From: Clostridia bacterium
GTDB taxonomy: Bacteria > Bacillota > Clostridia > TANB77 > CAG-508
Direction of reading: 5' to 3'
Assembly (NCBI GenBank): GCA_017404545.1
Contig: JAFRCC010000006.1
Coordinates: forward strand, 8-64,007
Length of the DNA stretch: 64,000 nucleotides
In this document: piece by piece, positions 1 through 64,000 of the stretch
Layout of the letters: every line of letters begins with the position of its first letter
Numbering within the stretch: position 1 is the stretch's first letter
Made by a program: the position numbers and the translations under genes
Notes under the pieces: model-generated
Database searches by the model: none
Told to the model about the DNA's origin: nothing
What the model saw: only the letters and a program-made list of their open reading frames with translations

Positions 1-18
1 AACAACGAATCATTCAGA

Positions 19-222
19 ATGGATCAAATAAATGTCCTAAATAAAAAGGAAACCGTAAAATTCATGGGAAATTACAGAGTTTATGACAGGAAAAATTACA
101 ACTCCATTTCAAGAGAAATCAATACTTTTCTAAAAGAATACGGTGACGTTGACATAAAATCTAAAAAAATCAGAGATAGCGGCATGAAATTTACAGCAGT
201 AAGCTTTAATTTTGAGCTATGA
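19..222 (+). CDS. hypothetical small protein
   Basis: 67-aa ORF at the window edge with no recognisable motif; context unclear. Confidence 0.3.
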   Translation: MDQINVLNKKETVKFMGNYRVYDRKNYNSISREINTFLKEYGDVDIKSKKIRDSGMKFTAVSFNFEL

Positions 223-404
223 AAAGTTTCATTATATACATATAATTCAAAATTTAACAATACCCACCATATTTAAGTATTAGAAAATAATCTCAAATAC
301 AAATAACATACAACTAAAACATAAATGATATAAATTCTTAATTTTAACAATAAATGACGGATATTACCCATATTAATAAATTAAATGATGAAATAAATAA
401 AATA

Positions 405-465
405 AAGCATTATTAATATGAAAAATAAAAGATTAAAGAAATTAATTTTTAATAACTTTTAGTAA
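405..465. repeat. about 58-bp direct repeat, copy A (second copy at 2943-3000, roughly 88% identical)
   Basis: Both copies read ATTATTAATATGAAAAAT(A/C)AAAGATTAAA...TTTTAA(A)TAACTTTTAGT when aligned by eye. Confidence 0.6.
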
Positions 466-667
466 ATTTAATCGAAATATTTATATACTAACAAAAGGGA
501 AATCAACAAAAAATTGTATAGTTACCATTTTATCTGTATTTAAGTGATTAAATAGTATAGTTTGGAAGTAACTATGTTTTTAAAATCTTATTTACAAACA
601 GTGAATAATCAAATTTTTGAATAGTTACCAAATTCCCAAAGAAAATTAAAATAAATTTTTTCACAAA

Positions 668-803
668 ACATTAATCATCAACCGTAATCATCAACCAACT
701 TGATTTTTTTATTTTTAATTAAAATTGTTTAAATCATAAAATAAGTAATTTAAAGAGTTTTTAAAAATTAATCATCAACCAAAAAATATGTTAATCATCA
801 ACC
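668..803. repeat. about 135-bp iteron block upstream of fic with 4 copies of TTAATCATCAACC (671-683, 685-696, 768-780, 791-803)
   Basis: Nearly identical block repeated at 1864-1998 immediately after the fic stop codon. Confidence 0.7.
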
Positions 804-843
804 ACATATAGTATAGTAATTAAGAAAAATAAAAGTTGATACT

Positions 844-1863
844 ATGTTTGAACCTAAATTTACATATACTGATAAAATTGTAAATTACATTGCAGAAATC
901 GCTTCAGCTAAAGAAGTTATCAACAATGCTAAAATAATCCCATTATACGATACCAAATTAAAACAGGACGCTCTTATTAGATCTTCACATTACTCAACAT
1001 CAATTGAAGGAAATCCTTTAAATTTAGACGAAGTAGAAACATTAATCAAAAACAATCAGAAACCAACTACAAAAGCAGAACTGGAAGTATTAAATTATTT
1101 CAATGTATTAAATCATTTAGACCAATATTCAGATAAAACTATTACCCAAAACACAATTTTATCCGTGCATAAAGATCTGACTAAAGATTTATTAAGAAAT
1201 CCAGAATATGAAGGTAAATTTAGGGATACTCGAGTATTTATCGGCAATCTGCATGCTCAAAAAATAAATTACGTGCCACCAGATGCTTATAAAGTGCCTT
1301 ATTTGGTAGAGGAATTATTAGACTGGTTGAACAATTCAACAGATGAAATGTATCCCGTCATTATCGCAGGAATTCTTCATTATGAATTAGTACGTATCCA
1401 CCCATTTGTTGATGGAAATGGGCGTACCAGCAGACTTATGGCAACATTAATTCTATCAGTTCACAAATTTAATATCAATAACTACTTCACTTTAGATGAA
1501 TATTATAATCAGGACAGGCAGGCTTATGTTGATGCCCTACACAGTGCTGATAAAAACCATGACTTGACTAATTGGCTGGAATATTTCTGTGGAGGAGTAT
1601 TATACTCAATTAATAAAGTTAAATCAGAAGTATTGAAATTAGGTGAAATCACATCAAAATATGATAAAACAATTCAATTAACTCCAAATGAAATTTCTGT
1701 ATTAACACTTCTTGAAGAAAAAGGACATATCCAAAACAAAGATATTCAAGAGATGTTAAAAATTACTCCCCAAGCCAGCTATAAAATTATTAGAAAACTA
1801 AAAAATAATGAATTAATTGAAAGTAGAGGAAAAGGTAGAAATACAGAATATATTTTGAAATAA
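844..1863 (+). CDS. fic: Fic/Doc family protein with C-terminal winged-helix domain
   Basis: Canonical Fic motif HPFVDGNGRTSRL. C-terminal region resembles a wHTH (LTPNEISVLTLLEEKGHIQNKDIQEMLKIT...). Confidence 0.85.
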   Translation: MFEPKFTYTDKIVNYIAEIASAKEVINNAKIIPLYDTKLKQDALIRSSHYSTSIEGNPLNLDEVETLIKNNQKPTTKAELEVLNYFNVLNHLDQYSDKTITQNTILSVHKDLTKDLLRNPEYEGKFRDTRVFIGNLHAQKINYVPPDAYKVPYLVEELLDWLNNSTDEMYPVIIAGILHYELVRIHPFVDGNGRTSRLMATLILSVHKFNINNYFTLDEYYNQDRQAYVDALHSADKNHDLTNWLEYFCGGVLYSINKVKSEVLKLGEITSKYDKTIQLTPNEISVLTLLEEKGHIQNKDIQEMLKITPQASYKIIRKLKNNELIESRGKGRNTEYILK

Positions 1864-1998
1864 AACATTAATCATCAACCTTAATCATCAACCATCATGA
1901 ATTTTTTATTTTTAATTAAAATGATTTAATTAATGAAATAAGTAATTTAATGAATTTTAAAAAATTAATCATCAACCAAAAAATATCCTAATCACCAA
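1864..1998. repeat. second copy of the iteron block (TTAATCATCAACC at 1868-1880, 1881-1893, 1965-1977, degenerate copy 1987-1998)
   Basis: Direct repeat of the 668-803 block including the AT-rich internal spacer. Confidence 0.7.
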
Positions 1999-2092
1999 CT
2001 ACAAATATCTTAAATCGAATGCTATGAAGAATATTCAAAACATTTTTATTAAGAAAAACATAATATAATTCTGAAGTGAATGGGGGAAAAAT

Positions 2093-2395
2093 ATGGATTC
2101 TTATTATAAGAGTAAAAAATTAATAATTTATTATTTTATTTCATATATTGCATGTTTTTTCCTTTTTCTAACTTTGTATATTATTTATCAGAATAATATC
2201 TTAATTTTAATCCAGTTAATTGTTTATGCGGGAATTATGAAGATATTTAGTATTAAATTTAGTGACTTAGATTGGAAATTTGAATGCATTAAAAAAGAAT
2301 ATAATGACCTATTTTTTCATGTTACACAAATAATGCCTTTTTTCATGATTTTCTTATGTTACATATCTGTAAAATTACTTAATTATCTCCCATAA
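2093..2395 (+). CDS. small hydrophobic membrane protein
   Basis: ORF with several predicted TM helices and an RBS-like GGGGGAAAAATATG upstream. Confidence 0.4.
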   Translation: MDSYYKSKKLIIYYFISYIACFFLFLTLYIIYQNNILILIQLIVYAGIMKIFSIKFSDLDWKFECIKKEYNDLFFHVTQIMPFFMIFLCYISVKLLNYLP

Positions 2396-2418
2396 TAACA
2401 TAACATTAAATAAATCGA

Positions 2419-2754
2419 ATGTCAATATTCAAAACTAAAAGGAGTGAGATTATGGGATTTTTAGAAAATCGAAGAAAAATTTTTATAACAACAATTTTAC
2501 TTCAAATCTTCACATATCTAATTACATTAGCATTAACACTGACATTAGACAATATTCTTTATTTTGGTTGTAGTTTCCTAATTTATTGCATAATTGGCAG
2601 AATTATGCTTAACCAATTAAATAACTTATATTACAATGAAAAACATGAAGATTATACTGGAGAGTATGATTTTAAATTGGATTTACTTTTTCCATTTGAC
2701 ATTATAATGATTTTAATAAATATAGCTACACTTAAAGTTTTAGGAGTAATTTAA
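2419..2754 (+). CDS. small membrane protein
   Basis: ORF preceded by AAGGAGTGAG; hydrophobic segments. Confidence 0.45.
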   Translation: MSIFKTKRSEIMGFLENRRKIFITTILLQIFTYLITLALTLTLDNILYFGCSFLIYCIIGRIMLNQLNNLYYNEKHEDYTGEYDFKLDLLFPFDIIMILINIATLKVLGVI

Positions 2755-2942
2755 CATTGACGACCACCATTAACTATTGGAAATCTACTTTTGGAAACCA
2801 TTACCTATGTTAAAAAATAATATACTTACCATCCTAAACCAAAAATTAAAAAAATATGCAAATTTGATATTCAATAATTTTAACAATCAGATTATAACTA
2901 TTGCCAATATCAAGAAAATAACAACTGAATTTCATAAAATAA

Positions 2943-3000
2943 TCAATTATTAATATGAAAAATCAAAGATTAAAAGAATTTCTTTTTAAATAACTTTTAG
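2943..3000. repeat. about 58-bp direct repeat, copy B, 180 bp upstream of the integrase gene (candidate att-type sequence)
   Basis: See copy A at 405-465. Confidence 0.6.
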
Positions 3001-3177
3001 TTATAAAAATAGAAAACTTTAAATAGTAACAAAAAGTAACTAATACATATTTTTTAAAATATCTTAAACTTTTGGTGATTCAATAATTTGAAAAATCGGA
3101 TTACTTACCAAATGCTCTCTCTCAAATTATAATATATTTCATTAATATATTATACTTATTGTCAATTAGGTGATAAT

Positions 3178-4290
3178 ATGGATAACGAGCTAGTAAGTGA
3201 AGTGAATATGGTAAAAAATCATTCCGAAGCCACTAAAATTGTTTATGAAAGAGCGGTTAAAAAATATACTGATTTTTGGTCAATGTCTTTGGAAGAACTG
3301 TTAGAAGAGGCGGAAAATGAAGAAGATAAAGGCATAAAATGGAAAAAAAGAAAATTAAAAAGGAGATTGATTCAATATCGACAACATTTACTTGAAAATT
3401 TCTCTTTAAATACAGCGCACATCTATTTCAATCCCATAACAGTTATTTACAGATATTATGAAATAGAAATAATCGATTTACCTAAAATTAACGAAAAAAG
3501 TTTAAAAAAACCAGAACCTATCCAATTCAAAGATTTACCTGATAAAGAAATCATAAGACAAGCTATAAATATTGCAACTCCTACAATGAAAGCAATAATA
3601 TATTTTATGGCGTCTAGCGGTTGTGCTAGAACTGAAACCTTGAATTTAACTATCGGAGATTATATTGGAGCCCTATCAGAATATACAAACAAAACTAACA
3701 TATACGACATAATAAATGAATTAAACGAAAATAATAATATTATTCCAACATTTAGTATTTTAAGACAAAAAACGGGAAAATATTACACTACCTATTGTAG
3801 TCCTGAAGCAGTAAAGGCTATAAATTTATATTTGCTCGATAGAACTGACTATTTAACAGATTATAAACCTTTATTCAGAATAAATTCAATTTATTTTAAT
3901 GCCAAATTTATAGAAATAAATAATAAACTAGGATTAGGAAAAGTAGGCTCTTATAATCGATTTAGAAGCCATATGTTACGTAAGTTTCACGCCTCCGCAC
4001 TATATAACGACGGTATGAGCTTAGATAAAGTCAATGACTTGCAGGGAAAAGCTAAAAACAAAACCGACCAAGCTTATTTTATGACTAATCCCGAAGATTT
4101 AAAACACGAATATATCAAACATCTTCCGGCTGTAACTATAAATCAAGATGTTGAAAAGCTATCTATCAAATCTCCGGAATTTATTCATATGGAAAATGAG
4201 AATAAAGAGTTAAAATCAGATTTAGACGAACTTAAAAGCAAAATTAAAAATATTGAAAATTTCGTTAAAAATTCCGGAGATGTCTTGTAG
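3178..4290 (+). CDS. int: tyrosine recombinase / phage integrase
   Basis: ARTETL region (first Arg). C-terminal HMLRKFHAS...LQGKA...AYF gives the H-x-x-R...H...Y catalytic pattern. Sits at the element boundary. Confidence 0.8.
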   Translation: MDNELVSEVNMVKNHSEATKIVYERAVKKYTDFWSMSLEELLEEAENEEDKGIKWKKRKLKRRLIQYRQHLLENFSLNTAHIYFNPITVIYRYYEIEIIDLPKINEKSLKKPEPIQFKDLPDKEIIRQAINIATPTMKAIIYFMASSGCARTETLNLTIGDYIGALSEYTNKTNIYDIINELNENNNIIPTFSILRQKTGKYYTTYCSPEAVKAINLYLLDRTDYLTDYKPLFRINSIYFNAKFIEINNKLGLGKVGSYNRFRSHMLRKFHASALYNDGMSLDKVNDLQGKAKNKTDQAYFMTNPEDLKHEYIKHLPAVTINQDVEKLSIKSPEFIHMENENKELKSDLDELKSKIKNIENFVKNSGDVL

Positions 4291-4438
4291 ACACAACTTG
4301 AGTTTTTATACATTTCCCTATTTTTTCTATTTTTTTATTTTAAATAACATTTAATAATACAATATATATTCATTAAACATAATTTATATTAGTAAAAACT
4401 TAAATATGTATTATTAACGAATATTAGGAGAAATAATT

Positions 4439-5728
4439 ATGAGTAATAAGAAATCACTAATGTTAATAATATTATCGATTTTTATGATTAGTGTTGTTAT
4501 AGGAGCGGTTTCTGCAAACTCTTCATTTGAAGAAAATTATTCTATAACTGAAACCGATAATACCGTTGCTCCATTGTCCGATATGAACTATTTGACTGAA
4601 TATAGTTCTTATTCAGACGAATCAGATTATAGTTCCGACAATGTTGAAACTACTGTTGATGATGGTACTTCAGACAGCAGTTCTGATGATGATAATGAGA
4701 ATATTGATGAAGAAACTCCTGAATATGACGGAGAATTCATTGTTGAAAATATAACTCAAAAATATGACGGATGGGGGTCTGACATATCCGTCTGGTTACA
4801 AGACAATGATGAAAATCCGCTTATTTTAGGAGATGGAGTTGTAACTCTTCATTGGAGTGATGGGACAATATCAAAACAATATGATAATGATTGGTATAAT
4901 CTCGAAATAATTGCTGATGAAATAAATTACGGCGTTGTTGATTATTCCGTATATGATTACTGGTTGTATGATGATGACGAATACGAGTGGGAAGGATATT
5001 ATTCAATTTTTAACAAGCCGGTAGGAACTTATACTGTAACGGCTGTTTGCAATGATGATGTTTACAATATTAAACCTGCAACATTTACAGTTAAAATTAA
5101 TAAAGGAACAGTTAAATTAACTCCCAAAGCTTATCATTGTGCTAAAGGAGATTATGCTACTTTAAAATGTAACGTCGTCGATTCTTACGGCCAATTTGTC
5201 GATGAAGGTACAGTAACTTTCAAAATTGATGGAAAAGAATACAAAGTAAAAGTATCCCGTGGAGTTGCTACTAAAAAAATAAAATTGTCAAAAGCTAAGA
5301 CTTATAAATATACAGCTACATTCAACGGAGACAATTATGTTTCAAAATCAGGGTCTAGTAGTATATACGTTTATAAAATCACTAAAAAAGCTAGAACTTT
5401 CAAAATTGGAAAATATAAAGCTGTAGTTCCATTAGCCAAATATAAAAAATTGATTAATGCTAAAAATACTAATAAACGTATTAGTTTTCATAACATCTAT
5501 ACTGGTAAAAAAATCACTCAAAAGGTTAAAGTAAACGGAAAATGGAAAACTATGAGAAACGTAAAAGTTTACTTTAATATTGCTTATGGTGGTAAAACTG
5601 GAGGGCAAGATTGCAATCCTAATAAATATTGCATTTATCTAGGAACTAAATATCAAAATCCCGGTTATGATGATTTTAAACCTTGGGTAGACGGGTATAA
5701 AACTAAAACATTACTTACTGATTTTTAA
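4439..5728 (+). CDS. secreted adhesin-like protein with Ig-like domain and Lys/Tyr-rich C-terminus
   Basis: N-terminal signal/TM helix, acidic D/S-rich region, Big-like segment (TVTAVCNDD...KVKVSRGVATKKIKL). Paralogous to 55374-56384. Confidence 0.6.
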   Translation: MSNKKSLMLIILSIFMISVVIGAVSANSSFEENYSITETDNTVAPLSDMNYLTEYSSYSDESDYSSDNVETTVDDGTSDSSSDDDNENIDEETPEYDGEFIVENITQKYDGWGSDISVWLQDNDENPLILGDGVVTLHWSDGTISKQYDNDWYNLEIIADEINYGVVDYSVYDYWLYDDDEYEWEGYYSIFNKPVGTYTVTAVCNDDVYNIKPATFTVKINKGTVKLTPKAYHCAKGDYATLKCNVVDSYGQFVDEGTVTFKIDGKEYKVKVSRGVATKKIKLSKAKTYKYTATFNGDNYVSKSGSSSIYVYKITKKARTFKIGKYKAVVPLAKYKKLINAKNTNKRISFHNIYTGKKITQKVKVNGKWKTMRNVKVYFNIAYGGKTGGQDCNPNKYCIYLGTKYQNPGYDDFKPWVDGYKTKTLLTDF

Positions 5729-5744
5729 TTATTAAATTAAGTAT

Positions 5745-5788
5745 AATCTGTTGAGATTATATCTTAACAGATTTTTTAATCTTTTTTT
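5745..5788 (+). terminator. hairpin (12-bp stem AATCTGTTGAGA/TCTTAACAGATT, loop TTATA) plus T-tract
   Basis: Starts 17 nt after the 4439-5728 stop and is followed by TTTTTTAATCTTTTTTT. Confidence 0.6.
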
Positions 5789-6657
5789 ATAGAGATTTTT
5801 TGAAGGTCGAAATTTACTACTTCTAAGATTTTCAATTATTATACGTTTCCCTATTTTTTTTCTATTTTTTTGAAAACATACGCCATGTGTTTTTGGACTT
5901 TTTGGTGTTCAAACTAACAAAAATTAATTTTATTATTGAATATTGTTCATTAAATCAAAAAGATAACATTTAAATATTCAAATGACAAATCTATAATTGA
6001 CCTTCACTAAAATACTTGAATTGATTTCAAAACGTTATTTTAGGGAAGGTAAAAAAAGTATCAATAGGAGTTTCAAATAAGTTAGAAATTGTTAAAAATC
6101 AGTAAAATTACAAAAAAAGACTGGATTCATAAATAAGGATTATAAAAGTAAAAAAGATATTTACTTTTTGAACAACGAGCTGATAAATATGTTTTTTATT
6201 TATAATCCTCGTAATGGGGTCAGTTAAGAAAGATAAAAAGAGTTAAACGGAGTCGCAAAACCATGTTTAATGCCTTTACTGTTCAAAACTTAACCCAATA
6301 ACTAGTTTATCTTTATAAATATATAAAGATTTGCACTAATATTAGGTTTTTTGAATAGAAAATAAGGTAAACAAATGTATTCAACTTTTTTTATTTTTCG
6401 TTATTTTTTTGTAGGTACTTGAGTTTAGATCAAGAATTACCTCATTACTTGGTTTTATTATTGATATTTTTGAGAGATATGAGAAGGGCTTTTGTTATTT
6501 AAATAACAATTAGTCCTCAATATCGGTATATTTATATGTATAGCGATATAAATTAAGAATTAGATTAATAATTTTTAGTTAAATATTAATCTGCTAGTGA
6601 ATAACGCTCCAATGAGTTATTCGGAGAATGATGAGGAGTTAAGATGGAGTCGCAACC

Positions 6658-6852
6658 ATGTACGAAATAAGAAAATGGGTAATTAAACCAGTCTTGAATG
6701 AGGTTATATATTCTAACCTCAACTTTCAAGCTCTGGAGGAAATACTCGGAGAACTCTCTGATAATATGAGTGAAAAAGAGTTCTTTGATTTATACGAAAT
6801 TGAAGAGCTAGAAACTGGATTAAAGAACAACGAAGTATTATGTTCAATTTAA
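6658..6852 (+). CDS. hypothetical early protein
   Basis: ORF preceded by the conserved GGAGTCGCAACCATG translation-initiation motif. Confidence 0.5.
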   Translation: MYEIRKWVIKPVLNEVIYSNLNFQALEEILGELSDNMSEKEFFDLYEIEELETGLKNNEVLCSI

Positions 6853-6904
6853 TCCTTTAGTTTGTCGAATTTTAAAACAAAAAATAACATTAGGAGTCGC
6901 AACC

Positions 6905-7015
6905 ATGTTAAAAGAAGAAGTTATTGACGGGAAACCTCACGTTCTTGTACCTAAAGAGGTATGGAATGAGATTTGGTCTATATTTGATAAAATTACTGAA
7001 ATGGGGGAGTAAATA
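6905..7015 (+). CDS. small hypothetical protein (36 aa)
   Basis: Third copy of GGAGTCGCAACCATG initiates this ORF (MLKEEVIDGKPHVLVPKEVWNEIWSIFDKITEMGE). Confidence 0.3.
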
Positions 7016-7033
7016 TGAGTATTTACTCTCCAT

Positions 7034-7441
7034 ATGAAGTATATCCTTCTTGGATTGATGAAGTTGAATTATCTTTGTGTGAGAATTGCACTTTTGACTG
7101 CGATATTCACCAATACTGCATTAACGAGGTGGATACTAATGACTAAATCAGTAAATCCTTTTATAGATAACACTGATGGCATTTTAACTCACAGCGGTGA
7201 GATTAAAGTTGCCAAATCAAATGTAGAACAAAAGATTTTAGATATAAGTGATGAAGGTAGCGTTTTAGTGAAAGGTAGAACTAAATCATATCACGCTTTA
7301 GTTCACGTGGAACTGTTACCTTTAATCCAATATGCAGAAAAAGGCGATACTGGCTTTATTAAATTCAGAAACGGTGAAGCCTTTATTGTCGGATTTAGAA
7401 AAAACCTAAAACGAGCTGATAAATATGAGAGATTTAATTAA
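7034..7441 (+). CDS. hypothetical protein
   Basis: ORF in the + strand early operon. Confidence 0.45.
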   Translation: MKYILLGLMKLNYLCVRIALLTAIFTNTALTRWILMTKSVNPFIDNTDGILTHSGEIKVAKSNVEQKILDISDEGSVLVKGRTKSYHALVHVELLPLIQYAEKGDTGFIKFRNGEAFIVGFRKNLKRADKYERFN

Positions 7442-7649
7442 GAATTTGCAAGCTAATTGTCCGGAAAATCATTTCATACAATTAGAAACCGTAAAAGACG
7501 AAACCAAATTTAAAATCCGTAAAAATGATAAACTCGGATTTAAAGGGAAACTAATTTGCATTCACTCTAACGGAGTGGTATCTTGCGTTATTAACCAAGA
7601 TTATATAGTCGCTATTTGTTATTGTAAGGAGTTGCCTAAAAATGAGTAA
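7425..7649 (+). CDS. hypothetical protein
   Basis: ATG embedded in the GAGCTGATAAATATG motif. Confidence 0.5.
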   Translation: MRDLIKNLQANCPENHFIQLETVKDETKFKIRKNDKLGFKGKLICIHSNGVVSCVINQDYIVAICYCKELPKNE

Positions 7650-7779
7650 ACCTGCTAGATTATACCCGAAACCAGAACCGATTGTAATAAACCCTAAAAT
7701 AATTTGGATAGGAAGCTTTATTTTTGCCTTAGTGATGGGTTGGATTGGAATTTCAACTTTATTTTACGGGGTGTTATAA
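7642..7779 (+). CDS. small membrane peptide (45 aa)
   Basis: Strong RBS AAGGAG. Hydrophobic peptide (IWIGSFIFALVMGWIGISTLFYGVL). Its stop overlaps the next start as TAATG. Confidence 0.45.
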   Translation: MSKPARLYPKPEPIVINPKIIWIGSFIFALVMGWIGISTLFYGVL

Positions 7780-8189
7780 TGGGTTTAGATATGTATTTAT
7801 ACGGCGCCACAATTACCTTCGAAGGTGAATCATCTAAAATGAAAATTCAACTTGAAGAGGTCGCTTATTGGAGAAAGCAAAACGCAATCCACAACTGGTT
7901 TGTTAATACCGTTCAAGAAGGCGTAGACAATTGCGCTTTATACGGCGTAAGTGAACGTCATCTCAAAAAGCTCCTAGTCGAATGTAAGAAAGTTCTTGAA
8001 AATCCGACTCCGGAAAATGCTATGAAAATTTTACCAACTCTTGGCGGATTCTTTTTTGGTGGAACTGACTTAACTAATGAATATGAGTTAGAATACTATT
8101 TAGGTGGTTTAAAATACACCGTTGAGCGTATACGTGAATTATTGAAAGAAGATGAATTTGAATACTATTATTATAGTTCAAGTTGGTGA
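7779..8189 (+). CDS. hypothetical protein (start taken at the internal ATG of ORF 7704-8189)
   Basis: ORF. Translational coupling to the upstream peptide suggests 7779 as the start. Confidence 0.45.
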   Translation: MGLDMYLYGATITFEGESSKMKIQLEEVAYWRKQNAIHNWFVNTVQEGVDNCALYGVSERHLKKLLVECKKVLENPTPENAMKILPTLGGFFFGGTDLTNEYELEYYLGGLKYTVERIRELLKEDEFEYYYYSSSW

Positions 8190-8193
8190 TTAG

Positions 8194-8454
8194 ATGGAAA
8201 GTAATGTGATTTTAGAAAATTTTGATAAATTAAACGATGATAACGCAATGTTTGTTGAATTTAAAAACGGAGGTTCATTATTGGTCGATAATACTGATAT
8301 AATCCATGCGACTGGCGATTTAATTGAGATTAAAGCAACTGCTGGAACCTACATAACCAAAGTAGATAATGTAATTGGTTTAAAAATCCTTAATCGTGTA
8401 GATATTGTTAAAAAAGCCCTCTTAGGAGAATTAGTAAGTGAAATAGGTGATTAA
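8194..8454 (+). CDS. hypothetical protein
   Basis: ORF with RBS GGTGAT upstream. Confidence 0.45.
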   Translation: MESNVILENFDKLNDDNAMFVEFKNGGSLLVDNTDIIHATGDLIEIKATAGTYITKVDNVIGLKILNRVDIVKKALLGELVSEIGD

Positions 8455-8456
8455 AT

Positions 8457-9017
8457 ATGGTTAAAGCTGAATTAATGGAAAACACTCCAGTAACTCATGA
8501 AACTGGATTAGTGAATGTAGATAACGTTCCTGATGTAGATACTGCATTAGAACAATGGAACGCTTATCAAGCACTTTGTAAAGGTCTTTTAAATGAAACC
8601 GATTATCAAGACATCGTAGTTAAAGAAAAAGACGCTGACGGAAATTACGTCAAAGTAACTAGGAAATTCAAAAAGAAATCCGCTTGGCAAAAATTGTCTA
8701 GAGCTTTTAATGTTGATACTCACATCGTAGACCGTGAACTTGAAAGAACCAAAATGGGTAGAGTCAGAGAAGCTTATTATTGTGTTCGCGCAACTCTCCC
8801 CAACGGTAGAAGTGTAGAATCAGACGCTTTATGCTCTAGAAGTGAAAGAGGCAAAGACAAAGTCTCCGACCACACTATTATGAGTACTGCTAAAACCCGT
8901 GCTACTAATCGTGCTATTGCTGAATTAATCGGAGCGGGCGAAGTTTCTGCTGAAGAAATGGGAGCTGAAAAAAGACTCGTTGAAAGTCAATCTAAATTTC
9001 TAAAAGAGGGTGAATAA
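8457..9017 (+). CDS. putative single-strand annealing protein (Erf/Rad52-like)
   Basis: C-terminal STAKTRATNRAIAELIGAG resembles the Rad52/Erf hallmark (A.T.A.KRA...G.G). Lies next to the replication genes. Confidence 0.4.
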   Translation: MVKAELMENTPVTHETGLVNVDNVPDVDTALEQWNAYQALCKGLLNETDYQDIVVKEKDADGNYVKVTRKFKKKSAWQKLSRAFNVDTHIVDRELERTKMGRVREAYYCVRATLPNGRSVESDALCSRSERGKDKVSDHTIMSTAKTRATNRAIAELIGAGEVSAEEMGAEKRLVESQSKFLKEGE

Positions 9018-9056
9018 ATATATATTCCCTTCTAATTTTTTTATGAGCTGATAAAT

Positions 9057-9434
9057 ATGATTGAGGAAATTACCAAAGCTGAAGAAAATACTACACCCAA
9101 AATAACCTATCCAGCGTTATTTTACATGGGTTTGAAAGAATTAATACAGACAAAATCTGTTGCATTATTCGAACTAAGGAAACTTGAAAATGATTTGAAC
9201 GACGCTGAAAGAAAGCTATCTCACAAAGAATCTAAGCTCATCTTAACAACTGATTTCAAAGAACTAGGATTAACCAATGAAAAAATGAGGAAATCCTACA
9301 TCTATGACGAGTTATATGATGATAAATGTGATATTGCTGTTATGAAAGGCGATGTTGAAGAAAAAAGAGACACTATTGAAATAATCAACCACTTAATTAG
9401 ACTAAGTGAAATTAAATTGCAAGGAGCGTTATAA
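9057..9434 (+). CDS. hypothetical protein
   Basis: ATG embedded in GAGCTGATAAATATG. Confidence 0.5.
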   Translation: MIEEITKAEENTTPKITYPALFYMGLKELIQTKSVALFELRKLENDLNDAERKLSHKESKLILTTDFKELGLTNEKMRKSYIYDELYDDKCDIAVMKGDVEEKRDTIEIINHLIRLSEIKLQGAL

Positions 9435-9435
9435 A

Positions 9436-9936
9436 ATGAGTTTTAATGACAAACAAAGTATTTTTACTAGCACTGAATTAGATTATGAAGAAATTGTAGA
9501 CATTCCGGACGGATACGAAAAAGCTGAATTGAAAGATTTTGAAGATGGAACTTTAATCACCGGCAGACCTGAAATGTCCTCTGTAACTTCCTACACCTTC
9601 GATGATGATGGTGAGGAAAAAACTGTTAATAGGTTCAAATTATTCATTTTCAAAGATGCAGAACAATTATACGTCGAAATTAATGTAAATCTTAAAAATG
9701 ATGGTGATATTCACAAGAATATACGTAAAGGAAGTGTTTTATTTGACTTCTTAACTAGTATTCTTGAGTTAGAAAATGCCGGGTCAGTCGGAAGATCAAA
9801 TATCATCAGAAACGCCAACTTAGCTGAATATCGTGAGTTCGTAAACAGATTAAGTGAAATGACTATCGAAGTTAAAGAAAAAACTGGAACTTATGTATTC
9901 TACAGTTTTGTAATTAGAGATGTACAAATTGAATAA
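9436..9936 (+). CDS. hypothetical protein (start at ATG 9436 behind AAGGAG, not 9406)
   Basis: ORF. Confidence 0.45.
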   Translation: MSFNDKQSIFTSTELDYEEIVDIPDGYEKAELKDFEDGTLITGRPEMSSVTSYTFDDDGEEKTVNRFKLFIFKDAEQLYVEINVNLKNDGDIHKNIRKGSVLFDFLTSILELENAGSVGRSNIIRNANLAEYREFVNRLSEMTIEVKEKTGTYVFYSFVIRDVQIE

Positions 9937-9956
9937 ATGAACTATTGGAGTAGAAA

Positions 9957-11936
9957 ATGGCTTATAATCCAAAAGGACTGTTAAAAAAGTTCATCGAAGA
10001 TAATTATTCAGATGAAATTGAAGAATGCAAGTCATTACACCGACAGTCCAAAGTTAGTATTGATTTTGTAAAATTGAATCAATACCTCTTAGATGAAAGC
10101 GGTAAAGATTTTTTTCATTGGCGGATGTATTCATTCATTCCCGCTATTGAAGAATTTTACAATACTAACTTAACTCCAAAAGAACATATCAGTTTTAAAT
10201 TCATTAATGTACCTGAAACAGTTGAATTGCATAACTTAGACGCTACTAACAACAAAGAATGGATTTCTTGTAAAGCGATGGTTAAAAACATCACAGATAT
10301 TCGAGTAGACTTGAAACAAGCCGTTTATGAATGTCAAGAATGTCTTAAATTAACCGTCGTTAATGTGGCTGATAGTAATAATATTTTAATTCCGACTGTT
10401 TGTGAAAAATGTCAAGGAAAAAGGTTGAAACTTCTGAAAGATAGTAGCAATTACAGAGATTATCGACTGGTTAAGCTTGAAGAACCTTTAGAACTGCGAA
10501 AGGGAGGCAGTACAAGAGAATTAAAAGGCTATATGCAGGATTATCTTGCGAGCCCTTATCATAATATCAAAGCGGGAGATGTTGTCGATGTTACTGGAGA
10601 ATTTAGGGTTGAACCTCGTAAAGTACGGGGAAAATCAGACGGCTTTGAATTTCTAATCGATATTCATAATATAACTCCCGTTGATGATGCTTTTGAAGAT
10701 TACCGTTTGACTGAATCTGATAAAGAGATGATAATTGAGTTATCTAAAAGGGACGATATTTATGATTTGTTAGTTAATACTCTTGCTCCTGAAATCTTCG
10801 GTCATAAAACTGTCAAAGAAGGCTTAATTTTGCAGTTATTTGAAGGAAGCAGACCGGTCGATGATGTTTTCAAGAATAATAGTATGGAGAGATGGACTTC
10901 TCATATCCTTTTGATAGGTGACCCGGGAATTGGAAAATCTCAATTGGTAACTGCTGTTAATAAAAGAGCTCCTAAAATCATCAGTATTGCAGGAACTAAT
11001 ACAAGCCAATCCGGACTTACAACAAGCGCCGTAAAAGACGAACTAACGGGGACTTGGACGATGGAAGCCGGCGGTGTAATCCTTGCAGATACTGGTTTAT
11101 TGTGTATTGACGAGTTCGACAAATTAACTCCTTCAGCTCAAAAAAGTCTTAATGAACCGATGGAGCAATTATCAGTATCATCTGCTAAAGCCGGTTTGGT
11201 TCAAACTATGACTGCTAGAACCAGTATATTGGCAGTAGCCAATCCTAAGTATTCTAAATTCATGGATTCAAAACCTATGAAAGAACAATTGGATATTGCC
11301 GATTCTACGCTATCTAGGTTTGATTTAATATTTGTTCTAAGGGACAATGTTAATGAAACTAAGGATAGAAATTTGGCTAAAACTCTATTGACTAAAAATT
11401 CTATTGATAATGATGTAGAAACTCTATCTGACGATTGTTTTAAAAAATATATTACTTATATGAAGGCTAATTGCTTTCCAGTTTTGACTGACGAAGTAAT
11501 TGATATTTTATCGGAGTTCTATGTAGAGGTAAGACAACAAGCTAGCAAAAGTTACGATGGCAAACCGATTACTGCAAGGGACTTGAAATCTTTAGAGCGT
11601 TTAACAATTGCCCGTGCTAAATGCGAGGGCAGAACTACAACGAAAGTTGAAGATGCTAAAGAAGCTATACGGATTTATAGTGAAAGTTTATACAGCTTAG
11701 GTTTGGACTTAACAACAGCGGGCGAGCTTGTAGGTGTTGCCTCTAACAAAGAAATGGATATAATTTTGGAAGTTGATAAAATGGTGAAAGCTAAAGCTGA
11801 ATATGAAGGACTTCCTTTGTCTAGTGAAAGTATACAGAATTTAAAACACGAATGCGGAGTATTATGTCAAGGTACTAATCTGGACTATAATGTCGTTGTG
11901 GAAGATGCAATAACGAAATTCGAAAAAAGACTATAA
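9957..11936 (+). CDS. mcm: MCM-family replicative helicase
   Basis: C4 zinc finger (CQEC...CEKC), Walker A ILLIGDPGIGKSQL, Walker B LLCIDEFDKL, arginine finger SRFDLIFVL. Confidence 0.9.
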   Translation: MAYNPKGLLKKFIEDNYSDEIEECKSLHRQSKVSIDFVKLNQYLLDESGKDFFHWRMYSFIPAIEEFYNTNLTPKEHISFKFINVPETVELHNLDATNNKEWISCKAMVKNITDIRVDLKQAVYECQECLKLTVVNVADSNNILIPTVCEKCQGKRLKLLKDSSNYRDYRLVKLEEPLELRKGGSTRELKGYMQDYLASPYHNIKAGDVVDVTGEFRVEPRKVRGKSDGFEFLIDIHNITPVDDAFEDYRLTESDKEMIIELSKRDDIYDLLVNTLAPEIFGHKTVKEGLILQLFEGSRPVDDVFKNNSMERWTSHILLIGDPGIGKSQLVTAVNKRAPKIISIAGTNTSQSGLTTSAVKDELTGTWTMEAGGVILADTGLLCIDEFDKLTPSAQKSLNEPMEQLSVSSAKAGLVQTMTARTSILAVANPKYSKFMDSKPMKEQLDIADSTLSRFDLIFVLRDNVNETKDRNLAKTLLTKNSIDNDVETLSDDCFKKYITYMKANCFPVLTDEVIDILSEFYVEVRQQASKSYDGKPITARDLKSLERLTIARAKCEGRTTTKVEDAKEAIRIYSESLYSLGLDLTTAGELVGVASNKEMDIILEVDKMVKAKAEYEGLPLSSESIQNLKHECGVLCQGTNLDYNVVVEDAITKFEKRL

Positions 11937-11951
11937 GGAGTACTATAATTA

Positions 11952-11990
11952 TTACACGTGTACACGGGTTACACGGGTACCCGTGTAATA
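11952..11990. promoter_or_regulatory. GC-rich palindromic element: ACACGTGT (11954-11961) plus a 20-bp perfect palindrome TTACACGGGTACCCGTGTAA (11969-11988)
   Basis: Read directly. Lies between the mcm stop and the RHH gene start. GC-rich in an AT-rich genome. Confidence 0.6.
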
Positions 11991-12038
11991 TTTACGGACG
12001 GGTGATGCCCTTTTAGAAAAAAAGTATTATTAATCGAG

Positions 12039-12506
12039 GTGGTAAGTATTACTAAAAAGAATTTTACTATAACTGTCGATGAAGATTTGGTAAAAAAGGC
12101 TAAAAAGCAAATACCTAATATAAGTAAATTTGTTGAAGATTGCTTAAAATGTTTCTTAGGTATGGGAAACAAGCAAGTTTCAACAAGTAGACAATACGAA
12201 CTGATACAAACTATAAGTAAATGTCAATTAGAACTGCATTTAATGAATGAGAAAAGTAACATTGAAAAATCTAGAAAAGAAGCTGAAACTGAAGAAATTA
12301 ATCTTGTTTGGAGGAAATTATACGCCGAGTATAGAGATACAAGAAAAATTGACTCTGCTAAGCTAAAAGAGGCTGAAAAAATATTAGGAGTTTCTAGTGA
12401 GGAGCTAACTGATATTATTGAAGTCTTATTTGTCTATCACAACGAAACTGAAATAGACATTACAGATTGGTTCGAGGTTTACAATGAATACGGGTACGGT
12501 GATTGA
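12039..12506 (+). CDS. ribbon-helix-helix (CopG-like) DNA-binding protein with a C-terminal acidic domain; GTG start
   Basis: N-terminus KKNFTITVDEDLVKKAKK...ISKFVEDCLKCFL fits the RHH beta-alpha-alpha pattern. RBS CGAGGTG. Confidence 0.5.
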   Translation: MVSITKKNFTITVDEDLVKKAKKQIPNISKFVEDCLKCFLGMGNKQVSTSRQYELIQTISKCQLELHLMNEKSNIEKSRKEAETEEINLVWRKLYAEYRDTRKIDSAKLKEAEKILGVSSEELTDIIEVLFVYHNETEIDITDWFEVYNEYGYGD

Positions 12507-12584
12507 TAAAATAAGAAACGTTACAACCTAAATAGTCGAATATTATTCAAATTAATCAAAATATCAAAAAACGAGCTGATAAAT

Positions 12585-13118
12585 ATGATTAGTATATATG
12601 AAGATTTTGTAAAGGATTATAATAATCCTAATATCACTGGAGAAGACATTAGGAGATTGAATCACCTAAACGCTCATCAGTATAGCAAATTAAGAGCTAA
12701 AGCATTAGATAATGGTGATATTTCAACTCCTAGACATATGAACACCACCGGCGCTAAATTCTACACTAAAACTAAACGTGGAGATTTTATTGTAAAGAAA
12801 CAATACGGCAACAAGACTGTTTTAGTCGGCAGATTTCCTGATCAAGCTACAGCAGAGATGATAGTATCTTTGTGTAAAAGAGTAAATTGGGATTTAAAAC
12901 AAATATCTAGCGTCATCGACGAAAATAAAGTCAAACCTAAAAACTACACCTACGTCAATGGATATTATATTGTAGAAAAACGAATAAACGGGAAAAGGAT
13001 TGTTTTCTATCGTGGGAAACACGAGGCTGAAGCAATCCATCTAGTAAATGAGCTAAGAAAAAACGATTGGGACAAATCGAAGGTGAATTTAATACTTGAT
13101 GAAATGAGTTTGAACTAA
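12585..13118 (+). CDS. tandem AP2-like DNA-binding domain protein
   Basis: Two repeats resembling AP2/integrase-type DNA-binding domains (GDFIVKKQYGNKTVLVGRFPDQATAEMIV; NGYYIVEKRINGKRIVFYRGKHEAEAIHLV). Start carries the GAGCTGATAAATATG motif. Confidence 0.4.
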   Translation: MISIYEDFVKDYNNPNITGEDIRRLNHLNAHQYSKLRAKALDNGDISTPRHMNTTGAKFYTKTKRGDFIVKKQYGNKTVLVGRFPDQATAEMIVSLCKRVNWDLKQISSVIDENKVKPKNYTYVNGYYIVEKRINGKRIVFYRGKHEAEAIHLVNELRKNDWDKSKVNLILDEMSLN

Positions 13119-13304
13119 TCTATATATCGTGGTGGAACTTTACTAGGAAAAACCAGTTGAATAAATCTCTCAAAGGTCTGATAAATCTAACAGCAAGAGG
13201 TGTAAGCCTCTGTTGTTAAATTTAATCAATCCTTTGATAATTCAATTTTGAAATTTTTTTGAAAATCTAGACGAAAACAACCAAACCATTAGGAGAATGA
13301 TAAA

Positions 13305-13502
13305 ATGATGGATTTAGAAGCCTACGGAATATTAGGATACATAGTTTTAATAGTTTTTATAATTTTAGTGCGTATTGTTGCAGTTATGATAGTAGCAGGC
13401 GCTATTGCTACTTATATTGGCTTAAACGGTCTTTTATGGTGGTGCAGTGCTATTGTAATATTTCTATTAATAAACGCCGTAATAAGTGGATTGAGCAAAT
13501 GA
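13305..13502 (+). CDS. small two-TM membrane protein
   Basis: ORF with RBS AGGAG; strongly hydrophobic. Confidence 0.45.
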   Translation: MMDLEAYGILGYIVLIVFIILVRIVAVMIVAGAIATYIGLNGLLWWCSAIVIFLLINAVISGLSK

Positions 13503-13638
13503 GGAGGGACGATGTTAAATTATATCTTAATAGGAGTTTTATTTTCCTATTTTTTTATTGTAATCTACGCAGGAATTGAAATATTATTTGAGAACTTAAA
13601 CGAATCTGATGAGTAAATAGTAAAGAAGGTGATTAGCA

Positions 13639-14307
13639 ATGAACGTAACAATCGATACTAGGGAAACAGACAGAATACGTCCGGCAATATTTTTCTTTTC
13701 TATTCGTAATAACGTTTCAGTTGAAGAATTGGAAACTGGGGACTATATATTTGAGGACAAGGGAAAACAAGCCGTTTTTGAATATAAAACCATGTCTGAT
13801 TTTATTAATTCAGTTTCAGAAGGTCGAGTGTTTAATCAAGCGATTGATCAAAGTAATGAGTTTATCAATCATTTCGTCATTATAGAAGGCACCGATGAGG
13901 ACAGAAAAAAGGAGTCAGAACGAAAGTATTGGACTAGTGGTGTAAATTTCACTAAAAAACAATTCTACGGTGCAATTGCTAGATTAAATACGTTTACAAC
14001 TGTTCTACGTGTTCCGGATAGAAAAACCGCTTTTGAGGTGATGGAGCAACAAGCTAAAAAATGTTTTGACGACAAAGTGCTCGCTAAGACATTTCCCAAA
14101 TCCGAAGGCAATTCAGCATTCAGATATTTGAGTTATTGTTGTCGAGGAGTGGGCGCTAAAACTGCTGAAAAAATTGTTCAAGAGTTAAAATTAAACAATC
14201 TAGAGGACATTTTAAATCTTAAAAAAGAGGATTTGATGAGCATTCATCGTATCGGTGCGACTACCGCAGATAATATACTTTCGCAAATACGTACGGACAT
14301 TTCATAA
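13639..14307 (+). CDS. XPF/ERCC4-family nuclease-like protein with C-terminal HhH2 domain
   Basis: GDY...EYKTMSDFINS resembles the ERCC4 GDY...ERK...DL motif, with Tyr replacing Arg. C-terminal GVGAKTAEKIVQEL...IHRIGATTADNIL is a tandem helix-hairpin-helix. Confidence 0.5.
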   Translation: MNVTIDTRETDRIRPAIFFFSIRNNVSVEELETGDYIFEDKGKQAVFEYKTMSDFINSVSEGRVFNQAIDQSNEFINHFVIIEGTDEDRKKESERKYWTSGVNFTKKQFYGAIARLNTFTTVLRVPDRKTAFEVMEQQAKKCFDDKVLAKTFPKSEGNSAFRYLSYCCRGVGAKTAEKIVQELKLNNLEDILNLKKEDLMSIHRIGATTADNILSQIRTDIS

Positions 14308-14341
14308 GATTTCAAGCGCTGAAACGTTTAAAAAAAGCATA

Positions 14342-14377
14342 TACATATATGTAACCCCGCTAAATCTATAATTAACG
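14342..14377 (+). promoter_or_regulatory. promoter-like bipartite element TACATATATGTA-N12-CTATAATTAACG
   Basis: Same architecture and spacing as the elements at 53433-53468 and 54212-54247. ATG of the next gene 20 nt downstream. Confidence 0.5.
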
Positions 14378-14396
14378 ACTTATGGAGATGTAAATT

Positions 14397-14873
14397 ATGA
14401 TTCTAGTAAAAAGCGAAATTGAAAACATGAACGTGACTGTAGAAATCGATGAAAACGGAGACCACCACAAATGGAGCGGTTGTCCTTCTATTAACTGTGA
14501 AGGAAACTCTTATCTTTTTGAGTCCTGTGATGTTTTAGCTGTAGTTAAAGCGGTTAAAACCTCCGAAACTGTTGAAGAATTTATCGAAAAAGTTTCTGGA
14601 GATAAGACTTGGAAAAAAGAAAGACTTGCAGAACCAATTATTAAAGCAATTAACAAAAGAGAAGTTGATAAAGTGAAATCCGAAGTAATTAAAGTGTTAG
14701 ATTACAGCTTTACCGACGACAACAAAGAATTATTCGAGTTCAACTCTGAAGATAACGACTGCTTAGACTGTTGCTTAAAACACTACGCTAACGCTTATGA
14801 TGGTAGATTTGATAAACTTGACGAATGCGAACAAATTAGATACTTAGTGCAATCAGCTTTAGCTGATTGCTAA
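14397..14873 (+). CDS. hypothetical Cys-rich protein
   Basis: ORF with RBS GGAGATG. Confidence 0.45.
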   Translation: MILVKSEIENMNVTVEIDENGDHHKWSGCPSINCEGNSYLFESCDVLAVVKAVKTSETVEEFIEKVSGDKTWKKERLAEPIIKAINKREVDKVKSEVIKVLDYSFTDDNKELFEFNSEDNDCLDCCLKHYANAYDGRFDKLDECEQIRYLVQSALADC

Positions 14874-14895
14874 ATTCTTTTATTATGGTGATATT

Positions 14896-15117
14896 ATGTA
14901 CGTTAAAGATTTAAAACAACTCTTGGCTAAATGTGATGAGAACGACGAAATTACTTTCATCTTTGATGAAAGCGAAAGCGTTTCATGGGATAGAGGCAAC
15001 GGCTTGAAAGAAGCAACTCAAGTTAATGTTACCGGCTACAAAATTAACGGTAAAATTGCATTAACCAATGGATTTAGCGCTAAATTGCTTAAAGGAGATG
15101 AAGCTCCTATATTTTAA
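14896..15117 (+). CDS. hypothetical protein
   Basis: ORF with RBS GGTGAT. Confidence 0.4.
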   Translation: MYVKDLKQLLAKCDENDEITFIFDESESVSWDRGNGLKEATQVNVTGYKINGKIALTNGFSAKLLKGDEAPIF

Positions 15118-15378
15118 ATTTTTTAAAAAAGTGGTGATATTATGTTTATCAGTGAAATAGATGTTGTTAAAGAATTTATAGGTGAATACGGGGTTGATTT
15201 AACTTTAGGTGAATTGTTAGAAACCTTAGAGGAAAATGCTGAAATGAACGGGTGGATTGTATGTTAAATGATTTAGTAGTCTACGATATTGATTTATCTG
15301 AAGAGGAATATGGGCTTTTGTTAGAAGATGAAGAATTATGTGAGGAATTTTACGAGGAATTGTTAGAATTGTATTTAG

Positions 15379-15675
15379 GTGATTAAAATGAGTTATTTAG
15401 ATTGGAATACTGAATGTAATGTAATAGATATGCTTAATCGTGAAGCTTATTATGCTTTCAACAGAACTATCGGTTTTAGAGATTCTGAAGTTGTAGATTA
15501 TGAAAGCGACGAAATAATCGAATGCTTTGAGCTAAATTTCATCAATAAGAGCAAAAACATGGAAATCGTCGAGTATTTGAAAAACAAAATGGGTGAATTT
15601 GGTTTGAGTTTCTACAGATTAGATAAAGGAACTTGGCTAGGTGAAGTGCAATACAAACTATACTTCACTAAATAA
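15379..15675 (+). CDS. hypothetical protein
   Basis: ORF with RBS AGGTGAT. Confidence 0.4.
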   Translation: MIKMSYLDWNTECNVIDMLNREAYYAFNRTIGFRDSEVVDYESDEIIECFELNFINKSKNMEIVEYLKNKMGEFGLSFYRLDKGTWLGEVQYKLYFTK

Positions 15676-15703
15676 ATTTATTTTTACGGATAGGTGATTT
15701 AAA

Positions 15704-15931
15704 ATGGTAAGACGTTATTTGAAAACAATTTTGAAAGAACAGAACATCGACTTTGAAGAGGACGAGAACAGCTTTATTATATATTGCGAAGGAAATGAAG
15801 CCAAATTCATGAAGATGTTTGATATAGTGAGTAAACGCATAGAAAATTGGACTTATTATTTGGAACTTCCTTTAAACATCAAAATCGACACTACAACTGA
15901 AAAGATTGTAATAGAGTATTGGGAGGCTTAA
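15704..15931 (+). CDS. hypothetical protein
   Basis: ORF with RBS AGGTGAT. Confidence 0.4.
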   Translation: MVRRYLKTILKEQNIDFEEDENSFIIYCEGNEAKFMKMFDIVSKRIENWTYYLELPLNIKIDTTTEKIVIEYWEA

Positions 15932-16242
15932 AAATGGTTTGGAGAGGAGATATTGAAAAACACTACGAAAATGTTGATAAAACCTACGCTGTCCTCGACC
16001 TCATAGATAATGATCAGATAACAGCAAAAAATGAGTTACGTGAGGTAATCCGTAGAGAACTACAATTATCATGTGAGTGCATCATCGATTGGCTAGATGA
16101 CTCCAATAATGAAAATTCCCGTAAATCCAAAAGATACCTCGAGAGTCTAGAACTAGGATATGATATTTGCGTAGTCCTCGAGGTTAGAACTTTTATTTAT
16201 CAATTACTCGATAAATCATTCTCTGATTTGATTAATTCCTAA
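15919..16242 (+). CDS. hypothetical protein
   Basis: ORF. Confidence 0.4.
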   Translation: MGGLKMVWRGDIEKHYENVDKTYAVLDLIDNDQITAKNELREVIRRELQLSCECIIDWLDDSNNENSRKSKRYLESLELGYDICVVLEVRTFIYQLLDKSFSDLINS

Positions 16243-16537
16243 GATTACTATTTTTTTTCAATGAATTTTACTTTAGAACTATTTTTAATTTTCCGATTAC
16301 ATAACAAATGCTCTCTCGGAAAAAGCGTATATTTTATATTTGTACTAATATACAACTAGGAGTCACATATTTCAGTTCGACTTTTTTTTATTTGTGAAAA
16401 GTTGGTTTTATTGGTGATGGTTGAGAACCTGAAAATGTGACTTCTTACTCTATTTTTAAATTTAGAACGTGCAGATTTTGTTTTATGTTAATAAAAAATC
16501 AAAATTATCCTTTTAAGAAAAATCCGAATAGGATATA

Positions 16538-16945
16538 TTAATATTTGCTATTTATTTTATAAATATCGAATTCTTCAAATATTAATCCAAAAGGCATATT
16601 TAAAAAAATACACCTAGCGCAATTTTCATTAATAAATTCATAAAAGATGGAAGTAATTCTTTTATCTAATCCCCAATCATTTATTCTAGTTGTAAATTTA
16701 TCATCAATTAAATATTTGATAATAAAACTATCTTTTTTAAAATTAATCTGAAATTGAAAGACTTCCCCGTTATATACTAATTCATAATCAATTGTTTTAG
16801 TAACGTAATTATTTTTTAATTCTAATTCAATGAGTTGTTCTAATACTTCATCAAAAGTACAATTTTGCTTTTCTTTGATTTGTTTTAATATATTATAAGT
16901 TTTTATCGGAACTGTAGTGTTGGTTTGATTTATAGGGTTAGGCAT
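16538..16945 (-). CDS. hypothetical protein, downstream partner of a small RHH gene
   Basis: ORF on the minus strand directly abutting a 43-aa RHH-like ORF. Confidence 0.4.
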   Translation of the reverse strand: MPNPINQTNTTVPIKTYNILKQIKEKQNCTFDEVLEQLIELELKNNYVTKTIDYELVYNGEVFQFQINFKKDSFIIKYLIDDKFTTRINDWGLDKRITSIFYEFINENCARCIFLNMPFGLIFEEFDIYKINSKY

Positions 16946-17077
16946 TCATAACAACTCTTTATAATAGGTTTCGGTTAATCGAGTAATTACTTCAGAAATA
17001 GTTTCACTATTATTTATTTTGCATTGCTCTAATTTGTTTTTTGTATTTTTTTTGAAAACTATTGTTTTTCTATTCAT
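16946..17077 (-). CDS. small ribbon-helix-helix-like protein (43 aa; possible antitoxin or regulator)
   Basis: MNRKTIVFKKNTKNKLEQCKINNSETISEVITRLTETYYKELL: beta-strand then two short helices. No gap before the 16538-16945 gene. Confidence 0.35.
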   Translation of the reverse strand: MNRKTIVFKKNTKNKLEQCKINNSETISEVITRLTETYYKELL

Positions 17078-17215
17078 ATTTTATAGATTTATTCTTTCAA
17101 GTTTTTAAATTATCGTTTTGTATAATTCAATAATAAGATTAATCCAACTCATTAACGAAATAAGGCGCTAAGTAATTATTAACCTTCAATAAGGTTGTTG
17201 TTTAATCTTCAGTTG

Positions 17216-18307
17216 TTAATTTTCCATTAAACTTTCTTTTTCGGAGATATAATTTGAATAAATTTGTTTTTGAATATGTTTTTTATATTTAGTTAATTGT
17301 TCTATCTCTAAATTTATCATATATTGTTCCATATACTCATAATCTGGTTCGCCTTTATTGTCAGTAGGAACTAATATTATTTGTTCTCTCATTCTTTTAG
17401 CATTAAATTTATATCCATACATATATTTTACTTTTTGTTTCAGAATTATGGTTTTAAAGAATAATAACACGTGTTTATTGTCAGCATAGTTTTTTAAGTG
17501 AAATCTTTTTACATCATCGCTGAATAAGCAAGTATAAGGATGATAAAAGTTTTCTACTACGCTTCCATTATAATTAACACCTAATACATTTTTATCAATT
17601 GAATTATTGGAATTACTAACGTAATTAGTAATTCCATTGTTTAAATATGTTGCACCAATAAATGGAGTTGAGCCTGGGCTCATATTTGCTTTAGTTAATC
17701 TTTTTCCAGATGAAATTTTAAATAAATCTCGGATATAAAACTGACTCCAATTTTTATTCTCTAATGGTTCTAAGTCCTTATAAGTTAATTTATTTATTTT
17801 TTGATTTAAGTATTCTAAGTATTTATTTAACTTTTCTTGTTCTAAATTTAACATATAATTTCTCATTAAGTCCCAATCAGGATATCCATCGCTTAAAATA
17901 GGTAATTGGATTGTAAGTTCTTCAAATCTAGTTTTTGTTAATCCATACCCGTGGTTGAATATCCCATGATATTTGTTCAGAAGAGATACTATGAAAATCA
18001 TATGGTATTTTGTTAATTCTATAATTGGTCTTAAAACAAAAACGGTACTTTTATTTGCAAAAACTGTGGGCTGATAATAGGATAATCCAGCTCCCCCATC
18101 TCCTTGTTTATTCCAAGTAATAGCATGTTTATCATTAAGTTTTTCAATATTTACAAAAGCATCTACTCCGTTTTTCATCTTTTTTGCAGATATTAGTGGA
18201 TAAGCTCCTTCAGGTAAGTTTTGTGAATCGGAAATATCATTTTCAGTTTCTAATGAAAATATATCAGATACTTTAAAAGTTCCCCAATCTTTATTATAAA
18301 TGTCCAT
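17216..18307 (-). CDS. hsdS: type I restriction-modification specificity subunit (two target-recognition domains)
   Basis: 363 aa with duplicated halves and conserved coiled-coil spacers (LEQEKLNKYLEYLNQKI; LEIEQLTKYKKHIQKQI). Immediately downstream of hsdM. Confidence 0.7.
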   Translation of the reverse strand: MDIYNKDWGTFKVSDIFSLETENDISDSQNLPEGAYPLISAKKMKNGVDAFVNIEKLNDKHAITWNKQGDGGAGLSYYQPTVFANKSTVFVLRPIIELTKYHMIFIVSLLNKYHGIFNHGYGLTKTRFEELTIQLPILSDGYPDWDLMRNYMLNLEQEKLNKYLEYLNQKINKLTYKDLEPLENKNWSQFYIRDLFKISSGKRLTKANMSPGSTPFIGATYLNNGITNYVSNSNNSIDKNVLGVNYNGSVVENFYHPYTCLFSDDVKRFHLKNYADNKHVLLFFKTIILKQKVKYMYGYKFNAKRMREQIILVPTDNKGEPDYEYMEQYMINLEIEQLTKYKKHIQKQIYSNYISEKESLMEN

Positions 18308-20197
18308 TTAATCATCCTCAAAAAGATACTCTTTTCCATGAGATATGAAATCAAATTCAAAGGTTAAATAATCAGCCATTACATTTTCTAATTCATTTTT
18401 ACTAGGAATTTCATCATTAAAATAATAATAAGAGTGTAACCATTCATCATCATCTTTAACTGTTGATTTGACCATAAATTTGCTTTCAGCGTCTTTTTCA
18501 TCTCTCCAACATTGCAATAAATGTTTTCTTCTTTCAGCAACCCTATCGGTTTCGACAATTCCAGTATGCTTTTTCAATCTGTATCCGTCATCTTTAAAAT
18601 TAATAAATTTGCTTCGTTTTTCTGGGGGGTGAGGATTATGAGCTGTGAAAATTGCTATAACTGGATTTACTCCCCGCCTACGAAATACATGTTTTGGATT
18701 GAGAGTAATAACTCCTTCTAAAGTATGCTCTTTCAAAATTTGTTTTTTAATTTCTTTATCATCATCATTTGTCCCGACCATTACTGATTGAGGAACTATA
18801 ACTGCACATTTACCATTATCTCCTAAAGAATCCAGCAATCGTTTGATAAAATTTATTTCAGACGTATCTTGAGAATATGGAGGGTTCATCAAACCAACAG
18901 TATAATTTTCTTTTTTCAAATCATCAACTTCACATCTAAAGAAATCTCTTAATTTAAGATTACTTTTACCATCTCCTCTTAAAATCATATTTGTTGTTGC
19001 TATGGTAAATAAATGAGGTCTTAATTCAATACCGTGTAAATTATTTAATTTTATATTTCTTTTTTCGCCCTCATCTGTTGTCTGAGATATCATTTTATTC
19101 ATTCCAGCAATTAAAAAACTTCCCGTACCACAACAAGGGTCAAATATTTTGTCTGTTGGTTTAATTTCTAATAATTCACAAAATAATTCAGTAATATGTT
19201 TGGGAGTCAATACAATTCCTAATGAACTACCGTCAACTCCACTATATTTAATAAATTCGGTGTAAAAATATCCTAAAATATCGACATTAACGGTAGTTAT
19301 CGATGGGAAAATTTTATTTCTTATAAATTCTGCGAAATATTTGAGGGGTGTTTTTTTTAAGGTTGGGTCTATTGTATTTAATGTTTCATCATCTTTTATT
19401 AATGTAAATTGGTTTAATATGATTTCTTCTTTATCTCCAACTTCACTACTTTGAAGGTTGTCTTTCATTGCTTCGTAGATTTTTTTTCCATCAGTTCCAC
19501 CTTTACGTTTTCCTTTTAAATCATCTAAATTTAAACCTTCATTTAGTGCTAATAATATTGCAGAAACTACTAATGGTTTTTGAGTATCACCTAATTGACC
19601 ATAGTTTCTTAAATGTTTGTTTAATTCTTTTGATTTTTTTATAACTAGTTCTAATTCCAATTCTTTTTGAGAAGGCTCCCCTAATACTTCTTCTTTATAA
19701 TAATCGTTAATATTATCCTCATTAAAATTTTCAAAATCATCTACTTCTTCCAATAATTTATAAGAATTTTCATCAACAAAGATGGGTCTTATAGTAAAAT
19801 TTTCAGTTCCACTACAACCAAAAGCAAAAGCTTTTTTATAAGAGGATTTTTTAAGAATATGGTTTGCGTAGTGCAAAGCTCCATTTTCTGCATAATTTTT
19901 AATAGCATTTTCACTAGATAAATCTAAATTCTTCTGATTATCGTCGAGGTAAAGGGCTTGTTTTGAGGATTCTCTTTTATCTTCGATGACTATTACAAAT
20001 TCTCCAACTAATCCTATAAATTCAGGAAACCCTTTGTTTTCTCCGGGATTACTTTCGATATTTTTTGTCGCTCCGTTTAATGCTTCATCAATTTCAGGAT
20101 TGCTACTTATTTGTTCATCATATTCTATATCAGCGTCCTTTAATAATCCTCGCACTATATCATCAGTCTTTCTCTCACTAACCATTTTCCCACTCAA
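18308..20197 (-). CDS. hsdM: type I N6-adenine DNA methyltransferase subunit, N-terminally extended
   Basis: Motif I DPCCGTGSFL and motif IV LMNPPYS. 629 aa. Confidence 0.8.
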   Translation of the reverse strand: MSGKMVSERKTDDIVRGLLKDADIEYDEQISSNPEIDEALNGATKNIESNPGENKGFPEFIGLVGEFVIVIEDKRESSKQALYLDDNQKNLDLSSENAIKNYAENGALHYANHILKKSSYKKAFAFGCSGTENFTIRPIFVDENSYKLLEEVDDFENFNEDNINDYYKEEVLGEPSQKELELELVIKKSKELNKHLRNYGQLGDTQKPLVVSAILLALNEGLNLDDLKGKRKGGTDGKKIYEAMKDNLQSSEVGDKEEIILNQFTLIKDDETLNTIDPTLKKTPLKYFAEFIRNKIFPSITTVNVDILGYFYTEFIKYSGVDGSSLGIVLTPKHITELFCELLEIKPTDKIFDPCCGTGSFLIAGMNKMISQTTDEGEKRNIKLNNLHGIELRPHLFTIATTNMILRGDGKSNLKLRDFFRCEVDDLKKENYTVGLMNPPYSQDTSEINFIKRLLDSLGDNGKCAVIVPQSVMVGTNDDDKEIKKQILKEHTLEGVITLNPKHVFRRRGVNPVIAIFTAHNPHPPEKRSKFINFKDDGYRLKKHTGIVETDRVAERRKHLLQCWRDEKDAESKFMVKSTVKDDDEWLHSYYYFNDEIPSKNELENVMADYLTFEFDFISHGKEYLFEDD

Positions 20198-20628
20198 AAT
20201 AATAATTCCTTGAGTAAATTTTTATTTATACTATTATTTATAGATGTTTAAAAAGAGATTATATGCATTTAATATTTAATTAAACTAATTTTAAGAGATT
20301 AATATTCAAAATTAATGATTATTAAAGCTTATTTAAAAAATAATTCTAGTATATAAATTTAGGTTTTATGTAAATTAGTTCTTATTTTCAATTATATATA
20401 GTATAATTCCCTAATATTGTATTGGAAACTAAATTTTATAGTTTTCAAACGGAAAATAAGTCAGCAAAACCTAATAGATATTTGTTCAAGTTTTAACCCT
20501 AGTAACTTTATAATTCTTGACTTATTTTCCTTTATTCCTTCCGTTCCTTTTTTTAGTGCCGATGAAATGAATAACGAGTCGGTGAAATTATGAGTATTAA
20601 GATTATTTTTAAGTGAGGTGTCTATTGT

Positions 20629-21426
20629 ATGGCTCTTCACATTGCTTTAGACGGCGTTAATGGCGTTGGAAAAACAACAATGATTGAAAAACTGAAAGAA
20701 TTTTTAGTCAATAAATCATATAACGTCAAGACACTAACCCAACCCGGTTTTAATCCTATCGTATCTATATTAGAAGATTATAATTTAACAATTTCCGAAA
20801 AGGAACTGTTGTTAGCTGTAGACAGAAGTATAACATTTAATTTTGAAAATCTTGATCAATACGATGTCGTTTTGTGGGATAGGAGCATCTTAACAAGTTA
20901 CGCTTATCACACAGACGGAATCGTAAAACCGTCATTTATTCACAATATTAACAAATTTACGCCGGAAATGGATATCATCATCGTCATTACTCATTACGAG
21001 TACACCCAAGAGCAAGATTTTACTAATCGAGTTTGTTATGACCTAATCAAAAAATACGACGTACTCATCGAAGAGTTCAGTAATGCCTTCGAGGTCAAAT
21101 ATCTAGCTGATGATCCAGATAAGATGTTGGAAAATATTGTGGAAATTATTTTTCGTGAACTTCCCACTTGCAGTTGGTGCGGTAGACTGTTTAGAAAATC
21201 CGTTTCAAATAAGAAATATTGTTGTGATAACTGCAAGAAGTTCGCTAAAGAGGAGCAAAACAGAGATAACTTCAGAAATTATTATAATCGTTACAAAGAT
21301 ACAATGAGCGAGTCAAAAAAAGGAGCTTTAGGAAGTAAAGGTGCAAACCTACACGGGAAGGCAAATAAAGACCCCGAAATTGAAGCTCGTTTGATTAACC
21401 GTGAGAAAATGAGATTGGGATTATAA
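20629..21426 (+). CDS. thymidylate (dNMP) kinase-like protein with C-terminal zinc ribbon
   Basis: P-loop LDGVNGVGKTT. TMPK-like WDRSILTSYAYH (DRY...AY motif). C-terminal CSWCG...CCDNCKK. Confidence 0.55.
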   Translation: MALHIALDGVNGVGKTTMIEKLKEFLVNKSYNVKTLTQPGFNPIVSILEDYNLTISEKELLLAVDRSITFNFENLDQYDVVLWDRSILTSYAYHTDGIVKPSFIHNINKFTPEMDIIIVITHYEYTQEQDFTNRVCYDLIKKYDVLIEEFSNAFEVKYLADDPDKMLENIVEIIFRELPTCSWCGRLFRKSVSNKKYCCDNCKKFAKEEQNRDNFRNYYNRYKDTMSESKKGALGSKGANLHGKANKDPEIEARLINREKMRLGL

Positions 21427-21481
21427 AATATCTAATAAGAATACCTTCACCAAATCGAGATGATTTTTATTATAGTTTTTT

Positions 21482-21751
21482 ATGAAGAGGATTGAAGTTA
21501 AAATGTCTAATAAACCTTATTCAAATCTAATCTGTCCGAATTGTGAAAATAAGGGAGATTATGAGCTAGATGATAATGAGGAAATAGTTTGTATTCATTG
21601 CGGACTAGTTATCAAATCTCCATATCCCTATTCAGCAGGTATTAGGTTTAAGACATTAACGGAGATTCTAGACGATAAAAGAAATGAAAGAAAAGAAAAT
21701 AAACGTTGGAGGAGAGAGAATGAGCGACGTAAAAAGTTTCAAAAAATATAG
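21482..21751 (+). CDS. zinc-ribbon protein
   Basis: CPNCEN...CIHCG four-Cys ribbon; basic C-terminus. Confidence 0.45.
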   Translation: MKRIEVKMSNKPYSNLICPNCENKGDYELDDNEEIVCIHCGLVIKSPYPYSAGIRFKTLTEILDDKRNERKENKRWRRENERRKKFQKI

Positions 21752-21953
21752 TTGGTTAATAAGTGCAATATTTGCAGTAATTGTTTTAATTAGCGGTTTA
21801 ACTGCTAATGATATCAGTTTTTTACCGGTAGAACTTCAAGCAAAAGCCGTCGGAGTTATAGGTGCTTGCGCTTTGATTGTAAAAATTTTACCTGAAAATT
21901 ATAGAGTTTATATTGCCGAAAATCTCGTAAGAAACGAATATGAAGGAGAATGA
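21720..21953 (+). CDS. small membrane protein (start at the internal ATG behind GGAGAGAGA)
   Basis: Hydrophobic ORF. Confidence 0.4.
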   Translation: MSDVKSFKKYSWLISAIFAVIVLISGLTANDISFLPVELQAKAVGVIGACALIVKILPENYRVYIAENLVRNEYEGE

Positions 21954-22177
21954 TTATGTCTAATGAGAGAACTCCATATTTACAAGAATTAATCAGATTA
22001 TCTTCAAAAGCAACATTAGTAATTGCTAGCCACCTCTTTAATGAGGAATACGACCCCGAAGATACTTATAAAGATATAAGAGAGGCTTTAAAATTCTTGA
22101 AAAATGACGATAAATTAATCGTGAATGAAAAGGAAATCGATGAGGAATTTATTGAAATAAGTATTGAATTGAGATGA
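21950..22177 (+). CDS. hypothetical protein
   Basis: ORF. Confidence 0.4.
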   Translation: MIMSNERTPYLQELIRLSSKATLVIASHLFNEEYDPEDTYKDIREALKFLKNDDKLIVNEKEIDEEFIEISIELR

Positions 22178-22521
22178 TAAAAATGAGCAAACCTTTAACA
22201 GAAATAATTCCTTGGAGGCGTACAATTTGGACTTACGGGTTTGTAAAGACTACTTTGTCCGGTTCCTTAATATCTACCGGCGTTGTACTAATCTTTAACG
22301 GAGTTACAAATCATCCGTTGTTTCACGGAATTAACGAAATTGCTATAATTTGCGGGTTCATTGCTATAATTCTCGCAATAGCGGTTATAACTAGTATAGA
22401 TAAGTACAAGGAAAAGACCAAAAGAGAGGAGCTTGAAGCGATAGATAAACAAATTGACGATAGAGCACATGAGATAGCTGAACAGAAGGTCTTAGAATAT
22501 CTTGATAGAATGAGTAAATAA
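22174..22521 (+). CDS. membrane protein
   Basis: ORF with TM helices. Confidence 0.4.
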   Translation: MIKMSKPLTEIIPWRRTIWTYGFVKTTLSGSLISTGVVLIFNGVTNHPLFHGINEIAIICGFIAIILAIAVITSIDKYKEKTKREELEAIDKQIDDRAHEIAEQKVLEYLDRMSK

Positions 22522-22536
22522 AGGAGGCTTCAAATT

Positions 22537-23190
22537 ATGGCTGAAGTTGGTAAAATTAATATTAATGAATTGGTATCTCCGGAATGGAATCCACGGGAAA
22601 TTTCCGACGACGAAATGGAAAAGTTAAAAACTAGTTTAAAAGAGTTCGGTTATGTAGATTACTTAGTCGTTAATAAGGTCAATAATCATATAGTCGGTGG
22701 AAACCAAAGGTATCATGCTCTAAAAGAGATGGGATTTGAGGAACTTGATGTAATATTTATTGAAGAAAGTGATTTAAATAGGGAAAAGACACTCAACATC
22801 GCACTCAATAAAATTTCCGGAGATTGGGACAACGAAAGACTTGAAGAATTATTAAATGAGTTAAATACTGCGGATATTGAATTAATCCTTACAGGGTTTG
22901 ACGAATTTGAATTAGAAGGATTATTATTTGATACTGACGAGGACTTAGACGACGAAGTTGTAGATAGAAGTATTGAAGAGGCTTTTAATAATATTTATGA
23001 AGGTTTAAGCGAGAATGAGGAACTAAACGACGCCAAATCAGACAATCGTATTATTAGTTTCTATACGGCTGATGAAGATTTGTATTATAAGTTCCTAAAC
23101 TATTTAGGATTAAATTCAATAAAGCTCGATAAAAAAAGAAATGTACGTTTGGAGGACTTAGAATGTTTAAAAGAACCGGTCATGGACTAA
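22537..23190 (+). CDS. ParB-like nuclease domain protein (possible small terminase or DNA-binding function)
   Basis: NPREIS...L..SL.EFGYVDYLVVNKVNNHIVGGNQRYHALKEMGFEELDVIF matches the ParB N-terminal/sulfiredoxin-like fold. Confidence 0.6.
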   Translation: MAEVGKININELVSPEWNPREISDDEMEKLKTSLKEFGYVDYLVVNKVNNHIVGGNQRYHALKEMGFEELDVIFIEESDLNREKTLNIALNKISGDWDNERLEELLNELNTADIELILTGFDEFELEGLLFDTDEDLDDEVVDRSIEEAFNNIYEGLSENEELNDAKSDNRIISFYTADEDLYYKFLNYLGLNSIKLDKKRNVRLEDLECLKEPVMD

Positions 23191-24395
23191 ATCTCACTAG
23201 TATATTTTTAATTTGCCCTATTCCAGTAAGCATGGACGTTTATCCGGTTTGTACTTTTAATTGTCTTTATTGCTTTGGAAAGGCTTCAGTCTCAAAGAAA
23301 AACAGAACTCAACTGAATACTCCTAAGCCTGAAACTCTCGATAATTTCTTAACAAAGCATCTCGCTGAAGCTCCTAAAGAATTAAATCAAGAGGAAAAAT
23401 TTGTAAAATGGTACATTCATAACAGAAAAGCAGTTCAAATAGGTGTGGTTAGTGATCCTTTTGACTTCTTAGAGTATAAATACGGATATACTTATGATAT
23501 TCTACAAGTTTTCAGCAAGCATCACTATCCTATCAGATTAAGTACAAAAGGTGTACTTTACGCTAAAAATAAATATCTGAAACTGTTCCGGGAAAATAGG
23601 GACGTTTGGAAACTCGGAGTAAGTCTGTTTACTAAAGATGAGGAAACTCTCACCAATGTAGAAAAAAACGGGTTTTCATACAATAAGAGATTAAAAGCAA
23701 TACGTAAAGCGGTAAATAATAGTATCGATGTTGTAGTACGTTTCGGACCATATATTCCGGGAATTAATGAGGATTATGAGGAAATAATGGCTGATTTGCA
23801 TGACGCTGGAGTTAAAGATTTTCAGCTAAGGAACTTTGAAAAGTCTCCGTTTTTAACTAACGCTGAAAAGAAAAATTACGAAAAACTAAATCAAATCAGT
23901 AAAATCGATTTAAACAAATTCTGTAAAAATCACATGAGTAAAGAGCGCCACGGTGAATTAAGTTACACTAAAAGCGTAGAATACACTAAGAAGTTCAGGA
24001 AAATAGCAGAAAAATACGGTATGAACTTCTATACTCAAAATGACCCGGCTAGAGTTCACGGATTAAGTGAGAATTGTTGTGCAGTTAAAGAGGACTTTAT
24101 TTTGAAGGATTACAATTTGTGTTCTGCACTGTTCGTTGCTAAAGAAAAAGGTGAGGTTCACTATGAAGATGTCGCTAAGAATTTTAACCATTTGTTAGGT
24201 GATATTCCAACAGCGAACACTTGTTTTTTCACTGAATCTAAGAAATTAGTTCATCTTAAAGATTTATTCCAAAACGCTTGGAACAATCCAAAATCCCGTA
24301 GAGGATTATGTAAAAGATTTGGTTATCATCTTTTACCAGACAGAGTAGATGAAAACGGAAACATAGTATACAAGATTGATGAAAAACGCTTATAA
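23163..24395 (+). CDS. radical SAM protein, SplB-like (COG1533 DNA-repair-photolyase-like)
   Basis: CTFNCLYC gives the CxxxCxxC cluster motif, embedded in VYPVCTFNCLYCFG as in SplB-like radical SAM proteins. Confidence 0.55.
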   Translation: MFKRTGHGLNLTSIFLICPIPVSMDVYPVCTFNCLYCFGKASVSKKNRTQLNTPKPETLDNFLTKHLAEAPKELNQEEKFVKWYIHNRKAVQIGVVSDPFDFLEYKYGYTYDILQVFSKHHYPIRLSTKGVLYAKNKYLKLFRENRDVWKLGVSLFTKDEETLTNVEKNGFSYNKRLKAIRKAVNNSIDVVVRFGPYIPGINEDYEEIMADLHDAGVKDFQLRNFEKSPFLTNAEKKNYEKLNQISKIDLNKFCKNHMSKERHGELSYTKSVEYTKKFRKIAEKYGMNFYTQNDPARVHGLSENCCAVKEDFILKDYNLCSALFVAKEKGEVHYEDVAKNFNHLLGDIPTANTCFFTESKKLVHLKDLFQNAWNNPKSRRGLCKRFGYHLLPDRVDENGNIVYKIDEKRL

Positions 24396-24418
24396 AAATT
24401 GAGGGAGGTGAGTATACT

Positions 24419-25048
24419 TTGAAAACTGATGAGGAATATCTACAATTGGCTGAAAAATACGAGAGTTTACAAAAATTGCCTCGTGAAAAGGTTCCTTCTT
24501 GGAGAAAAAGATGCTGTTACCTCCTTGCCGGAGCTAAAAGGAGCTTAGCCTATGTTGCAGAAAATGAAATGGGAGTGACCCAAGATGACCCGGATTTTCC
24601 CAAAGCGATTAGTTCCCTAAAGAATCTATCCTCAAAGCACGAGTGGGTAATGTGGAGTCAGTTATTCGATATTGAAGAGCAATCAATTAAGCTAGAAAAA
24701 AGGCAAAACAAATTCGATGAGCTAGAGGACGTTGAACTGAAGATGCTTGAGATTGTAATTAAATCTTTAAGTAAGTTCATTGCCGAGTTCGTCCGGAACC
24801 CCGTTAAAAAGGACGGTGATGAGTATAGTCTTATGAGTAAGATTGATTTGTATAATAAGATTTTATCAGCGTTTGATAAGGCTGATGTTATTTTACGCCG
24901 TTTAACAGGACAACCTTTGGAATATACTAGAATTGATAGTAATAATGTTATCGATGTTAAAGCTAAGGTTAGTGAGGTTAAGACTCTAAAAGATGAAGAG
25001 GCTGAAGCTGAAGAATACTTTAAAAAATTAGAATCTGAAATGAAATAA
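24419..25048 (+). CDS. hypothetical protein (possible small terminase subunit by position)
   Basis: ORF immediately upstream of the large terminase. Confidence 0.3.
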   Translation: MKTDEEYLQLAEKYESLQKLPREKVPSWRKRCCYLLAGAKRSLAYVAENEMGVTQDDPDFPKAISSLKNLSSKHEWVMWSQLFDIEEQSIKLEKRQNKFDELEDVELKMLEIVIKSLSKFIAEFVRNPVKKDGDEYSLMSKIDLYNKILSAFDKADVILRRLTGQPLEYTRIDSNNVIDVKAKVSEVKTLKDEEAEAEEYFKKLESEMK

Positions 25049-25218
25049 ATAGAAATTGTTTTTTTATTTTAGTTTAATGTTACTAAGGCGATGAATTAAT
25101 TTTAGGTTTCATCGACACTTTGAGAATTATTACAATATGACTTAATATTTTTTAGTTGAACTGATTTTAGTGTTTGAATTATTAGGTCAGAAGTTAATTA
25201 AAACCTATTGATTTTGAG

Positions 25219-26598
25219 TTGGATATTATGAATATTGCAGAGAGTACGGATTGGGACGGAATTTGGCACAACCAAAGAAACCACTTCAAAGCAACTATTT
25301 ATAATAACGACTTTATACCTCATAAACCATTCACTAATCAAGTAAAATTTCTTATTTATCCTTCTGAAGAACTCTTTTATGGAGGACAGGCTGGAGGAGG
25401 CAAGAGCGATTGTTTACTCATGTCTGCATTGCAATACGTTGAGGACAAGCATATTCCCGAAGGTGAGAACAAATTAAATTATAATGCTTTAATCATTAGG
25501 CGTACTTTAGAGGACTTAGATATGCCTAATGCTATTATGGATAGGGCTAAACAATGGTTATTACCTCTTGAAGATAAATTAGGCGTAGTTTGGAAAGAAA
25601 AAAAGAAACGTTTCATATTTCCAAGCGGTGCAACTTTAACTTTCAGATACCTCTCTCATAATAAACACTTGAACAGCTATCAGGGAGCTGAATTGCAATT
25701 TGTTGGCTTTGATGAGCTGACACAATTTCCGGAAAATCAATATCAATACTTACATTCTAGACTAAGGAAATTGGAGGACAGCGATATTCCAATTAGAATG
25801 AGAAGTGCAAGCAATCCCGGTGGAATAGGTCATGATTGGGTGAAAAAAAGATTTATCGATGAGGAAAGTTCATTACCATTCATTCCCTCATCTTATACTG
25901 ATAATAAATACCTAAATCAAAAAGAGTACGTAAAGCAATTAGATAAGCTAGACGAACTAACAAAACTTCAACTCAAATACGGTGATTGGAACGCTATATT
26001 AAAAGAAGGTTTGTTAATTAATCGAGACGGATTGAAATCAGCGTTAATATCCTACAATATCTATAAGGATTGGCAACCGGCGTTTTGTAGTATCGGAATC
26101 GACCCCGCTAGTACTGGAAACGATAAATTTGCTATGAGTTGTCTAGTATATTTTAACAATGGAAATATTGTATTAGTTGATCTAGACGCCACCCCTTCTG
26201 CGTTTCCTGAAGAAAGACTTAAAAACTTCATAATTCGCAACGCTAAGTGGAATCCTTACGTCGTTAATTTCGAACAAGAGCCCGGAAGTGATTCAACTTA
26301 CGCTTTAAAACATTGGCAAGGCGTACTAAAGGATTTAGTCAGTAAATACGGAATTATAGTCAAAAAAACTCAATCTAGTAACAGCAAATACAATAGAGCA
26401 AGACCTACCGCTAATTTAATCAGACAAAATAGATTATTCTTTGATGATAGAATAAATCCTGAAAGATTAAGAGCTTTATTCAATCAATATGTTTATATTC
26501 ACCCCGATAAAGAAGTAATGAAAGAATATCCGAGCCCTGATGAATTAGATAGTTTAGGATATGGATTTATGGAGATACAGAATATTATTAGATTATAA
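25219..26598 (+). CDS. terL: terminase large subunit
   Basis: Walker A GGQAGGGKSD, Walker B VGFDELTQF; size and position. Confidence 0.85.
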   Translation: MDIMNIAESTDWDGIWHNQRNHFKATIYNNDFIPHKPFTNQVKFLIYPSEELFYGGQAGGGKSDCLLMSALQYVEDKHIPEGENKLNYNALIIRRTLEDLDMPNAIMDRAKQWLLPLEDKLGVVWKEKKKRFIFPSGATLTFRYLSHNKHLNSYQGAELQFVGFDELTQFPENQYQYLHSRLRKLEDSDIPIRMRSASNPGGIGHDWVKKRFIDEESSLPFIPSSYTDNKYLNQKEYVKQLDKLDELTKLQLKYGDWNAILKEGLLINRDGLKSALISYNIYKDWQPAFCSIGIDPASTGNDKFAMSCLVYFNNGNIVLVDLDATPSAFPEERLKNFIIRNAKWNPYVVNFEQEPGSDSTYALKHWQGVLKDLVSKYGIIVKKTQSSNSKYNRARPTANLIRQNRLFFDDRINPERLRALFNQYVYIHPDKEVMKEYPSPDELDSLGYGFMEIQNIIRL

Positions 26599-26652
26599 TA
26601 ATTTGTTATTAAATAGTTATAACTAAATATAACAAAATAAATAATCTATTTC

Positions 26653-27405
26653 ATGAGCGATAACAATAAAGTTCAAGAATTAAACAAAAATGAAATAATC
26701 CAAAAAGAAAAACCTCAAAAGGTAATTAAAACTGAAAATAAAGCATTAAAATTTGTTGAAGATAAACTAAATAATTTCATTAATGATGGTAATGATTCTC
26801 CTAAGGAAATTATAACCGAACCAAAGAAAATTAAAAAAGATAATGAGGAATATGATTTTTCTTGTAGTATAGATGAAGTAAGAACTAATTGGAGAGGTAT
26901 AGAAAAAGAAGATAGGAGAAAATGTTATGTAAAAGTTTTAAATGATAGATTAATTCTTGATAAAACCGGTATAATGATTCAAAGCGATTTAGGAAGCAGA
27001 ACAATTTATTATTCAGATATAAGTAGCATAGATTTTGATAAATCCGGCGTATTTCACGTTACTAATTCTGTTAAAATTATTATGAGAGGTGGAGAATTTA
27101 TTACTTTAATACATGTAAATCAGTTAAAATATAATTTAATCAATAGAAAATGGAAAAAATATAAAGAAAATAAAGATAATGTGAAAAATTCTAATTTAGA
27201 TGAATCTCAAAGCCTCGCTGATGAACTAATTAAATATTCAGAATTATACGAAAAAGGATTTATTTCTGAAGATGAATTTAATACTTTAAAACAAAAATTA
27301 ATAAATTCTCCTACAGAGTCCTCAAATAACTATTGTGGAAATTGTGGTGCGGAGATTGTAGATGATTCTAATTTCTGTACTAATTGCGGAAATAAAATTA
27401 AATAA
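26653..27405 (+). CDS. hypothetical protein with SHOCT-like motif and C-terminal zinc ribbon
   Basis: LIKYSELYEKGFISEDEFNTLKQKLI followed by CGNCG...CTNCG. Confidence 0.4.
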   Translation: MSDNNKVQELNKNEIIQKEKPQKVIKTENKALKFVEDKLNNFINDGNDSPKEIITEPKKIKKDNEEYDFSCSIDEVRTNWRGIEKEDRRKCYVKVLNDRLILDKTGIMIQSDLGSRTIYYSDISSIDFDKSGVFHVTNSVKIIMRGGEFITLIHVNQLKYNLINRKWKKYKENKDNVKNSNLDESQSLADELIKYSELYEKGFISEDEFNTLKQKLINSPTESSNNYCGNCGAEIVDDSNFCTNCGNKIK

Positions 27406-27416
27406 GATTTATAATA

Positions 27417-27517
27417 GCAGATGCTAATCAAAGATGGAGTGAAAATTTCCTTTAAACATCAGTATCATAATTATTGAGCTTTTGAATTTAACTTCTAATG
27501 TTCAAATTAGCATCTGC
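27417..27517. terminator. large hairpin (12-bp perfect inverted repeat GCAGATGCTAAT / ATTAGCATCTGC) between convergent genes
   Basis: Read directly; lies between the 26653-27405 (+) stop and the 27578-28147 (-) stop. Confidence 0.4.
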
Positions 27518-27577
27518 AATAATAGGTTTTTATTCCGAGATTAATTAATTTATCTACTTTTTTATGGAATTTTTTTG

Positions 27578-28147
27578 TTATTCCCATCCGTCATCGATTT
27601 TTCCACATTTATTTTCATTTACAATATTATAAAACAAACTAGCCAATTCTTTTTTATCAAATAAAACATTATATCTAACCGTATTACAAGTTATTAAAAC
27701 TTTTTTCTGGTTTAATTCAACATCAGTGATTGTATCCCAAGCTATTCTCATATCTTCTGATTTATTTAAAGCTTTTTTAAATACTAATCCATTATCCGGA
27801 ATATATAATTCAGATTTCACTCTTAATTGTTTTTTAGAAGTTTTAGTGTGCCCGCTACCATATAAATTATATCCGTGTATTTCATAGACAGTTTCAGGCA
27901 AAGTAACATAAACCGGAACAGTTAATTTATATAATAAATGAGGTCTTTGATTAAAGAATTCATCTACTAAATCAAATGTAGTGTCAGTAATCGGGTTCAA
28001 CCCCTTACTTTCGACAAATTCCTGAAAATAATTAAAAGAAATTCCAAATTCTTTACTTTTTTTTCTAGCGACTGCAAATGGATTTCCATCACCCATTATG
28101 TCATTTTTAGCTTTTTTCAATTTTTTAAACATATTCGGTTCCTTCAC
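27578..28147 (-). CDS. hypothetical protein encoded on the opposite strand inside the packaging module (moron-like)
   Basis: Only minus-strand gene between 20.6 and 56.4 kb; followed by a 270-bp AT-rich intergenic region. Confidence 0.5.
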   Translation of the reverse strand: MKEPNMFKKLKKAKNDIMGDGNPFAVARKKSKEFGISFNYFQEFVESKGLNPITDTTFDLVDEFFNQRPHLLYKLTVPVYVTLPETVYEIHGYNLYGSGHTKTSKKQLRVKSELYIPDNGLVFKKALNKSEDMRIAWDTITDVELNQKKVLITCNTVRYNVLFDKKELASLFYNIVNENKCGKIDDGWE

Positions 28148-28417
28148 TACAATTATTATCTAAATATATATCGATAATAAATTATAATTTTATCTATCTA
28201 TTTTTATCAATTTATTTTATTTTTTCTAATACTTTTGTTTTAATCAGCTCTTGCTATTTTTATTAGAGTATATATTGAAGGTACGTTTAATTTAACTAAT
28301 TTAACTTTTGAGAAAAATGTTACTTCATCTTGTGCGAATTTTAGTGAATTATCTTACCATTTTGTTTTTCCTTCGATAATGTACCTTCATCATTCCTTTA
28401 TTTAGAGCTGATTTATT

Positions 28418-29755
28418 ATGAAAATTAATTATACTCCGTTGAATAGTAGTTTAGATATTAACAAAAGACAAATTCAAATGAGTATAGCTCCAAAAACCAC
28501 TAAGGAGGACAAGGATTACAAATACCGCATTGATCCTATTGTCCCCGTTAGTATAGCTCAAAACTTAATCTTGCAGAACAATCGTCTTGATAAATCTATT
28601 CGTATCTTAGCTCAAGATGTAATCTTAAATGAGTTTACTTATTTATCTGATACGGAAAATGAGATTGAAAATACTGTTTCTAGCTTTTGGAAAAATAATA
28701 TAAACGAACTCTATAAACAATTGCAAGAATATTATTCTTACGGTTTCGGAGCTTCAGAGATAATATTTGATGAAAAAACCGGATTGCCTAAAGAGTTGTA
28801 TCAAATTCCCGCCGAAACCTTATTCATCAAACAAGAATCTAATAGAGATGGAACTTACAGTTATTACGCCATTCAAAAGATTGACGGAAAATCAGACGTT
28901 AAGATGAAACTCAGTCGTTTCGAGTATGATCAAGAGGACGATGACTTACCAGTTTGCTTTTGGTTAGGTGGTGGTAAGACCAGTGAGTTTTATGAGATTC
29001 CTTATTGGTTACCTGCATTTAACAGTATATCTGCTAAAGTAGCTTTGGACGAGTTAAATGCTAAAAAAATCAATGAAGGGAACTTAATGAGTGGAATACT
29101 TGTTATAAGACGTCCGCCTGCTTTTGAGGGTCAAAAAGAAAAAACTAAAAAAGACCTCGAAGACCAAATGACTGACGCCGGAACTGGTATTTTAGTAATG
29201 GACTTAGAGAGCTTCAACGCTGATATTCCTTTAGAAGTTCAATATGTTCCGATTAGTGAGCAAAATTATTCCTATTTATCAGAATTGGCTGACCGTTGCG
29301 ATGAGGACATTTTGGCTTGTTTTAGTATTCCTAAAGTCCGATTAATGATTGATGACGTTACAGAGTCAATGAATAGTCAAAAATCCAATACTATTTATGA
29401 AATTTATACTAAGAGTTTGGAAAATGAACAATTACCTTTCGAGATTGAAATCAACAAATTCAACAGGAAATACTTCAAGTACACTGGCGTAATCGATATA
29501 GAAACCCCAATTTTTAGTGATAAAAAGGACGTTGAAGTTACATCAATATTAAATCTCTTCAATAACGGCATATTAACGTTAGGAGAGACCATTAAAGCAG
29601 TTAGCGTTTATTATCCAAAACTAGCCTTGGAGTATAATGAGACTAATCCATTATTTAATGAGCGTTATTACAATGGAAGGTTATTAGGTACAAACGAATA
29701 TTCTAGTGAAGAATTTAGTGAGATTGAAGGTGTTATGAAATGGTTTCAACCTTGA
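28418..29755 (+). CDS. portal protein (by position and size)
   Basis: 445-aa ORF immediately after terminase; acidic C-terminus. Confidence 0.5.
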   Translation: MKINYTPLNSSLDINKRQIQMSIAPKTTKEDKDYKYRIDPIVPVSIAQNLILQNNRLDKSIRILAQDVILNEFTYLSDTENEIENTVSSFWKNNINELYKQLQEYYSYGFGASEIIFDEKTGLPKELYQIPAETLFIKQESNRDGTYSYYAIQKIDGKSDVKMKLSRFEYDQEDDDLPVCFWLGGGKTSEFYEIPYWLPAFNSISAKVALDELNAKKINEGNLMSGILVIRRPPAFEGQKEKTKKDLEDQMTDAGTGILVMDLESFNADIPLEVQYVPISEQNYSYLSELADRCDEDILACFSIPKVRLMIDDVTESMNSQKSNTIYEIYTKSLENEQLPFEIEINKFNRKYFKYTGVIDIETPIFSDKKDVEVTSILNLFNNGILTLGETIKAVSVYYPKLALEYNETNPLFNERYYNGRLLGTNEYSSEEFSEIEGVMKWFQP

Positions 29756-30579
29756 GCCGTAAATACTGGGAACGTAAATCTCTCATAGAAAAAAGACAGA
29801 ATAGGCTGTCCGCTTATTATATTCAAGTCTACAATAATAACGTCATTGATAAGTTCATTAAAGATTATCTTAATGATGAAAACGCTCCTAGACCAACTCA
29901 AGCAATGTTATATGGTGATTTATACGTATTGAATAAACCGGAAGTTTATAAACAATACAATAGAATCATCAACTCAAAGTATACTAGCGATTCTGCATTG
30001 CAAAATATGATATTACGTAATAAGGCTGATGCTCGTTTGAATACTATTGTAGAAACTGAACTAAAGCGTATTAATAAGAATTTAGATTATACTGAAAAGG
30101 TTTTAGGAACTCATGAATTGAATTTAAAAGAGTATCAGAAAATTGCTCAACGTGAAAAAGCAATTGCTAATCGTAAAAATATCATGGAAAGGAGCGTTAA
30201 AGATGTAGATTTCATTAGGAGCAAATTTGGAATAAATATTGATTCTAATGTATTTACTTACAGAGATTTGGATATAACTGCCGAAGCTCTCAATAGACAA
30301 ACTCAAATGGGTTCTAGCTTTGACGAATACGACGCTATCAATCAAGAAGCAAGGCTTAATGGATTACCTGACGTTTATACTGAAAAAGAGTGGATTTGGA
30401 CTAACGAAGGTCAAACTACAAGGCATTCAAGTAACGACGGTCAAACCGTTGGATTTTATGATTACTTTCAATGTATACATGACGTTACTGGCGATGTTGA
30501 ACCCTTAATGTATCCTTGCGACCCTAACGGTAGTTTTGAGAACACTTGGATTTGTTATTGTCAATTCAGAGCATTTTAA
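29740..30579 (+). CDS. minor head / head morphogenesis protein (by position)
   Basis: ORF overlapping the portal stop. Confidence 0.35.
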   Translation: MVSTLSRKYWERKSLIEKRQNRLSAYYIQVYNNNVIDKFIKDYLNDENAPRPTQAMLYGDLYVLNKPEVYKQYNRIINSKYTSDSALQNMILRNKADARLNTIVETELKRINKNLDYTEKVLGTHELNLKEYQKIAQREKAIANRKNIMERSVKDVDFIRSKFGINIDSNVFTYRDLDITAEALNRQTQMGSSFDEYDAINQEARLNGLPDVYTEKEWIWTNEGQTTRHSSNDGQTVGFYDYFQCIHDVTGDVEPLMYPCDPNGSFENTWICYCQFRAF

Positions 30580-30760
30580 TATATATTCCTTTATTAATTT
30601 TTATACCATAAATTCACCAATCTAATTATTCCAATTGGACTGATTAATCTTAAATCAGTTCAATTGTTCTTTTTGTTTATTTTAATCAGTCCATAGTGGT
30701 ATTTTTATCTAGTTCGAGTCTAGACGCTATGATTTAGAAAAATGAAAGAGAGGCATTTAA

Positions 30761-31756
30761 TTGAACGAAGCAACTTATGTTACTGGTGTTGTAATTGCTA
30801 ACGGTGTCCCGGATTCCGACGGGGATTGCCTTGATAAAAAAGACATCAAAACAATCTTTACAAAATATCTCAATCGAGATACCGATGTAATGCACACTAG
30901 AATCAAAAATGAAGGTGTAGAGGTTTTAGCTAACTGGATTACTGAAACAGACACCGAAATTAACGGAAAAATTGTTCCTTCAGGTTCTTGGATGGCTACT
31001 TTCGCAGTAACGAATGAAGAACTATTATCTTCAATAAAAGATGGTAGTATTTCAGGAATAAGTCTTGGAAGTGTATCTGAAGAGGCGATGACTAAGAAAT
31101 ATTGGTTTATTAACAAATCAATACACTACGAGGACTTAGATGATATGGAAGAAGTAATCCCGTTGTTTATATCTTTCGTAGACAAAGGAGCAAATCAATA
31201 TGGTTTGCAGATTGAGGATTACAACATTTATATTAATAAAAACGATAAAACTGGTGGAAATATGACTAATGAAGATAAAACTGAAGATGCAATGATTCCA
31301 ATATCAGCGCTCGGTAAATTAAAAGATATTTTCAGTATCAACAAAAATCAAGACGATACTGACGAAAAACCCGATGATGTTGATATTAATAAAGACGAAA
31401 CTATTGATGATACAGCTCCGGAAGGAGATGTTACCAATAAAGAATTATTAGAACAATTACCTGCATTATTAAAAACCGCTGTTGTAGAAGCATTCAAAGA
31501 AGTCGCAGAAACAAAAACCGATGATTCTACAATCGATAAAGCTGACGATAATGACGAGGACGATGATGACTCTGATGATGTAGAAATTAATAAAAACGAA
31601 GATAAAGATGACGATTCTACTGAAGATGAAACTGACGACGTTGAGATTAACAAAAGGCAAACTAGTATGACTGACGTTGTTGTAGATACTACTTCCTCAT
31701 CTGATTTCTACAAAAGAACCGGTAGAGATCACTTAGGTAGAAAAATTAGAAGTTAA
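30761..31756 (+). CDS. prohead protease / scaffold-like protein with a highly acidic C-terminal half (TTG start)
   Basis: Position before the capsid gene. D/E-rich low-complexity tail typical of scaffolds. Confidence 0.4.
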   Translation: MNEATYVTGVVIANGVPDSDGDCLDKKDIKTIFTKYLNRDTDVMHTRIKNEGVEVLANWITETDTEINGKIVPSGSWMATFAVTNEELLSSIKDGSISGISLGSVSEEAMTKKYWFINKSIHYEDLDDMEEVIPLFISFVDKGANQYGLQIEDYNIYINKNDKTGGNMTNEDKTEDAMIPISALGKLKDIFSINKNQDDTDEKPDDVDINKDETIDDTAPEGDVTNKELLEQLPALLKTAVVEAFKEVAETKTDDSTIDKADDNDEDDDDSDDVEINKNEDKDDDSTEDETDDVEINKRQTSMTDVVVDTTSSSDFYKRTGRDHLGRKIRS

Positions 31757-31786
31757 ACTTACAAATTATTTGAAGAGCTGATAAAT

Positions 31787-33184
31787 ATGTCTGTAGAAGT
31801 TGTAACAAAAGAGACAATTGATAAAAATTTGCCATTTATTTTAAAATGGTCTAAAAATCCTAAAACTAACGGAGGCGCTATCAATCCGGGTTGGAAACAA
31901 CAAACTGAAATTGATAGGTTCCTTGAATTAGTTGAAAATACTCCTAGTATATTAAACGATGCTAGATTTATCCAAATGGAAAGTATAGAACACGATATTT
32001 CATACTTACGTGTTAAAGCTAGATTGCAATCAATGAAAAAACTTAGCGGTGATAATAAAGGTGCTCCTTTACAAAAAGAATATACTACTGATTTAGACGA
32101 AGTTGTACCTGAATTTAGCCGTTCTAAACTCGAAGCTGAACCATTTTCAATATTCACTTACACTAGTAAATTGTTCTTAAAAACTAATATTGAAAAAGAG
32201 TCCTTTTTACCACACATGGAAGCAATCTTAGCTGAAAGAGCCGGTTATTCTGCCGAAAATATTGGTATGTACGGTATTAAAAACGACAATACAACCAGTA
32301 CCGACGGAATACATCAAATTAACGGTGTTTTCAAACAATTACAAGACATCGCAAGTACCTACGAAACCAACGTAGCAATCGACCGTAAAGCTCCGATGGG
32401 TTATTTCAAAGACATCGACGCCTCAAAAGATTTAGTAAAACAAATCAAAAGAATGATTACTCAATTTACTAAACAAAGAGGTAAAAGGTCTAAAGCTAAA
32501 ATCTACGTTTCTACTGAATTAGAAGGTCTTTTAATTGAAGAAGCAGACCAAAGACCAACCGAACGTGGAGATAACCTTTATTTCGATGATAACGGACAAT
32601 TAACCTTATGGGGCGTTCCTATTGCTCAAGCTGATTTCTTAGACGAACCCGACAACGGATTTGATGAACAAATCTTAATGGCTGACCCAGATTCTATTGT
32701 ATTTGGTTTCTTAAATGAAATTGAATCTGAAAACGATTATGAGTTATCCGCAAAAGCTTACTTGTCTACTGTGGACGTCTACTTCGATGTATTAATCTTG
32801 TATAATAAAGACGTTCTCGCTGCTAGAATCATTAATATTCCTTCCGCAGTTATAGACGATGAGGAAACTGAAGAAGAAAATACTTCTTCTCAAACCTCAA
32901 CTCAAGAAGATACATCTTCCCAAACTTCTAATGAAATAGAAACTCCAACAACCCGTAACATTAATTTTGTAATTAATGACGGAACTGACGCAATACAAGG
33001 CGCTACTGTAACTATCGGTGAGATAACTGGTACTACTGGTAGTCAAGGCGGTTGTACATTACAAGGAGTAAGCGATGGTGAAAATTCCGTAACTGTTGAA
33101 GCTGAAGGTTATACTACCAAAACTGAAACTATCACTGTTTCCGAGTCTGATACTTCATTTACCATCAGTTTAGTGAGTGCATAA
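31787..33184 (+). CDS. major capsid protein with C-terminal Ser/Thr linker and Ig-like domain
   Basis: Position after protease/scaffold. Start carries GAGCTGATAAATATG. C-terminal Big-like segment (GATVTIGEITGTTGSQGGCTLQGVSDGENSVTVEAEGYTTKTETITV). Confidence 0.55.
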   Translation: MSVEVVTKETIDKNLPFILKWSKNPKTNGGAINPGWKQQTEIDRFLELVENTPSILNDARFIQMESIEHDISYLRVKARLQSMKKLSGDNKGAPLQKEYTTDLDEVVPEFSRSKLEAEPFSIFTYTSKLFLKTNIEKESFLPHMEAILAERAGYSAENIGMYGIKNDNTTSTDGIHQINGVFKQLQDIASTYETNVAIDRKAPMGYFKDIDASKDLVKQIKRMITQFTKQRGKRSKAKIYVSTELEGLLIEEADQRPTERGDNLYFDDNGQLTLWGVPIAQADFLDEPDNGFDEQILMADPDSIVFGFLNEIESENDYELSAKAYLSTVDVYFDVLILYNKDVLAARIINIPSAVIDDEETEEENTSSQTSTQEDTSSQTSNEIETPTTRNINFVINDGTDAIQGATVTIGEITGTTGSQGGCTLQGVSDGENSVTVEAEGYTTKTETITVSESDTSFTISLVSA

Positions 33185-33271
33185 ATATTTTCTTAGAGAT
33201 TGGTTTTTCTCAACTGATTTTACCTATTGAATAATCAATCTCTTGAGTAATTATTTCGACATCTTTTTCTG

Positions 33272-33682
33272 TTGGTGGTGTTTAGAATGGATGAAGAGAC
33301 AATAATTAAAGAGGTGTTATTTAAACTCGATAATTGGATTGTAGGCGATGTAGATAATAGCGAGGATTTACTTGAAAGTAATTCGGATTTATACGATGAT
33401 ATGACTTATAACAAGAAAACATCAACTGAAGAAATCCTACATTTCTACGACGTAGCGACAAATTATGCTCGCTCCTATACTCAATTAACTGATTTTTCAG
33501 ACATTCCTATTAGCGATACTGCTTTAATATTGTGGACTGCCGGTTTATTATGGCGTAAATACGACGTAAGACCTAATGAACAAATTGATGAATCATATCC
33601 TATCGGTTACGGAGACTCATTAATTATTCAAGCTAAAGAGATGTTAAAACCTTATAAAAAATATAGTTTCAATATTTTCTAG
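33272..33682 (+). CDS. head-tail connector/completion protein (by position)
   Basis: ORF. Confidence 0.3.
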   Translation: MVVFRMDEETIIKEVLFKLDNWIVGDVDNSEDLLESNSDLYDDMTYNKKTSTEEILHFYDVATNYARSYTQLTDFSDIPISDTALILWTAGLLWRKYDVRPNEQIDESYPIGYGDSLIIQAKEMLKPYKKYSFNIF

Positions 33683-33696
33683 TTTTAGGTGATAAT

Positions 33697-34224
33697 ATGG
33701 GTGCTTGGGACGAATTAGATACAAAAGTCAATATAAATCTCAATACTGATGAATTAGACGAGTTTATTGAGTTTTTAGAGTCCGACCCCATATTTGAACC
33801 GGCGGTGGAACTCGCTCATAAATATAGAAACGGAATTGTAGAAGGTTCTAAAATAGGAGCTAAAAGAGTTTCTGAAACTAATAAATCCTTACAAGAATTA
33901 GCGATAGCAACTAACGCTACATTTACTTCAACCAGTAATGGAAGTTTATTGCGTAGTATTGAAATCGAAGAGGAATCTGAAACTTCTTTTATCATCGGAA
34001 CTAATATTGCTCATTTTTATCCATTATGCGTTGAAAAAGGAAGGCGTGAAGTTAGACCAGTTTATAAGAAAGTTCTGCATTGGTATACCTTATCGGGCGA
34101 TGAGGTATTCAGTAAATATAGTTCACCGGCTCCTCCTAGACCTTTTGTAAAACCGGCTTTTGAGGAAACTACTAGCAGAGCTGTAGATATTGTTAAAGAG
34201 GCGATTTATGATGCTACAATCTGA
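33697..34224 (+). CDS. head-tail joining protein (by position)
   Basis: ORF with RBS AGGTGAT. Confidence 0.3.
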   Translation: MGAWDELDTKVNINLNTDELDEFIEFLESDPIFEPAVELAHKYRNGIVEGSKIGAKRVSETNKSLQELAIATNATFTSTSNGSLLRSIEIEEESETSFIIGTNIAHFYPLCVEKGRREVRPVYKKVLHWYTLSGDEVFSKYSSPAPPRPFVKPAFEETTSRAVDIVKEAIYDATI

Positions 34225-34681
34225 TGAAATCATATTAAGAATATTATTAAAAGCTAAAAGCGAGGGAAATTCCATATTACAGCATTTTAAAATTGGATTT
34301 CCCTCTAAACAAGTTGTTCAAGAAAGCAATAGTATATTCATCGGAGCTGTGGATAGTGAGTCTAACATTGAGGGCTTTGAGTTTTCCAGTTTTACTGATC
34401 TAGTTGAAGTGCTTATTGTTACTAAGAACCGAGATTATTTGGAATCTATCAAAATCATCAAAATAGTATCAAAAGAAATTACTAAACTAATCTATGAAAA
34501 TGTAGATTTATTTGATAATAAGCCAATTATACGTAATTTAACACCTGAATACAACCGAGATTTTGTTTTAACTAGAGGTCATTTGAGAGTTCAAGTTAAA
34601 TCACAACCAGAGTCATTAGTTCCAACGGAAGATGAATATACTTTATGCAATATTCTATTAGAAAAAATTGAAGAAAAGTGA
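34190..34681 (+). CDS. tail completion protein (by position)
   Basis: ORF. Confidence 0.3.
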   Translation: MLKRRFMMLQSDEIILRILLKAKSEGNSILQHFKIGFPSKQVVQESNSIFIGAVDSESNIEGFEFSSFTDLVEVLIVTKNRDYLESIKIIKIVSKEITKLIYENVDLFDNKPIIRNLTPEYNRDFVLTRGHLRVQVKSQPESLVPTEDEYTLCNILLEKIEEK

Positions 34682-34687
34682 GTTTTT

Positions 34688-34852
34688 ATGTCAAAATTTG
34701 ATTTAGAAAAAGAATTAGATGATTTACTTTGTCCTAATATGTTTAAATCCGGTTTGAAGTATTACATTTCATCTAATAATCTGAAGATTACTAATAAAAA
34801 AGAATTTGAAAAAGTGATTAAAGAATACGCTAATTTGAAAATAGGAGGTTAA
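34688..34852 (+). CDS. small hypothetical protein (54 aa)
   Basis: ORF MSKFDLEKELDDLLCPNMFKSGLKYY... filling the gap before the major tail gene. Confidence 0.3.
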   Translation: MSKFDLEKELDDLLCPNMFKSGLKYYISSNNLKITNKKEFEKVIKEYANLKIGG

Positions 34853-34855
34853 AAA

Positions 34856-35890
34856 ATGGGAGTTTTACCTAAAGTTCAAGTTTATATGAAGAAAAATCCT
34901 GTAAAAAGCCGTTCCGGAGTAGCATCTAAAATTGCAGTAATTGGAGCTTTTGAGAATATTTCTGAAAATCCTATTTTATGTAATGGTCTTGATGAAGCTT
35001 ACGAGCTTTTAGGTGATGATACTGAAAATTATATTGGTAACGATTGTCTAGAAGTATTGTTTTACGGAGCTTCAAGCGTTTTAGCAGTAAATATTACAAC
35101 TAGTTCCGGTTCCGGTGAAAATATAACTATTAATAAAGATTTAACCACTGCTAAATTGACTTCTGCTTTAGCTAAAATAAGTGGTGAAGATTTTGACATG
35201 TTATACGTTTGTGGAGTTATAGACAATAATACTATTCCGATTATTACCGGATTTTTAGATACAAGATTTTTAAATAAACAACCCGCCGGATACGTAGCTT
35301 ATTATGATGGAAATCCTGAATTAGCCGGAGATTTCTGTTACGGATTGTTAAAGCAACAATTAACTATTAATGATACTTTATTATCTCAAATTAAAAGTGG
35401 AGCTTATTATTGTGCTATTTTAGCGAGTTTAAACGTTGGAAACAGTATGACTATGAAAGTTGTACCTCAAGTAACTGCCGTTACTCCGGAATTAACATTT
35501 GAAACTGGAAGTACTGGTTTAAGTTACTTAACTTCAGGAATAACTGTTTTTAGATGTTTAGACCGTGGAAATAACAAATACGTAGTTGTTAATAGTGAAC
35601 AACCTAACGGATTGGATTTATATATTAATCGTGTTCGTGATTACGTAGTTAAAGAAATGGCGTTACATCAATTCTTAGGTAATAGAAACCGCAAAGCAAG
35701 TTTAAATGAAATTAAACAAGAAGTAGACAGAGTTAAAGACAGATGCGTTAATACTCTTGATTTGCTTGAAGATATTGAATATGACGTCGTAAAGAAAAAT
35801 GCAAAATGCGTTGATATTAACATCACTAAATTGTTATTTGCTGATATTATTACAGAAATTGACGTTTACATTACAATTGAGGTGGAATAG
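34856..35890 (+). CDS. major tail protein (tube or sheath-like)
   Basis: 344-aa ORF upstream of the chaperone-like ORFs and the tape measure; RBS AGGAGG. Confidence 0.4.
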   Translation: MGVLPKVQVYMKKNPVKSRSGVASKIAVIGAFENISENPILCNGLDEAYELLGDDTENYIGNDCLEVLFYGASSVLAVNITTSSGSGENITINKDLTTAKLTSALAKISGEDFDMLYVCGVIDNNTIPIITGFLDTRFLNKQPAGYVAYYDGNPELAGDFCYGLLKQQLTINDTLLSQIKSGAYYCAILASLNVGNSMTMKVVPQVTAVTPELTFETGSTGLSYLTSGITVFRCLDRGNNKYVVVNSEQPNGLDLYINRVRDYVVKEMALHQFLGNRNRKASLNEIKQEVDRVKDRCVNTLDLLEDIEYDVVKKNAKCVDINITKLLFADIITEIDVYITIEVE

Positions 35891-36286
35891 ATGGCTAATA
35901 AGGAAGTTATTATTGATGGTAAAAAGATGATGTACGGAACATCAGCTAAAGCAAGCCCGGAGACCAATACTTCCACTACTTCAACTTTTGATGGAGTTAT
36001 CAATGAGGGATTAGACGACGTCCCTTGGAGTCTTGAGTTTTCAAAATTAAGATACGAAGGTTTGGCGTCTCATAGAGAGATGTCTGAAACCTTAGACCAA
36101 ATGATTAGTATTCCTAAAATGATTACTATTCGTGAAACTGTTATTAGCGCTGATGAAACCTATACTATTGTTGATAACTACTTCGATTGTCTAGTTAATG
36201 GTAATGACTACGAAGTAAAACCGGAAGATAAGACTGTTGAAAATCTTAAGTTTAAATCAAGTCGTCGTGAAAGGAAATATGAATAA
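35891..36286 (+). CDS. tail assembly chaperone-like protein (by position)
   Basis: Small ORF between the major tail gene and the tape measure. Confidence 0.3.
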   Translation: MANKEVIIDGKKMMYGTSAKASPETNTSTTSTFDGVINEGLDDVPWSLEFSKLRYEGLASHREMSETLDQMISIPKMITIRETVISADETYTIVDNYFDCLVNGNDYEVKPEDKTVENLKFKSSRRERKYE

Positions 36287-36396
36287 AAACGGTACCAACT
36301 GTTTTTATTCATTCTTTTTTTTTAAATTTTTATTCAATTTAATTTTTTAAGAGAATTTTAATGTTTATAGTTATATTAAACTAGGAGGATTTTATA

Positions 36397-36810
36397 ATGT
36401 CCGTAAAAGATGAAAAAGAAAAGGAATTAGAACATTTAAGTCAAGAAACTGAAATCTTCGAGTTGGATCAAGTAATTAGTGAAGGGGTTAATGCTAAAAT
36501 TCCGTTTACCTTTACCTATCCAAATACTAACAAAAAAGTCGGAGTCTTAGTCAGGCCTTTGTCTACTAATGAATATCAGAGAGCAATTTTATCCAGTAAA
36601 AAACTAAAAACTAACTTTTTAATCGAGTTAGCTAAATTAGGTGTTTATAGAATGGACGAATCCAGATTTCCTGAAGAGTTAATAATGGATTTACCTGCCG
36701 GAGTAATTACTATGATTACTAATGAAATTAACCGTATTAGCGGTGTAGAATTAGTTGATGGTTCTGAAGAAGTCCAACAACAAATATTCGACGACTTAAT
36801 GGGGTTTTAA
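36397..36810 (+). CDS. tail assembly protein (by position)
   Basis: ORF with RBS AGGAGG. Confidence 0.3.
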   Translation: MSVKDEKEKELEHLSQETEIFELDQVISEGVNAKIPFTFTYPNTNKKVGVLVRPLSTNEYQRAILSSKKLKTNFLIELAKLGVYRMDESRFPEELIMDLPAGVITMITNEINRISGVELVDGSEEVQQQIFDDLMGF

Positions 36811-36985
36811 ACCTAGAAAATGGAAAATTAAGACACTTAACTCAATTATACATAGCCGGATACAAACTAAACAACGGCAATATTGAAAACCTAACAAATT
36901 TACAAAAAATAGCGATAATTTGTATGAAAGAAATTAGCAGAAATCACAGTTTAAAAAATAAAGCATTTTTCGTAGTTGATTAAAA

Positions 36986-39247
36986 ATGGCAGAAAATAAC
37001 TTAGATATCAATGTTAGAGCTAAAGCTGACAAAACCGAAGTAGAGGACTTGTCAGATGCAATAAATACTCTAAAAGAAAAAGACAATAATGTAGATATTG
37101 CCGTTAATGTTGATAATTCTGAAATTGATGATGCTGAAGAGTCTAGCGAAAATCTAAGCGATTCAATGGAAAATGCTTCAGATAGCGCTGATAATCTAAG
37201 TTCTTCAATAGGGAATGTTGATAGTTCACCTATCGATGACGTCTCAAGTTCCGCGGGAGATGCTGATGAGAATTTGGATAGCGCTAGCGGTTCTGCTGAA
37301 AATCTACAAGTCAGTATTTCAAATATCGACCCTTCAATTTTTGAACAATTAGTCGATTCAATAAGGGCGTCTGCTGAAGAGATGGAGAATTTAAAGAATA
37401 ATACTGACGACGCTAACACTAGCATGACTATGGTTGATGCTATGGCTAGTGCAACATTATCGGCTGGAGTAACTAGTGGGTTTATGTCCGCTTCAAATTC
37501 CGCCGGAAATTATACTGATACTATGGTTCGTTTAGGCTACGCATTGAGCGATACTAGTATGACTGCGGAACAAGCTGAACAAAGATACGGAAGTTTAATT
37601 TCAACTATGGTTTCTGAAACCGGTAGAGGTGCTGGAGCTGTACGTTCTCATTTAATTAGTTTAGGAAATGTAGGAATTACAAATGAGCAAATATTAAAAG
37701 ACAGTTTTGAAGGAATTTCTAAAGCGTCTTTTCAAATGGGTGAAAATCTCGAAACTATGGAGATGAAATTTCAAGCAATTGCACTCACTGGTATGGCAGG
37801 TAAAAGACAATTAAAGTCTTTTGGTCTTGAAACTAAAGATTTAGCTGACGTTATGGGAGTTTCTGTTGATGAGGTTTCAGATAAATTCAAGAATTTAGAT
37901 GCCGAGTCTAGAGCTTCAATTTTATCTACAGCTTTGAATATGAAATACGGTTCAGAAGTAACTGAAAATTACAAAAACAGTTATGAACATCTCATCGATT
38001 CTCTAAATAGGGCAAAAGATTATTTCATCAGAGTTGTAGGTGAGGCGTTATTACCTATTTTAATTCCGACTATTCAAAATACTGCAAATATTATCAATAC
38101 TCTAGCGGGAGCGTTTCGAGGACTTCCTGACCCAATCAAGGGAGTAATTGGTTCTGCTCTTAGTTTAGTTGCGGGAGTTACTGCTATTGGTTTGGGAATA
38201 TCAGCGACTACTAAGTTTATTTCAGCAGCGATTGGCCCTTTCCTCAAATTAGCTCAATCCGAGCGTGCCGTAGCGATAGCCCAATGGTTACTCAATGCGG
38301 CGATGGACGCTAACCCTATCGTGTTAATTACAATTGCGATAATTGCTTTAATTGCGATTCTAGCTTATTTGTATTTCAACAACGAACAAGTAAGACAAGC
38401 GATTGATAATTTAGGTCAAAGCTTTATTAACGCCGGTCAAATAATCTATTCTAGCGTTTTAAACTTTGTAAATTGGGTAGTTAGTCAATTACAATTTCTT
38501 TATAATTATATTATGACTTTAGGCGGTTTATTAGATTCCAACGTTTCAATTACGGGAAATAATATTATAGATAGCGTTATAGCAGTCATGTATTTTATTG
38601 CAACTTTGCCTTATCAATTATCGGTTATTTTCATTAATATGATTGCTAAAACTTTGGGCTTTGGGAATAACTTTGTTCAAAGAATGTTTAGTGCTGGATT
38701 AAATTCAGTTACTAGATTTATGGGTCAAATAACAACCCTTCCGTCTAGATTTATGACTGAATTAAATAAAATGTTATCGGCGGTTAATACGTGGGCGTCT
38801 ACTTTGCCTGCTAAATTTTGGGAAGCGGGAGTAAACGCTGTTAAAAACTTCTTATCAGCATTAGGAATTAATTCTCCCGGAACTATGCAAAAGAAATTGA
38901 TTAAAGAGATGGAAGATACCGGCTCAAGAATACCAATTGCTAGTGAAGGAATTATCAAAAACTTAGGAGTTGTTGCTAAAAACGCTGTTAAATCCTTTGG
39001 AAATCCTAAATTTGATGTAGGATTTAATACGGGTGATTTAAATGAGATAAAATCCGGTAATTTAGAGATATCCAATACCAGTTTATTAGAGTTATTATCA
39101 TCTAGCGGTAATAACGGCAATGGAAAAACAATTAATCTTACTCTAAATGTCGGTACTGTTGATAAAAGGGAGAGAGTTGATGAAATTATTGATGCTGTTC
39201 GTGAATATTTCTTATGGGATAATACAACAGCAGGGAGGACTGTATGA
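36986..39247 (+). CDS. tail tape measure protein
   Basis: 753 aa with an acidic N-terminal region, central hydrophobic TM segments (VIGSALSLVAGVTAIGLGI...IVLITIAIIALIAILAYLYF), and a position typical of tape measure proteins. Confidence 0.7.
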   Translation: MAENNLDINVRAKADKTEVEDLSDAINTLKEKDNNVDIAVNVDNSEIDDAEESSENLSDSMENASDSADNLSSSIGNVDSSPIDDVSSSAGDADENLDSASGSAENLQVSISNIDPSIFEQLVDSIRASAEEMENLKNNTDDANTSMTMVDAMASATLSAGVTSGFMSASNSAGNYTDTMVRLGYALSDTSMTAEQAEQRYGSLISTMVSETGRGAGAVRSHLISLGNVGITNEQILKDSFEGISKASFQMGENLETMEMKFQAIALTGMAGKRQLKSFGLETKDLADVMGVSVDEVSDKFKNLDAESRASILSTALNMKYGSEVTENYKNSYEHLIDSLNRAKDYFIRVVGEALLPILIPTIQNTANIINTLAGAFRGLPDPIKGVIGSALSLVAGVTAIGLGISATTKFISAAIGPFLKLAQSERAVAIAQWLLNAAMDANPIVLITIAIIALIAILAYLYFNNEQVRQAIDNLGQSFINAGQIIYSSVLNFVNWVVSQLQFLYNYIMTLGGLLDSNVSITGNNIIDSVIAVMYFIATLPYQLSVIFINMIAKTLGFGNNFVQRMFSAGLNSVTRFMGQITTLPSRFMTELNKMLSAVNTWASTLPAKFWEAGVNAVKNFLSALGINSPGTMQKKLIKEMEDTGSRIPIASEGIIKNLGVVAKNAVKSFGNPKFDVGFNTGDLNEIKSGNLEISNTSLLELLSSSGNNGNGKTINLTLNVGTVDKRERVDEIIDAVREYFLWDNTTAGRTV

Positions 39248-40098
39248 GCTTTTTTAGTATAATTAGTGCTGAAGAAATTGATTATGGTTCTAGTCCAATG
39301 AATTTAAAGGTTATTCAAGGAACCGGTGTTGAGGTCATTCCTGATCTGAATATTAATGTTAATTCCCTCAATAACGGGAATAAATATTTCTTAAATAATG
39401 GATACGGTGGAATAACCTTCAAAATCGACGTTATAATCAATAAAAATGATATATTCACTACTTATAGGTCTGAATCAATTCCATTAACTTTTTCAATAAC
39501 AAATGGCGTAGGTTCTTACTTGGGCGGTGGAGTTCAAATTTCTCAAATCCGTACGTCAGTTATTGATAAATTACATGAGTGGATTACAACTATGACTCCG
39601 GTTTATGTCGTAACTGATGCAATTGATATTCCTAACGGAAGATATATCATTTCAAAAAACAGTAGCAGAAAACAAACTTATCGTGAAAATACTGTTTGGA
39701 CGTTGGAATTTACTGAATTTAAAGGAATTAACATCACTAAATATAAAAATGACAATAAATACGTTGATAAGGCTAAAAAGAATTACGCTAAAGCCAAAGC
39801 AAAAGCTAAAAAAGCTCAAAGTAAGAAGGCTAAGGCTAACAACGCAAACAAAAATAAGCTAAAAAAATGCAAATTGGCTAATCTGAAATATGGTCTTAAA
39901 AAGAGTAATTGTGTCAAATATATGCAAACGGTGTTATATAAGAAGGGTTATTTGACTAAAAAACAAGTAGACGGTTGGTTCGGGCCAATAACCAAGAATG
40001 CACTCAAAAAATTTCAAAAAAAGTATCAAAAGAAATACAAACTAAAAATCAATGGAAAAGTCGATAAGGCAACTTTAAAAGCATTAATAAACGTATAA
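39244..40098 (+). CDS. tail/baseplate protein with C-terminal peptidoglycan-binding-like (PG_binding_1) domain
   Basis: C-terminal LKYGLKKSNCVKYMQTVLYKKGYL...DGWFGPITKNALKKFQKKY...INGKVDKATLKAL matches the PG_binding_1 pattern. Confidence 0.5.
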   Translation: MSFFSIISAEEIDYGSSPMNLKVIQGTGVEVIPDLNINVNSLNNGNKYFLNNGYGGITFKIDVIINKNDIFTTYRSESIPLTFSITNGVGSYLGGGVQISQIRTSVIDKLHEWITTMTPVYVVTDAIDIPNGRYIISKNSSRKQTYRENTVWTLEFTEFKGINITKYKNDNKYVDKAKKNYAKAKAKAKKAQSKKAKANNANKNKLKKCKLANLKYGLKKSNCVKYMQTVLYKKGYLTKKQVDGWFGPITKNALKKFQKKYQKKYKLKINGKVDKATLKALINV

Positions 40099-40113
40099 TG
40101 GAGGTTAATATCA

Positions 40114-42462
40114 ATGGCAGTCGGAAGCGTTGTCGAGAAAGTGTATTATGATGTTAATCTCGTGCAAAACCAATCATTTATTTACGTTGGACGTATGAAA
40201 AACGCTAAGGCTATGGCTCTTAGTAAAGATTATTGGAATAATAGTATTACTATCTATTGGTCTAAATATCAAATTAAAGAAACGGACATGAGGCAAAAAA
40301 CCGCCTCCTTCACTAGTCCTCATTATTTTGATTTAACTAGCGGTTTACACTGCGTATTAATAACCTCACCTTATCACGAGGACTTCGGAGGCATCATATT
40401 ATCAGTAAGTTACGATAAATCAACCGGATTATATGAATACCAATGTCAAGATTTCAGTAGAAAATACCAAAGTAAATTTAACCTAATTTCAGTAAATAAC
40501 AATTTTTACGATTTATTAAGATTATTCCTCACTCAATTCGGTTGTAGTAACGGAAAAGGTAGAGTTTCAACAAGTAAATTAAAAAATTTCAAATATAACC
40601 TTACTGGATTGAGGCCTAAGCTTTATTACGACCAAGAAATTTGGGAAAATGGAATTAAATTTAATCCGATGACTTATACCAAACAAATGGTTTTCAAAGA
40701 CGTATCTTATATTGAGGCAATACGTGATTTAGTATTCAGTACCGGAGCATATATCGATGTATATTTCAATAAATACGGCGTACTACAAATACAACCATTT
40801 AGCAAACAAGATTGGTTAAGAAATGGTATTTATTTAACTACTCCTGAATTGGCTAGTAGGAAGTTCAAATTTGATACAACCAATATTATTACTGGAGTTG
40901 TAGTTAATTCTGAAGACCGTTTAAGTTCCGGACGTTACTATTCAAGTAATAAAATTGTAAGGCTAGACTTATCAGCATTTTTCGGTGATTTAACTACTAC
41001 AATTGATAACCCTAATAAATCTTCAAGTTCATCATCTACAAGCTCCGTTTCTACTAAAAAATCAACCAATACTAAGAAAAAAGAGGGAACCGGAATAACA
41101 GTTTTCATGAATATTGATAATATCCATTCTAAATCAAGAGATATGAAACTAATGAAGGATATTGCAGGATATCTCAAGAAAAGAGGTTATAAAGTAGAAA
41201 TCGGAGGTATCGGGCCAGGTTATCATTATTCCCAAATTAATCGTGTTAAGAAAAATGGAATTTATTTGTGTATTTACGGCGGTGCTTGTGCCGGAACTCT
41301 AAGAGAACATTGGACTAGTAACCATTACAAAAGCGTTCTTAAAAAGAAAAATGCTAAAATGGTAGTTGCATTTTTATCTCCGCCTAGTACCAATATTCAC
41401 AATTTAAAATGGTTACCTCGTGCTCATGATGATAATTTCAGTCCTAGAAGTTTTAAAGGTGTAAGTAATCCGGAAAAACAATTGTTGAATGCCGGAATTG
41501 GAGTTGTAATTGGTAAAAACGCTAAGGAAATAGCAACCAAATTCCCTAATTTTAAATCCTCAACCACTAAGAAAACTACAACTTCAGCATCTCCTATTAA
41601 CACTTCAACAGCTACCTATATCAATAATGAGATGACTAGTGCTCGAAATAGAATGACTGAAAGTATCCGTGATTTATTAAGCTTTAAATTAACATTACCT
41701 CTAGGAAATCCATTGTTAAAAAAATTACATACAAATATGTTTCTTTACACTGAATTACCGGACGAATTTGTTTTAGAGAACTTCTCAACAATAGCGGAAG
41801 TTTTAAACTCAACTTATAATCGTTACGTTGGTTATTCATTGAATAGATGGTATGTTGAAGCGGTTACTATTACTAATGATGGTTCTAAATTCGACGCTGA
41901 AGTTGAACTTAATCCGTTTCCTAGTAGCGTTAAAAAATATCGTGAAAGCAGAGTTAAATTGGAAGATGACTATAAATCAGCCTCCAAATCAACTAGTAAA
42001 AAATCAACCACCTCTACAAAAAATACTACTCTAAAAGGTGGAGAGGGCAAAACAATCGATAATCTTGTTAAAAAGATTATTGGTTCCGAAACCGATGATT
42101 TGAAAAAAGCTAAATTAATTCACGAATGGCTACGTAAAAACGTCAGATATGCTAGATATGAGTGTACTAAGTACAATACGCCGGAAAAATGTTATAAAAA
42201 TAGAAGGCATCTTAATTGTGCAGATACTGCAAGATTAACCGCTAGTATGATGAGAAGTGCAGGCTTAAAATGTTATGTCGTTCACCGTACTTATAACGGC
42301 GGTCATTTCTGGACTATTATTGAAATTAACGGTAAAAAGTACGCTAGTGATCAAACCGGCAACGGTTCAGCATTTAATACAGTATGGGCAAAATCCGGAA
42401 GGGTAAAAGTGTCTAACGGTGGAACTTATTCAAGGAAAAATGGAAAAGTTCCGGATTGTTAA
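40114..42462 (+). CDS. tail-associated (Tal/hub-like) protein with C-terminal transglutaminase-like cysteine peptidase domain
   Basis: C-terminal NCADTARLTASMMRSAGLKCYVVH...GHFWTIIEINGKKYASDQTG fits the transglutaminase-core Cys/His/Asp pattern. Ser/Thr-rich linkers. Confidence 0.55.
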   Translation: MAVGSVVEKVYYDVNLVQNQSFIYVGRMKNAKAMALSKDYWNNSITIYWSKYQIKETDMRQKTASFTSPHYFDLTSGLHCVLITSPYHEDFGGIILSVSYDKSTGLYEYQCQDFSRKYQSKFNLISVNNNFYDLLRLFLTQFGCSNGKGRVSTSKLKNFKYNLTGLRPKLYYDQEIWENGIKFNPMTYTKQMVFKDVSYIEAIRDLVFSTGAYIDVYFNKYGVLQIQPFSKQDWLRNGIYLTTPELASRKFKFDTTNIITGVVVNSEDRLSSGRYYSSNKIVRLDLSAFFGDLTTTIDNPNKSSSSSSTSSVSTKKSTNTKKKEGTGITVFMNIDNIHSKSRDMKLMKDIAGYLKKRGYKVEIGGIGPGYHYSQINRVKKNGIYLCIYGGACAGTLREHWTSNHYKSVLKKKNAKMVVAFLSPPSTNIHNLKWLPRAHDDNFSPRSFKGVSNPEKQLLNAGIGVVIGKNAKEIATKFPNFKSSTTKKTTTSASPINTSTATYINNEMTSARNRMTESIRDLLSFKLTLPLGNPLLKKLHTNMFLYTELPDEFVLENFSTIAEVLNSTYNRYVGYSLNRWYVEAVTITNDGSKFDAEVELNPFPSSVKKYRESRVKLEDDYKSASKSTSKKSTTSTKNTTLKGGEGKTIDNLVKKIIGSETDDLKKAKLIHEWLRKNVRYARYECTKYNTPEKCYKNRRHLNCADTARLTASMMRSAGLKCYVVHRTYNGGHFWTIIEINGKKYASDQTGNGSAFNTVWAKSGRVKVSNGGTYSRKNGKVPDC

Positions 42463-42881
42463 AGGAGGTTGAGTCATTTATGGAACAAATAGTAGAATTA
42501 GGAGCTGATTTAAACTGCAATTGGGAATTTAAAGACGGAGATTTACAAATTGTTGAAAATAAAGAGAATTTAGTTCAGGCAATTTTAAATCGATTAAATT
42601 GTTCATATGATAGTTTGGATTTGTTCTATTATGATTACGGTAGTGTAATATCCAATTTTCTAGGTTGGAAAAAGTCAGATAAAACTTTAGAGTTCATAAG
42701 ATTGGAAGTTGAAAACACTTTAGGTCAAGAACCTCGATTAAACAATTTTAACGTTGAAGTGTCCTATAAAAGTGATGGTAAAGTTTTAATCGAATTATAC
42801 GTTGTTTTTGATGATGAAACTGATTTAACTATGAGTTTAGTGTTAGAAAAAGGAGGCGAAGTCATTGCCACTGGAGAATGA
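42456..42881 (+). CDS. gp25/GPW-like baseplate wedge protein
   Basis: LVQAILNRLNCSYDSLDLFYYDYGS...LGQEPRL matches the GPW/gp25 pattern, including the EPR motif. Confidence 0.5.
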   Translation: MLKEVESFMEQIVELGADLNCNWEFKDGDLQIVENKENLVQAILNRLNCSYDSLDLFYYDYGSVISNFLGWKKSDKTLEFIRLEVENTLGQEPRLNNFNVEVSYKSDGKVLIELYVVFDDETDLTMSLVLEKGGEVIATGE

Positions 42882-44031
42882 AAGCTTTTATAATTTACTC
42901 GGAGATGAAATTTCACGTGAAAGTATCGTAGAAAAAATGATTGAATATTACAATCAGAAGCTCGAAATTGGGGAGACAAAAGTTACAGACTTCAACGAAG
43001 GTTCTGAAATAAGAAACCTCTTAGAATCCTTTGCTGTTGATTTATATGATTTGATGGAAGATAATTATGAGGCTACTAAAATTGCTTTTATTTCAACCGC
43101 TTACGGAGAATGGCTTGATTTACACGGGGAAAATCCATTAGTCAATTTAGCACGTGATACTGGTTCTGAAGCCGTTGGATTGGTAACTTTTACTATTCCC
43201 GATGCTAGAGCGGTTGATATTATAATTCCTGAAGAAACTATTTTGCTTTGTGAAGAAAATGATTTAGAATACATTACTGATTCAGAAGCAATCATAGTTT
43301 CCGGAGATACAAGCGTAGATGTTTATTGTACTTGCTTAACTGTTGGAGAGGACGGAAATTGTGGAGCAAATACAATAACTACAATTGATGATGATAATAT
43401 TGATGATACTGTTGAAGTAAACAACCCCGAAGCTTTTAGTGAAGGTAGCGACTATGAGGAAGATGACGAGTACAGAGAACGTCTTTTAAGTGCTATTAGA
43501 ATTGATAATTTCGGCAGTATTGGTTATTATCAAGAGTTAGGAACTAATATTGACGGAGTTCATGACATTTTACTAATCGAAGATGAAACATATACTCGTA
43601 AAATCCTTGTAAACGGAGATGAAAAACCCGTCTCTGATGAAGTTCTAGTGAATGTTTTAAAAGAGTTCACCCGACCGGAAAATATAGTGTTGGGGCACAA
43701 TTTTATTGTTGATTCTCCGGATTATCTGACTTTAAATTTGAATTTAGATTTGATAGTTGAATATGAATTTGAAGATGAATTAATTATCGATAGATTAAAC
43801 TCATTTTTCAACGGCGGTATAACTAGCGACGGTTATGATTTCAGCGGTTGTTTTATCGGTGAGAATTTAAATGAAACTCATTTATATTCTTGTTTGGAAA
43901 GCTTAGATGGAATTATAAGAGCCTCTGCAACAACCGATGAAGATGCTCCTTTAAGTTCTCTAACTGTTAATAGTAACGAAGTCATAAAACTCGGTGAAAT
44001 TACAATTAATCAGACAATTTATGAGGAATAA
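42865..44031 (+). CDS. baseplate J-like protein
   Basis: 388-aa ORF directly after the gp25-like gene, matching the W-J order of Mu/P2-type baseplates. Confidence 0.4.
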   Translation: MPLENESFYNLLGDEISRESIVEKMIEYYNQKLEIGETKVTDFNEGSEIRNLLESFAVDLYDLMEDNYEATKIAFISTAYGEWLDLHGENPLVNLARDTGSEAVGLVTFTIPDARAVDIIIPEETILLCEENDLEYITDSEAIIVSGDTSVDVYCTCLTVGEDGNCGANTITTIDDDNIDDTVEVNNPEAFSEGSDYEEDDEYRERLLSAIRIDNFGSIGYYQELGTNIDGVHDILLIEDETYTRKILVNGDEKPVSDEVLVNVLKEFTRPENIVLGHNFIVDSPDYLTLNLNLDLIVEYEFEDELIIDRLNSFFNGGITSDGYDFSGCFIGENLNETHLYSCLESLDGIIRASATTDEDAPLSSLTVNSNEVIKLGEITINQTIYEE

Positions 44032-44039
44032 GAGGTGAA

Positions 44040-44513
44040 ATGATGTCTAATTATGGAGAGGAAATTTTAGATAGATTACCTGAAAATTCTAACTTGAAAA
44101 TAAGCAATAATCCGGCTCGTAAAGTTATTGATTATACTTTAGGTGAATGGTTAGACAATTTTGTAGATGAAGATATTTTTGAGGAATTGTTTTTAAATGA
44201 GTCTAAAGGAAGGTATATTGATTGCCACGGTCGAGAATATGGAGTTTATCGTAAGCTCAATGAAAGCGATGACGATTACAAAAGACGGATTATTTATCAA
44301 ATTATGGGTCATTTAACCGTCGATTATTTGATTAATATTTATGGTGTTGATTTATACGTAAATATTCCAAATTATAATCCTAATTCTAATGTATTAACTA
44401 GTGATAATTATTATATTCACGGGGAAAATGGATTTATGGCGTCCGCTGATGAAATTACTAAATCAATATTGAATAAGAAATTTGTTTTGGGAAGTGGTAT
44501 TAGATGGCTTTAA
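44040..44513 (+). CDS. baseplate/tail protein (gpI-like by position)
   Basis: ORF. Confidence 0.25.
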   Translation: MMSNYGEEILDRLPENSNLKISNNPARKVIDYTLGEWLDNFVDEDIFEELFLNESKGRYIDCHGREYGVYRKLNESDDDYKRRIIYQIMGHLTVDYLINIYGVDLYVNIPNYNPNSNVLTSDNYYIHGENGFMASADEITKSILNKKFVLGSGIRWL

Positions 44514-44707
44514 GTCCGTATTTTACTGATGAGGAATTGATAAGTCAAATCAGACTTCAATTTGATTATGAGGATATGTGGGATATTGATTTTACTACTA
44601 TTTTTCAAACTATTGAAGATATAGGAGATTATTTTAGTCTTAATTTTAGAAATAGGTGTTTCCGTATTGATAAGATTACGGGAATTGTTATTGAGGTGGA
44701 ATCATGA
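44504..44707 (+). CDS. hypothetical small tail protein
   Basis: ORF. Confidence 0.25.
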   Translation: MALSPYFTDEELISQIRLQFDYEDMWDIDFTTIFQTIEDIGDYFSLNFRNRCFRIDKITGIVIEVES

Positions 44708-46530
44708 GCTTTTTAACCGTCGAAGATGTAAATTCAACCCTAATAAAATATCATAATATCAACCTATTTCATACAATAAACACTAGAAATATCGATATAG
44801 ATGAGTTTGAAGGGGTAAAATATGATTTTTGCATCGTAAATCATGGTATTAGTGGTAATAACCACACCTTTGAGTTCAATATTGTTAATAGTAATTGGAC
44901 GGGCGCTTATTACTTTTTAGATGAAAATGACAATTATTTAGATTTAGACGCTACATATGACAGTAACGATAATGTTTTAACATTTACTACCACCCACGAA
45001 AGCGTAAAATTGATTTTATATTGTTCTAGTCTTGCCGATGAGTTTAATATTGTTAGATTAACTTGGAGACCAATCTCACTTAATACTCTTGTAACTTCAT
45101 CTATTGAAAATATAATTGAAGATATTCCAGTTATGAGTTTGAATAATGAAGATTTATACGGTAAAAGATATGTAATTCAAAATACTAATGAAACTCACGG
45201 AGAATATTTCAATTTAAATAGTGATAATCAGCCTACATTTGCCCAAACGGCAAATTCTAATTCTAATAAAACTGCAATAAGTTATAACGGAGCTAAATTT
45301 TACTATGATTGTTTTGTTAAAAAGATTGCTCCAAATATTGAAATTAACAACGATTTAACAGTGGGGAAAATAAACCGTGTAGAATTATCAGTTTCTTATG
45401 ATCTTACTGACGTAAATAATGTTATCTCAATACCTTCTTTGGCCGGATATGTTTATTATGAAGATAAAACAATCCCGATTCAATTAGACTCAAATACTGG
45501 GAACTATTATTTTGATTTAGATTTATTGGAAAAATCTAATAATAATCACGTTAAATTGTCATTAGAGATTTTAGAAACGGATTATGTTCAAGGAAAACTT
45601 TATAATTTCGTTATAGCCTCTGAATATGTTTCTGTTGATAACGTTTCTGACTTTATTAGGGAGCTCGGAAGTAATGGTTGTAAGATTATCGAGCTAGCAA
45701 ATGACTTTACTTTGTTTGATGACGTTACTGTTTATCATGATATAATTATATACGGTAAAGACCATTCATTGAATTTAAACGAACATTCTTTTATTTTAAA
45801 CGAGGGTTTGACTTTAAAAGTAAATAAGATATCCTTTAATAACGGGGACAACGCCATTATTCAAAACGATAATACAAATTTAGAACTAACTGATTGTACT
45901 TTTTACAATTGTAAATCTAGGAACTATAACAATATAGGTTCTTGTATTTTCTGTGATGTGAACTTGGAAAGTTTGTCTGTCGATGATGATTTCACTACTA
46001 ATTTGTATAATTGTACCTTTATCAACAATCATTCAGCGATTCTACACGGAGGACAATTAACAGTAGATAATTGTAAATTCCTCAACAATATTTTAGAGGT
46101 TGTTGATATGAATAATCCGGCGTTCCTTTATCAAGTAAGCGGGGACGCTTCAATTTCAAATAGTATTTTTGATATTGATTATTCAAATAAAAATGGATTA
46201 TGTACTAATAGTCAAAATATTGGTTTTGCTCAAGCCTTATTCATGTGCGGTCAGTTAGCAACAATTAACAGAGCTAATTATACTTATTTACAATCCGATG
46301 ATACTTTACCATTCTTCGAATCACCTTATAACAATAAAGCTCATTTATTCGTGAAATATTATTATTCCCAAATTAGCGCTTGCGTATTTGCTAGTCCCGT
46401 TCTTAATTATGAAGATAAATCTTGTTGTCATGCAGTTAGCGGGGTTGATTGGGTTTTCAAAAATAATGTTCAAATTACTCGTGCAGACTGGGAAAGTGAG
46501 AATAATATAAATAAAATTGATTGGGAGTGA
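44704..46530 (+). CDS. tail fiber/spike protein with right-handed parallel beta-helix repeats
   Basis: Repeated N-x-T/C motifs typical of beta-helix/pectate-lyase-like folds (LTDCTFYNCKS, NCTFINNHSAILHGGQLTVDNCKFLNN). Confidence 0.5.
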   Translation: MSFLTVEDVNSTLIKYHNINLFHTINTRNIDIDEFEGVKYDFCIVNHGISGNNHTFEFNIVNSNWTGAYYFLDENDNYLDLDATYDSNDNVLTFTTTHESVKLILYCSSLADEFNIVRLTWRPISLNTLVTSSIENIIEDIPVMSLNNEDLYGKRYVIQNTNETHGEYFNLNSDNQPTFAQTANSNSNKTAISYNGAKFYYDCFVKKIAPNIEINNDLTVGKINRVELSVSYDLTDVNNVISIPSLAGYVYYEDKTIPIQLDSNTGNYYFDLDLLEKSNNNHVKLSLEILETDYVQGKLYNFVIASEYVSVDNVSDFIRELGSNGCKIIELANDFTLFDDVTVYHDIIIYGKDHSLNLNEHSFILNEGLTLKVNKISFNNGDNAIIQNDNTNLELTDCTFYNCKSRNYNNIGSCIFCDVNLESLSVDDDFTTNLYNCTFINNHSAILHGGQLTVDNCKFLNNILEVVDMNNPAFLYQVSGDASISNSIFDIDYSNKNGLCTNSQNIGFAQALFMCGQLATINRANYTYLQSDDTLPFFESPYNNKAHLFVKYYYSQISACVFASPVLNYEDKSCCHAVSGVDWVFKNNVQITRADWESENNINKIDWE

Positions 46531-46538
46531 ATAGAAAA

Positions 46539-48122
46539 ATGTATTTTTCAAATATTAATAATCCGGAGTTAAAACAATTTCATAAAGTTATCCCTTATAA
46601 TTTCAATATGAGTTTAACAGACGCTTTATCATCTGATTTGTTCTATATTGAAACAGTAATTCCTAATTCAATATATCGTATTTATTTACTGTTTTATTGT
46701 GATAAAATAACTTCTAGTAACGTTAATGATGTGATTTTGGAAAATAAATGTATTATCTGTAATAAGACTAGTGAAGAAACCTATTTTAATTTCGTTTCTA
46801 ACGATAATGATAAGTTTATCTTAAATCAAAAAACCGGATACTACTCATTTGAGGATACTTTAAGCGATGAGGATTATAACGCTATTGTTCAGTTATTGAG
46901 AGCAAATAATTCTTTTGAAGAAAATATCCAAATTAATAACAGTATTGTAAACGGAGATTATGGAACTTATATTTTCAATCTAAAATCAACTACTATCGTT
47001 GATAATGGAGTTTTGATCACTAACGAGACATTATCTAGTATAGGTACTGTTAAACTAATGAGCCCTACATTTAAAAACAGCAGTTATCAATTAAAATTAA
47101 CAGTATACAGTTTATCCGACGTTAATGTTTGTAATGAGTCTAATGATGATAATATTGAAAAAACTGAACTAATAATTGATTTAGTTGAAGGTTCAGAGGT
47201 AAATATTCCTTTTAATACCTTAGATTTGAATTGTATTGTAGGATTTAACGCCGTTGTTAATATTGCTCATGATTTACCCGTTATCACTTATTCTCAAGAT
47301 ATAATTTTAACTAGCGATAAATCACAGTGCGTTATTGGAGATACTCTCAATTTAAACGCTTTATACTTGGAAGATGATTCTCCATTGGAAAATGAAGTAA
47401 TTACCTTTAAAAACGGAACTGAAATATTGGGAACTGGAACAACCGATTCTAACGGGATTGCAAATTTCCAATATACAATTTTAAACGATTCTACATTGAA
47501 TATTGTTGCAATTAACAGTGCAGGAAAGATTATTTCAAATAATATAGAAATAGATGTATCTAATAAACTAAGTACCATCTCTTTGGAAGTTTCTAAAAGT
47601 CTTGTTAATGTAGGTGATGTAGTCGTTATTTCCGGTTATCTTCTTAGTGGTTCAGAACCATTATCAAATTATGAAGTTAAAATCTTAAACGGTGATGAAT
47701 TATTTGTAAATCGTACAACCGACGCTAACGGAAGATATTATATAAATTTAAGTGTTGGTAACGTATTAGATTATGATTTAAAAGCTGTTTTTGATGGGGA
47801 TTCAACATATAGTAGCTCTCAAAGTCAATATGTTCACGTCAGAAGCGCTAAATTAGCCGTTAGTTTTCAAGCTATTAGGTGGGGTATAACTGAATACGCA
47901 TTTATTACTGGAAAAATGATTTCTTCAGATGGTAATTTATTAACTAATGCCCCTATCTCTATTTATTGGAAGGGCTCGTCTTATGAAGATGTTTCTGAAA
48001 CTAGAACTGCTACTGACGGAACTTTTGCCGGAAGGCGTCTTAGTAATGGGCAAATTGAATATATTGTTGTTGTATTTGAGGGAGACGAAACTCACCAACC
48101 AGTTACAGCAGTTTGGGGGTGA
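46539..48122 (+). CDS. tail fiber / adhesin-like protein with Ig-like repeats (ATG 46539 preferred over TTG 46521)
   Basis: RBS GGGAGTGA. Repeated Big-like segments (e.g. VISGYLLSGSEPLSNYEVKILNGDELFVNRTTDANGRYYINLSV). Confidence 0.45.
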   Translation: MYFSNINNPELKQFHKVIPYNFNMSLTDALSSDLFYIETVIPNSIYRIYLLFYCDKITSSNVNDVILENKCIICNKTSEETYFNFVSNDNDKFILNQKTGYYSFEDTLSDEDYNAIVQLLRANNSFEENIQINNSIVNGDYGTYIFNLKSTTIVDNGVLITNETLSSIGTVKLMSPTFKNSSYQLKLTVYSLSDVNVCNESNDDNIEKTELIIDLVEGSEVNIPFNTLDLNCIVGFNAVVNIAHDLPVITYSQDIILTSDKSQCVIGDTLNLNALYLEDDSPLENEVITFKNGTEILGTGTTDSNGIANFQYTILNDSTLNIVAINSAGKIISNNIEIDVSNKLSTISLEVSKSLVNVGDVVVISGYLLSGSEPLSNYEVKILNGDELFVNRTTDANGRYYINLSVGNVLDYDLKAVFDGDSTYSSSQSQYVHVRSAKLAVSFQAIRWGITEYAFITGKMISSDGNLLTNAPISIYWKGSSYEDVSETRTATDGTFAGRRLSNGQIEYIVVVFEGDETHQPVTAVWG

Positions 48123-48126
48123 ATAA

Positions 48127-50799
48127 ATGAGTAAAAGAACCTTAGCTGATGAAATGATAACTTTAATTCAAAGTGAATCAAATAACAATCCCGCTCCTAA
48201 ACCCTGCAAAATAGTTGGCAATTATGGAACTAATCCTTATTGCGACGTAGAAGTTGAAGATTTAGGTAAATTAATCCATAAAAAAACAATAGGCAGTACA
48301 GAAATAGGTTCAGAAGGTATTATTTGCTTTTTAAACGGAGATTTAAATCAAGGAATTGTAATAACTCACGATGAAACAGCTCCAATAATTGAATGGTTTA
48401 ATCAAAATAATATAATCGATTTATTGTACTATCTCGAAAATTACGGTAAAAAGTCAGATAAATCCTATTATTTGTTTAGAGGTGATTGTTGGACTATTAA
48501 CAATAATTTCGAATCTAGCGCCTCAATTACTAGTAAAACCGACAAGGATTTTACCGTTACTGGAACATTCCGAACTAGAAATGATATTGTAGGTATTTAT
48601 TGGAACTCGGAAGATGTTATTCAACACCCGTATATCAGTTATGGTTCTATAACTGATTATTCTGACGTAATCTTAGAGTTTGATTATGAAATGAGCGGTT
48701 GTAAAGATTTTTCTAATGGAGTTATAAGTATTACTGTCGGAATGAATGACGGTTCAACATATTATATGACTATGAACCGTTTTATTGAAGATAATCATGT
48801 TACTCTTGATTTTAATAATCTTACTTTACTAGCTGGAAATGTTTATATTGATTCTGAAGGTGAGGAAATAGAGATTACAGAAACAACTCCCTTAGACGTA
48901 ACTGATGTAAAATATATTATGTTTGTTATAGTTCCTTCTAACTATGTAGAAAACAAAGAACAATATACAATTATTAGAAATACGGACTTTACTTGTAAGA
49001 TAAGCAATATTGAAGTTACTAATGGTGAAATTTGTAAAGAGTATATACCGTTAGACCCTCAAGAATATCGATTGTGTGAAGGTTATGACGATTTTTATGA
49101 TTTGAACCCTTATAGAGTTTGTAGGGAAATGAGGAAACTAGGATATGTAAATTGGATTGATTTATATATCGGCGCCTCTCATTTTTACGAAAAAAGCGGG
49201 ACTGTTGGAGATTTAATAACTATATCTGAAACTTTGAATCATACTCAAACAGAAAAAATGGTTTTAAATCAAAAAGTACCCTTGAATAGAGCTTTTACTA
49301 CTTGGTTGGATTGTTATTCTCGTGAATTAAAAGCTAACGGTAGTGATAAGCTTGTTGTTAGTGTATCTATGGAGAATTTGCAGTGCCCTACTAGTTGGAG
49401 ACAAAAAGCCTGTAATGGAAATTACGCTTTAACCGGTTGGGTTCCCTCTACTTTCTTTTATAGTCCTTGTAATCCGGAAGTATTGTCTTATATGCAGTCC
49501 GTTAGTGAAGCTTGTCTTGATATAGTTGTAGCTAATGATTTACAACCTATTCTTCAGATGGGTGAGGCTTGGTGGTGGTGGAATGAAAACGATAAACCTA
49601 ATCAACCGCCTTGTTTTTATGACGATTCTACTAGAAACAGTTATTATAAAGAGTTCGGTGAGAATATTCCGGAATATTCGTCATCTTGGGAAAATTACGA
49701 TAATAAACTCACTTCTTGGCTCAATAAACAATTAGTTAAATATAGTGATGGGTTAAGAGAGGTTGTAAAAGATTCTAAGTATAAAAACGGCTTGTATATG
49801 GCTTTATTTTTCCCTCCTTCCGTTACTGATGTTGATAGGGTTCCGGCTATGATGAGAGAGGTTAATTTTTTGAAAGATGCTTATACTCCTTTGAAATTAG
49901 ATGTTTTACAGCTAGAAGATTATGATTGGGTTACTGGCGAGAGCGTACATCATGATGAAGTCTACTCGTTAGGTCAAGAATTAGGATTTAGTGAGGATAG
50001 ATTACATTATTTTGGAGGTTTTGTTCAGTATCCTGAAGATGCGCCTAAGTTTTGGAATTTAATCTCTAAATCAATGGAAACTGCAATAAATAAGAAATTT
50101 AAAGAAGTCTTTGTTTGGGCGGGTTCTCAAGTAAGACGGGACGGAAAATTCATAGGTCATTACGCTTATGAGCTAATACAAAGATTGTTAGATAAAATTC
50201 CGGACGTTAAAGCTTATGATGATTCTGATTTGGTTTCTAGAATAACTAGTGCTGAAGGACAAATTACTACGATGGGAGGGCGAGTTTCTACTTTAAATGG
50301 AGAATTAACTACTCTAGACGGCAAAGTAACTACTTTAGAAGGTCAAGTATCAACTTTAGATGGAGAACTGACTACTTTGGAGGGTCAAGTTTCTACTTTA
50401 GATGGTGAAGTAACAACCTTAGAAGGTCAAATAACACCAATAGTTGATAGTGGGTGGGTTAATTTGAGTTTAACCGGTAATTTTTACAATTTTGATTCTA
50501 CTAATAGTGTAAAATACCGTAAATATGGAAGTGAGGTTCAAATTACTGGACTTCCAGTGTTAAATGCCTATCCTTCTGCGCTAACTGAATTAATCATTGG
50601 AACGTTGCCTAGTGGTTTTAGACCAATCCGTGACGTATCTTTTGTTTGTGAGTTAAAAGACGATGATAAGCTGTGGACTTGTACCGTAAAGTCTAACGGA
50701 GAGGTTACTTTCAACCGTTTGAGAGATAATACTGGTTTTGTTGCCGGAACTGCTTTTGCAGACGTTTTAAAATTAAATGTTAATTTCTTAATTGACTAA
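48127..50799 (+). CDS. large tail fiber protein with trimeric coiled-coil stalk and C-terminal receptor-binding-like head
   Basis: 890 aa containing seven TLxGxxT heptads and a central Trp-rich region (GEAWWWWNEND). Confidence 0.55.
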   Translation: MSKRTLADEMITLIQSESNNNPAPKPCKIVGNYGTNPYCDVEVEDLGKLIHKKTIGSTEIGSEGIICFLNGDLNQGIVITHDETAPIIEWFNQNNIIDLLYYLENYGKKSDKSYYLFRGDCWTINNNFESSASITSKTDKDFTVTGTFRTRNDIVGIYWNSEDVIQHPYISYGSITDYSDVILEFDYEMSGCKDFSNGVISITVGMNDGSTYYMTMNRFIEDNHVTLDFNNLTLLAGNVYIDSEGEEIEITETTPLDVTDVKYIMFVIVPSNYVENKEQYTIIRNTDFTCKISNIEVTNGEICKEYIPLDPQEYRLCEGYDDFYDLNPYRVCREMRKLGYVNWIDLYIGASHFYEKSGTVGDLITISETLNHTQTEKMVLNQKVPLNRAFTTWLDCYSRELKANGSDKLVVSVSMENLQCPTSWRQKACNGNYALTGWVPSTFFYSPCNPEVLSYMQSVSEACLDIVVANDLQPILQMGEAWWWWNENDKPNQPPCFYDDSTRNSYYKEFGENIPEYSSSWENYDNKLTSWLNKQLVKYSDGLREVVKDSKYKNGLYMALFFPPSVTDVDRVPAMMREVNFLKDAYTPLKLDVLQLEDYDWVTGESVHHDEVYSLGQELGFSEDRLHYFGGFVQYPEDAPKFWNLISKSMETAINKKFKEVFVWAGSQVRRDGKFIGHYAYELIQRLLDKIPDVKAYDDSDLVSRITSAEGQITTMGGRVSTLNGELTTLDGKVTTLEGQVSTLDGELTTLEGQVSTLDGEVTTLEGQITPIVDSGWVNLSLTGNFYNFDSTNSVKYRKYGSEVQITGLPVLNAYPSALTELIIGTLPSGFRPIRDVSFVCELKDDDKLWTCTVKSNGEVTFNRLRDNTGFVAGTAFADVLKLNVNFLID
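50284..50430 (+). repeat. 7 x 21-bp tandem repeat inside the tail fiber gene, encoding the heptad stalk
   Basis: gtttctactttaaatggagaa / ttaactactctagacggcaaa / gtaactactttagaaggtcaa ... read directly. Confidence 0.8.
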
Positions 50800-50813
50800 A
50801 AGAGCTGATAAAT

Positions 50814-51800
50814 ATGATAAAGAAAAGCGAAATTAAGCTAATTGCTGAAAAAATCAAAGAATATGTAGAAAAAAATAAGGAAATACCCAATTCAATAGAA
50901 GTAAATAAGAAAAAATACTCAAAAACCGAGTGTTTATACATTTTAGGATATGCTATTGATCATCTAAATGAAAATTTTGATTTTAAAAGCGGTAAAGTAG
51001 CAAGTAATCCTGTAATTACTGTCATTAATGAAGATATTTATGAGTCTGATTATAAAGACCAATCTAAAAGATTATGCCAATATTTAAATCAAAACGGTAA
51101 AGCTCCGAATTACATTAAATCAGTTAAATCCTCAACTAAGATTTCGCCGGATTTGGAGTTGTACGCTTTTGCTAAAATAATCGATTATTATTACAAAAAT
51201 AAAAGATTGCCTAATTATTGCAATTATAATTCTAGCGTATTGGCTAGCGTTAAGTCCAGTAAAAACAATTGCAGTAATCCTTATAAATCATCTCCTCACC
51301 CTACTAAAAAGGGTTGCGATGCTATGGGTCAAAATACTGGTTATTTTTGTGCAATTTGTGCACTGCAACATTCTTTATTCAAATTCGGTATCTACGTTTC
51401 TCAAAGCCAATTAGCAAAATGGGCGGGGACAACTAGCTCCGGAACTTCTCATCAAGGAATCCGTACTGCCGTTGCAATGGTAAACAGTAAATATCACGTT
51501 AATATTTCCGTAGATGAGAAAAACTTCAGTGATTTAGGTTTAGAAGGGTTGGCAAAACTTATCTGTAAAAGTAACGTTGATGTGATAATTCATTTGTTAT
51601 ATCGTCTTAAATACGGTCATTATGAGTCAATTAACGAAATTGACGTGAAAAATAAGATGTTTAAGATTTTAAACTCACTTGGAAACAAATGCTCTGGTGG
51701 TTGCTATTGCGGTTACGTTGAGGATAGATCATTAGCTGTAGAAAAATCATATATCGGTGGAATTAGTCAGAAATCCATCATTATTTTAACTAAAAATTAG
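50814..51800 (+). CDS. pei: pseudomurein endoisopeptidase (Pei-like lysin) with two N-terminal pseudomurein-binding repeats
   Basis: Two PMBR-like repeats (IKLIAEKIKEYVEKNKEIPNSIEVNKKKYSKTECLYILGYAI; LCQYLNQNGKAPNYIKS...LELYAFAKIIDYYYKNKRLPNYCNY). C-terminal Cys/His peptidase-like domain (GYFCAICALQHS...HLLYRLKYGHYESIN). Start in GAGCTGATAAATATG. Confidence 0.75.
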   Translation: MIKKSEIKLIAEKIKEYVEKNKEIPNSIEVNKKKYSKTECLYILGYAIDHLNENFDFKSGKVASNPVITVINEDIYESDYKDQSKRLCQYLNQNGKAPNYIKSVKSSTKISPDLELYAFAKIIDYYYKNKRLPNYCNYNSSVLASVKSSKNNCSNPYKSSPHPTKKGCDAMGQNTGYFCAICALQHSLFKFGIYVSQSQLAKWAGTTSSGTSHQGIRTAVAMVNSKYHVNISVDEKNFSDLGLEGLAKLICKSNVDVIIHLLYRLKYGHYESINEIDVKNKMFKILNSLGNKCSGGCYCGYVEDRSLAVEKSYIGGISQKSIIILTKN

Positions 51801-51808
51801 GTGAAAAT

Positions 51809-51997
51809 ATGAACGTTATTGTTAAAAAAATACATGAAATCCATTTAGATTATCAACAAAGGCAAGTTTCTAAGTTGTATAAGTCAGAAGGATTAACAAA
51901 AAGAGTCTTAAATAAGCAAAGAAAGATTAATGAAAAAAGAAATGAGCTAGATTTACCTGATAGGTATGAGAGGCAATATAAAAGGTTTGTACAATGA
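51809..51997 (+). CDS. hypothetical basic protein
   Basis: ORF with RBS AGGTGAAAATATG. Confidence 0.35.
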   Translation: MNVIVKKIHEIHLDYQQRQVSKLYKSEGLTKRVLNKQRKINEKRNELDLPDRYERQYKRFVQ

Positions 51998-52278
51998 ATA
52001 TTTTAGTTTTGATTAAAGAATTAGATTCTACGCCTTTAGATAGGGAAATAAGAAACGGAGGAGGTCATGGTGATATAATTAGTTTCTATAATGAAACTGG
52101 TAATGACTATGATTTAATCATAGAGGGTGTTGAATATTCAAGAGTAGTTCAGGCATGTGTTATTTTTAAAGACCGTTCTTATTATCTCTACATTCAACAC
52201 GGTGAAAATCCTAACTTAATTAAGTTAGATGTAGATAGTATAGAAGAAATTAATTGTATTCCGTCATTAGTTGAATAA
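51994..52278 (+). CDS. hypothetical protein
   Basis: ORF. Confidence 0.35.
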   Translation: MNILVLIKELDSTPLDREIRNGGGHGDIISFYNETGNDYDLIIEGVEYSRVVQACVIFKDRSYYLYIQHGENPNLIKLDVDSIEEINCIPSLVE

Positions 52279-52369
52279 CTCCCTCCCGTATTTTTGAATA
52301 AAAATATTTAAAATGTATAAAAACAAATTTATACCCATATTGCTATCAAAATATGCGCGAGGGTCAATT

Positions 52370-53242
52370 ATGAAAAACACTAAAAAGCTGATATTGCTAT
52401 TAGTATTGTCTATTTTTCTTGTGGGTATGTTGATGGGGTCAGCAACAGCAACTCATACAGTTAAAGTAGGTAAATATACTGGAACAATATCGGATAATGA
52501 TTATAAAAAATTACAAAATGCTAAAAGTAAAAATAAGGATTGTTCCGTTCTTAATGTTAAATCTAATAATAAAGGATATAGTATGGCAATTTACTATAAC
52601 ACCTTTTCGGGTTATGAGCCAATGTCCGGAATTACATTTGAAAAAGGATTTTTGGGTAGTGTATGGAAAAACGGTGAAGAATCTCCGATAATTGCTTATA
52701 AAAAAGCCACTATATCATCTAAAACCACAACAAATACTAAAAAAAATACTGTTTACACAAAACCACATACTTACAATCTGGGAGGATATAAAGTAACAGT
52801 TTCAGCTAAACAATATACTCAATTGAAGAAACATAAGAATACAAATACTTTATATATTGCTTATAAGAATATTGGCAATAAAAATGTTAAAGTTCCTAAG
52901 TATAAGACTGTGAAAAAGAAAGTATGGGAGACTAAATTAGTATTGGATGAAAAATTAGTTTATAGTTCCGATTGGTCTGATTCTACTTGGTATGAATATC
53001 ATGCTGATAGATACAGTAAAGCCGGTTGGAAATATTATGGAAGTAAAACTGTAGAATCCAATAATGGCCATGTTATTAAATATTATCAGAAATATAAAAA
53101 ACAAGTAACTAAAAACGTTAAAGTTAAAAATGGTTATAAAACGGTTAAAGTTCCAATTAAAGCTGAAATTTGGTCTAATGGAATGTATAAATTATATGAT
53201 AAGAACGGATATTTCTATAAATCCGGTAAAGTAAATATTTAA
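52370..53242 (+). CDS. secreted Lys/Tyr-rich protein (start at ATG 52370; the ORF track extends it to 52313)
   Basis: Signal/TM helix MKNTKKLILLLVLSIFLVGMLMGSATA. C-terminus K/Y-rich like 4439-5728 and 55374-56384. Confidence 0.5.
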   Translation: MKNTKKLILLLVLSIFLVGMLMGSATATHTVKVGKYTGTISDNDYKKLQNAKSKNKDCSVLNVKSNNKGYSMAIYYNTFSGYEPMSGITFEKGFLGSVWKNGEESPIIAYKKATISSKTTTNTKKNTVYTKPHTYNLGGYKVTVSAKQYTQLKKHKNTNTLYIAYKNIGNKNVKVPKYKTVKKKVWETKLVLDEKLVYSSDWSDSTWYEYHADRYSKAGWKYYGSKTVESNNGHVIKYYQKYKKQVTKNVKVKNGYKTVKVPIKAEIWSNGMYKLYDKNGYFYKSGKVNI

Positions 53243-53278
53243 ACCAATAGCTAAGCTATTGGTCTTTTTTTGTTTTTT
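53243..53278 (+). terminator. perfect hairpin ACCAATAGCT-A-AGCTATTGGT followed by TCTTTTTTTGTTTTTTG
   Basis: Read directly; begins at the stop codon of the upstream gene. Confidence 0.7.
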
Positions 53279-53432
53279 GTCTAATTTTTTCAAGTGTATG
53301 AAATAGTTTATTTTAACTTTTTTTCTATTGATTATTTTCATTAATTAATTTAACTAATTGTTCTCTGATTAAATACTGCTTAACTAACTCACTTATTTTT
53401 TTTATTAAATTTAAGCATTTACAACGTCGTAA

Positions 53433-53468
53433 TACATATATGTACTAGAGTTCTATCTATAACTATCG
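53433..53468 (+). promoter_or_regulatory. promoter-like bipartite element TACATATATGTA-N12-CTATAACTATCG, followed by a small hairpin CGGA-TTACG-TCCG
   Basis: Identical architecture at 14342-14377 and 54212-54247. Confidence 0.5.
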
Positions 53469-53543
53469 GATTACGTCCGGTGAGAACTTGAATTTATTTA
53501 TAACTTCAAGTGAACTGTTAAAAATGATGGAGAATTGATTTAA

Positions 53544-53708
53544 ATGATTGACGTATATGTAAAAAACTATAACGAAACTTTTGCTATAATCATCGACGGA
53601 GTAATTGTTGATTTTACTACTGTTTATGATGAAGTTGAAAATTTAATCTTAGAAGTTTGTGATGAATTAGGAATTGATACTTGGGATATTAACGTTCAAG
53701 AAAATTAA
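53544..53708 (+). CDS. small hypothetical protein (54 aa)
   Basis: ORF MIDVYVKNYNETFAIIIDGVIVDF... downstream of the promoter-like element. Confidence 0.3.
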   Translation: MIDVYVKNYNETFAIIIDGVIVDFTTVYDEVENLILEVCDELGIDTWDINVQEN

Positions 53709-53726
53709 GAATAACGAGCTGATAAT

Positions 53727-54116
53727 ATGAACAGAGCTGAATACTTAACTGAATTAATGAAAAGAGATGTGGAATCTATTGTAACTGCTGAAGAAGATGT
53801 TAAAGATATGGAGTTAAAATTAATCGTAGAGCTTAAAAAAGCTGAAGAAAAATGTGATGCTTATGAGGAAATGTACGAAGATGACGAAGGACTTATAATG
53901 TCTGCTTATACTGAATACGAAAGAGTTAGAAGTCCTATAACTCAATTAGAGTCTTTAGTTCAAGACTTCAAAATTAGCTTAATCGACCACTACGAACAAT
54001 TGTTAATAGAAAAAAGAGCCTATAATGAGGAAATCCGCAAAGCTTTGGCTACTGCTAAATATAATGTCGTTAAAATGGACGAAACTGTAGAAATTATTAA
54101 AGGTGTTTTAATCTAA
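53727..54116 (+). CDS. hypothetical acidic protein
   Basis: ATG in the 14-nt variant motif GAGCTGATAATATG. Confidence 0.45.
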   Translation: MNRAEYLTELMKRDVESIVTAEEDVKDMELKLIVELKKAEEKCDAYEEMYEDDEGLIMSAYTEYERVRSPITQLESLVQDFKISLIDHYEQLLIEKRAYNEEIRKALATAKYNVVKMDETVEIIKGVLI

Positions 54117-54211
54117 ACACCTATTATTTTTTTTCAATAAAATCCGTTGAATTATTGTAAAACCTCACCAAATATTATGATTTTAAAATTCAATCATTTA
54201 CGTTGGAGTAA

Positions 54212-54247
54212 TACATATATGTAGCGCTGTCCTAACTATAACTATCG
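54212..54247 (+). promoter_or_regulatory. promoter-like bipartite element TACATATATGTA-N12-CTATAACTATCG, followed by a hairpin CGAGA-N9-TCTCG
   Basis: Third copy of the conserved element. Confidence 0.5.
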
Positions 54248-54289
54248 AGAGTTAAATTATCTCGTGAAATAATTAAGGAGCTGATAAAT

Positions 54290-54604
54290 ATGAAAAACTT
54301 TGTTAAAATTATGGAAAACGTTGAAAACCTTGTAAAAGGCTGTGAAGGATATGTTGAATACGGATTTATTCCTGACGAAAATGTCGTTAGTGTAAGAGTA
54401 TTTGAATATGATGATTACGCTGAATATTGCGATGATTTAGAATACTACAACTTTACTCTCGTATTTTCCGAGTTATTCGAACAAATCAAAACCCAATGCA
54501 ATGACCTTGCAGAAAACATAAAATCCTACGTACCAACTGATGCGGATAAAATGTGCTACGGATATTTCAACTACCGTGAAATTCTCATAACTCCTCGTGA
54601 CTAG
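54290..54604 (+). CDS. hypothetical protein
   Basis: ATG in AGGAGCTGATAAATATG. Confidence 0.45.
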   Translation: MKNFVKIMENVENLVKGCEGYVEYGFIPDENVVSVRVFEYDDYAEYCDDLEYYNFTLVFSELFEQIKTQCNDLAENIKSYVPTDADKMCYGYFNYREILITPRD

Positions 54605-54613
54605 GTGATCTAA

Positions 54614-54850
54614 ATGTATGGATTTAACTTTATTATCAGAAATGATATGAAAGTATCTTTTTTCATTGATAAAAATGACGAATTTTACCATTGGCAATAT
54701 ATTAATGGATTTAATTATGATTTGGACGACTTTGAAAGGGATTTGATTAATAAATTTGGTAAAGATTTCTTAATCCGGACGGTTAAAGAGATGGCGGTTT
54801 ATGAAACTAAGAGATTAAACGGTCATATTGAATTGGTGAGGTTTGAATAA
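54614..54850 (+). CDS. hypothetical protein
   Basis: ORF with RBS AGGTGAT. Confidence 0.4.
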   Translation: MYGFNFIIRNDMKVSFFIDKNDEFYHWQYINGFNYDLDDFERDLINKFGKDFLIRTVKEMAVYETKRLNGHIELVRFE

Positions 54851-55280
54851 GATGTCCGATTATACTACTGTGAGGATTAAAAAATCCTCACTCGAAAAAA
54901 TCAATAAAATGAAAGGGGAACACGGGTCAGTTGCCGATGTTGTTGAAAAACTTCTAAGTTCTGTAGGAGGTTGTAGTATTGACGATATTCTTGAGATTAA
55001 CAGAGATAGCGTTGCTATAACTTTAGAATACTTATTTTTTGATGGAAAAAGTTTTCATCTAGCCAATGAGTATTATATTACTTTTCAAGAACTAAGATTA
55101 AGCAAAGTTGGTGATACTTTCACTGCAAATCAAAATCCGGCTGATGATAGTTATTCCCTCGATACCGCTGAAGTTTTATTTGTTGATGAACGTTCCGTCT
55201 TAGTTAGAGTAACTGAAACTTTGAAAAGTGAAAATCAGGAAACTTCCGTTGTTCATATGGAGCATGTGGATTTGTTTTAA
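54843..55280 (+). CDS. hypothetical protein
   Basis: ORF. Confidence 0.4.
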   Translation: MNKMSDYTTVRIKKSSLEKINKMKGEHGSVADVVEKLLSSVGGCSIDDILEINRDSVAITLEYLFFDGKSFHLANEYYITFQELRLSKVGDTFTANQNPADDSYSLDTAEVLFVDERSVLVRVTETLKSENQETSVVHMEHVDLF

Positions 55281-55373
55281 TTTTATCTATTTTTTATTCG
55301 AAGTCAAGAAATAATCTTGACATTTTTCTATTTTTAATAAATTATTTTAATAACAAAATATATACCTTTATTC

Positions 55374-56384
55374 ATGAAATATAATAGATTGGTTGTGTTG
55401 GGACTTGTTTTAATTGTTCTATTTTTAAGTATTGGAGTAACAACTGCAAATGAAAATACTACTTTAGAAGGTGTAGAATCTAATGTAGAGGATACTTTAA
55501 TGAGTTATGATGAAAATTTAGGGGAATATGGGGATTATGGGGAAAACTATAATGCTAGAATCATAGCTAACAACGTAACAGTAGAATATGATGATGAATA
55601 TGAACTATCAATCTATATTGTTGATAATAACAATAATCCAATAGAAATGGCGGAACCTTATTTTGAAGATTATTTAAATTCATGGTACGATTCTAACGGA
55701 TATTATTATTTTTATCCAAGTAATTATGATGTAGGAACTCATAATGTTACATTTACTCTTGACGACGGTCTTTATAAAGCAGAACCCGTTTCAATTAATA
55801 TGAAAATTGTTAAATCTGTATTTTATGGCGAAATTACTTGTAAATCTTATTGGGGAACTACTAAAAGCACTTTAACAATGAAAGCAACCGTTTATAATCC
55901 TTATGGAAGTTTTTATGAAGAGGGTTATGTTACTTTTAAAGTTAATGGAAAATCTTATAAAGTTAAAACTAAAGGTGGCGTAGCAACTAAAACAATAAAA
56001 ATTAAAAAATCCGGAACTTATACCTATACTGCAAAATTTATTAATAACAATTACAAATCATCAGGAGTAACTGGTAAAGCCAAATTATATGTTAAAAAAT
56101 ATAAAAAATATTATACATTTACAGCAAAAGATTATGATAAACATAAAACTACTGGTAAATTGATATATAAATTACCTTATAAGTATTATCTGAAATTATT
56201 AACTGCAAAAAGTAAAGGAAAAACTTGTTATTTGAATTTCAAAAGTAAAGTCAAAGTTTATGGAAATAAATGGTATAAAACCAGATGTGGATTTGATTTA
56301 AATAAAAAAGGTAAATTAACATTTACTTATGAGGTAGATACTTATTCCCATCCTGTTTTTGCATATAAAGTATATAATTTGTAG
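55374..56384 (+). CDS. secreted adhesin-like protein with Ig-like domain and Lys/Tyr-rich C-terminus (paralog of 4439-5728)
   Basis: Signal/TM helix. Big-like segment GEITCKSYWGTTKSTLTMKATVYNPYGSFYEEGYVTFKVNGKSYKVKTKGGVATKTIKIKK aligns with the 4439-5728 protein. Confidence 0.55.
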   Translation: MKYNRLVVLGLVLIVLFLSIGVTTANENTTLEGVESNVEDTLMSYDENLGEYGDYGENYNARIIANNVTVEYDDEYELSIYIVDNNNNPIEMAEPYFEDYLNSWYDSNGYYYFYPSNYDVGTHNVTFTLDDGLYKAEPVSINMKIVKSVFYGEITCKSYWGTTKSTLTMKATVYNPYGSFYEEGYVTFKVNGKSYKVKTKGGVATKTIKIKKSGTYTYTAKFINNNYKSSGVTGKAKLYVKKYKKYYTFTAKDYDKHKTTGKLIYKLPYKYYLKLLTAKSKGKTCYLNFKSKVKVYGNKWYKTRCGFDLNKKGKLTFTYEVDTYSHPVFAYKVYNL

Positions 56385-56653
56385 ATTTAGATAAATTCAA
56401 ATGAAAATACTTATATTAGTCCATTGAAATAATTTATTTTAAGTTCATTGATTATTCTACTCATTGGCTTGATTATTTTAATAACTGGAACTTAATTAAC
56501 TGTTGTTTAACTCAATCAATCTTTTGTTTATTCAATATTGAAATTGAATATCTCCGAGAGCCAATCCAAATTTTGAGTTTGAAGAGATTCTGAAGAGGTT
56601 CCGAAGATGTACTGAAATTCAATTTATATAGGGAATTTTATAAACTAATATTC

Positions 56654-56809
56654 ATGACTACAATAACAATCGAAGTATTAAAGAAAATAATTGAAAACCT
56701 CCCCGACGATTATAATGTTGAATTTGACAACGGGAAAAACAAACTTCAAATTGCTGATAAAGTAGAAATTGATGTTGGTTTGAAAAAGTTGATTTTAAAA
56801 AAGTATTAA
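56654..56809 (+). CDS. small hypothetical protein (51 aa)
   Basis: MTTITIEVLKKIIENLPDDYNVEFDNGKNKLQIADKVEIDVGLKKLILKKY has balanced composition, unlike the overlapping minus-strand ORF. Confidence 0.25.
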   Translation: MTTITIEVLKKIIENLPDDYNVEFDNGKNKLQIADKVEIDVGLKKLILKKY

Positions 56810-56884
56810 AATAGTTCTTAATTTCAATTATATATACTATTAACGCCCATAGTTCTAAATAGGCACAAAAAGGAATTTGGTTCA

Positions 56885-56908
56885 TTGTGGAGATATGATT
56901 CTCCACAA
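56885..56908. promoter_or_regulatory. perfect inverted repeat TTGTGGAGA-TATGAT-TCTCCACAA upstream of hsp20
   Basis: Read directly. A related GTGGA...TCCAC hairpin sits at the hsp20 stop. Confidence 0.4.
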
Positions 56909-57229
56909 TTTTATGATCACTATTTTGATTTTTCGTGTAGCTCGTTGATGGTTCTTGGTGTTATAAAAAATGGTTTAATGAACTTTTATTTTATTTGCAT
57001 TTTACCTTTTTGTGTCTGTTTATTTTCCTCCGAGATTTTTATTATATTGTTTATTATTTATTTAAAATTGTTGAATAATTATTTAATATTTCTACATTGA
57101 ACGATATTGAATAAATTTAAAAACAATTAAATACAAAGTATTAACAATAGAGAAAGTATAAGTATAGGATATTTTGAAATATATCTAATACATACTTATA
57201 GAAAATTCATCTATAGGAGTGTGAAAAAT

Positions 57230-57823
57230 ATGGTAGATTCTGAAACCATTGAAGCAAAAATTTCTGATAAAAAAGAAGAATTTGAAGAAAAAGTAGATGA
57301 AAAAGTCGAAGAAGGAAAAGAAAAATTCGAAGAGAAAAAAGAAAAATACGAAGAAAGAAAAGAAAAAGGAAAAAATATTGCTGATAATGTAATTAACGAT
57401 TTATACAGAACCATTGATGAGGTCAAAGACAACCTCAAAAACATGCAAAAATCTGCTGATGAAAGATATGCCAACTACAAAAAATCAACTGTCCAAACAT
57501 TAGACGTTGATCTTGTTGAAACCAAAGATATCTACTACATCAAAGCAGCAGTACCTGGTGCTGAAAAAGAAGATGTGTTGATTGAAGCTGGTGACAACGA
57601 CATTACTATTGAAACCACTTTCAAACCATACATTGAAGAATTCGCAGAAGATGAAGAAGCTGAATTAATCGCTTCTAGCATCAAAGCCGGAAGATGTGTT
57701 AAAACAATCAGATTCGAAAACAGCCTTGATTTAGAAAACATCACTGCAAAATTCGCAAACGGAATCGTTACTATAACCATTCCAAAACTAATCATACCAA
57801 AACATAAAATCAATGTGGAATAG
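57230..57823 (+). CDS. hsp20: small heat-shock protein Hsp20/alpha-crystallin family (ATG 57230 preferred over GTG 57221)
   Basis: K/E-rich N-terminus then alpha-crystallin domain (DVDLVETKDIYYIKAAVPGAEKEDVLIEA...GIVTITIPK). RBS AGGAGTG. Confidence 0.8.
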   Translation: MVDSETIEAKISDKKEEFEEKVDEKVEEGKEKFEEKKEKYEERKEKGKNIADNVINDLYRTIDEVKDNLKNMQKSADERYANYKKSTVQTLDVDLVETKDIYYIKAAVPGAEKEDVLIEAGDNDITIETTFKPYIEEFAEDEEAELIASSIKAGRCVKTIRFENSLDLENITAKFANGIVTITIPKLIIPKHKINVE

Positions 57824-57850
57824 TCTCCACATTTTATCCCTTTTTTTAAA
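57813..57850 (+). terminator. hairpin ATGTGGA-ATAGTC-TCCACAT plus T-tract at the hsp20 stop
   Basis: Read directly. Confidence 0.45.
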
Positions 57851-58102
57851 AATTAATATCTTACTTAATGATTTAAGAAGTTTTAATTTCTTTTTCAATC
57901 ATTACAATTTAATCATCCATGAAAAATTAATTAGACCATTTTCTTTGTAAATCATTATCATTATACTTGATTTTTTCCTGGCATTCACTATATTTTGATA
58001 CTCCTTCCTCAAACCATTTTAAACACATGTCTTTATTTTTGTTATAATGTTCGCAGTCCAAATGGATGTTTTCTTCAGCCATATTAAAACACTTCCTTAT
58101 TT

Positions 58103-59113
58103 TTAATATCTTACTTTACCAATGTGTCTTGTTGCACCAGGATCTTCACCATTGAAGTGAGCCAAGTAATATACAAACCATTCAAGTGGAATTACAAAGA
58201 TGAATGGAGACAATAACTTATCAACATCAGCATAATCCTTTAAGTCATAGATTATTGATTTGGCTTCAAGGTTTTTACAGAAATCAATAGCTTTTTGTGT
58301 GATTTCATCAGATTTTAAATCAGATGTTAAAAAGATTACCGGAACATCCTTTTCTGCCCTTTCAATCAGACCATGTCTGAATTCTGCTGAATATTCAGGA
58401 CAAGCATGTTTGATTGCTCCTTCCATAAGCATGGTCATGGCCAATTTGTATGAAAGACCAAAGTTAGGTCCACTTCCCAAACAGTAGAAAATGTCTTCAT
58501 CTTTAAACTCTTCGGCCAACACTTTATTTTCATCTTCAGTTGCAACCAAAAGTTTTTCAAGCATTTTAGGCATTTCAGCTAATTGTGCCAGCAGCTCTGA
58601 TTTTTCCTCATAATCTGATGCCTTAAATAAGATTTGATATAAACAGGCAAGCTGGGTAATGTATGTTTTAGTACCTAAAATTGCAGTTTCTCTTTCACAT
58701 CTTGTAACAATTGGAGTTTTTGCTTCTTTAATCATGGAACTGTCAGGCTCGTTTGAAATGGATACTGTGTGTATTCCAAATTCATTGCATCTTCTTAAAG
58801 ATGCAAGAGTATCAGCAGTTTCACCTGACTGAGAAGTAAAAATAGCTATGGAGTTTTCATCATTTACCAATTTCTTGTTGTAGTAAAATTCATAACCAGT
58901 ATAGACTTCTATGTTCATGTTAGTACTGGACATCCTAATTGCATCCCTAACACTGTAACAAGTTGAAATAGAACTACCGCAACCAATTAAATAGATTTTA
59001 TCCACTTGTGAAATTAAATCAGACACGTCATCCATCTTTGGCATTTCACTTTCAAATGTTTTTTTAAGTGAATCAGGTTGTTCCATCATTTCGTCATACA
59101 TTTTATATTTCAT
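58103..59113 (-). CDS. SIS-domain sugar-phosphate isomerase/aminotransferase-like protein (two SIS domains)
   Basis: [10 protein letters not shown]...[11 protein letters not shown] and [19 protein letters not shown] are SIS-fold phosphosugar-binding motifs. Confidence 0.6.
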
Positions 59114-59204
59114 AGCTAAAACTCCTTTAAATTTAATAAATAATATTAATATATTGTTAATAGATATATAAAAATGTTTTTTAGAAAATAATTAAAATGA
59201 TATT

Positions 59205-59831
59205 ATGGAAATAGATTTAGCTTTAATTGGAATGGAAAAAGGAAAACAATATGAAACAATTATTACTACAAAAAATAGTGACAATATTCAAAATGCAGCA
59301 CCTATTGGAGTAATATGCTCCGGAAAGGATAAAGTTTTATGCCGAATTTTCAAAGGAGGAAAAACTTTAGAAAATATATGTAATCAAAAAGAGTTTACTG
59401 TAAATATCACTCATGACCCAGAATTATTTATGTTATCGACTTTAGGAAATCTTCCAGAAGAGTATTTTAACCAAGATAACTCAATTAAAGACATTGATGC
59501 TTATTTTAAATGCAAAGTTGTTTCTTTTAAAGAAGCTGTTAAACAAAGTGACCCCATTAAAAAGAAAGGTGAAGCGATTGTTATCAAATCAGAAGTTACA
59601 GAATTGATTATAAATAACGATATCAAAGCGTTCAACCGTGGTTTTGGATATGTTATCGAATCATTATCAAATTATTCCCGTTTTGATTTGGTGGATGAAG
59701 ATAAAAAACAGGAATACATTAAAACATTTAGAGAAGCCAACAGAATTGTTAGAAAAATAGGGTATAAAAAAGACATTGCATCAATGAATGCAATAAAAAA
59801 TAAAATAAAAGAAAAAGGATATGATGTTTAA
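59205..59831 (+). CDS. DUF447-family protein (split-barrel, flavin-reductase-like)
   Basis: Sequence family recognised from memory; 208 aa. Confidence 0.4.
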
Positions 59832-61549
59832 TTTTTAATAACATCAATAAATTCAAATGAATCTCCATCAAACAAACCTTGATCTGAAATTTTTAATGAT
59901 GGAATAACTAAAAGCGCCATAAATGCCATTGTCATAAATGGTGCATCAAGTGTACATCCTAAAGCAGCAGCCATCTTATGTAAGGTATCTAACTTTTCTG
60001 CAACAACAAAAGCGTCTTCATTGCTCATAAGCCCTGCGATTGGAAGTGAAAGTGAATCTCTAAAGTCTTCACTTACAACGGCAAATCCACCTTTATTGTC
60101 AATGACTTCATTTACAGCTTCAGCCATCATTTCAGAGTCATATCCAACTACAACAATATTGTGTGAGTCATGAGCTACAGAAGAAGCGATGGCGCCTTTT
60201 TTAAGATTGAAACCAGTTATGAATGCATTGGTTATTGCTTCACCACCATATCTTTCAACAACAGCTATTTTCAATACATCCTGATAAATGTCTGACTGAA
60301 CTTTGCCCTCTTTAACTTTCAGCTTTGCAGTTGTCTTTTTGGTTAGAAGTTCACCATTATAACATTTGATTACATTGACTTCACATTCATTGCCATCGAA
60401 ATAAACATCAAAGTCTTCAGGTGATTTTTGAGAAACGTTCATTGAATTTGTGGTTTCAACATCCTCAACATCAAACAATACTTCTTCACCGTCAAATACA
60501 CATTGCCCGTCAATGTATGTTTTTAAGACATTCAAATCGCGTAAACTGTCAATTACTACAAAATCAGCTTTGCCCCCAGTTACGATAGCTCCGCCTTCAA
60601 GGCCAAAATGATTTGCAGGATTAATAGTTACCATTTCAATTGCCTGAATAACATCAATTCCAAGTTCTGCTGCCTTTTTGATTGATTTGTTTAAATGTCC
60701 ATCAATTAAGTCGTTAGGATGCTTGTCATCACTTACAATAAAGTCAAATATTGGGGAGTGCAATCTTCTCTCGATTATCTCAGTTGGTATGATACTGAAA
60801 CCATCCTGTTTTTTCAGGTGGTTTAACTTCTCTGAAAAATCAAAGAGAGCTTCCATATTTTTAGCAGATGATCCATCACGAACCATAATTTTCATACCTT
60901 TCTGCTTTTTCTCCATAGCTTCATTGAAATTACTGCATTCGTGATCAGTTACTATACGTTGAGCGATATATTTATCCAAATCTCTACCAGTTACAAGTGG
61001 CGCATGACCATCAATAGGTTTTCCAGACTGTCTTGCAAGCTCAAGTTTTCTTAAGACTTCCTCATCCCCTCCGATAACACCAGGGAAGTTCATCATCTCA
61101 GCAAGACCGACAACCTCATCCTTTTGAAGCAAATAGCTAATATCTTCAGCATCCAAAACAGCGCCTGATGTTTCAAATGCAGTTGCCGGAACACAGGAAG
61201 GTGCTGTAAAATAAAAGTTGAATGGAACTTTTGAAGCATTGTCAATCATGAATTCAATACCGTCGATTCCTGAAACGTTTGCAATTTCATGAGGATCACA
61301 TACAACTGCAGTGGTACCGTGTCTTACAGCAATTTTTGCAAATTGCTGCGGTGTAATCATACTGCTTTCAATATGAATGTGAGAATCAATAAAACCTGGA
61401 ACCAATAATCCATCCACATCAATTTTTGTCTCTTCAGTAACAACAATCGGAAGTATTTCCTTAAAAATACCTTCTTCAATTGTTATTCTTGCCGGATAAA
61501 TAGATTCTGTTAAAACATCTAAAATATAAGCTGTAAATTTCATTTTCAT
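59828..61549 (-). CDS. ade: adenine deaminase
   Basis: [14 protein letters not shown] metal-binding motif as in bacterial AdeC; about 570 aa; amidohydrolase fold. Confidence 0.8.
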
Positions 61550-62769
61550 TCCTCATGCAAAGCGTTATAAAGAAGTGGCAGAAATGTACCAATGTCTGTA
61601 ACAATACCCACTACCTGAGCACTACCCCTATCAGACAGTTTAGTAACTGTAGATGGATTGATATCCACACAGATACTTTTAACTCTAGATGGGAGCAGAT
61701 TACCTGTAGCGATTGAATGAAGCATTGTTGCAATCATAATTACCATATCAACTTCTTGAGCATAATGACGCATTAACTTTTGTGACTCTGCAGTATCAGT
61801 TATAACATCAGGAAGAGGCCCATCATCACGAATAGACCCTGCAAGAACATAAGGAACATTGTTTTTAATACACTCATACATGATTCCACCAGTCAAAGTT
61901 CCATCTTCAACTGCATTTTTAATAGAACCTGAATTGTTAATCCTATTAATGGCCCTCATGTGGTGAGTGTGTCCATGTGCTACGATTTTACCGGTTTCAA
62001 CTTCAATACCTAATGAAGTACCAAACAAATTAGATTCAATGTCGTGAGTAGCTAAAGCATTTCCCGCCATAATGACATCAATGTATCCTTCCCTAACCAA
62101 AGCAGCTAAGAATTTACCTGAACCAGTGTGTACAATAGCTGGTCCTCCAACAATACCTATTTTTCCACCTTTAGCCTTGATTTCCTTCATTTCACGAGCA
62201 ATACCATTAATTAAGTTCATTAATGGTTTTTCAGAAGACACTTCACTGTTCATGAACTCGAATACCTGCTGTTCATCTCTTGATCTGTGAGGAGGTGTAA
62301 CTTTAACACCATCAAGACCAACGACGATCTTATCTCCAGCTTTAATTTCTGCAATTGGCTTTACAAAAGCTCTTTTTTCATCTTCATCAACTACAACCAA
62401 ACAGTCCATTTCAATTTCTTCAACAGGAATCCAATTCCCATCATAGAAAATATGAGTAGTATGATTAGATGAGGAATAAAAACCTTCAGGAGCAACTTTA
62501 TCTTTAGTTGATGCAACAAGATTAACTTCTTTAATATCATCGATTGATGCACCAAGAACAGACAATTCATCTAAAATAGACTCTAATAATTCGGGAGAAT
62601 CTGCTGAAACTTCAATTTTTGCATGACTTACATCTGATTTTTTACGCCCAACATCGATTTCCAATATGTCAAATTCTCCGCCTTTGTCCATAATTATGCC
62701 CATTGTTTTAGTTAAAGTCAATGAGTCAATAATATGGCCAGAAAGCTCTATAGTTCTTTTATTATCCAT
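61546..62769 (-). CDS. conserved archaeal protein (TIGR00300 / LOR-SDH-like Rossmann protein; function uncertain)
   Basis: 407 aa with glycine-rich [15 protein letters not shown]. Family recalled from memory only. Confidence 0.35.
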
Positions 62770-62897
62770 AATATTTGCTCCAATTAGTTAATATTATAGA
62801 TATATGTTTTGGTGATATTTAATGGTATTGAAAATATGAAATTTGCTAAAAAAAGAAATCTATAAAAATAAAAAAAAGTTAGACTCAAATATTGAGC

Positions 62898-63986
62898 CTA
62901 AAGTCCAAAGAACAGGTATATTATAAATACAATAACCATTAACCAGATTCCCCAACTTAACTCTTTTGATTTTCCACTAGCTAAGCTTGCAATTGCGTAA
63001 ACAACGAATCCCCAAGCGATACCTAATGAAATGGAGTAAGTTAAAATCATCATGATAATGGTCATGAATACGGAAGCTGCAACAACAAGACTGTCCCATT
63101 GAATTTCTTTTAATTGTACAATCATTAAAATACCAACAATTACTAATGCAGCACAAGTAACAGGAGAGGTAAATAAACCTAAAATCAATGGTGTGAAGAA
63201 TATTGATAAAATAAATAAGATACCAGTAACGATAGCAGTTAAACCGGTTTTACCACCTAAACCAATACCAGTTGCACTTTCTACATATGCGGTTACTGTA
63301 CTGGTACCGAATATTGCACCGACAATACCACCAACAGCATCTGCTAAAAATGCGTTTTCAATTCCAACAGCCTGACCTTCCTCATCGATGAAACCACATT
63401 GTCTACCTAATGCCATTAAAGTTCCTGTTGTATCGAAAAATGTAACAAATACAAGTGAGAACAACATCATGATTAAGTTTGGAATATTAGTAAACAATTG
63501 TCCGAATCCATTTACAAATCCACCGAACAGGGATAAGTCAAAAGTAGTGGTAATGAATTCTGAAGGAACTGTAGGCATTAACATATCTCCTGCACCAAAT
63601 CCGAGTGCAGTAAATATTACACCGATTATGGCGGTAACAACTAATCCTACAAATACTGCAGCAGGGAATTCTCTTACATATAAAATTAAAGTAATTACAA
63701 TACCGATTAATGCAAGAAGAGCTGGAGCAGCCACAAGGTTACCCATTGAAACAAATGTTGATGGATCAGCTACAATAATTCCCGCACCTTTTAAACCTAA
63801 AAATGCCAAGAAGAATCCGATTGCAGCACCAATACCTAGTTTTAAGTCAAGAGGTATGATGTTTAAAATAGCTTCCCTTAATCCTGAAACAGTAATAATT
63901 AAAAAGATTATACTTGAAATGAATACTGCTGCGAGTGCAGTTTCCCAAGTGTTTCCCATTGTTAAAATGATTGTATATGTAAACAA
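62898..63986 (-). CDS. NCS2-family purine permease (AzgA/PbuG-like), N-terminus likely beyond the window
   Basis: Many TM helices and NCS2-like motifs; adjacent to adenine deaminase. Confidence 0.7.
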   Translation of the reverse strand: MFTYTIILTMGNTWETALAAVFISSIIFLIITVSGLREAILNIIPLDLKLGIGAAIGFFLAFLGLKGAGIIVADPSTFVSMGNLVAAPALLALIGIVITLILYVREFPAAVFVGLVVTAIIGVIFTALGFGAGDMLMPTVPSEFITTTFDLSLFGGFVNGFGQLFTNIPNLIMMLFSLVFVTFFDTTGTLMALGRQCGFIDEEGQAVGIENAFLADAVGGIVGAIFGTSTVTAYVESATGIGLGGKTGLTAIVTGILFILSIFFTPLILGLFTSPVTCAALVIVGILMIVQLKEIQWDSLVVAASVFMTIIMMILTYSISLGIAWGFVVYAIASLASGKSKELSWGIWLMVIVFIIYLFFGL

Positions 63987-64000
63987 TGCATTTAGTCCCA

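Follow-up and report, generated by a model that had tools for sequence, protein, structure and literature searches.

A repeated 15-mer that opens genes throughout a 54-kb rumen Methanobrevibacter provirus is best explained, at a probability of roughly 60%, as a translation-initiation cassette that is peculiar to this lineage and under selection, the exchange of gene cassettes at its copies being a by-product. The window (the whole 64,000-nt stretch of DNA analysed) holds seven exact copies of GAGCTGATAAATATG, at 6177, 7413, 9045, 12573, 31775, 50802 and 54278, all on the plus strand, against 0.27 expected by chance, and none of 100 shuffles gave at least eight matches. A 14-nt variant, GAGCTGATAATATG, adds a copy at 53716. 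These copies had been described in an earlier note and were all recovered here, as were the real ORFs opened by the motif ATG in seven cases (74, 125, 177, 465, 328, 129 and 104 aa), including the capsid and Pei lysin genes, and the mere 12 codons that follow the copy at 6177.

Distribution of the motif in the provirus

All copies are confined to the provirus, which spans window positions 3053-57184 (Table 1). The 8-mer core GAGCTGAT occurs 11 times in the window (1.21 expected), and nine of its ten plus-strand copies end 4-5 nt 5' of an ATG. The earlier list of eight copies is correct for every copy that it names but omits the portal variant at 28405 and the non-start occurrences of GAGCTGAT at 42502 and 28243-28250 (minus strand). 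Four copies had been said to extend to the 18-mer AACGAGCTGATAAATATG; three do so exactly (6174, 7410 and 12570), and the fourth, at 53713, is the 14-nt variant. No motif copy was present in the ~31 kb of host DNA sampled. GAGCTGA was absent from a 21-kb empty-site host locus (L187, 23 genes) and from the host flanks of the window, and it was found neither in a human-gut Methanobacteriales virus nor in the early regions of the more distant relatives L134 and L135.

Table 1. Motif copies, variants and background occurrences of the core in the window.
Position	Strand	Sequence	Context
6174..6191	+	AACGAGCTGATAAATATG	Orphan copy; conserved non-coding region left of early genes
7410..7427	+	AAC + 15-mer	Start of 74-aa gene (7425-7649)
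9045..9059	+	15-mer	Start of 125-aa early gene (9057-9434)
12570..12587	+	AAC + 15-mer	Start of 177-aa gene (12585-13118)
22171..22185	+	GAGATGATAAAAATG	Two-mismatch look-alike; start of 112-aa ORF (22183-22521)
28243..28250	-	GAGCTGAT	Background; ~100 nt upstream of minus-strand gene; plus strand reads as anti-motif AATCAGCTCT
28405..28420	+	GAGCTGAT-ttatt-ATG	Variant, ninth member; portal gene (ORF 28418-29755)
31775..31789	+	15-mer	Start of major capsid gene (31787-33184)
36974..36988	+	AGTTGAT-taaaa-ATG	T-variant; 753-aa tail gene (tape-measure-like by position)
42502..42509	+	GAGCTGAT	Background; inside ORF 42480-42881, away from any start
50802..50816	+	15-mer	Start of Pei pseudomurein endoisopeptidase-like lysin gene (50814-51800)
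53713..53729	+	AAC-GAGCTGATAATATG	14-nt variant; start of 129-aa gene (53727-54116)
54278..54292	+	15-mer	Start of 104-aa gene (54290-54604); AAG upstream gives AGGAGCTGAT

Three of the early copies are exact in L132, a relative retrieved via its MCM protein and not via the motif. The 7410 copy overlaps the end of the ORF before it (7034-7441) and is unchanged in 9 of 9 sequences (the window and eight relatives, all but L132 retrieved using the motif), where it precedes three very divergent gene versions of the MRDLI-, MEKTI- and MNKRLD-types. The 9045 copy is exact in L132/L133 and in L142, with a differing upstream flank. The 12570 copy, before a gene with a weak HNH-like hit, is exact in L132, L144, L172, L173 and L179, and in the last four, which are metagenome relatives, it falls inside the coding sequence of a different upstream gene, at its 3' end. 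Behind the orphan copy the ORFs of relatives have 5-28 codons in differing frames, and no conserved ORF was found downstream in the window and relatives compared; its L132 ortholog reads AACGAGCTaATAAATATG.

In the structural region, portal orthologs keep G[A/G]GCTGA at a constant distance from the start with a varying spacer (aaat, atat, ctgtt, aact or aatt), and a core at fixed distance with a free spacer sequence behaves like a Shine-Dalgarno (SD) sequence. The capsid ORF encodes an HK97/XkdG-like protein (phrog_1623). The Pei lysin has PMBR and peptidase C39-like domains, and its copy stands 2 nt past the stop of an 890-aa tail gene; orthologous sites are exact (L193) or read GAGCTGATAATATG (L192), GAGCgGATAAATATG (L194), GAGtTGATAAATATG (L130) and aAGtTGATAAAATG (L195). 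Orthologs of the 129-aa gene carry GAGCTGATtaatATG (L193), GAGCTGATattATG (L195) and GAGtTGgTaactATG (L192). The AGTTGAT of the tail gene is kept in L123 and L125, with a GAGGT- or GGTGG-type SD in its place in L126 and L128; in L182 the gene at the equivalent position, between the sheath and baseplate genes, has a PhageMin_Tail hit.

Conservation and relation to ribosome-binding sites

Across a 35-sequence set of relatives, GAG[C/T]TGA marks 55 distinct start-associated sites, with a central C at 43, T at 12 and G at none. The identical 15-mer stands at 32 of the 55, before unrelated genes, and AAC precedes 23, a share raised in part by the way the loci were retrieved. Of 67 GAGCTGA sites in 280 kb of relatives, 48 have an ATG 3-7 nt downstream, 41 of which open ORFs of at least 40 aa, and the starts in a 27-sequence subset represent 11 protein families. 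At the capsid start, positions -12 to -1 are invariant in eight sequences from seven lineages whose capsid proteins share 87-94% identity overall, while the intergenic DNA further 5' is unalignable among them. Ordinary gene starts keep 0-7 of 15 upstream positions in 13 of 15 cases compared; the two exceptions, which keep more, are a short three-sequence set and a start inside an overlapping gene. Orthologous starts keep the motif while flanks and ordinary ribosome-binding sites (RBSs) drift, supporting the view that it is held by purifying selection. Together with the absence of the motif from the host DNA sampled, this supports the earlier proposal that a cis element at gene starts is under selection.

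The motif core occupies the exact position of the local SD, GGTGAT, and shares seven of eight bases with GAGGUGAU, the exception being a mismatched C for the G at the centre. The window's usual RBSs, (A)GGTGAT or GGAGG, lie 4-8 nt 5' of the start, and most provirus genes have SDs containing GG; GAGGTGAT, previously named as the local RBS, has only two copies, both inside ORFs, and does not hold that role. The RBS of gene 8457, TAGGTGATTAAATATG, is essentially one G-to-C change away from the motif. In relatives at 53-65% capsid identity, GAGTTGAT or plain GGTGAT replaces the motif: the start reads GAGTTGAT plus 5 nt plus ATG in L182 and L185 (58-65%), AACGGTGATAAATTATG in L183 and GGTGATTATTTATG in L184 (53-57%). 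Because of its SD position, its likeness to GAGGUGAU and the GAGTTGAT/GGTGAT sites at distant capsid starts, the core appears to be an RBS variant, and of the roles first suggested, that of an initiation cassette (expression level aside) fits best.

We take the host 16S 3' end to be ...GAUCACCUCCU, an assumption drawn from general archaeal knowledge and the dominant GGTGAT/GGAGG sites. The motif would then consist of an SD variant, GAG-C-UGAU, pairing with 3'-CUC C ACUA-5' by 3 + 4 bp around one C-C mismatch, a fixed A-rich spacer (AAAU) and AUG. With the frequent upstream AC, ACGAGCUGAU would correspond to the perfect SD AGGAGGUGAU in which a G-to-C change interrupts each of the two GG dinucleotides. 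Initiation regions that carry the motif show slightly less structure (mean MFE -6.3 vs -8.8 kcal/mol, p=0.02). Avoidance of too strong an SD fails as a reason for the mismatch because contiguous 7-8-nt SDs occur, and are tolerated, elsewhere in the same provirus. The AAAU spacer and the frequent upstream AAC have no anti-SD pairing partner, yet they are conserved at several sites.

Several observations sit poorly with an initiation cassette. Its conserved central base mismatches the anti-SD and is never G among the 55 sites, the predicted duplex is weaker than at canonical neighbours (~-6.5 kcal/mol vs -9 to -14), AAAU and AAC are conserved though unpaired with the anti-SD, and the orphan copy at 6177 is retained in relatives without an ORF. 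A trans-acting reader stays a candidate in view of the conserved mismatch and spacer. The precedent is the Start-Associated Sequences (SAS) of Cluster K mycobacteriophages, whose function is still unexplained (Pope et al. 2011, PMC3203893; 188-genome survey, PMC12699233). By analogy, a dedicated viral or host protein or small RNA might bind the 15-mer RNA and activate or repress translation of a regulon spanning all modules, for example as a lysogeny lock on replication, portal, capsid and lysin genes or by preferential loading of ribosomes on viral mRNAs. Conservation beyond the needs of rRNA pairing (mismatched C, spacer and ATG are invariant at the capsid start in seven lineages) speaks for this, as do the identity of the 15-mer before unrelated genes at 32 of 55 sites, the orphan copy, and a central C or U that could in either form pair with G of an RNA partner; SAS were argued for on the same grounds (PMC3203893). 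However, no candidate partner was found. The sole anti-motif in the window (28242-28251) is conserved in none of the relatives compared, and no RegA-like or other RNA-binding domain was seen among 38 proteins scanned. Orthologous sites also drift to a canonical SD without coordinated genome-wide change, the C and T variants stand side by side on one contig (L124/L130), and the Pei and 129-aa-gene sites differ by 1-3 bases among relatives. We regard such an operator as unlikely, though worth keeping in view.

A DNA-level operator like the stoperators of Cluster A mycobacteriophages, at which a provirus repressor on an asymmetric 15-mer would block transcription elongation or initiation in one orientation, is improbable. 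Every copy is oriented with transcription, copies lie in short intergenic spaces across the early, late and lysis modules, and the orphan falls within the early regulatory region, all as such an operator would predict. However, the register to the ATG is fixed to a single nucleotide, the portal core stays at SD distance though its spacer changes, and plain GGTGAT substitutes in orthologs. In addition, there are 8-9 copies vs >20 for stoperators, no repressor was identified, and no copy lies at a recognisable promoter or has a TATA-like box at a fixed distance.

The motif starts 12 nt 5' of the AUG, and a hairpin and T7 run stand directly 5' of the 9045 copy; T-runs or terminator-like hairpins likewise precede several capsid and portal orthologs. 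These features could point to an endonucleolytic cleavage site or transcription start giving a defined 12-nt leader, GAGCUGAUAAAU. Such processing stabilises mRNAs and activates translation in methanogens; in one of them, translation is activated by processing of 5'-UTRs and intergenic stretches close to the 5' side of the RBS (PMC5499594). The published processing motif is, however, A/U-rich and degenerate (UNMND/NUNAY) and lies mostly 20-30 nt upstream of the start (PMC5499594). The 5' edge of the provirus motif has no conserved base except the frequent AAC, no TATA-like box stands at a fixed distance, and the SD-like sequence and its replacement by GGTGAT would be left unexplained, making an RNA-processing or 5'-end element the least probable of the readings weighed.

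Recombination at the motif

The copies had also been proposed as module boundaries for homologous recombination, and one is such a junction. A 72/74-aa gene cassette is swapped between genomes otherwise ~95% identical, with the junction exactly in the 7413 motif: L142 and the window are 95-100% identical on both sides of this copy, including 15 variable bases just upstream, but after the ATG L142 carries the allele of L180 and L169 (39-55% vs 62-88% nucleotide identity). The copies at 9045, 12573, portal and capsid lie within contiguous homology blocks.

Were recombination the selected function, the motif would be a linker moving gene cassettes between related viruses, in the manner of the T4-type PeSL. 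Besides the 7413 junction and the PeSL precedent (PMC2839356), this reading draws on the different upstream genes that abut the 12573 motif and its gene, on L130, where the divergent C-terminus of the tail fibre gives way to renewed homology 13 nt ahead of the Pei copy, and on several AACGAG[C/T]TGAT sites that L193 and L195 carry before small accessory genes lying downstream of Pei. Against it stand the capsid copy, the most strictly conserved, and the portal, 9045 and 12573 copies, all flanked by conserved genes on both sides. Second-order selection for evolvability alone cannot keep all 15 bases unchanged, homologous recombination has little to work with in 15-18 bp, and no promoter or terminator of the PeSL kind was found. 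Recombination appears to follow from the motif and not to be what it is selected for, and the linker reading is very improbable.

Known systems and the proposed cassette

The closest analogue appears to be the SAS motif, of which the provirus motif would be an archaeal look-alike. Both are short asymmetric repeats in one orientation with many copies per genome, end a few bases 5' of the start codon with a strong ATG preference, and combine an SD core with strongly conserved positions unable to pair with 16S rRNA. Both precede unrelated gene families, are conserved across sub-lineages, have rare orphan copies and are essentially absent from the host. However, the sequences are unrelated (GGGATAGGAGCCC vs GAGCTGATAAATATG), the provirus host is an archaeon, and SAS number 11-19 per genome vs 8-9 here. 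SAS occur in the non-structural arm alone; the provirus motif also stands at portal, capsid and lysin genes. Unlike in SAS, the ATG and spacer belong to the repeat; the SAS core is an intact AGGAG and the provirus core is mismatched, and ESAS-type inverted repeats were not found upstream of provirus copies.

The canonical Methanobacteriales SD (GGTGAT/GGAGG) shares position and spacing with the motif and is swappable with it at the orthologous capsid start, but the motif retains a mismatch at its centre, keeps the same sequence and spacing before unrelated genes, and drifts far less between relatives than most ordinary SD sites do. Cluster A stoperators (L5 gp71 sites; PMC9283540) are likewise asymmetric 13-15-mers in all modules, transcription-oriented and in short intergenic spaces; unlike the motif, with its exact register and SD-like core, they act on DNA in >20 copies with no fixed start-codon register. 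The PeSL resembles the motif in being a conserved expression signal that precedes small accessory ORFs and at which cassettes also cross over; its mapped crossovers fall in the interval from the -10 box to the SD or ATG (PMC2839356). It is, however, ~100 bp long with a promoter and terminator stem-loop, whereas the motif, nothing but RBS and ATG in 15-18 nt, stands at core structural genes too. T4 RegA operators and RegB sites (PMC3014915) share a phage-specific reading of initiation regions on many mRNAs. RegB acts on GGAG within SDs, and the motif is an SD that lacks GG altogether. RegA sites, however, vary in sequence, are rich in A/U and are limited to early mRNAs (PMC3014915), and no RegA or RegB homolog was seen among the 38 proteins scanned.

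The initiation cassette that we favour would belong to a family of tailed Methanobrevibacter proviruses, with the host ribosome taking the motif as an RBS. What is observed is the position, spacing, strand and conservation of the motif, its replacement by a canonical SD and a single junction within it; we infer that no reader other than the ribosome is involved and that selection acts on the level of expression. The cassette would have reached many gene families in every module, namely early, portal, capsid, lysin and small accessory genes. Because the copies are identical, they may serve as micro-homology for homologous recombination, which would swap gene cassettes and probably aids the spread and homogenisation of the motif.

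The provirus and its repeated start motif

We scanned the window against Pfam and PHROG, and the predicted gene layout (see the table) is that of a tailed provirus. Its relatives come from rumen and gut Methanobrevibacter MAGs. Unoccupied sites were present in other metagenome contigs (loci L187 and L189), and L187 aligned to window 1-3052 and 57185-64000. Because these two alignments flank the element and overlap by 13 bp at an att core, CTAATACATA(T/C)TT, we place the provirus at window 3053-57184, an insertion of 54.1 kb with a small host gene on one side and the HSP20 gene on the other. The core forms a direct repeat at the provirus ends (3040-3052 and 57185-57197) and lies at 15573-15585 in L187. 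The lysin protein (P0239, 50814-51800) has an identical counterpart at NCBI under a 'Clostridia bacterium' MAG name; the contig is probably mis-binned, since the lysin gene sits in a Methanobrevibacter provirus. No known RNA families or tRNAs were found in the window, and no RNA-binding domain was detected in the proteins scanned with Pfam and PHROG.

Predicted genes of the provirus and copies of the start motif (window coordinates)
Feature	Position	Strand	Basis
Integrase	3178-4290		Pfam/PHROG
Early genes around MCM helicase	MCM 9957-11936		Pfam/PHROG
ERCC4 nuclease			Pfam/PHROG
Methylase and specificity subunit	17216-20197	-	Pfam/PHROG
ParB-like and radical-SAM genes			Pfam/PHROG
Large terminase	25219		Pfam/PHROG
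Portal	28418		Pfam/PHROG
Prohead protease	30761		Pfam/PHROG
HK97/XkdG-type major capsid protein	31787		Pfam/PHROG
Tail genes	after capsid		Pfam/PHROG
Pei-type lysin with pseudomurein-binding repeats	50814		Pfam/PHROG
Small accessory genes	after lysin		Pfam/PHROG
Exact 15-mer GAGCTGATAAATATG, seven copies	6177, 7413, 9045, 12573, 31775, 50802, 54278	+	
14-nt motif variant	53716	+	
Portal-gene variant, GAGCTGAT-ttatt-ATG	28405	+	

The earlier note had described a 15-mer repeated at translation starts, and this repeat is real and non-random: seven exact copies and a 14-nt variant compare with 0.27 matches expected at up to two mismatches in dinucleotide-preserving shuffles, and none of 100 shuffles reached eight. 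Its list of copies held for these eight and missed the portal copy, which brings the set to seven exact copies and two variants, all on the + strand. Of the four copies it took to be extended, three are exact 18-mers (AACGAGCTGATAAATATG), while the fourth AAC-extended copy is the 14-nt variant. The core 8-mer GAGCTGAT occurs 11 times in the window (1.21 expected), and nine of its ten + strand copies, the portal copy included, end 3-5 nt before an ATG, as does the core in every start-associated copy. The motif copies are all on the transcribed strand and are spread over the early, late and lysis modules, some of them before the portal, major capsid and lysin genes. The genes downstream are mutually unrelated, the copies share no sequence outside the 15-18 nt of the motif, and the 60 nt upstream of 21 to 34 sites hold no conserved position or repeat.

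All copies fall within the provirus. The note had also proposed counting the 15-mer genome-wide and in related proviruses. The host part of our count covers about 31 kb of DNA (L187 plus the window's flanks) and contains no motif copies, the 21-kb empty-site locus (23 genes) and the flanks being free even of GAGCTGA; on this sample of about 31 kb the motif is provirus-specific. The related viruses yielded 55 distinct start-associated GAG[C/T]TGA sites in a set of 35 sequences, 43 with C and 12 with T, and the exact 15-mer in 32.

A non-coding stretch at 28160-28400, between a minus-strand gene (27578-28147) and the portal gene, is conserved in all seven aligned relatives. It contains an inverted repeat (TTCTAATA...TATTAGAG), a TATATAT box and three AATG(T)ACCTTCA boxes (28276-28287, inverted; 28316-28329; 28378-28391), and looks like a regulatory region of the structural operon, acting through operator sites or a leader RNA. 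A further non-coding stretch of about 470 nt (6190-6657) lies behind the orphan motif copy at 6177; blocks of it are conserved in the relative L132 (6135-7012, at 68% identity) and, at 71-83%, among metagenome relatives. Candidate roles are those of an early regulatory region, a non-coding RNA and a replication origin. The capsid ORF (31787-33184, 465 aa) joins the capsid protein in frame to a C-terminal PEGA/CarboxypepD_reg-like domain. In relatives (L127 11068-11369, L128, L126, L182, L184) the capsid protein comes to about 350-365 aa, and the +1 frame encodes the PEGA-like part directly after, or overlapping, the capsid end; there it would be a decoration protein of its own or else the result of programmed frameshifting, fused in the window provirus.

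Conservation of the motif among relatives

Loci retrieved through their capsid protein were not selected for the motif. Every one of them carried the exact 15-mer at the capsid start, although the intergenic DNA just upstream could not be aligned, and positions -12 to -1 were invariant in eight sequences representing seven lineages. At ordinary gene starts of the same sequences, 13 of 15 kept only 0-7 of the 15 upstream positions and switched freely among GGAGG, GGTGG and GGTGAT; the exceptions that kept more were one short three-sequence set and one start within an overlapping gene. The proposal of a selected cis element at starts is thus upheld by the invariance of the capsid site in seven lineages while most ordinary ribosome-binding sites (RBSs) drift, a contrast that points to purifying selection on the motif.

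Other genes gave graded pictures. A close relative retrieved via MCM (L132/L133, 90% identical) had exact 15-mers, in other flanking sequence, where the window has its 7413, 9045 and 12573 copies; it read AACGAGCTaATAAATATG at the ortholog of the orphan copy and had an additional variant, GAGCTGAAAATATG, ahead of a gene absent from the window. Portal orthologs kept G[A/G]GCTGA at a constant distance with a variable spacer, and a 129-aa gene kept AACGAGCTGAT, again with varying spacers. Relatives found through the lysin showed a slower drift at the lysin start, from the exact 15-mer (L193) through a form one base shorter (L192) to GAGCgGAT (L194), GAGtTGAT (L130) and aAGtTGAT (L195).

A search of metagenome contigs with the 18-mer returned 46 stretches, namely 17 provirus relatives and 29 unrelated chance matches of varied GC. 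Because the 17 relatives were retrieved through the motif, we did not use them as evidence of conservation; they show only which genes it precedes. Across 280 kb of relatives there were 67 GAGCTGA sites, 41 of them at starts of ORFs of at least 40 aa (11 protein families), seven with an ATG but a short ORF (six of these being the orphan site) and 19 elsewhere. The motif was absent from a human-gut Methanobacteriales virus and from the early regions of relatives whose MCM was only 72-80% identical, a distribution that marks it as lineage-specific. In IMG/VR a scan with the bare 15-mer gave, among the matches listed, only single ones, mostly chance, and protein-pattern scans for MCM, a 104-aa gene and the 129-aa gene found nothing; nor did a literature search for the motif sequence together with Methanobrevibacter.

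Two features of individual relatives were recorded on the way. L135 (18985-21577; MCM 72% identical; a 44-kb contig from Logan SRR33880934) carries Csf1-, RAMP- and Csf3-like genes adjoining the replication genes, a putative type IV CRISPR-Cas-like module on a virus-like contig. L138, L153 and L179 have four to six (A/G)GTTACC repeats in the 60 nt before a MIKCDCYPNH gene, directly upstream of a motif copy, and these arrays appear iteron- or operator-like; the window has a different gene at this position (12039-12506), with a weak CcdA-like match.

To follow the capsid start further, homologs at 53-65% identity were fetched with their flanks. The orthologous starts carried GAGTTGAT or GGTGAT where the motif core sits: GAGTTGAT-aattt-ATG in L182, GAGTTGAT-gaaaa-ATG in L185, AACGGTGATAAATTATG in L183 and GGTGATTATTTATG in L184. 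The AGTTGAT of a tail gene was likewise swapped for GAGGT or GGTGG in other relatives. At this one place the core thus grades into a canonical Shine-Dalgarno (SD) sequence over evolutionary time. An RBS behaves in this way, and the pattern speaks against a primary role as DNA operator, processing signal or promoter element.

Translation initiation and competing readings

When RBS classes were scored at 53 + strand provirus gene starts, 24 had GGAG/GAGG, 14 GGTGA, eight the motif core GAGCTGA and one AGTTGA, and six were weak or had none. The core occupies the position of canonical RBSs (for example gene 8457, TAGGTGATTAAATATG, against GAGCTGATAAATATG), and GAGCUGAU equals GAGGUGAU with a central G-to-C change. 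We take the 3' end of the host 16S rRNA to be the standard archaeal AUCACCUC, from general knowledge and the dominant local sites. Against this assumed end, seven of the eight core bases are complementary and could form 3 + 4 pairs around a central C-C mismatch, and the predicted duplex reaches about -6.5 kcal/mol at the motif compared with -9 to -14 at neighbouring canonical sites. Extended by the AC that often stands upstream, the core reads ACGAGCUGAU, which differs from the perfect 10-nt SD AGGAGGUGAU by G-to-C changes that break its two GG dinucleotides. The core lies 3-5 nt from the start, which we counted as agreeing with the SD spacing of about 4-9 nt. Motif initiation regions are slightly less structured than others (mean MFE -6.3 vs -8.8 kcal/mol, p=0.02), with no significant difference in unpaired probability.

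We favour, at a probability of roughly 0.6, a lineage-specific translation-initiation cassette that has spread over gene families and is incidentally a recombination linker. The cassette would consist of an SD variant in which the mismatch is conserved, followed by a fixed spacer and then the AUG; it would have spread across gene families, and its copies would act only incidentally in recombination.

Some features sit less easily with plain ribosome binding. The central base is never G, being C or, less often, T; the AAAU spacer and the frequent AAC are conserved though they have no partner in the anti-SD; and at the left end of the early region one copy, the orphan, is retained with no ORF behind it. 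Since these points parallel those made by Pope et al. for the Start-Associated Sequences (SAS) of Cluster K mycobacteriophages (PMC3203893), we keep as an unlikely rival a motif read by a dedicated trans-acting factor. Against such a reader stand the gradual drift of the motif to canonical SD and the lack of any coordinated change within genomes, C and T variants sharing one contig. We are a shade more doubtful still that the 15-mer is the RNA operator of a putative virus-encoded or virus-induced factor, which would recognise a GG-free pseudo-SD, spacer and AUG and set how a scattered viral regulon (replication-associated genes, portal, capsid and lysin) is translated.

Several other mechanisms were rejected. 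For an antisense partner, the window offers the core's reverse complement only once, as AATCAGCTCT at 28242-28251; together with the portal copy it makes up a perfect 10-bp inverted repeat, and it is absent from all seven aligned relatives. A promoter or leaderless-mRNA model finds no conserved position in the 60 nt upstream, and a TTTAWATA scan of 34 non-redundant sites gave neither a positional peak nor a TATA-like box at a fixed distance. As a K-loop/L7Ae site (CUGA...AUGA), the motif by inspection has a 3' half without the C'-box GA, and ATGA follows in only five of seven exact copies. Translational coupling through the internal TGA-TAA stops fails because inspection of the window shows no upstream ORF terminating at them; the stops of upstream ORFs lie anywhere between 17 nt past the ATG and about 270 nt ahead of it, and intergenic gaps do not differ between motif genes and other genes. 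The central C does not serve to avoid an in-frame upstream start, as the T variant makes TTG, a start codon used by the virus, nor to avoid an over-strong SD, as AGGTGAT(C) sites of 7-8 contiguous bases serve other provirus genes. A target of the type I-like methylase and S subunit is contradicted by L132, which keeps the motif with a different S-subunit gene in a different arrangement; this reading also leaves the start register unaccounted for.

The methylation block itself is a lower-GC, oppositely oriented unit of an N6-adenine methylase (629 aa) and a type I specificity subunit (363 aa). No restriction subunit was seen there, so that it reads as an orphan methylation module, and in the rearranged L132 counterpart a tyrosine recombinase adjoins the S subunit.

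Recombination at motif copies and relation to known systems

The idea of a module boundary, also raised in the earlier note, was tested by aligning the window with relatives, and it holds in part. Most copies are not junctions, because those at 9045, 12573, the portal and the capsid lie inside contiguous homology blocks. One junction does fall within the motif. Upstream of the 7413 site, L142 is 95-100% identical to the window, including 15 variable bases just before the motif, and downstream it is 90-100% identical again from the start of the next gene. The intervening 72-aa gene of L142 is 39-55% identical to the 74-aa gene of the window and 62-88% to the allele of L180, L169 and L161. Because L142 matches the window right up to the motif and the gene then diverges, we place the left crossover inside the 18-mer; the right crossover falls within the 5' end of the following gene, a conserved stretch. 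At 12573, the same motif and gene are adjoined by different upstream genes, and at the lysin, the match to L130 picks up again 13 nt ahead of the motif, past a divergent tail-fibre C-terminus. Judging by these three sites, recombination uses the identity of the copies at least occasionally. The capsid copy is flanked on either side by conserved genes, and its invariance is not accounted for in this way.

The 72-74-aa gene (7425-7649; also L142, L148, L161, L169, L177 and L180) has very divergent alleles (MRDLI..., MEKTI..., MNKRLD...), exchanged as a unit between genomes otherwise about 95% identical. It looks like a gene under diversifying selection, and it may determine immunity or anti-defence.

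Until now, descriptions of start-associated repeats have been limited to Cluster K mycobacteriophages (PMC3203893, PMC12699233), where SAS occur in 11-19 copies; Pope et al. proposed that they may bind some protein or RNA (PMC3203893). Their function was still without experimental verification in 2025, after 14 years (PMC12699233). By analogy, our motif appears functionally closest to SAS, yet not a member of that family. Like SAS, it is a short asymmetric repeat in one orientation and many copies next to start codons, it combines an SD core with conserved non-pairing positions before unrelated genes, and it lies in the 3-7 nt range before the start, here always ATG. Unlike SAS, it has fewer copies (seven exact and two variants), is unrelated in sequence to the consensus 5'-GGGATAGGAGCCC (up to two deviations allowed), and also precedes the portal, major capsid and lysin genes, whereas SAS are confined to the non-structural half. 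About half of SAS have upstream 17-bp inverted repeats (ESAS), and no ESAS-type repeats accompany the motif. SAS are essentially absent from the host, which compares with zero motif copies in the host DNA sampled here (about 31 kb).

Cluster A stoperators share the asymmetry, the dispersal over intergenic spaces and an orientation that follows transcription, but their register is free where that of the motif to the start is fixed (PMC9283540); they are bound by the immunity repressor, with at least one copy overlapping the early lytic promoter, and no repressor was identified in the present case. In T4-type phages, crossovers between PeSL copies reshuffle the ORFs that they flank (PMC2839356). 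The PeSL resembles the motif as an expression signal doubling as a crossover site, here at the one junction at 7413, although PeSL span about 100 bp with a strong early promoter and a terminator stem-loop, and the motif (15-18 nt) has neither. With low confidence, methanogen mRNA processing just upstream of the RBS (PMC5499594) and T4 RegA/RegB (PMC3014915) may offer mechanistic precedents.

By this comparison we regard the motif as a new, archaeal example of the start-associated-sequence phenomenon. An independent example of unrelated sequence in an archaeal virus suggests that the phenomenon is general and not the quirk of one phage cluster. Natural variation makes the question testable, in the C/T variants at the mismatch position, the canonical SD that replaces the motif at the same gene in distant relatives, and the portal site that retains the core alone. 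Should a viral factor read the mismatch, archaeal viruses would gain their first known translational operator system; an RNA operator would amount to a translational control circuit or a ribosome-capture device in such a virus and would provide a mechanistic answer to the role of SAS-type motifs. Cassette exchange at an identity patch the size of an RBS is documented here in rumen methanogen viruses, and it bears on the diversification of these viruses and of their Pei lysins, proteins that attract interest in methane mitigation.

Follow-up and report, generated by a model that had tools for sequence, protein, structure and literature searches.

A four-box array between mcm and a ribbon-helix-helix gene in a Methanobrevibacter provirus, probably an operator of the encoded protein

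The mcm–RHH locus of the provirus

The window, by which we mean the whole 64-kb stretch of DNA analysed here, is occupied mainly by a tailed provirus of ~53 kb lying within a Methanobrevibacter chromosome, together with about 6 kb of host DNA. The provirus genes are coded unidirectionally and include one for its own integrase. A virus-encoded MCM helicase gene, mcm (stop codon at 11934–11936), whose product has OB, P-loop and lid domains by Pfam, is followed by a non-coding spacer, by a gene for a ribbon-helix-helix (RHH) protein and by an ORF of 177 aa (12585–13118) that matches no Pfam or PHROG family. PHROGs hold no family for the RHH protein or for most of its neighbours, BLASTN of positions 9000–15000 gave no match to GenBank phages, and a search of the whole window with Rfam at gathering scores and with a tRNA scan was likewise empty. 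The features of the locus are collected in Table 1.

The spacer contains an array that reads TTA-CACGTG-TA-CACGGG-TTA-CACGGG-TA-CCCGTG-TAA, in which one pseudo-palindromic hexamer is present in four copies with start-to-start spacings of 8, 9 and 8 bp. Its layout is TTA-box1-TA-box2-TTA-box3-TA-box4-TAA, and in this virus the boxes follow the TA-flanked consensus CACGKG. An earlier reading of the sequence alone (the sequence-only reading) had described a nested palindrome located after mcm and before a GTG-initiated gene, and this placement was borne out: the array begins 16 nt past the mcm stop and finishes 51 nt ahead of the GTG at 12039. The elements it had listed are all present, with ACACGTGT at 11954–11961, TACACGGGT at 11961–11969 and 11970–11978 with an inverted copy at 11979–11987, and the perfect 20-bp palindrome TTACACGGGTACCCGTGTAA at 11969–11988. 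The palindrome, however, is simply boxes 3 and 4 in opposing orientation and is itself incidental; the unit of organisation is the four-box array.

Within the window the palindrome is unique even when three mismatches are allowed, and shuffled sequences are expected to contain none. A de novo scan for hexamer repeats in either orientation at offsets of 8, 17 and 25 returned the array and one low-complexity match only (0–1 matches in 20 shuffles of the window), and no second array was found in the window beyond chance. Each genome seems to carry a single array, since it is unique both here and in every related locus that we fetched, which fits a dedicated local control site. Nor was there any sign that the palindrome is a widespread host terminator element, a possibility raised by the sequence-only reading: it occurs once in a window that holds ~6 kb of host DNA, and the exact pattern TACACGGGTACCCGTGTA has no match in the viral contig collection. 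At 51% G+C the 37-nt array stands well above the window as a whole (31%), and just 1.2% of 37-nt windows reach this value. The GC-rich island reported earlier is thus real, but it is a property of the boxes of this particular virus, relatives having A+T-rich boxes such as TATGTA.

Further conserved elements lie between the array and the RHH gene. The motif GGACGGGTGATGC is a candidate site for a second protein or a candidate core promoter element; its core GGACGGGTGA, either exact or altered at one base, keeps its register in 29 of 31 non-identical related loci, and ACCCCTGACAC takes the place of the GGACGGGTGA core in L026, L038 and L042. No second copy of the GGACGGGTGATG motif was found in the window beyond chance. 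The AAGTATTAY motif reads AAAGTATTACTAAA in relatives, where it lies ~22 nt ahead of the start codon, and it is kept even in L032, the RHH protein of which is only 29% identical; promoter-like reuse of AAGTATTAC elsewhere in the window did not exceed chance. At the position of the Shine-Dalgarno-like sequence the relatives have GGTGA, GGAGA or GGAGG, 7–8 nt before an ATG, and the ATT at 12048–12050 stands where most of them have this ATG start. A mini-ORF or hairpin in GGACGGGTGATGG was considered and rejected, as neither the reading frames nor the potential stems agree from one relative to the next.

An archaeal promoter was not located in the spacer, although A+T-rich, TATA-like stretches flank the array on both sides, and a search of the literature for a Methanobrevibacter promoter consensus found nothing usable. 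Scans for sigma-70 promoters and intrinsic terminators did not rise above shuffled controls; they employ bacterial models and are irrelevant here, since the host is archaeal. Were the promoter on the downstream side of the array, around AAAGTATTAC, the boxes would be 35–70 nt upstream of it, and the RHH protein could then activate transcription, or repress it by spreading.

Table 1. Coordinates of the features at the mcm–RHH locus (positions in the window)
Feature	Position	Strand	Remarks
mcm, virus-encoded MCM helicase, 659 aa	9957..11936	+	Pfam MCM_OB, MCM, MCM_lid, E = 7e-71
Four-box array with symmetric flanks, putative RHH operator	11952..11988		Register fixed in 31 loci
Box 1, CACGTG	11955..11960		Perfect 6-bp palindrome
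Box 2, CACGGG	11963..11968	+	
Box 3, CACGGG	11972..11977	+	
Box 4, CCCGTG (inverted CACGGG)	11980..11985	-	Forms the 20-bp palindrome with box 3
Conserved motif GGACGGGTGATGC	11996..12008	+	8 nt past the array flank; unique in the window
AAGTATTAY motif, copy 1	12022..12030	+	Among the best-conserved spacer stretches
Shine-Dalgarno-like GAGGTGG	12036..12042	+	Contains the GTG (12039), the start according to ORF callers
RHH protein gene, 155 aa from GTG	12039..12506	+	Pfam CcdA N-terminal match; AlphaFold2; 130 homologues
AAGTATTAC motif, copy 2	12044..12052	+	Overlaps the gene start
Putative recognition strand codons, residues 7–14, KNFTITVD	12057..12080	+	Face r = 0.69 versus core r = 0.18

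The RHH protein consists of a ribbon-helix-helix part (residues ~6–42), a long helix (49–101) and a C-terminal helical bundle (106–151). The RHH fold that had been proposed for its N-terminus is upheld by the Pfam CcdA profile, which matches this part of the window protein (E = 8e-5) and all 29 of 29 homologues in the family (best 5e-8). In a single-chain AlphaFold2 model with a mean pLDDT of 85.5, residues 1–14 are extended and are followed by helices at 15–24 and 28–40, while residues 51–150 form folded helices with mean pLDDT per decade of about 83–93. The sequence KNFTITVD alternates polar residues (8, 10, 12) with hydrophobic ones (9, 11, 13). Sequence searches of the PDB with full-length and N-terminal profiles, and Foldseek searches of the PDB and BFVD, gave no significant match, so the RHH assignment rests on Pfam and on the residue pattern. 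Homeodomain-like three-helix matches to the C-terminal domain were weak (E > 1) and were disregarded.

An identical protein is named by NCBI as a ‘type II toxin-antitoxin system CcdA family antitoxin’, and the Pfam match, at 23.3 bits, does pass the gathering score of 22.4; read in this way, the array would be the operator of a toxin–antitoxin operon. Yet the match covers only profile positions 1–32 of 71, which is the RHH part, and the protein, at 155 aa, has a confidently folded helical C-terminus and no disordered toxin-binding tail. The ORF downstream has no match to CcdB or any other toxin in Pfam or PHROGs, and the gene at this position differs between relatives, with ORFs of 174, 54, 57, 226 and 246 aa, the longest of which codes for an HNH protein. 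The antitoxin reading is already close to refuted and we give it next to no credence; neither half of the public label ‘CcdA family antitoxin [Clostridia bacterium]’ is correct.

Variation of the boxes and the RHH strand among related viruses

Loci related to this one were found only by alignment-based search of viral contigs, single-protein searches of which, with the RHH protein or with MCM as query, found nothing. We found 130 RHH homologues, and 31 non-identical related loci form the comparison set. The mcm–spacer–RHH layout and the register of the boxes are fixed in these 31 loci, all of which have four boxes at 8-9-8 bp, tolerated in either orientation, with constant TA/TWA/TA spacers and a constant distance to the downstream conserved motif. 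An MCM gene lies immediately 5′ of the RHH gene in all related loci that reach far enough.

The hexamer itself is variable, being CTCGAG, CCATTG, TGGKCA, TATGTA, TACGGR or others in relatives. The box classes number at least 11, with about 18–20 combinations of facing residues among 120 homologues, and several box classes coexist within the same rumen metagenomes. Boxes mismatch at 0.59 of 6 positions within one array versus 3.38 of 6 between arrays. The orientation patterns seen in relatives are >>>>, <>>>, >><> and >>><, and the fully symmetric order >><< was never seen among the related arrays. The boxes are 62% self-complementary by Watson-Crick pairing versus 25% expected, which is consistent with a reader of two-fold symmetry.

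The same complementarity might be taken to mean that the array is not a protein site but acts as a structure, either an RNA stem-loop that ends or stabilises the mcm transcript or a DNA cruciform. Its layout is indeed symmetric (8, 9, 8, with AATTA/TAATT flanks), each related array folds as RNA into a long hairpin centred on the middle spacer (MFE -9 to -22 kcal/mol over 42 nt), and the bias within the box self-complementarity towards G·T (13%) over A·C (3%) would suit a plus-strand RNA. However, Watson-Crick complementarity is 73% for boxes 1-4/2-3, 73% for 1-2/3-4 and 69% for 1-3/2-4, alongside the 62% of self-pairing, and since it is equally high for every pairing it is a by-product of four copies of a pseudo-palindromic box. 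In a hairpin, boxes that share an arm need not be alike, yet they differ so little within an array; the >><< arrangement is missing, and a hairpin does not predict the covariation with RHH residues 8, 10 and 12 described below. Termination in archaea needs oligo-T tracts rather than hairpins, and no T-tract follows the array in the window (TAATATTTAC), where the terminator scan made no call and no Rfam family matched. A hairpin or cruciform is thus already disfavoured, and we consider it very improbable. The palindrome, put forward earlier as the functional feature, fares no better, given the mixed box orders of the relatives and the lack of a favoured hairpin topology (69–73%).

The variation of the boxes is closely tied to that of one short part of the RHH protein. 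Box distance correlates with distance in the RHH strand (r = 0.57), and the value was again 0.57 in a partial Mantel test in which the rest of the protein was controlled (permutation p = 1e-4, which is optimistic because the loci share phylogeny and are not independent). The correlation of box distance with the rest of the protein was 0.08, with the RHH C-terminal part 0.06 and with the flanking spacer -0.07. Within the strand, residues 8, 10 and 12, which lie on one face, gave r = 0.69, versus r = 0.18 for residues 9, 11 and 13 in the strand core. The repeats match the RHH domain by this measure and not MCM: the best RHH window (columns 6–15) reached r = 0.56, whereas no covariation with the boxes was found in 132 10-residue windows of MCM, the best having r = 0.15. 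Box class was predicted by the nearest strand neighbour in 81% of loci, versus 22% by the C-terminal part. We infer that the bases are recognised by the outward-facing strand residues 8, 10 and 12, which in the present protein would make N8, T10 and T12 the base-contacting face.

This relationship had predictive value. Ahead of locus fetching, five box sequences were predicted from the strand sequence alone, of which four proved exact and one was off by a single base. The strands KKNFTITL, KKTVGVTI, KEAIKLSI and KKVIKLSI were accompanied, as predicted, by CACGGG (four copies), CTCGAG, TGGTCA (four copies) and TGGGCA, respectively; for KKDVTLTI, CAAGGG was predicted, and three copies of CACGGG with one of CAAGGG were observed. 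A sixth prediction could be followed in part, on a cut contig with one box visible, where KERTNISI is found with TGTGTA; the same box occurs in L032, which has the same strand in its otherwise divergent RHH protein. At the level of single bases the rule that links strand to box is inexact, as DVTLTI accompanies CAAGGG as well as CACGGG boxes.

The pair L005 and L014 is nearly isogenic. These loci are ~99% identical over the 3′ end of mcm, over the spacer of 55 nt and over the part of the RHH gene that begins at about codon 32, and their differences are confined to two patches, the boxes (CCATTG versus TATGTA) and the ~30 N-terminal RHH codons. Many such joint exchanges of boxes and DNA-facing RHH residues have taken place among related viruses.

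Operator and origin readings of the array

The comparative data argue strongly that the RHH protein binds the array, which we regard as highly likely. The best explanation of the array, and in our view a probable one, is that it forms a four-box operator of the RHH protein encoded 51 nt downstream. Covariation points to the reader of the boxes, rather than to the effect of binding. Of the autoregulation proposed in the sequence-only reading, the operator is strongly supported by the comparative covariation and by the predictions, while autoregulation is suggested by position only; on the strength of that position, and of the usual behaviour of RHH proteins, we lean towards repression and autoregulation.

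In the operator mechanism that we propose, one RHH dimer would occupy each box with its two-stranded β-ribbon in the major groove, where N8, T10 and T12 would read the box bases. With box starts 8, 9 and 8 bp apart, four dimers side by side would coat about 34 bp. Since the array is located between the mcm stop and the RHH start, its occupation would most likely repress transcription entering or starting in the spacer, either because assembly of the pre-initiation complex is blocked or because the occupied array acts as a roadblock, and the RHH gene and those following it would thereby be placed under negative feedback. The exchange of operator and DNA-binding domain as a matched pair, across a spacer that is itself conserved, suggests selection against cross-talk between related viruses, and the many specificity classes that have apparently moved in this way suggest selection of an immunity-like or incompatibility-like kind.

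A single site per genome and a diversifying specificity are equally compatible with an origin and its initiator. On this view the boxes would serve as iterons of the origin for the RHH protein as origin-binding initiator, whose variable N-terminal domain would read them and whose conserved C-terminal domain would recruit or position the viral MCM, much as lambda O reads four iterons and recruits the helicase via P; autoregulation would then be a side effect. The mcm–RHH pair is conserved in every relative, including L031 and L032 with RHH proteins of only 29% identity, there is one array per genome, and the many mutually exclusive specificities are like those of replicon-specific initiator/iteron pairs. 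Among the neighbouring genes none was recognised as coding for Orc1/Cdc6, a primase or another initiator. A second conserved motif, GGACGGGTGA, adjoins the boxes, and its variant form is found in the two lineages with the most divergent MCM C-termini, while the C-terminal bundle of the RHH protein tracks MCM phylogeny (r = 0.58–0.79).

Against this, the boxes do not covary with MCM, only two lineages underlie the link of the motif variant to MCM, and in L031 mcm is separated from the RHH gene by 13 nt that contain no array. The correlation of bundle and MCM is matched by an unrelated ORF upstream of mcm (r = 0.86–0.88, a weak control available for 8 of 18 loci), which points to the phylogeny of the backbone, not to a specific partnership, and a specific co-evolution of the two was rejected on this ground. 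We know of no RHH protein that acts as a helicase-loading initiator, and the spacer has no distinctive unwinding element past its general 70% A+T. The GC-skew has no turning point near 12 kb, but its profiles follow gene orientation and are uninformative about an origin in a unidirectionally coded provirus. An A+T-rich non-coding stretch of 0.9 kb at 5729–6657 is a competing origin candidate. The suggestion of the sequence-only reading that this is a replication origin recognised together with MCM therefore found no specific support (best MCM window r = 0.15), and we consider origin iterons unlikely, though worth keeping in view. The same modest odds attach to the wider proposal that RHH protein and boxes form the replicon-identity module of this Methanobrevibacter virus family, loading the viral MCM, and we would be equally tentative in assigning this loading to the RHH C-terminal domain, possibly with the GGACGGGTGA motif.

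Relation to known systems and significance

As a probable operator, the array resembles those bound by MetJ on met-boxes, ParG on ACTC boxes and omega on heptads. MetJ and omega (of pSM19035) recognise two to five contiguous short repeats with a 7- or 8-bp period, each taken by an RHH dimer with its β-ribbon in the major groove, and neighbouring dimers touch; the repeats of omega work in direct or inverted orientation. MetJ requires S-adenosylmethionine and has a fixed met-box, AGACGTCT, and omega acts at several promoters, regulating genes for copy number, partition and toxins, whereas the array described here is a single site. It also differs from the sites of MetJ and omega in having one extra central base, and in the large natural set of specificity variants. 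ParG of TP228 places one RHH dimer on each short box at an 8-bp period with A+T-rich spacers, retains binding to boxes in direct or inverted orientation, and coats the array cooperatively, its operator lying upstream of its own gene (PMC3130281). The ParG sites, operator OF and parH, consist of 8–20 boxes of 4 bp (ACTC), in contrast to four boxes of 6 bp at 8-9-8 here. ParG is a small protein whose N-terminal tail is flexible, while the present RHH protein has a 110-aa helical C-terminal extension and an archaeal host; no sequence relationship between the two was detected.

With ParG in mind, the RHH protein and the array could be a centromere module of the ParG, omega or ParR kind, serving an episomal stage of the virus. 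The ParG operator/centromere is built alike, from short boxes with an 8-bp period in mixed orientation and a dimer per box (PMC3130281), there is one array per genome, and the diverse specificities are such as occur in incompatibility determinants. However, ParG partners the ParF ATPase, and neither a ParA/Walker-type nor an actin-like ATPase gene was recognised among the ORFs that flank the RHH gene in the window or among the genes tabulated for the relatives. The element integrates as a provirus and encodes an integrase of its own, and four boxes are short for a centromere; a partition function is accordingly highly doubtful.

Other RHH regulators show parts of what we propose for the operator. 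In Arc and Mnt, from the immunity region of phage P22, the operator is read by alternate β-strand residues, and Mnt carries a helix for oligomerisation at its C-terminus. Among lambdoid phages that are otherwise similar, a DNA-binding module is exchanged along with its sites, and in lambda O a variable N-terminal domain, matched to the four iterons, is joined to a conserved C-terminal domain. The proteins, the folds (for CI and O) and the hosts all differ from those of the present module. CopG (pMV158) and ORF56 (pRN1) are small RHH proteins encoded in the replication modules of mobile elements, each of which limits production of the replication protein by binding to a pseudo-symmetric site at its own promoter. 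Their genes precede the replicase gene and are co-transcribed with it, whereas here the RHH gene follows that of the helicase; because the array lies after mcm, MCM expression would not be throttled from it.

Among archaeal viruses, the RHH regulators SvtR (SIRV1) and F55 (SSV1) bind their own promoters, F55 at tandem repeats that overlap the start site and BRE, by which it maintains lysogeny, and the dimers of such regulators oligomerise along DNA (PMC5569661). Unlike the present RHH protein, F55 and SvtR are crenarchaeal proteins of 55–66 aa with several target promoters per genome; on comparison by description only, neither linkage to a helicase gene nor a family-wide exchange of specificity has been described for them.

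Regulation in the viruses of rumen and gut methanogens is almost unknown, and this locus offers a concrete and testable protein–DNA pair from a Methanobrevibacter provirus. The natural series of specificities, on a constant protein scaffold and operator geometry, is also a data set for the reading of DNA by the RHH strand. If the RHH protein acts together with the adjacent MCM, the locus would bear on the loading of virus-encoded MCM helicases in archaea; were it indeed a replicon-identity module, it would represent a route of MCM loading in archaea that is independent of Orc1/Cdc6, and the exchanged specificities would be incompatibility or immunity types.

The provirus and its archaeal host

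The 64-kb window (31% G+C) holds a tailed provirus of about 53 kb, whose structural genes encode a terminase, portal, tape-measure protein, non-contractile tail sheath protein and adhesin-like Ig-domain proteins; from about 58 kb onward the genes are cellular. The cellular proteins beside the provirus are identical or nearly identical to those of Methanobrevibacter (M. gottschalkii, Methanobrevibacter sp.), so the host is an archaeon, and rules for bacterial promoters and terminators are not applicable. At NCBI the same contig belongs to a MAG carrying the name 'Clostridia bacterium'; this must reflect a binning error or a wrong label. Two related viral contigs, L007 and L008, are likewise filed under 'Bacillales' and 'Bacteroidales' MAGs.

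Besides MCM, the replication module encodes an archaeal/eukaryotic-type XPF/ERCC4 nuclease, and that of the relative L004 (5981-6712) a PCNA homologue and a STIV B116-like protein. An A+T-rich stretch of 0.9 kb (22–26% G+C) separates the early gene string from the genes on the integrase side. It has no ORFs of at least 35 aa, contains weak direct and inverted repeats at scattered positions and is a candidate origin or control region for lysis/lysogeny. Type I restriction-modification S and M genes inside the provirus run opposite to the adjoining viral genes. The ORFs scanned, a set without the adjacent 135-aa minus-strand ORF (16538-16945), included no recognisable restriction subunit, and the M/S genes may represent a virus-borne protective methylase.

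Positions of features in the window
Feature	Position	Remarks
TAATCA(T/C)CAACC short tandem repeats	672-696, 1864-1893, 1966-2013	on either side of a Fic/DOC-winged-helix gene (844-1863), just beyond the provirus at its integrase end; possibly regulatory repeats or remnants of attachment sites
Integrase gene	3178-4290	provirus
A+T-rich stretch	5729-6657
GGAGTCGCAACCATGT, perfect 16-nt direct repeat	6646-6661, 6893-6908	each copy provides a small ORF (6658-6852; 6905-7012) with its ribosome-binding region and ATG
MCM gene	9957-11936	in replication module
Four-box array	11952-11988
ACACGTGT	11954-11961	box 1
TACACGGGT	11961-11969, 11970-11978	direct duplication; one inverted copy at 11979-11987
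20-bp perfect palindrome	11969-11988	boxes 3 and 4, opposed
GGACGGGTGA(TGG) motif	11996-12008	8 nt past the array
AAGTATTAC motif, two copies	12022-12030, 12044-12052	about 22 nt apart; copy 2 overlaps the start of the RHH gene
RHH gene	12039-12506	plus strand
177-aa ORF	12585-13118	right after the RHH gene
XPF/ERCC4 nuclease gene	13639-14307	helix-hairpin-helix tail
Type I S and M genes	17216-20197	minus strand
Non-contractile tail sheath protein gene	48127-50799	Pfam NCTSP TIM barrel, E=6e-70
Repeats in tail sheath gene	50283-50436	21-nt and 63-nt tandem, in C-terminal coiled-coil region
Host genes	58103-63986

A four-box array between mcm and the RHH gene

The sequence-only reading had described a G+C-rich nested palindrome here, and its elements, including the direct duplication, are all present as tabulated. 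The site begins 16 nt past the mcm stop and stops 51 nt short of the GTG-initiated 155-aa ORF, as claimed, and the 37-nt stretch is indeed rich in G+C (51%, reached by only 1.2% of same-size windows). The palindrome is nevertheless not the real unit. In register the site reads TTA-CACGTG-TA-CACGGG-TTA-CACGGG-TA-CCCGTG-TAA, that is, four copies of one pseudo-palindromic hexamer, CACGKG, with the last copy inverted and with spacers of TA, TTA and TA that set the starts 8, 9 and 8 bp apart. The array is the only one in the genome, and the 20-bp palindrome is unique in the window even allowing three mismatches (0 expected from shuffles).

The 155-aa protein matches the ribbon-helix-helix (RHH) part of Pfam CcdA, as do 29/29 homologues tested, which bears out the fold proposed for it. 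In an AlphaFold2 model (mean pLDDT 85.5), residues 1–14 are extended and are followed by the RHH helices (15–24, 28–40), a 53-residue helix (49–101) and a helical bundle (106–151); the C-terminal part showed no significant resemblance to entries in PDB or BFVD. The public name 'CcdA family antitoxin' is untenable: the profile match is confined to the RHH part, the C-terminal region is folded and a toxin gene is lacking. Relatives also vary in the gene downstream of the RHH gene. The 177-aa ORF at that place in the window has no match in Pfam or PHROG, and is kept as a neighbour even in L031 (5488-6033), a distant relative with an RHH protein 29% identical; by eye its product resembles two AP2-like beta-sheet/helix repeats and is possibly a second DNA-binding protein.

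Covariation of the boxes with the RHH strand

The RHH protein has 130 full-length homologues (48–64% identical among 120 listed), nearly all from rumen or gut metagenomes. Exact-protein look-ups, together with alignment-based scans of viral, metagenome and genome collections, yielded 45 loci. Every locus reaching far enough upstream has mcm, a spacer of about 100 nt and then the RHH gene. With a conserved motif downstream as anchor, the spacers align gap-free across 31 non-identical loci, and the four boxes occupy the same columns in 31/31. The hexamers themselves differ: CTCGAG, CAATTG/CCATTG, CCAATG, TGGTCA/TGGGCA, TATGTA, TACGGR, TACGTA, TGTGTA, TATGCA, TATGTG, CAAGGG and CACGKG. Orientation ignored, boxes differ at 0.59 of 6 positions within an array vs 3.38 of 6 between arrays, so the G+C richness is an accident of this virus's box sequence. 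Three box/strand specificity classes occur together in each of the JGI metagenomes Ga0326511, Ga0326512 and Ga0326513 (loci L009-L025); CCATTG, TATGTA and TACGGA are all present in Ga0326511.

The GGACGGGTGA(TGG) motif, unique in the window, keeps the same register in 29/31 non-identical loci, and showed no consistent hairpin or mini-ORF among relatives; G(T/A)ACCCCTGACAC replaces it in L026, L038 and L042. Two of these loci, L026 and L038, also have the MCM that diverges most, chiefly in its last ~90 residues. Copy 2 of the AAGTATTAC motif is AAAGTATGAC in most relatives, providing ATG, and AGTATTAC or ATTATTAC in the window's clade (the window, L001, L020, L022 and L027), where ATT (12048-12050) stands in place of that ATG. 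The called GTG start (12039) falls within a Shine-Dalgarno-like GAGGTGG, and the gene in this clade may start at a non-canonical ATT or a weak GTG.

The RHH homologues are conserved apart from the N-terminal strand, and it is this strand that the boxes follow. For 29 loci, Mantel tests gave r=0.57 for box vs strand distance, 0.08 for box vs the rest of the protein and -0.07 for box vs non-box spacer; with the rest of the protein controlled, the partial correlation was 0.57 (permutation p=1e-4). In 30 loci, residues 8, 10 and 12 gave r=0.69, residues 9, 11 and 13 only 0.18 and residues 41 to the end 0.06, the two-residue periodicity predicted for a beta-strand that places one face in the major groove. 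The nearest strand neighbour predicted box class in 81% of loci, against 22% for the nearest neighbour in the C-terminal part. Among sliding 10-residue windows in the 18 loci with complete MCM, the best RHH window (columns 6–15) reached r=0.56, the best of 132 MCM windows 0.15 and the last 60 MCM columns 0.01.

Boxes were also predicted from the strand before loci were fetched. KKNFTITL, from a clade whose C-terminal part is 52% identical, was found with four CACGGG boxes, KKTVGVTI with CTCGAG, KEAIKLSI with four TGGTCA and KKVIKLSI with TGGGCA; KKDVTLTI had three CACGGG and one CAAGGG, one base from the predicted CAAGGG. The single box visible in a KERTNISI locus (contig cut) is TGTGTA, also the box of L032, which has the same strand in an RHH protein only 29% identical. 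L005 and L014 are ~99% identical over the last 200 nt of mcm, a 55-nt spacer and the RHH gene from about codon 32 on, and their differences form two distinct patches, one in the box array (CCATTG vs TATGTA) and one in ~30 N-terminal RHH codons; the conserved spacer between the patches has a lineage-specific variant common to loci of three box classes. Simple linkage does not account for the constant matching of the two patches. From this near-isogenic pair, taken with the Mantel, face/core, window and prediction results, we infer that it is the RHH domain that reads the boxes.

Proposed readings of the array: hairpin, origin and operator

All 31 arrays fold into long RNA hairpins, which at first sight resembles a conserved stem rather than a protein site. 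However, complementarity is alike for any pairing of boxes (73% for 1-4/2-3, 73% for 1-2/3-4, 69% for 1-3/2-4 and 62% for a box with itself), and the fully symmetric order >><< is absent from the 31 arrays. A hairpin also leaves unaccounted for the likeness of same-arm boxes and their tracking of protein residues. Hairpin potential is a by-product of the repeated pseudo-palindromic box, and such a box is what a two-fold symmetric RHH dimer would require.

A replication origin, which the sequence-only reading had raised together with the operator, would be consistent with the strict mcm-RHH pairing, kept even at 29% identity, with one array per genome, a high diversity of box specificities and no recognisable initiator present, and with a variant of the second conserved motif falling in the two lineages whose MCM C-termini diverge most. 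Against this, the boxes show no covariation with MCM, an unrelated upstream ORF tracks MCM as well as the RHH C-terminal bundle does (8 loci only) and in L031 no array separates mcm from the RHH gene. An origin at the array has no specific support from these data and seems to us unlikely. The mcm-RHH gap in L031 is only 13 nt (4984-4998); a small palindromic cluster (ATCCAA / TTGGAT x2) at 2419-2450, upstream of its ORF162-mcm-RHH gene string, might be the corresponding operator, or chance.

The covariation of boxes and strand constitutes strong comparative evidence for the proposed RHH operator. By analogy with MetJ, omega, ParG, SvtR and F55, four RHH dimers would coat about 34 bp of the array. 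MetJ and omega are RHH dimers that coat box arrays. ParG uses 4-bp boxes at an 8-bp period (PMC3130281), and SvtR and F55 are archaeal-virus regulators (PMC5569661). The genome has this one array, placed after the mcm stop and before the RHH start, and on the most economical reading it would govern the RHH gene and those that follow (12585-16242) by feedback. On each side of the array there are conserved A+T-rich stretches; the best conserved A+T-rich element is AAAGTATTAC, ~22 nt upstream of the start codon. Binding would probably lead to repression. Systems of this kind, in which an RHH protein acts on a tandem-box operator, are known; this one occurs in a new protein family and in a methanogen virus, and its natural record of joint change in operator and reader is unusually clear.

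What the first reader, a model, noticed from the sequence alone, without database searches (positions are those of the whole stretch)
14342..54247. Bipartite promoter-like element TACATATATGTA-N12-CTATAAYTAWCG with fixed spacing, three copies ahead of accessory genes
A 12-bp perfect palindrome (TATA-like core CATATATG) is followed exactly 12 nt later by a conserved box, at 14342-14377, 53433-53468 and 54212-54247. The geometry would put a TSS inside the second box if the palindrome acts as the TATA element. The two right-hand copies are each followed by a short hairpin and sit ahead of small moron genes beyond the lysin. The palindromic symmetry suggests a dimeric regulator site overlapping the promoter.
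Basis: seen in the sequence. Interest (0 to 1): 0.6.

Follow-up and report, generated by a model that had tools for sequence, protein, structure and literature searches.

The report
Repeated promoter of a methanogen provirus
The three repeats are most likely copies of one promoter used by a virus integrated in a rumen methane-producing archaeon (Methanobrevibacter) to switch on two or three groups of small genes. This is a real and previously undescribed sequence family, but an ordinary kind of element.

Summary
ATACATATATGTA-N12-CTATAAYTAWCG occurs three times, on the + strand only, each copy just upstream of a gene. About 0.01 copies of the 13-mer are expected by chance.

The window is a tailed provirus in a Methanobrevibacter chromosome, so archaeal promoter rules apply.

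In more than 20 orthologous sites from related proviruses, the same element sits at the same two genome positions with the same 12-nt spacing. There the first box is a canonical archaeal TATA box (cTTTATATRTA). The palindrome occurs only in the window's own lineage.

The second box is nearly invariant. [quoted passage not shown] A 5' stem-loop of variable sequence starts 2 nt after that A.

A profile of the element finds no other copy in about 230 kb of viral and host-flank DNA.

Verdict: this is a virus-family-specific core promoter cassette that drives conserved small-gene operons. The dimeric-regulator and "moron" readings are not. No transcript data were available, so initiation itself is inferred. 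It is a new member of a known kind, of modest interest.

The parts
14341..14353 (+). c1 first box ATACATATATGTA. The TATA-equivalent core CATATATG is at 14344-14351.
   Evidence: Exact copy. It aligns column for column with cTTTATATRTA in orthologous promoters of L112, L113, L114 and L116.
14366..14377 (+). c1 second box CTATAATTAACG, read as proximal promoter element plus initiator. The predicted start is A at 14374.
   Evidence: 12-nt spacing is kept in every instance. The geometry comes from PMC2699501. The start site itself is inferred.
14397..14873 (+). First gene of the c1 operon (158 aa, unknown fold). GGAG at 14384-14387 is the likely ribosome-binding site.
   Evidence: 49 homologues of 49-88% identity, all in the same synteny after the ERCC4 nuclease gene. 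AlphaFold model pLDDT 88, with no PDB match.
53396..53403 (+). Run of eight T upstream of c2, a likely archaeal terminator that ends the lysis-module transcript.
   Evidence: Read from the sequence. Oligo-T as an archaeal terminator signal is established knowledge.
53416..53422 (+). c2 distal box CATTTAC. Its TTTA starts 17 nt upstream of the TATA core.
   Evidence: TTTA at this distance is invariant in 13 of 13 instances. CATTTACAAAA is present in most relatives.
53432..53444 (+). c2 first box ATACATATATGTA. The TATA-equivalent core is at 53435-53442.
53457..53468 (+). c2 second box CTATAACTATCG. The predicted start is A at 53465.
53465..53511 (+). c2 leader with two hairpins, at 53465-53481 and 53486-53511, ahead of genes 53544-53708 (54 aa) and 53727-54116 (129 aa).
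   Evidence: RNA fold. The first stem starts at the C of box 2, as in all relatives.
54127..54134 (+). Run of eight T after the 129-aa gene and upstream of c3.
   Evidence: Read from the sequence.
54195..54201 (+). c3 distal box CATTTAC.
54211..54223 (+). c3 first box ATACATATATGTA. The core is at 54214-54221.
54236..54247 (+). c3 second box CTATAACTATCG. The predicted start is A at 54244.
54246..54264 (+). c3 5' hairpin CGAGA-N9-TCTCG.
   Evidence: The stems at the same position in relatives carry compensating changes: CGAGT/ACTCG in L129 and CGAGGT/ACCTCG in L121.
54290..55280 (+). c3 operon: a 104-aa gene, a 78-aa gene and a 142/145-aa gene. The last has a weak RHH-like N-terminus.
   Evidence: In L129 the homologous genes follow the 129-aa gene with no promoter between them.

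Best explanation
Each copy is most likely a core promoter read by the host's archaeal transcription machinery, and it belongs to one promoter family specific to this group of Methanobrevibacter tailed proviruses.

Proposed mechanism:
- TBP binds the first box. Its core CATATATG matches the methanogen consensus TWTATATA at 6 of 8 positions, and relatives have TTTATATR in the same place.
- TFB and RNA polymerase then open the AT-rich CTATAAY segment of the second box, the proximal promoter element at about -8 to -2.
[quoted passage not shown] In the window these are positions 14374, 53465 and 54244.
- The transcript begins 2 nt before a stem-loop whose sequence varies between lineages but whose position does not. 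A Shine-Dalgarno-like GAGYTGAT or GGAG and the start codon follow.

The cassette drives the operon of small genes after the replication module (c1) and the operon of small genes after the lysis module at the right end of the provirus (c2). In the window's lineage a duplicated copy together with a terminator (c3) was inserted into the right-end operon and split it in two.

Shown: the repeat, its orthology, the fixed spacing, TATA equivalence, the flanking terminators, the leaders, and the restriction to 2-3 sites per genome.

Inferred: that transcription starts there, the exact start nucleotide, and the roles of the distal box and the stem-loop.
For: 1. The host is a methanogen, so TATA/BRE rules apply.
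- Pseudomurein-binding repeats in the lysin.
- MCM and ERCC4 genes.
- Homologues named Methanobrevibacter by their sources.
- The nearest isolates by terminase are PhiF3, psiM100 and psiM2.

2. Orthologous sites carry the same bipartite element with 12-nt spacing, and the first box there is a canonical TATA box. These sites lie upstream of the 158-aa gene (L110, L112-L116) and at the head of the operon containing the 129-aa gene (L119-L125, L129, L132-L141).

3. The invariant columns are TATAT in box 1, and TATAA, TA and C in box 2.

4. The geometry fits M. jannaschii mapped promoters: TATA 3' edge to start site 23 +/- 2 nt in 94% of cases, a proximal element at -11 to -2 that is 86% A+T, T at -1 and a purine at +1 (PMC2699501).

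5. c2 and c3 each follow a T8 run, and all copies point at a gene 19-100 nt downstream.

6. Leaders in relatives fold into stem-loops that start at nucleotide 3-4 of the predicted transcript. Free energies are -12 to -30 kcal/mol and z-scores -2.0 to -5.5. There are four unrelated stem sequences at the same position. This is expected only if the start site lies upstream of the C at box-2 position 11.

7. An nhmmer profile of 13 instances scores only the known sites (36-45 bits). The next best hit is 7.5 bits in about 230 kb that includes host flanks.
Against: - No transcript 5' ends were available, and no Methanobrevibacter start-site map was found in the literature search. Initiation is therefore inferred.
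- The BRE is not convincing in the window copies. A canonical AAAnn upstream of the TATA box appears only in some relatives (L112, L116, L119).
- Box 2 is far more conserved than an ordinary proximal element plus initiator, which carries about 3 bits in M. jannaschii. That suggests an additional reader which this explanation does not name.
- Box 2 is itself TATA-like. A similar CTATAATTA sits upstream of the RHH gene at 11943 without a TATA box before it.
- The hairpins in the window are individually weak (z-scores -0.1 to -1.3), and c1 has none.
Confidence: 0.72

Rival explanations
1. Operator overlapping the promoter, an addition to the promoter reading rather than a replacement. The 12-bp palindrome in the window's lineage, and/or the invariant second box, would be the binding site of a virus- or host-encoded regulator. 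One example would be a lysogeny repressor that competes with TBP or blocks polymerase recruitment, coordinating the 2-3 operons. The lineage-specific palindrome would then mark a change of immunity specificity.
For: - All copies in the window lineage carry the same 13-mer although their spacers differ.
- Relative to L112-type promoters, the four changed bases (ACCTT to ATACA) all increase dyad symmetry with the pre-existing right half ATATGTA.
- Box 2 and a distal TTTA are conserved well beyond what basal factors usually require.
- The element is restricted to 2-3 sites per genome, which looks like a small regulon.
- The right-end operon encodes a protein with a weak RHH-like N-terminus.
- Archaeal viruses are known to carry virus-specific promoter elements (PMC1635249).
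Against: - The palindrome is absent from most family members, which have an ordinary TATA box there.
- L110 has already lost the outer palindrome pair: its first box reads AAACATATATGTA.
- TATA boxes are intrinsically near-palindromic.
- No regulator gene is specific to the palindrome lineage in the early region.
- The RHH gene at 12039 has its own palindromic repeats at 11969-11988 and is missing from L110.
- The RHH-like strand of the 142-aa protein does not co-vary with the type of box 1.
- Its Pfam hit is below threshold, and neither structure model matched a DNA-binding fold.
Confidence: 0.25
2. The second box (TATAAYTA) is the real TATA box, or a second tandem one. Transcription would then start about 20 nt after it, which for c1 would be leaderless at the ATG. 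The first box would be an upstream activator site or the TATA box of a separate upstream promoter.
For: - Box 2 matches TWTATATA at 6 of 8 positions.
- In c1, and in L110, the ATG lies exactly 19 nt after box 2, about where a start site driven by box 2 would fall.
- A similar CTATAATTA precedes the RHH gene at 11943 without an upstream TATA box.
Against: - Relatives have a perfect TTTATATA at box 1, and some have the classic AAAnn before it.
- A start site 20 nt after box 2 would fall inside the 5' arm of the long stem-loops, or after the short ones. That would leave their position-specific conservation and compensating changes unexplained.
- The distance from box 2 to the start codon ranges from 19 to 100 nt.
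- GGAG upstream of the c1 ATG would not be transcribed.
Confidence: 0.1
3. A DNA-level site unrelated to transcription, such as a recombination or cassette-boundary site, a replication origin or a packaging signal, repeated in the provirus.
For: - c3 marks an insertion relative to L129.
- Repeated conserved modules can act as recombination points between mosaic viruses.
- c1 lies next to the replication module.
Against: - The element is strictly directional.
- It always lies 19-100 nt upstream of a co-oriented gene with a ribosome-binding site, and it follows terminators.
- The first box is a canonical TATA box in relatives, and the geometry matches archaeal promoters.
- No integrase or terminase association was seen.
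- Only 2-3 copies occur per genome.
Confidence: 0.03

Closest known systems
Canonical methanogen core promoter: BRE, TATA box TWTATATA, proximal promoter element and initiator, as mapped in Methanocaldococcus jannaschii (PMC2699501)
   Same: - A TATA-type first box.
- An AT-rich segment at about -8 to -2.
[quoted passage not shown]
- Position just upstream of genes and after oligo-T runs.
   Different: - The second box is almost invariant over 11-12 nt, whereas the proximal element plus initiator in M. jannaschii carries only about 3 bits.
- The BRE is weak in the window copies.
- There is an extra distal box, CATTTACAAAA, 17 nt upstream of the TATA box.
- In the window lineage the outer positions of the TATA box have changed to give a 12-bp palindrome.
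Virus-specific promoter consensus elements of the Sulfolobus rudiviruses SIRV1/2, with the host activator Sta1 (PMC1635249)
   Same: An archaeal virus that uses the host TBP, TFB and RNA polymerase, with promoters carrying an extra conserved element shared among viral promoters in addition to the TATA box and BRE.
   Different: - Different host phylum, virus type and element sequence and position.
- Here only 2-3 promoters per genome carry the element.
- No binding factor has been identified.
Lysogeny-regulator operators that overlap early promoters in temperate viruses, such as F55 of SSV1 or CI/Cro operators of lambdoid phages (from general knowledge, not tested here)
   Same: A repeated short sequence overlapping the TATA box and start site of a few co-regulated viral promoters, with lineage-specific sequence variants.
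   Different: - No repressor has been identified.
- Dyad symmetry is not conserved across the family.
- The repeat is explained at least as well by basal promoter elements.
Phage moron cassettes (promoter, gene and terminator inserted between conserved genes)
   Same: c3 is an autonomous terminator-plus-promoter unit lying between conserved genes near the prophage end.
   Different: The genes behind c1 and c2 are conserved and syntenic across the virus family. At c3 the downstream gene already exists in L129 without its own promoter, so the promoter was the inserted part, not the gene.

Membership tests
Archaeal core promoter (TATA/BRE/PPE/Inr) | TATA box matching the consensus for the group (TWTATATA in methanogens) | tested here: met
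   The window core CATATATG matches at 6 of 8 positions. Orthologous sites carry TTTATATR (7-8 of 8) in the same columns. Consensus from PMC2699501.
Archaeal core promoter (TATA/BRE/PPE/Inr) | [quoted passage not shown] | tested here: met
   CTATAAY followed by T-A lies 23 nt from the core's 3' edge in all instances, and the spacing is invariant. Reference values. Met by sequence only.
Archaeal core promoter (TATA/BRE/PPE/Inr) | BRE (purine or A-rich) immediately upstream of the TATA box | tested here: inconclusive
   The window has GTAATA or CATATA there. A classic AAAnn is seen only in L112, L116 and L119.
Archaeal core promoter (TATA/BRE/PPE/Inr) | Located upstream of, and co-oriented with, a transcription unit, typically after a terminator | tested here: met
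   All copies lie 19-100 nt upstream of a gene with a ribosome-binding site. c2, c3 and most relatives follow T-runs.
Archaeal core promoter (TATA/BRE/PPE/Inr) | Transcription actually initiates there | not testable with these tools
   No transcriptome was accessible, and no Methanobrevibacter start-site map was found.
Operator of a dimeric (RHH/wHTH) regulator | Dyad symmetry conserved among orthologous sites | tested here: not met
   The palindrome occurs only in the window, L129 and (as 10 bp) L110. All other orthologues have an asymmetric cTTTATATRTA or TTTATATACT.
Operator of a dimeric (RHH/wHTH) regulator | A cognate regulator gene that co-occurs or co-varies with the site | tested here: not met
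   No early-region gene is specific to the palindrome lineage. The N-terminal strand of the 142-aa RHH-like protein is the same in both clades. Only part of each relative genome could be fetched.
Operator of a dimeric (RHH/wHTH) regulator | Protein binding to the site | not testable with these tools
   Needs EMSA or footprinting.
Moron (recently acquired promoter-gene-terminator cassette) | The downstream gene is a lineage-specific insertion absent from related viruses | tested here: not met
   The 158-aa gene has 49 homologous clusters and the 129-aa gene 130, all syntenic. The 104-aa gene has a 69%-identical homologue in L129 without its own promoter.
Bacterial sigma-70 promoter | -35 TTGACA-like and -10 TATAAT-like hexamers 16-18 bp apart, in a bacterial host | tested here: not met
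   The host is an archaeon. The hexamers 16-18 bp upstream of TATAAY read ACATAT, CATATA or ATATAT.
Known RNA family (Rfam) for the leader | Match to a curated covariance model | tested here: not met
   No Rfam hit at E <= 1 in five loci that carry the leaders.

The most novel reading that the evidence does not exclude
The cassette may be more than a basal promoter: a dedicated regulatory unit of this provirus family. In this reading, the near-invariant second box, the distal CATTTACAAAA box and, in the window lineage, the palindromic TATA variant are read by a virus-encoded or virus-recruited factor. Candidates are a lysogeny or immunity repressor, or an initiation co-factor such as the small TFIIB-type zinc-ribbon protein or the RHH-like 142-aa protein. 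The stem-loop placed 2 nt after the start site would then act in cis on the nascent transcript, through stability, pausing or anti-termination. That would resemble the promoter-proximal nut and put sites that follow the two early promoters of lambdoid phages.
Probability: 0.2. Interest if true: 0.6.

Novelty: new member of a known kind. Interest (0 to 1): 0.3.

Why it matters
No promoter of a Methanobrevibacter virus has been described, and transcription signals of this gut and rumen methanogen genus are poorly mapped.

This is a compact, strongly conserved cassette of about 70 nt: terminator, distal box, TATA box, proximal element with initiator, 5' stem-loop and ribosome-binding site. It would be a ready-made expression part for a genus that lacks genetic tools.

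It also offers a marker of co-regulated viral operons and a clean substrate for asking three questions: what reads the start-site-proximal region in Methanobacteriales, how a TATA box can drift into a palindrome, and whether archaeal viruses use promoter-proximal RNA structures.

If it is only a strong basal promoter, the finding is routine annotation.

Tried and rejected
- **Sigma-70 reading.** Rejected: the host is archaeal and there is no -35 hexamer.
- **IMG/VR.** The DNA-pattern scan gave 8 chance hits. Searches with the 309-aa protein downstream of the lysin, the ERCC4 protein and the 158-aa family alignment found no relatives.
- **GTDB representative genomes.** 89 scattered hits against about 87 expected from 596 Gb x 2 strands x 5 spacings / 4^18, none in Methanobrevibacter.
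- **JGI metagenomes.** Only one useful locus, L116.
- **Megablast of the structural module against phage records.** No match.
- **Rfam on the leader-bearing loci.** No hit.
- **Function of the regulated genes.**
  - Pfam gave nothing above threshold.
  - The AlphaFold models of the 158-aa protein (pLDDT 88) and the 142-aa protein (pLDDT 83) have no significant PDB fold match.
- **A regulator specific to the palindrome lineage.** None found by tblastn of window genes against L110, L112, L113 and L114. There was also no co-variation in the RHH-like strand.
- **A separate 13-kb integrative element carrying c1.** The idea came from direct repeats at 3099 and 16295. It is not supported, because relatives keep integrase-to-structural synteny and there is no third repeat near the right end. 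The repeats remain unexplained.
- **CATTTAC as a wider regulon mark.** Rejected: the other occurrences are chance matches inside genes.
- **Literature.** The MSTV1 paper concerns a different virus family and gives no promoter data. No paper on Methanobrevibacter start sites or provirus promoters was found.
- **Formal column-wise covariation of the inner hairpin.** Not possible, because MAFFT registers shift between lineages. The argument rests on per-sequence folds.

Full report
**Observation**

The three copies are exactly as described. The conserved first box is 13 nt, ATACATATATGTA, at 14341, 53432 and 54211. It is followed after exactly 12 nt by CTATAAYTAWCG.

No other site in the 64-kb window comes within one mismatch of the 13-mer as a separate locus. 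The only 1-mismatch hits are the minus-strand readings of the same three palindromes. The composition-based expectation is 0.013 per strand.

All copies are on the + strand. Between c2 and c3 the two boxes are 25/25 identical, the surrounding 50 nt are 62% identical, and the spacer shares 5 of 12 positions. c1 shares nothing with the other two outside the boxes. The boxes are therefore constrained and are not merely young duplicates.

**Context**

The window is a tailed provirus in an archaeal chromosome. Its gene order is:
- integrase (3178-4290), MCM helicase and ERCC4 nuclease;
- a type I restriction-modification pair on the minus strand;
- terminase, portal, sheath-like protein and tape measure;
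- a pseudomurein-binding-repeat/peptidase lysin at 50814-51800;
- small genes, and then host genes such as adenine deaminase.

Homologues of its proteins are labelled Methanobrevibacter by their sources. The nearest isolated viruses by terminase are Methanobacterium and Methanothermobacter viruses PhiF3, psiM100 and psiM2, at 35-39% identity. G+C content is about 30%. Archaeal promoter rules therefore apply, not bacterial ones.

c1 lies between the ERCC4 gene and a 158-aa gene. c2 lies 190 nt after the 309-aa gene that follows the lysis genes, behind runs of T. c3 lies after the 129-aa gene, behind a T8 run.

**Relatives**

Identical copies of the virus occur in rumen-type metagenome assemblies, and the motif is identical in them.

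More distant relatives were reached through the 158-aa protein (49 clusters, 49-88% identity) and the 129-aa protein (130 clusters). Their contigs are syntenic with the window from the integrase to the right end. The window is therefore one provirus family, not two elements.

The same bipartite element is present at both orthologous places, with the 12-nt spacing unchanged in every instance. The first box differs between lineages:
- In L112, L113, L114, L116, L119, L120, L121, L123 and L132-L141 it reads cTTTATATGTA, TTTATATATA or TTTATATACT. This is a canonical archaeal TATA box, occupying exactly the columns of CATATATG.
- Only the window, L129 (86% identity at the 129-aa protein) and L110 (83% at the 158-aa protein; AAACATATATGTA) carry the palindromic form.

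The second box is YTATAAnTAAC(T/G) everywhere. The invariant columns over 13 non-identical instances are:
- TATAT in box 1;
- TATAA, TA and C in box 2;
- a G in the spacer (12 of 13);
- a distal TTTA 17 nt upstream of the TATA box, usually within CATTTACAAAA.

A more degraded copy, in a non-viral context in L126-L128, keeps a TATA box and the spacing but has a diverged second box.

**Geometry**

In the 134 mapped protein-gene promoters of M. jannaschii (PMC2699501):
- the TATA consensus is TWTATATA;
- the proximal promoter element spans -11 to -2 and is 86% A+T;
- position -1 prefers T and position +1 is A or G.

Applying this here, T-A at box-2 positions 8-9 lies 23 nt from the core's 3' edge, and CTATAAY occupies -8 to -2. 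The predicted starts are 14374, 53465 and 54244.

**Leaders**

Downstream of box 2 the relatives carry leaders that fold into strong stem-loops. Free energies are -12 to -30 kcal/mol, and z-scores are -2.0 to -5.5 against shuffles.

Every stem begins at the invariant C of box 2 (position 11), which is nucleotide 3 of the predicted transcript. The stem sequences fall into unrelated classes:
- CUGUCUUUAAAUCGGA...UCUGAUUUAGAAACAG in L112-L120;
- CUGUAUUUAGA...UCUAAAUAACAG in L123 and L132-type loci;
- CGAGGU/ACCUCG in L121;
- CGAGU/ACUCG in L129;
- CGAGA/UCUCG in c3;
- CGGA/UCCG in c2.

The inner hairpins differ in every lineage while still pairing.

A structure kept in position but not in sequence, directly after box 2, is what one expects if the RNA starts within box 2. 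It argues against a start about 20 nt further downstream, which would apply if box 2 were the TATA box. No Rfam family matches. c1 in the window and in L110 has no hairpin, only a 19-nt stretch containing GGAG before the ATG.

**Specificity**

An nhmmer profile built from 13 instances scores only the known sites, at 36-45 bits. The next best match is 7.5 bits, in about 230 kb of window and relative loci that include host flanks. Each virus therefore has one copy in the early region and one at the right end, or two there in the window.

Other intergenic regions of the provirus, such as the one upstream of the thymidylate-kinase-like gene, carry different conserved elements.

A scan of 185,579 species-representative genomes for the palindromic version returned 89 scattered hits in unrelated taxa. 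About 87 are expected by chance, and none was in Methanobrevibacter. The element is not a ubiquitous host sequence.

**The genes served**

The 158-aa, 129-aa and 142-aa genes are conserved, syntenic members of the virus family. Their functions are unknown:
- Pfam gives nothing above threshold.
- Confident AlphaFold models find no PDB fold match.
- The 142-aa protein has only a sub-threshold RHH-like N-terminus.

They are not morons. In L129 a 97-aa homologue (69% identity) of the window's 104-aa gene follows the 129-aa gene after 48 nt, with no promoter between them. c3, together with its terminator, is therefore a lineage-specific duplication of the c2 promoter (75% identity over 75 nt, D10) that split the operon.

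**The palindrome**

Relative to L112-type promoters the window's first box differs at four adjacent positions (ACCTT to ATACA). All four changes mirror the pre-existing right half ATATGTA, and every copy in this lineage carries the change. That is suggestive of a symmetric reader.

The evidence against is stronger:
- The symmetry is absent from most of the family.
- TATA boxes are near-palindromic by nature, and the central ATATAT is unchanged.
- L110 has already lost the outer pair of the palindrome.
- No gene in the early region is specific to the palindrome lineage.
- The RHH-like gene at 12039 has its own palindromic repeats at 11969-11988 and, together with the window's MCM, is a module absent from L110.
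- The N-terminal strand of the 142-aa protein is the same in both clades.

I rate a regulator site overlapping the promoter as possible (about 0.25) but unsupported.

**Comparison with known systems**

The element works like, and by sequence criteria qualifies as, an archaeal core promoter: TATA box, proximal element and initiator. Its unusual features are the near-invariance of the start-site-proximal box, a fixed distal box, and the 5' stem-loop.

The closest precedent for a virus-specific extra promoter element is the SIRV rudiviruses (PMC1635249). Operators of lysogeny regulators that overlap early promoters are a functional analogy only. No publication on promoters of Methanobrevibacter viruses was found.

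**Verdict**

This is a real, non-random element, best explained as a virus-family-specific promoter cassette. It is a new member of a known kind and of modest interest. What is missing is direct evidence of initiation and identification of whatever reads the second box.

Noticed in passing
window, e.g. 6177-6191, 7413-7427, 9045-9059, 12573-12587, 31775-31789, 50802-50816, 53716-53729, 54278-54292: At least eight genes share the start region GAGCTGATAAATATG (GAGTTGATAAATATG in relatives). It resembles the expected anti-16S sequence GAGGTGAT but always has a pyrimidine at the fourth position (D5/D8/D20).
   Followed up: no
relatives: L112:9498-9560, L113:3944-4005, L114:9898-9960, L119:4733-4795, L123:4783-4832: A stem-loop leader of about 50-60 nt, with a conserved outer stem and a variable inner hairpin, follows both promoter copies in related proviruses (z-scores down to -5.5). 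No Rfam match. It is shortened or absent in the window.
   Followed up: partly
window 11943-11990: Between the MCM gene and an RHH-like (CcdA N-terminal) gene at 12039-12506 lie a 20-bp perfect palindrome, TTACACGGGTACCCGTGTAA (11969-11988), and two more TACACG(G/T)G units, preceded by CTATAATTA. This is probably that regulator's own operator. The MCM plus RHH pair has no tblastn match in relatives, which indicates a module swap.
   Followed up: partly
window 3099-3121 and 16295-16317: The direct repeat GATTACWTAMCAAATGCTCTCTC flanks the integrase-to-c1-operon segment, and a similar TCAAATGCTCTCAC occurs in host DNA of L128. It looks like an att site, but relatives keep synteny across it and no third copy lies near the right end. 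Unexplained.
   Followed up: partly
window 20451-20463 and 20518-20530: The 13-bp inverted repeat GGAAAATAAGTCA / TGACTTATTTTCC, about 55 nt apart, lies upstream of the thymidylate-kinase-like gene that opens the long rightward gene block. It is conserved in L112-L114. It could be a regulatory site or a packaging or origin site.
   Followed up: no
window 640-810 and 1837-2007: Clusters of TTAATCATCAACC iterons (a 171-nt repeat, 85% identical) flank a Fic/DOC-MarR fusion gene at 844-1863 in the left flank, outside the provirus (D3).
   Followed up: no
window 21482-21751: A small (89-aa) protein has a TFIIB-type zinc-ribbon hit just below the Pfam cutoff (26.7 against 29 bits). It is conserved at the same position in relatives. 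A virus-encoded mimic of the TFB N-terminus would be worth examining.
   Followed up: no
window 16538-20197 versus L110, L112, L113 and L114: The segment between the c1 operon and the thymidylate-kinase-like gene is a variable restriction-modification island. The window has a type I HsdS/HsdM pair. Relatives have Tsp45I, DpnII or MjaI-type enzymes with their methylases.
   Followed up: no
window 6250-6905: GGAGTCGCAA(AA)CCATG occurs three times as a ribosome-binding-site-plus-start motif for very small ORFs in the 900-nt region after the Ig-like-domain protein gene.
   Followed up: no
window 53550-53595: Inside the 54-aa ORF there is a degenerate look-alike, GACGTATATGTA-N22-CTATAATCATCG. The spacing is wrong and it lies in coding sequence, so it is probably chance or a relic.
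   Followed up: no
window 50254-50444: Tandem 21-nt (7-aa) repeats lie in the 890-aa gene at 48127-50799, with one related unit in the Ig-like-domain gene at 55458. They probably encode a fibre-like repeat segment (D1/D2).
   Followed up: no
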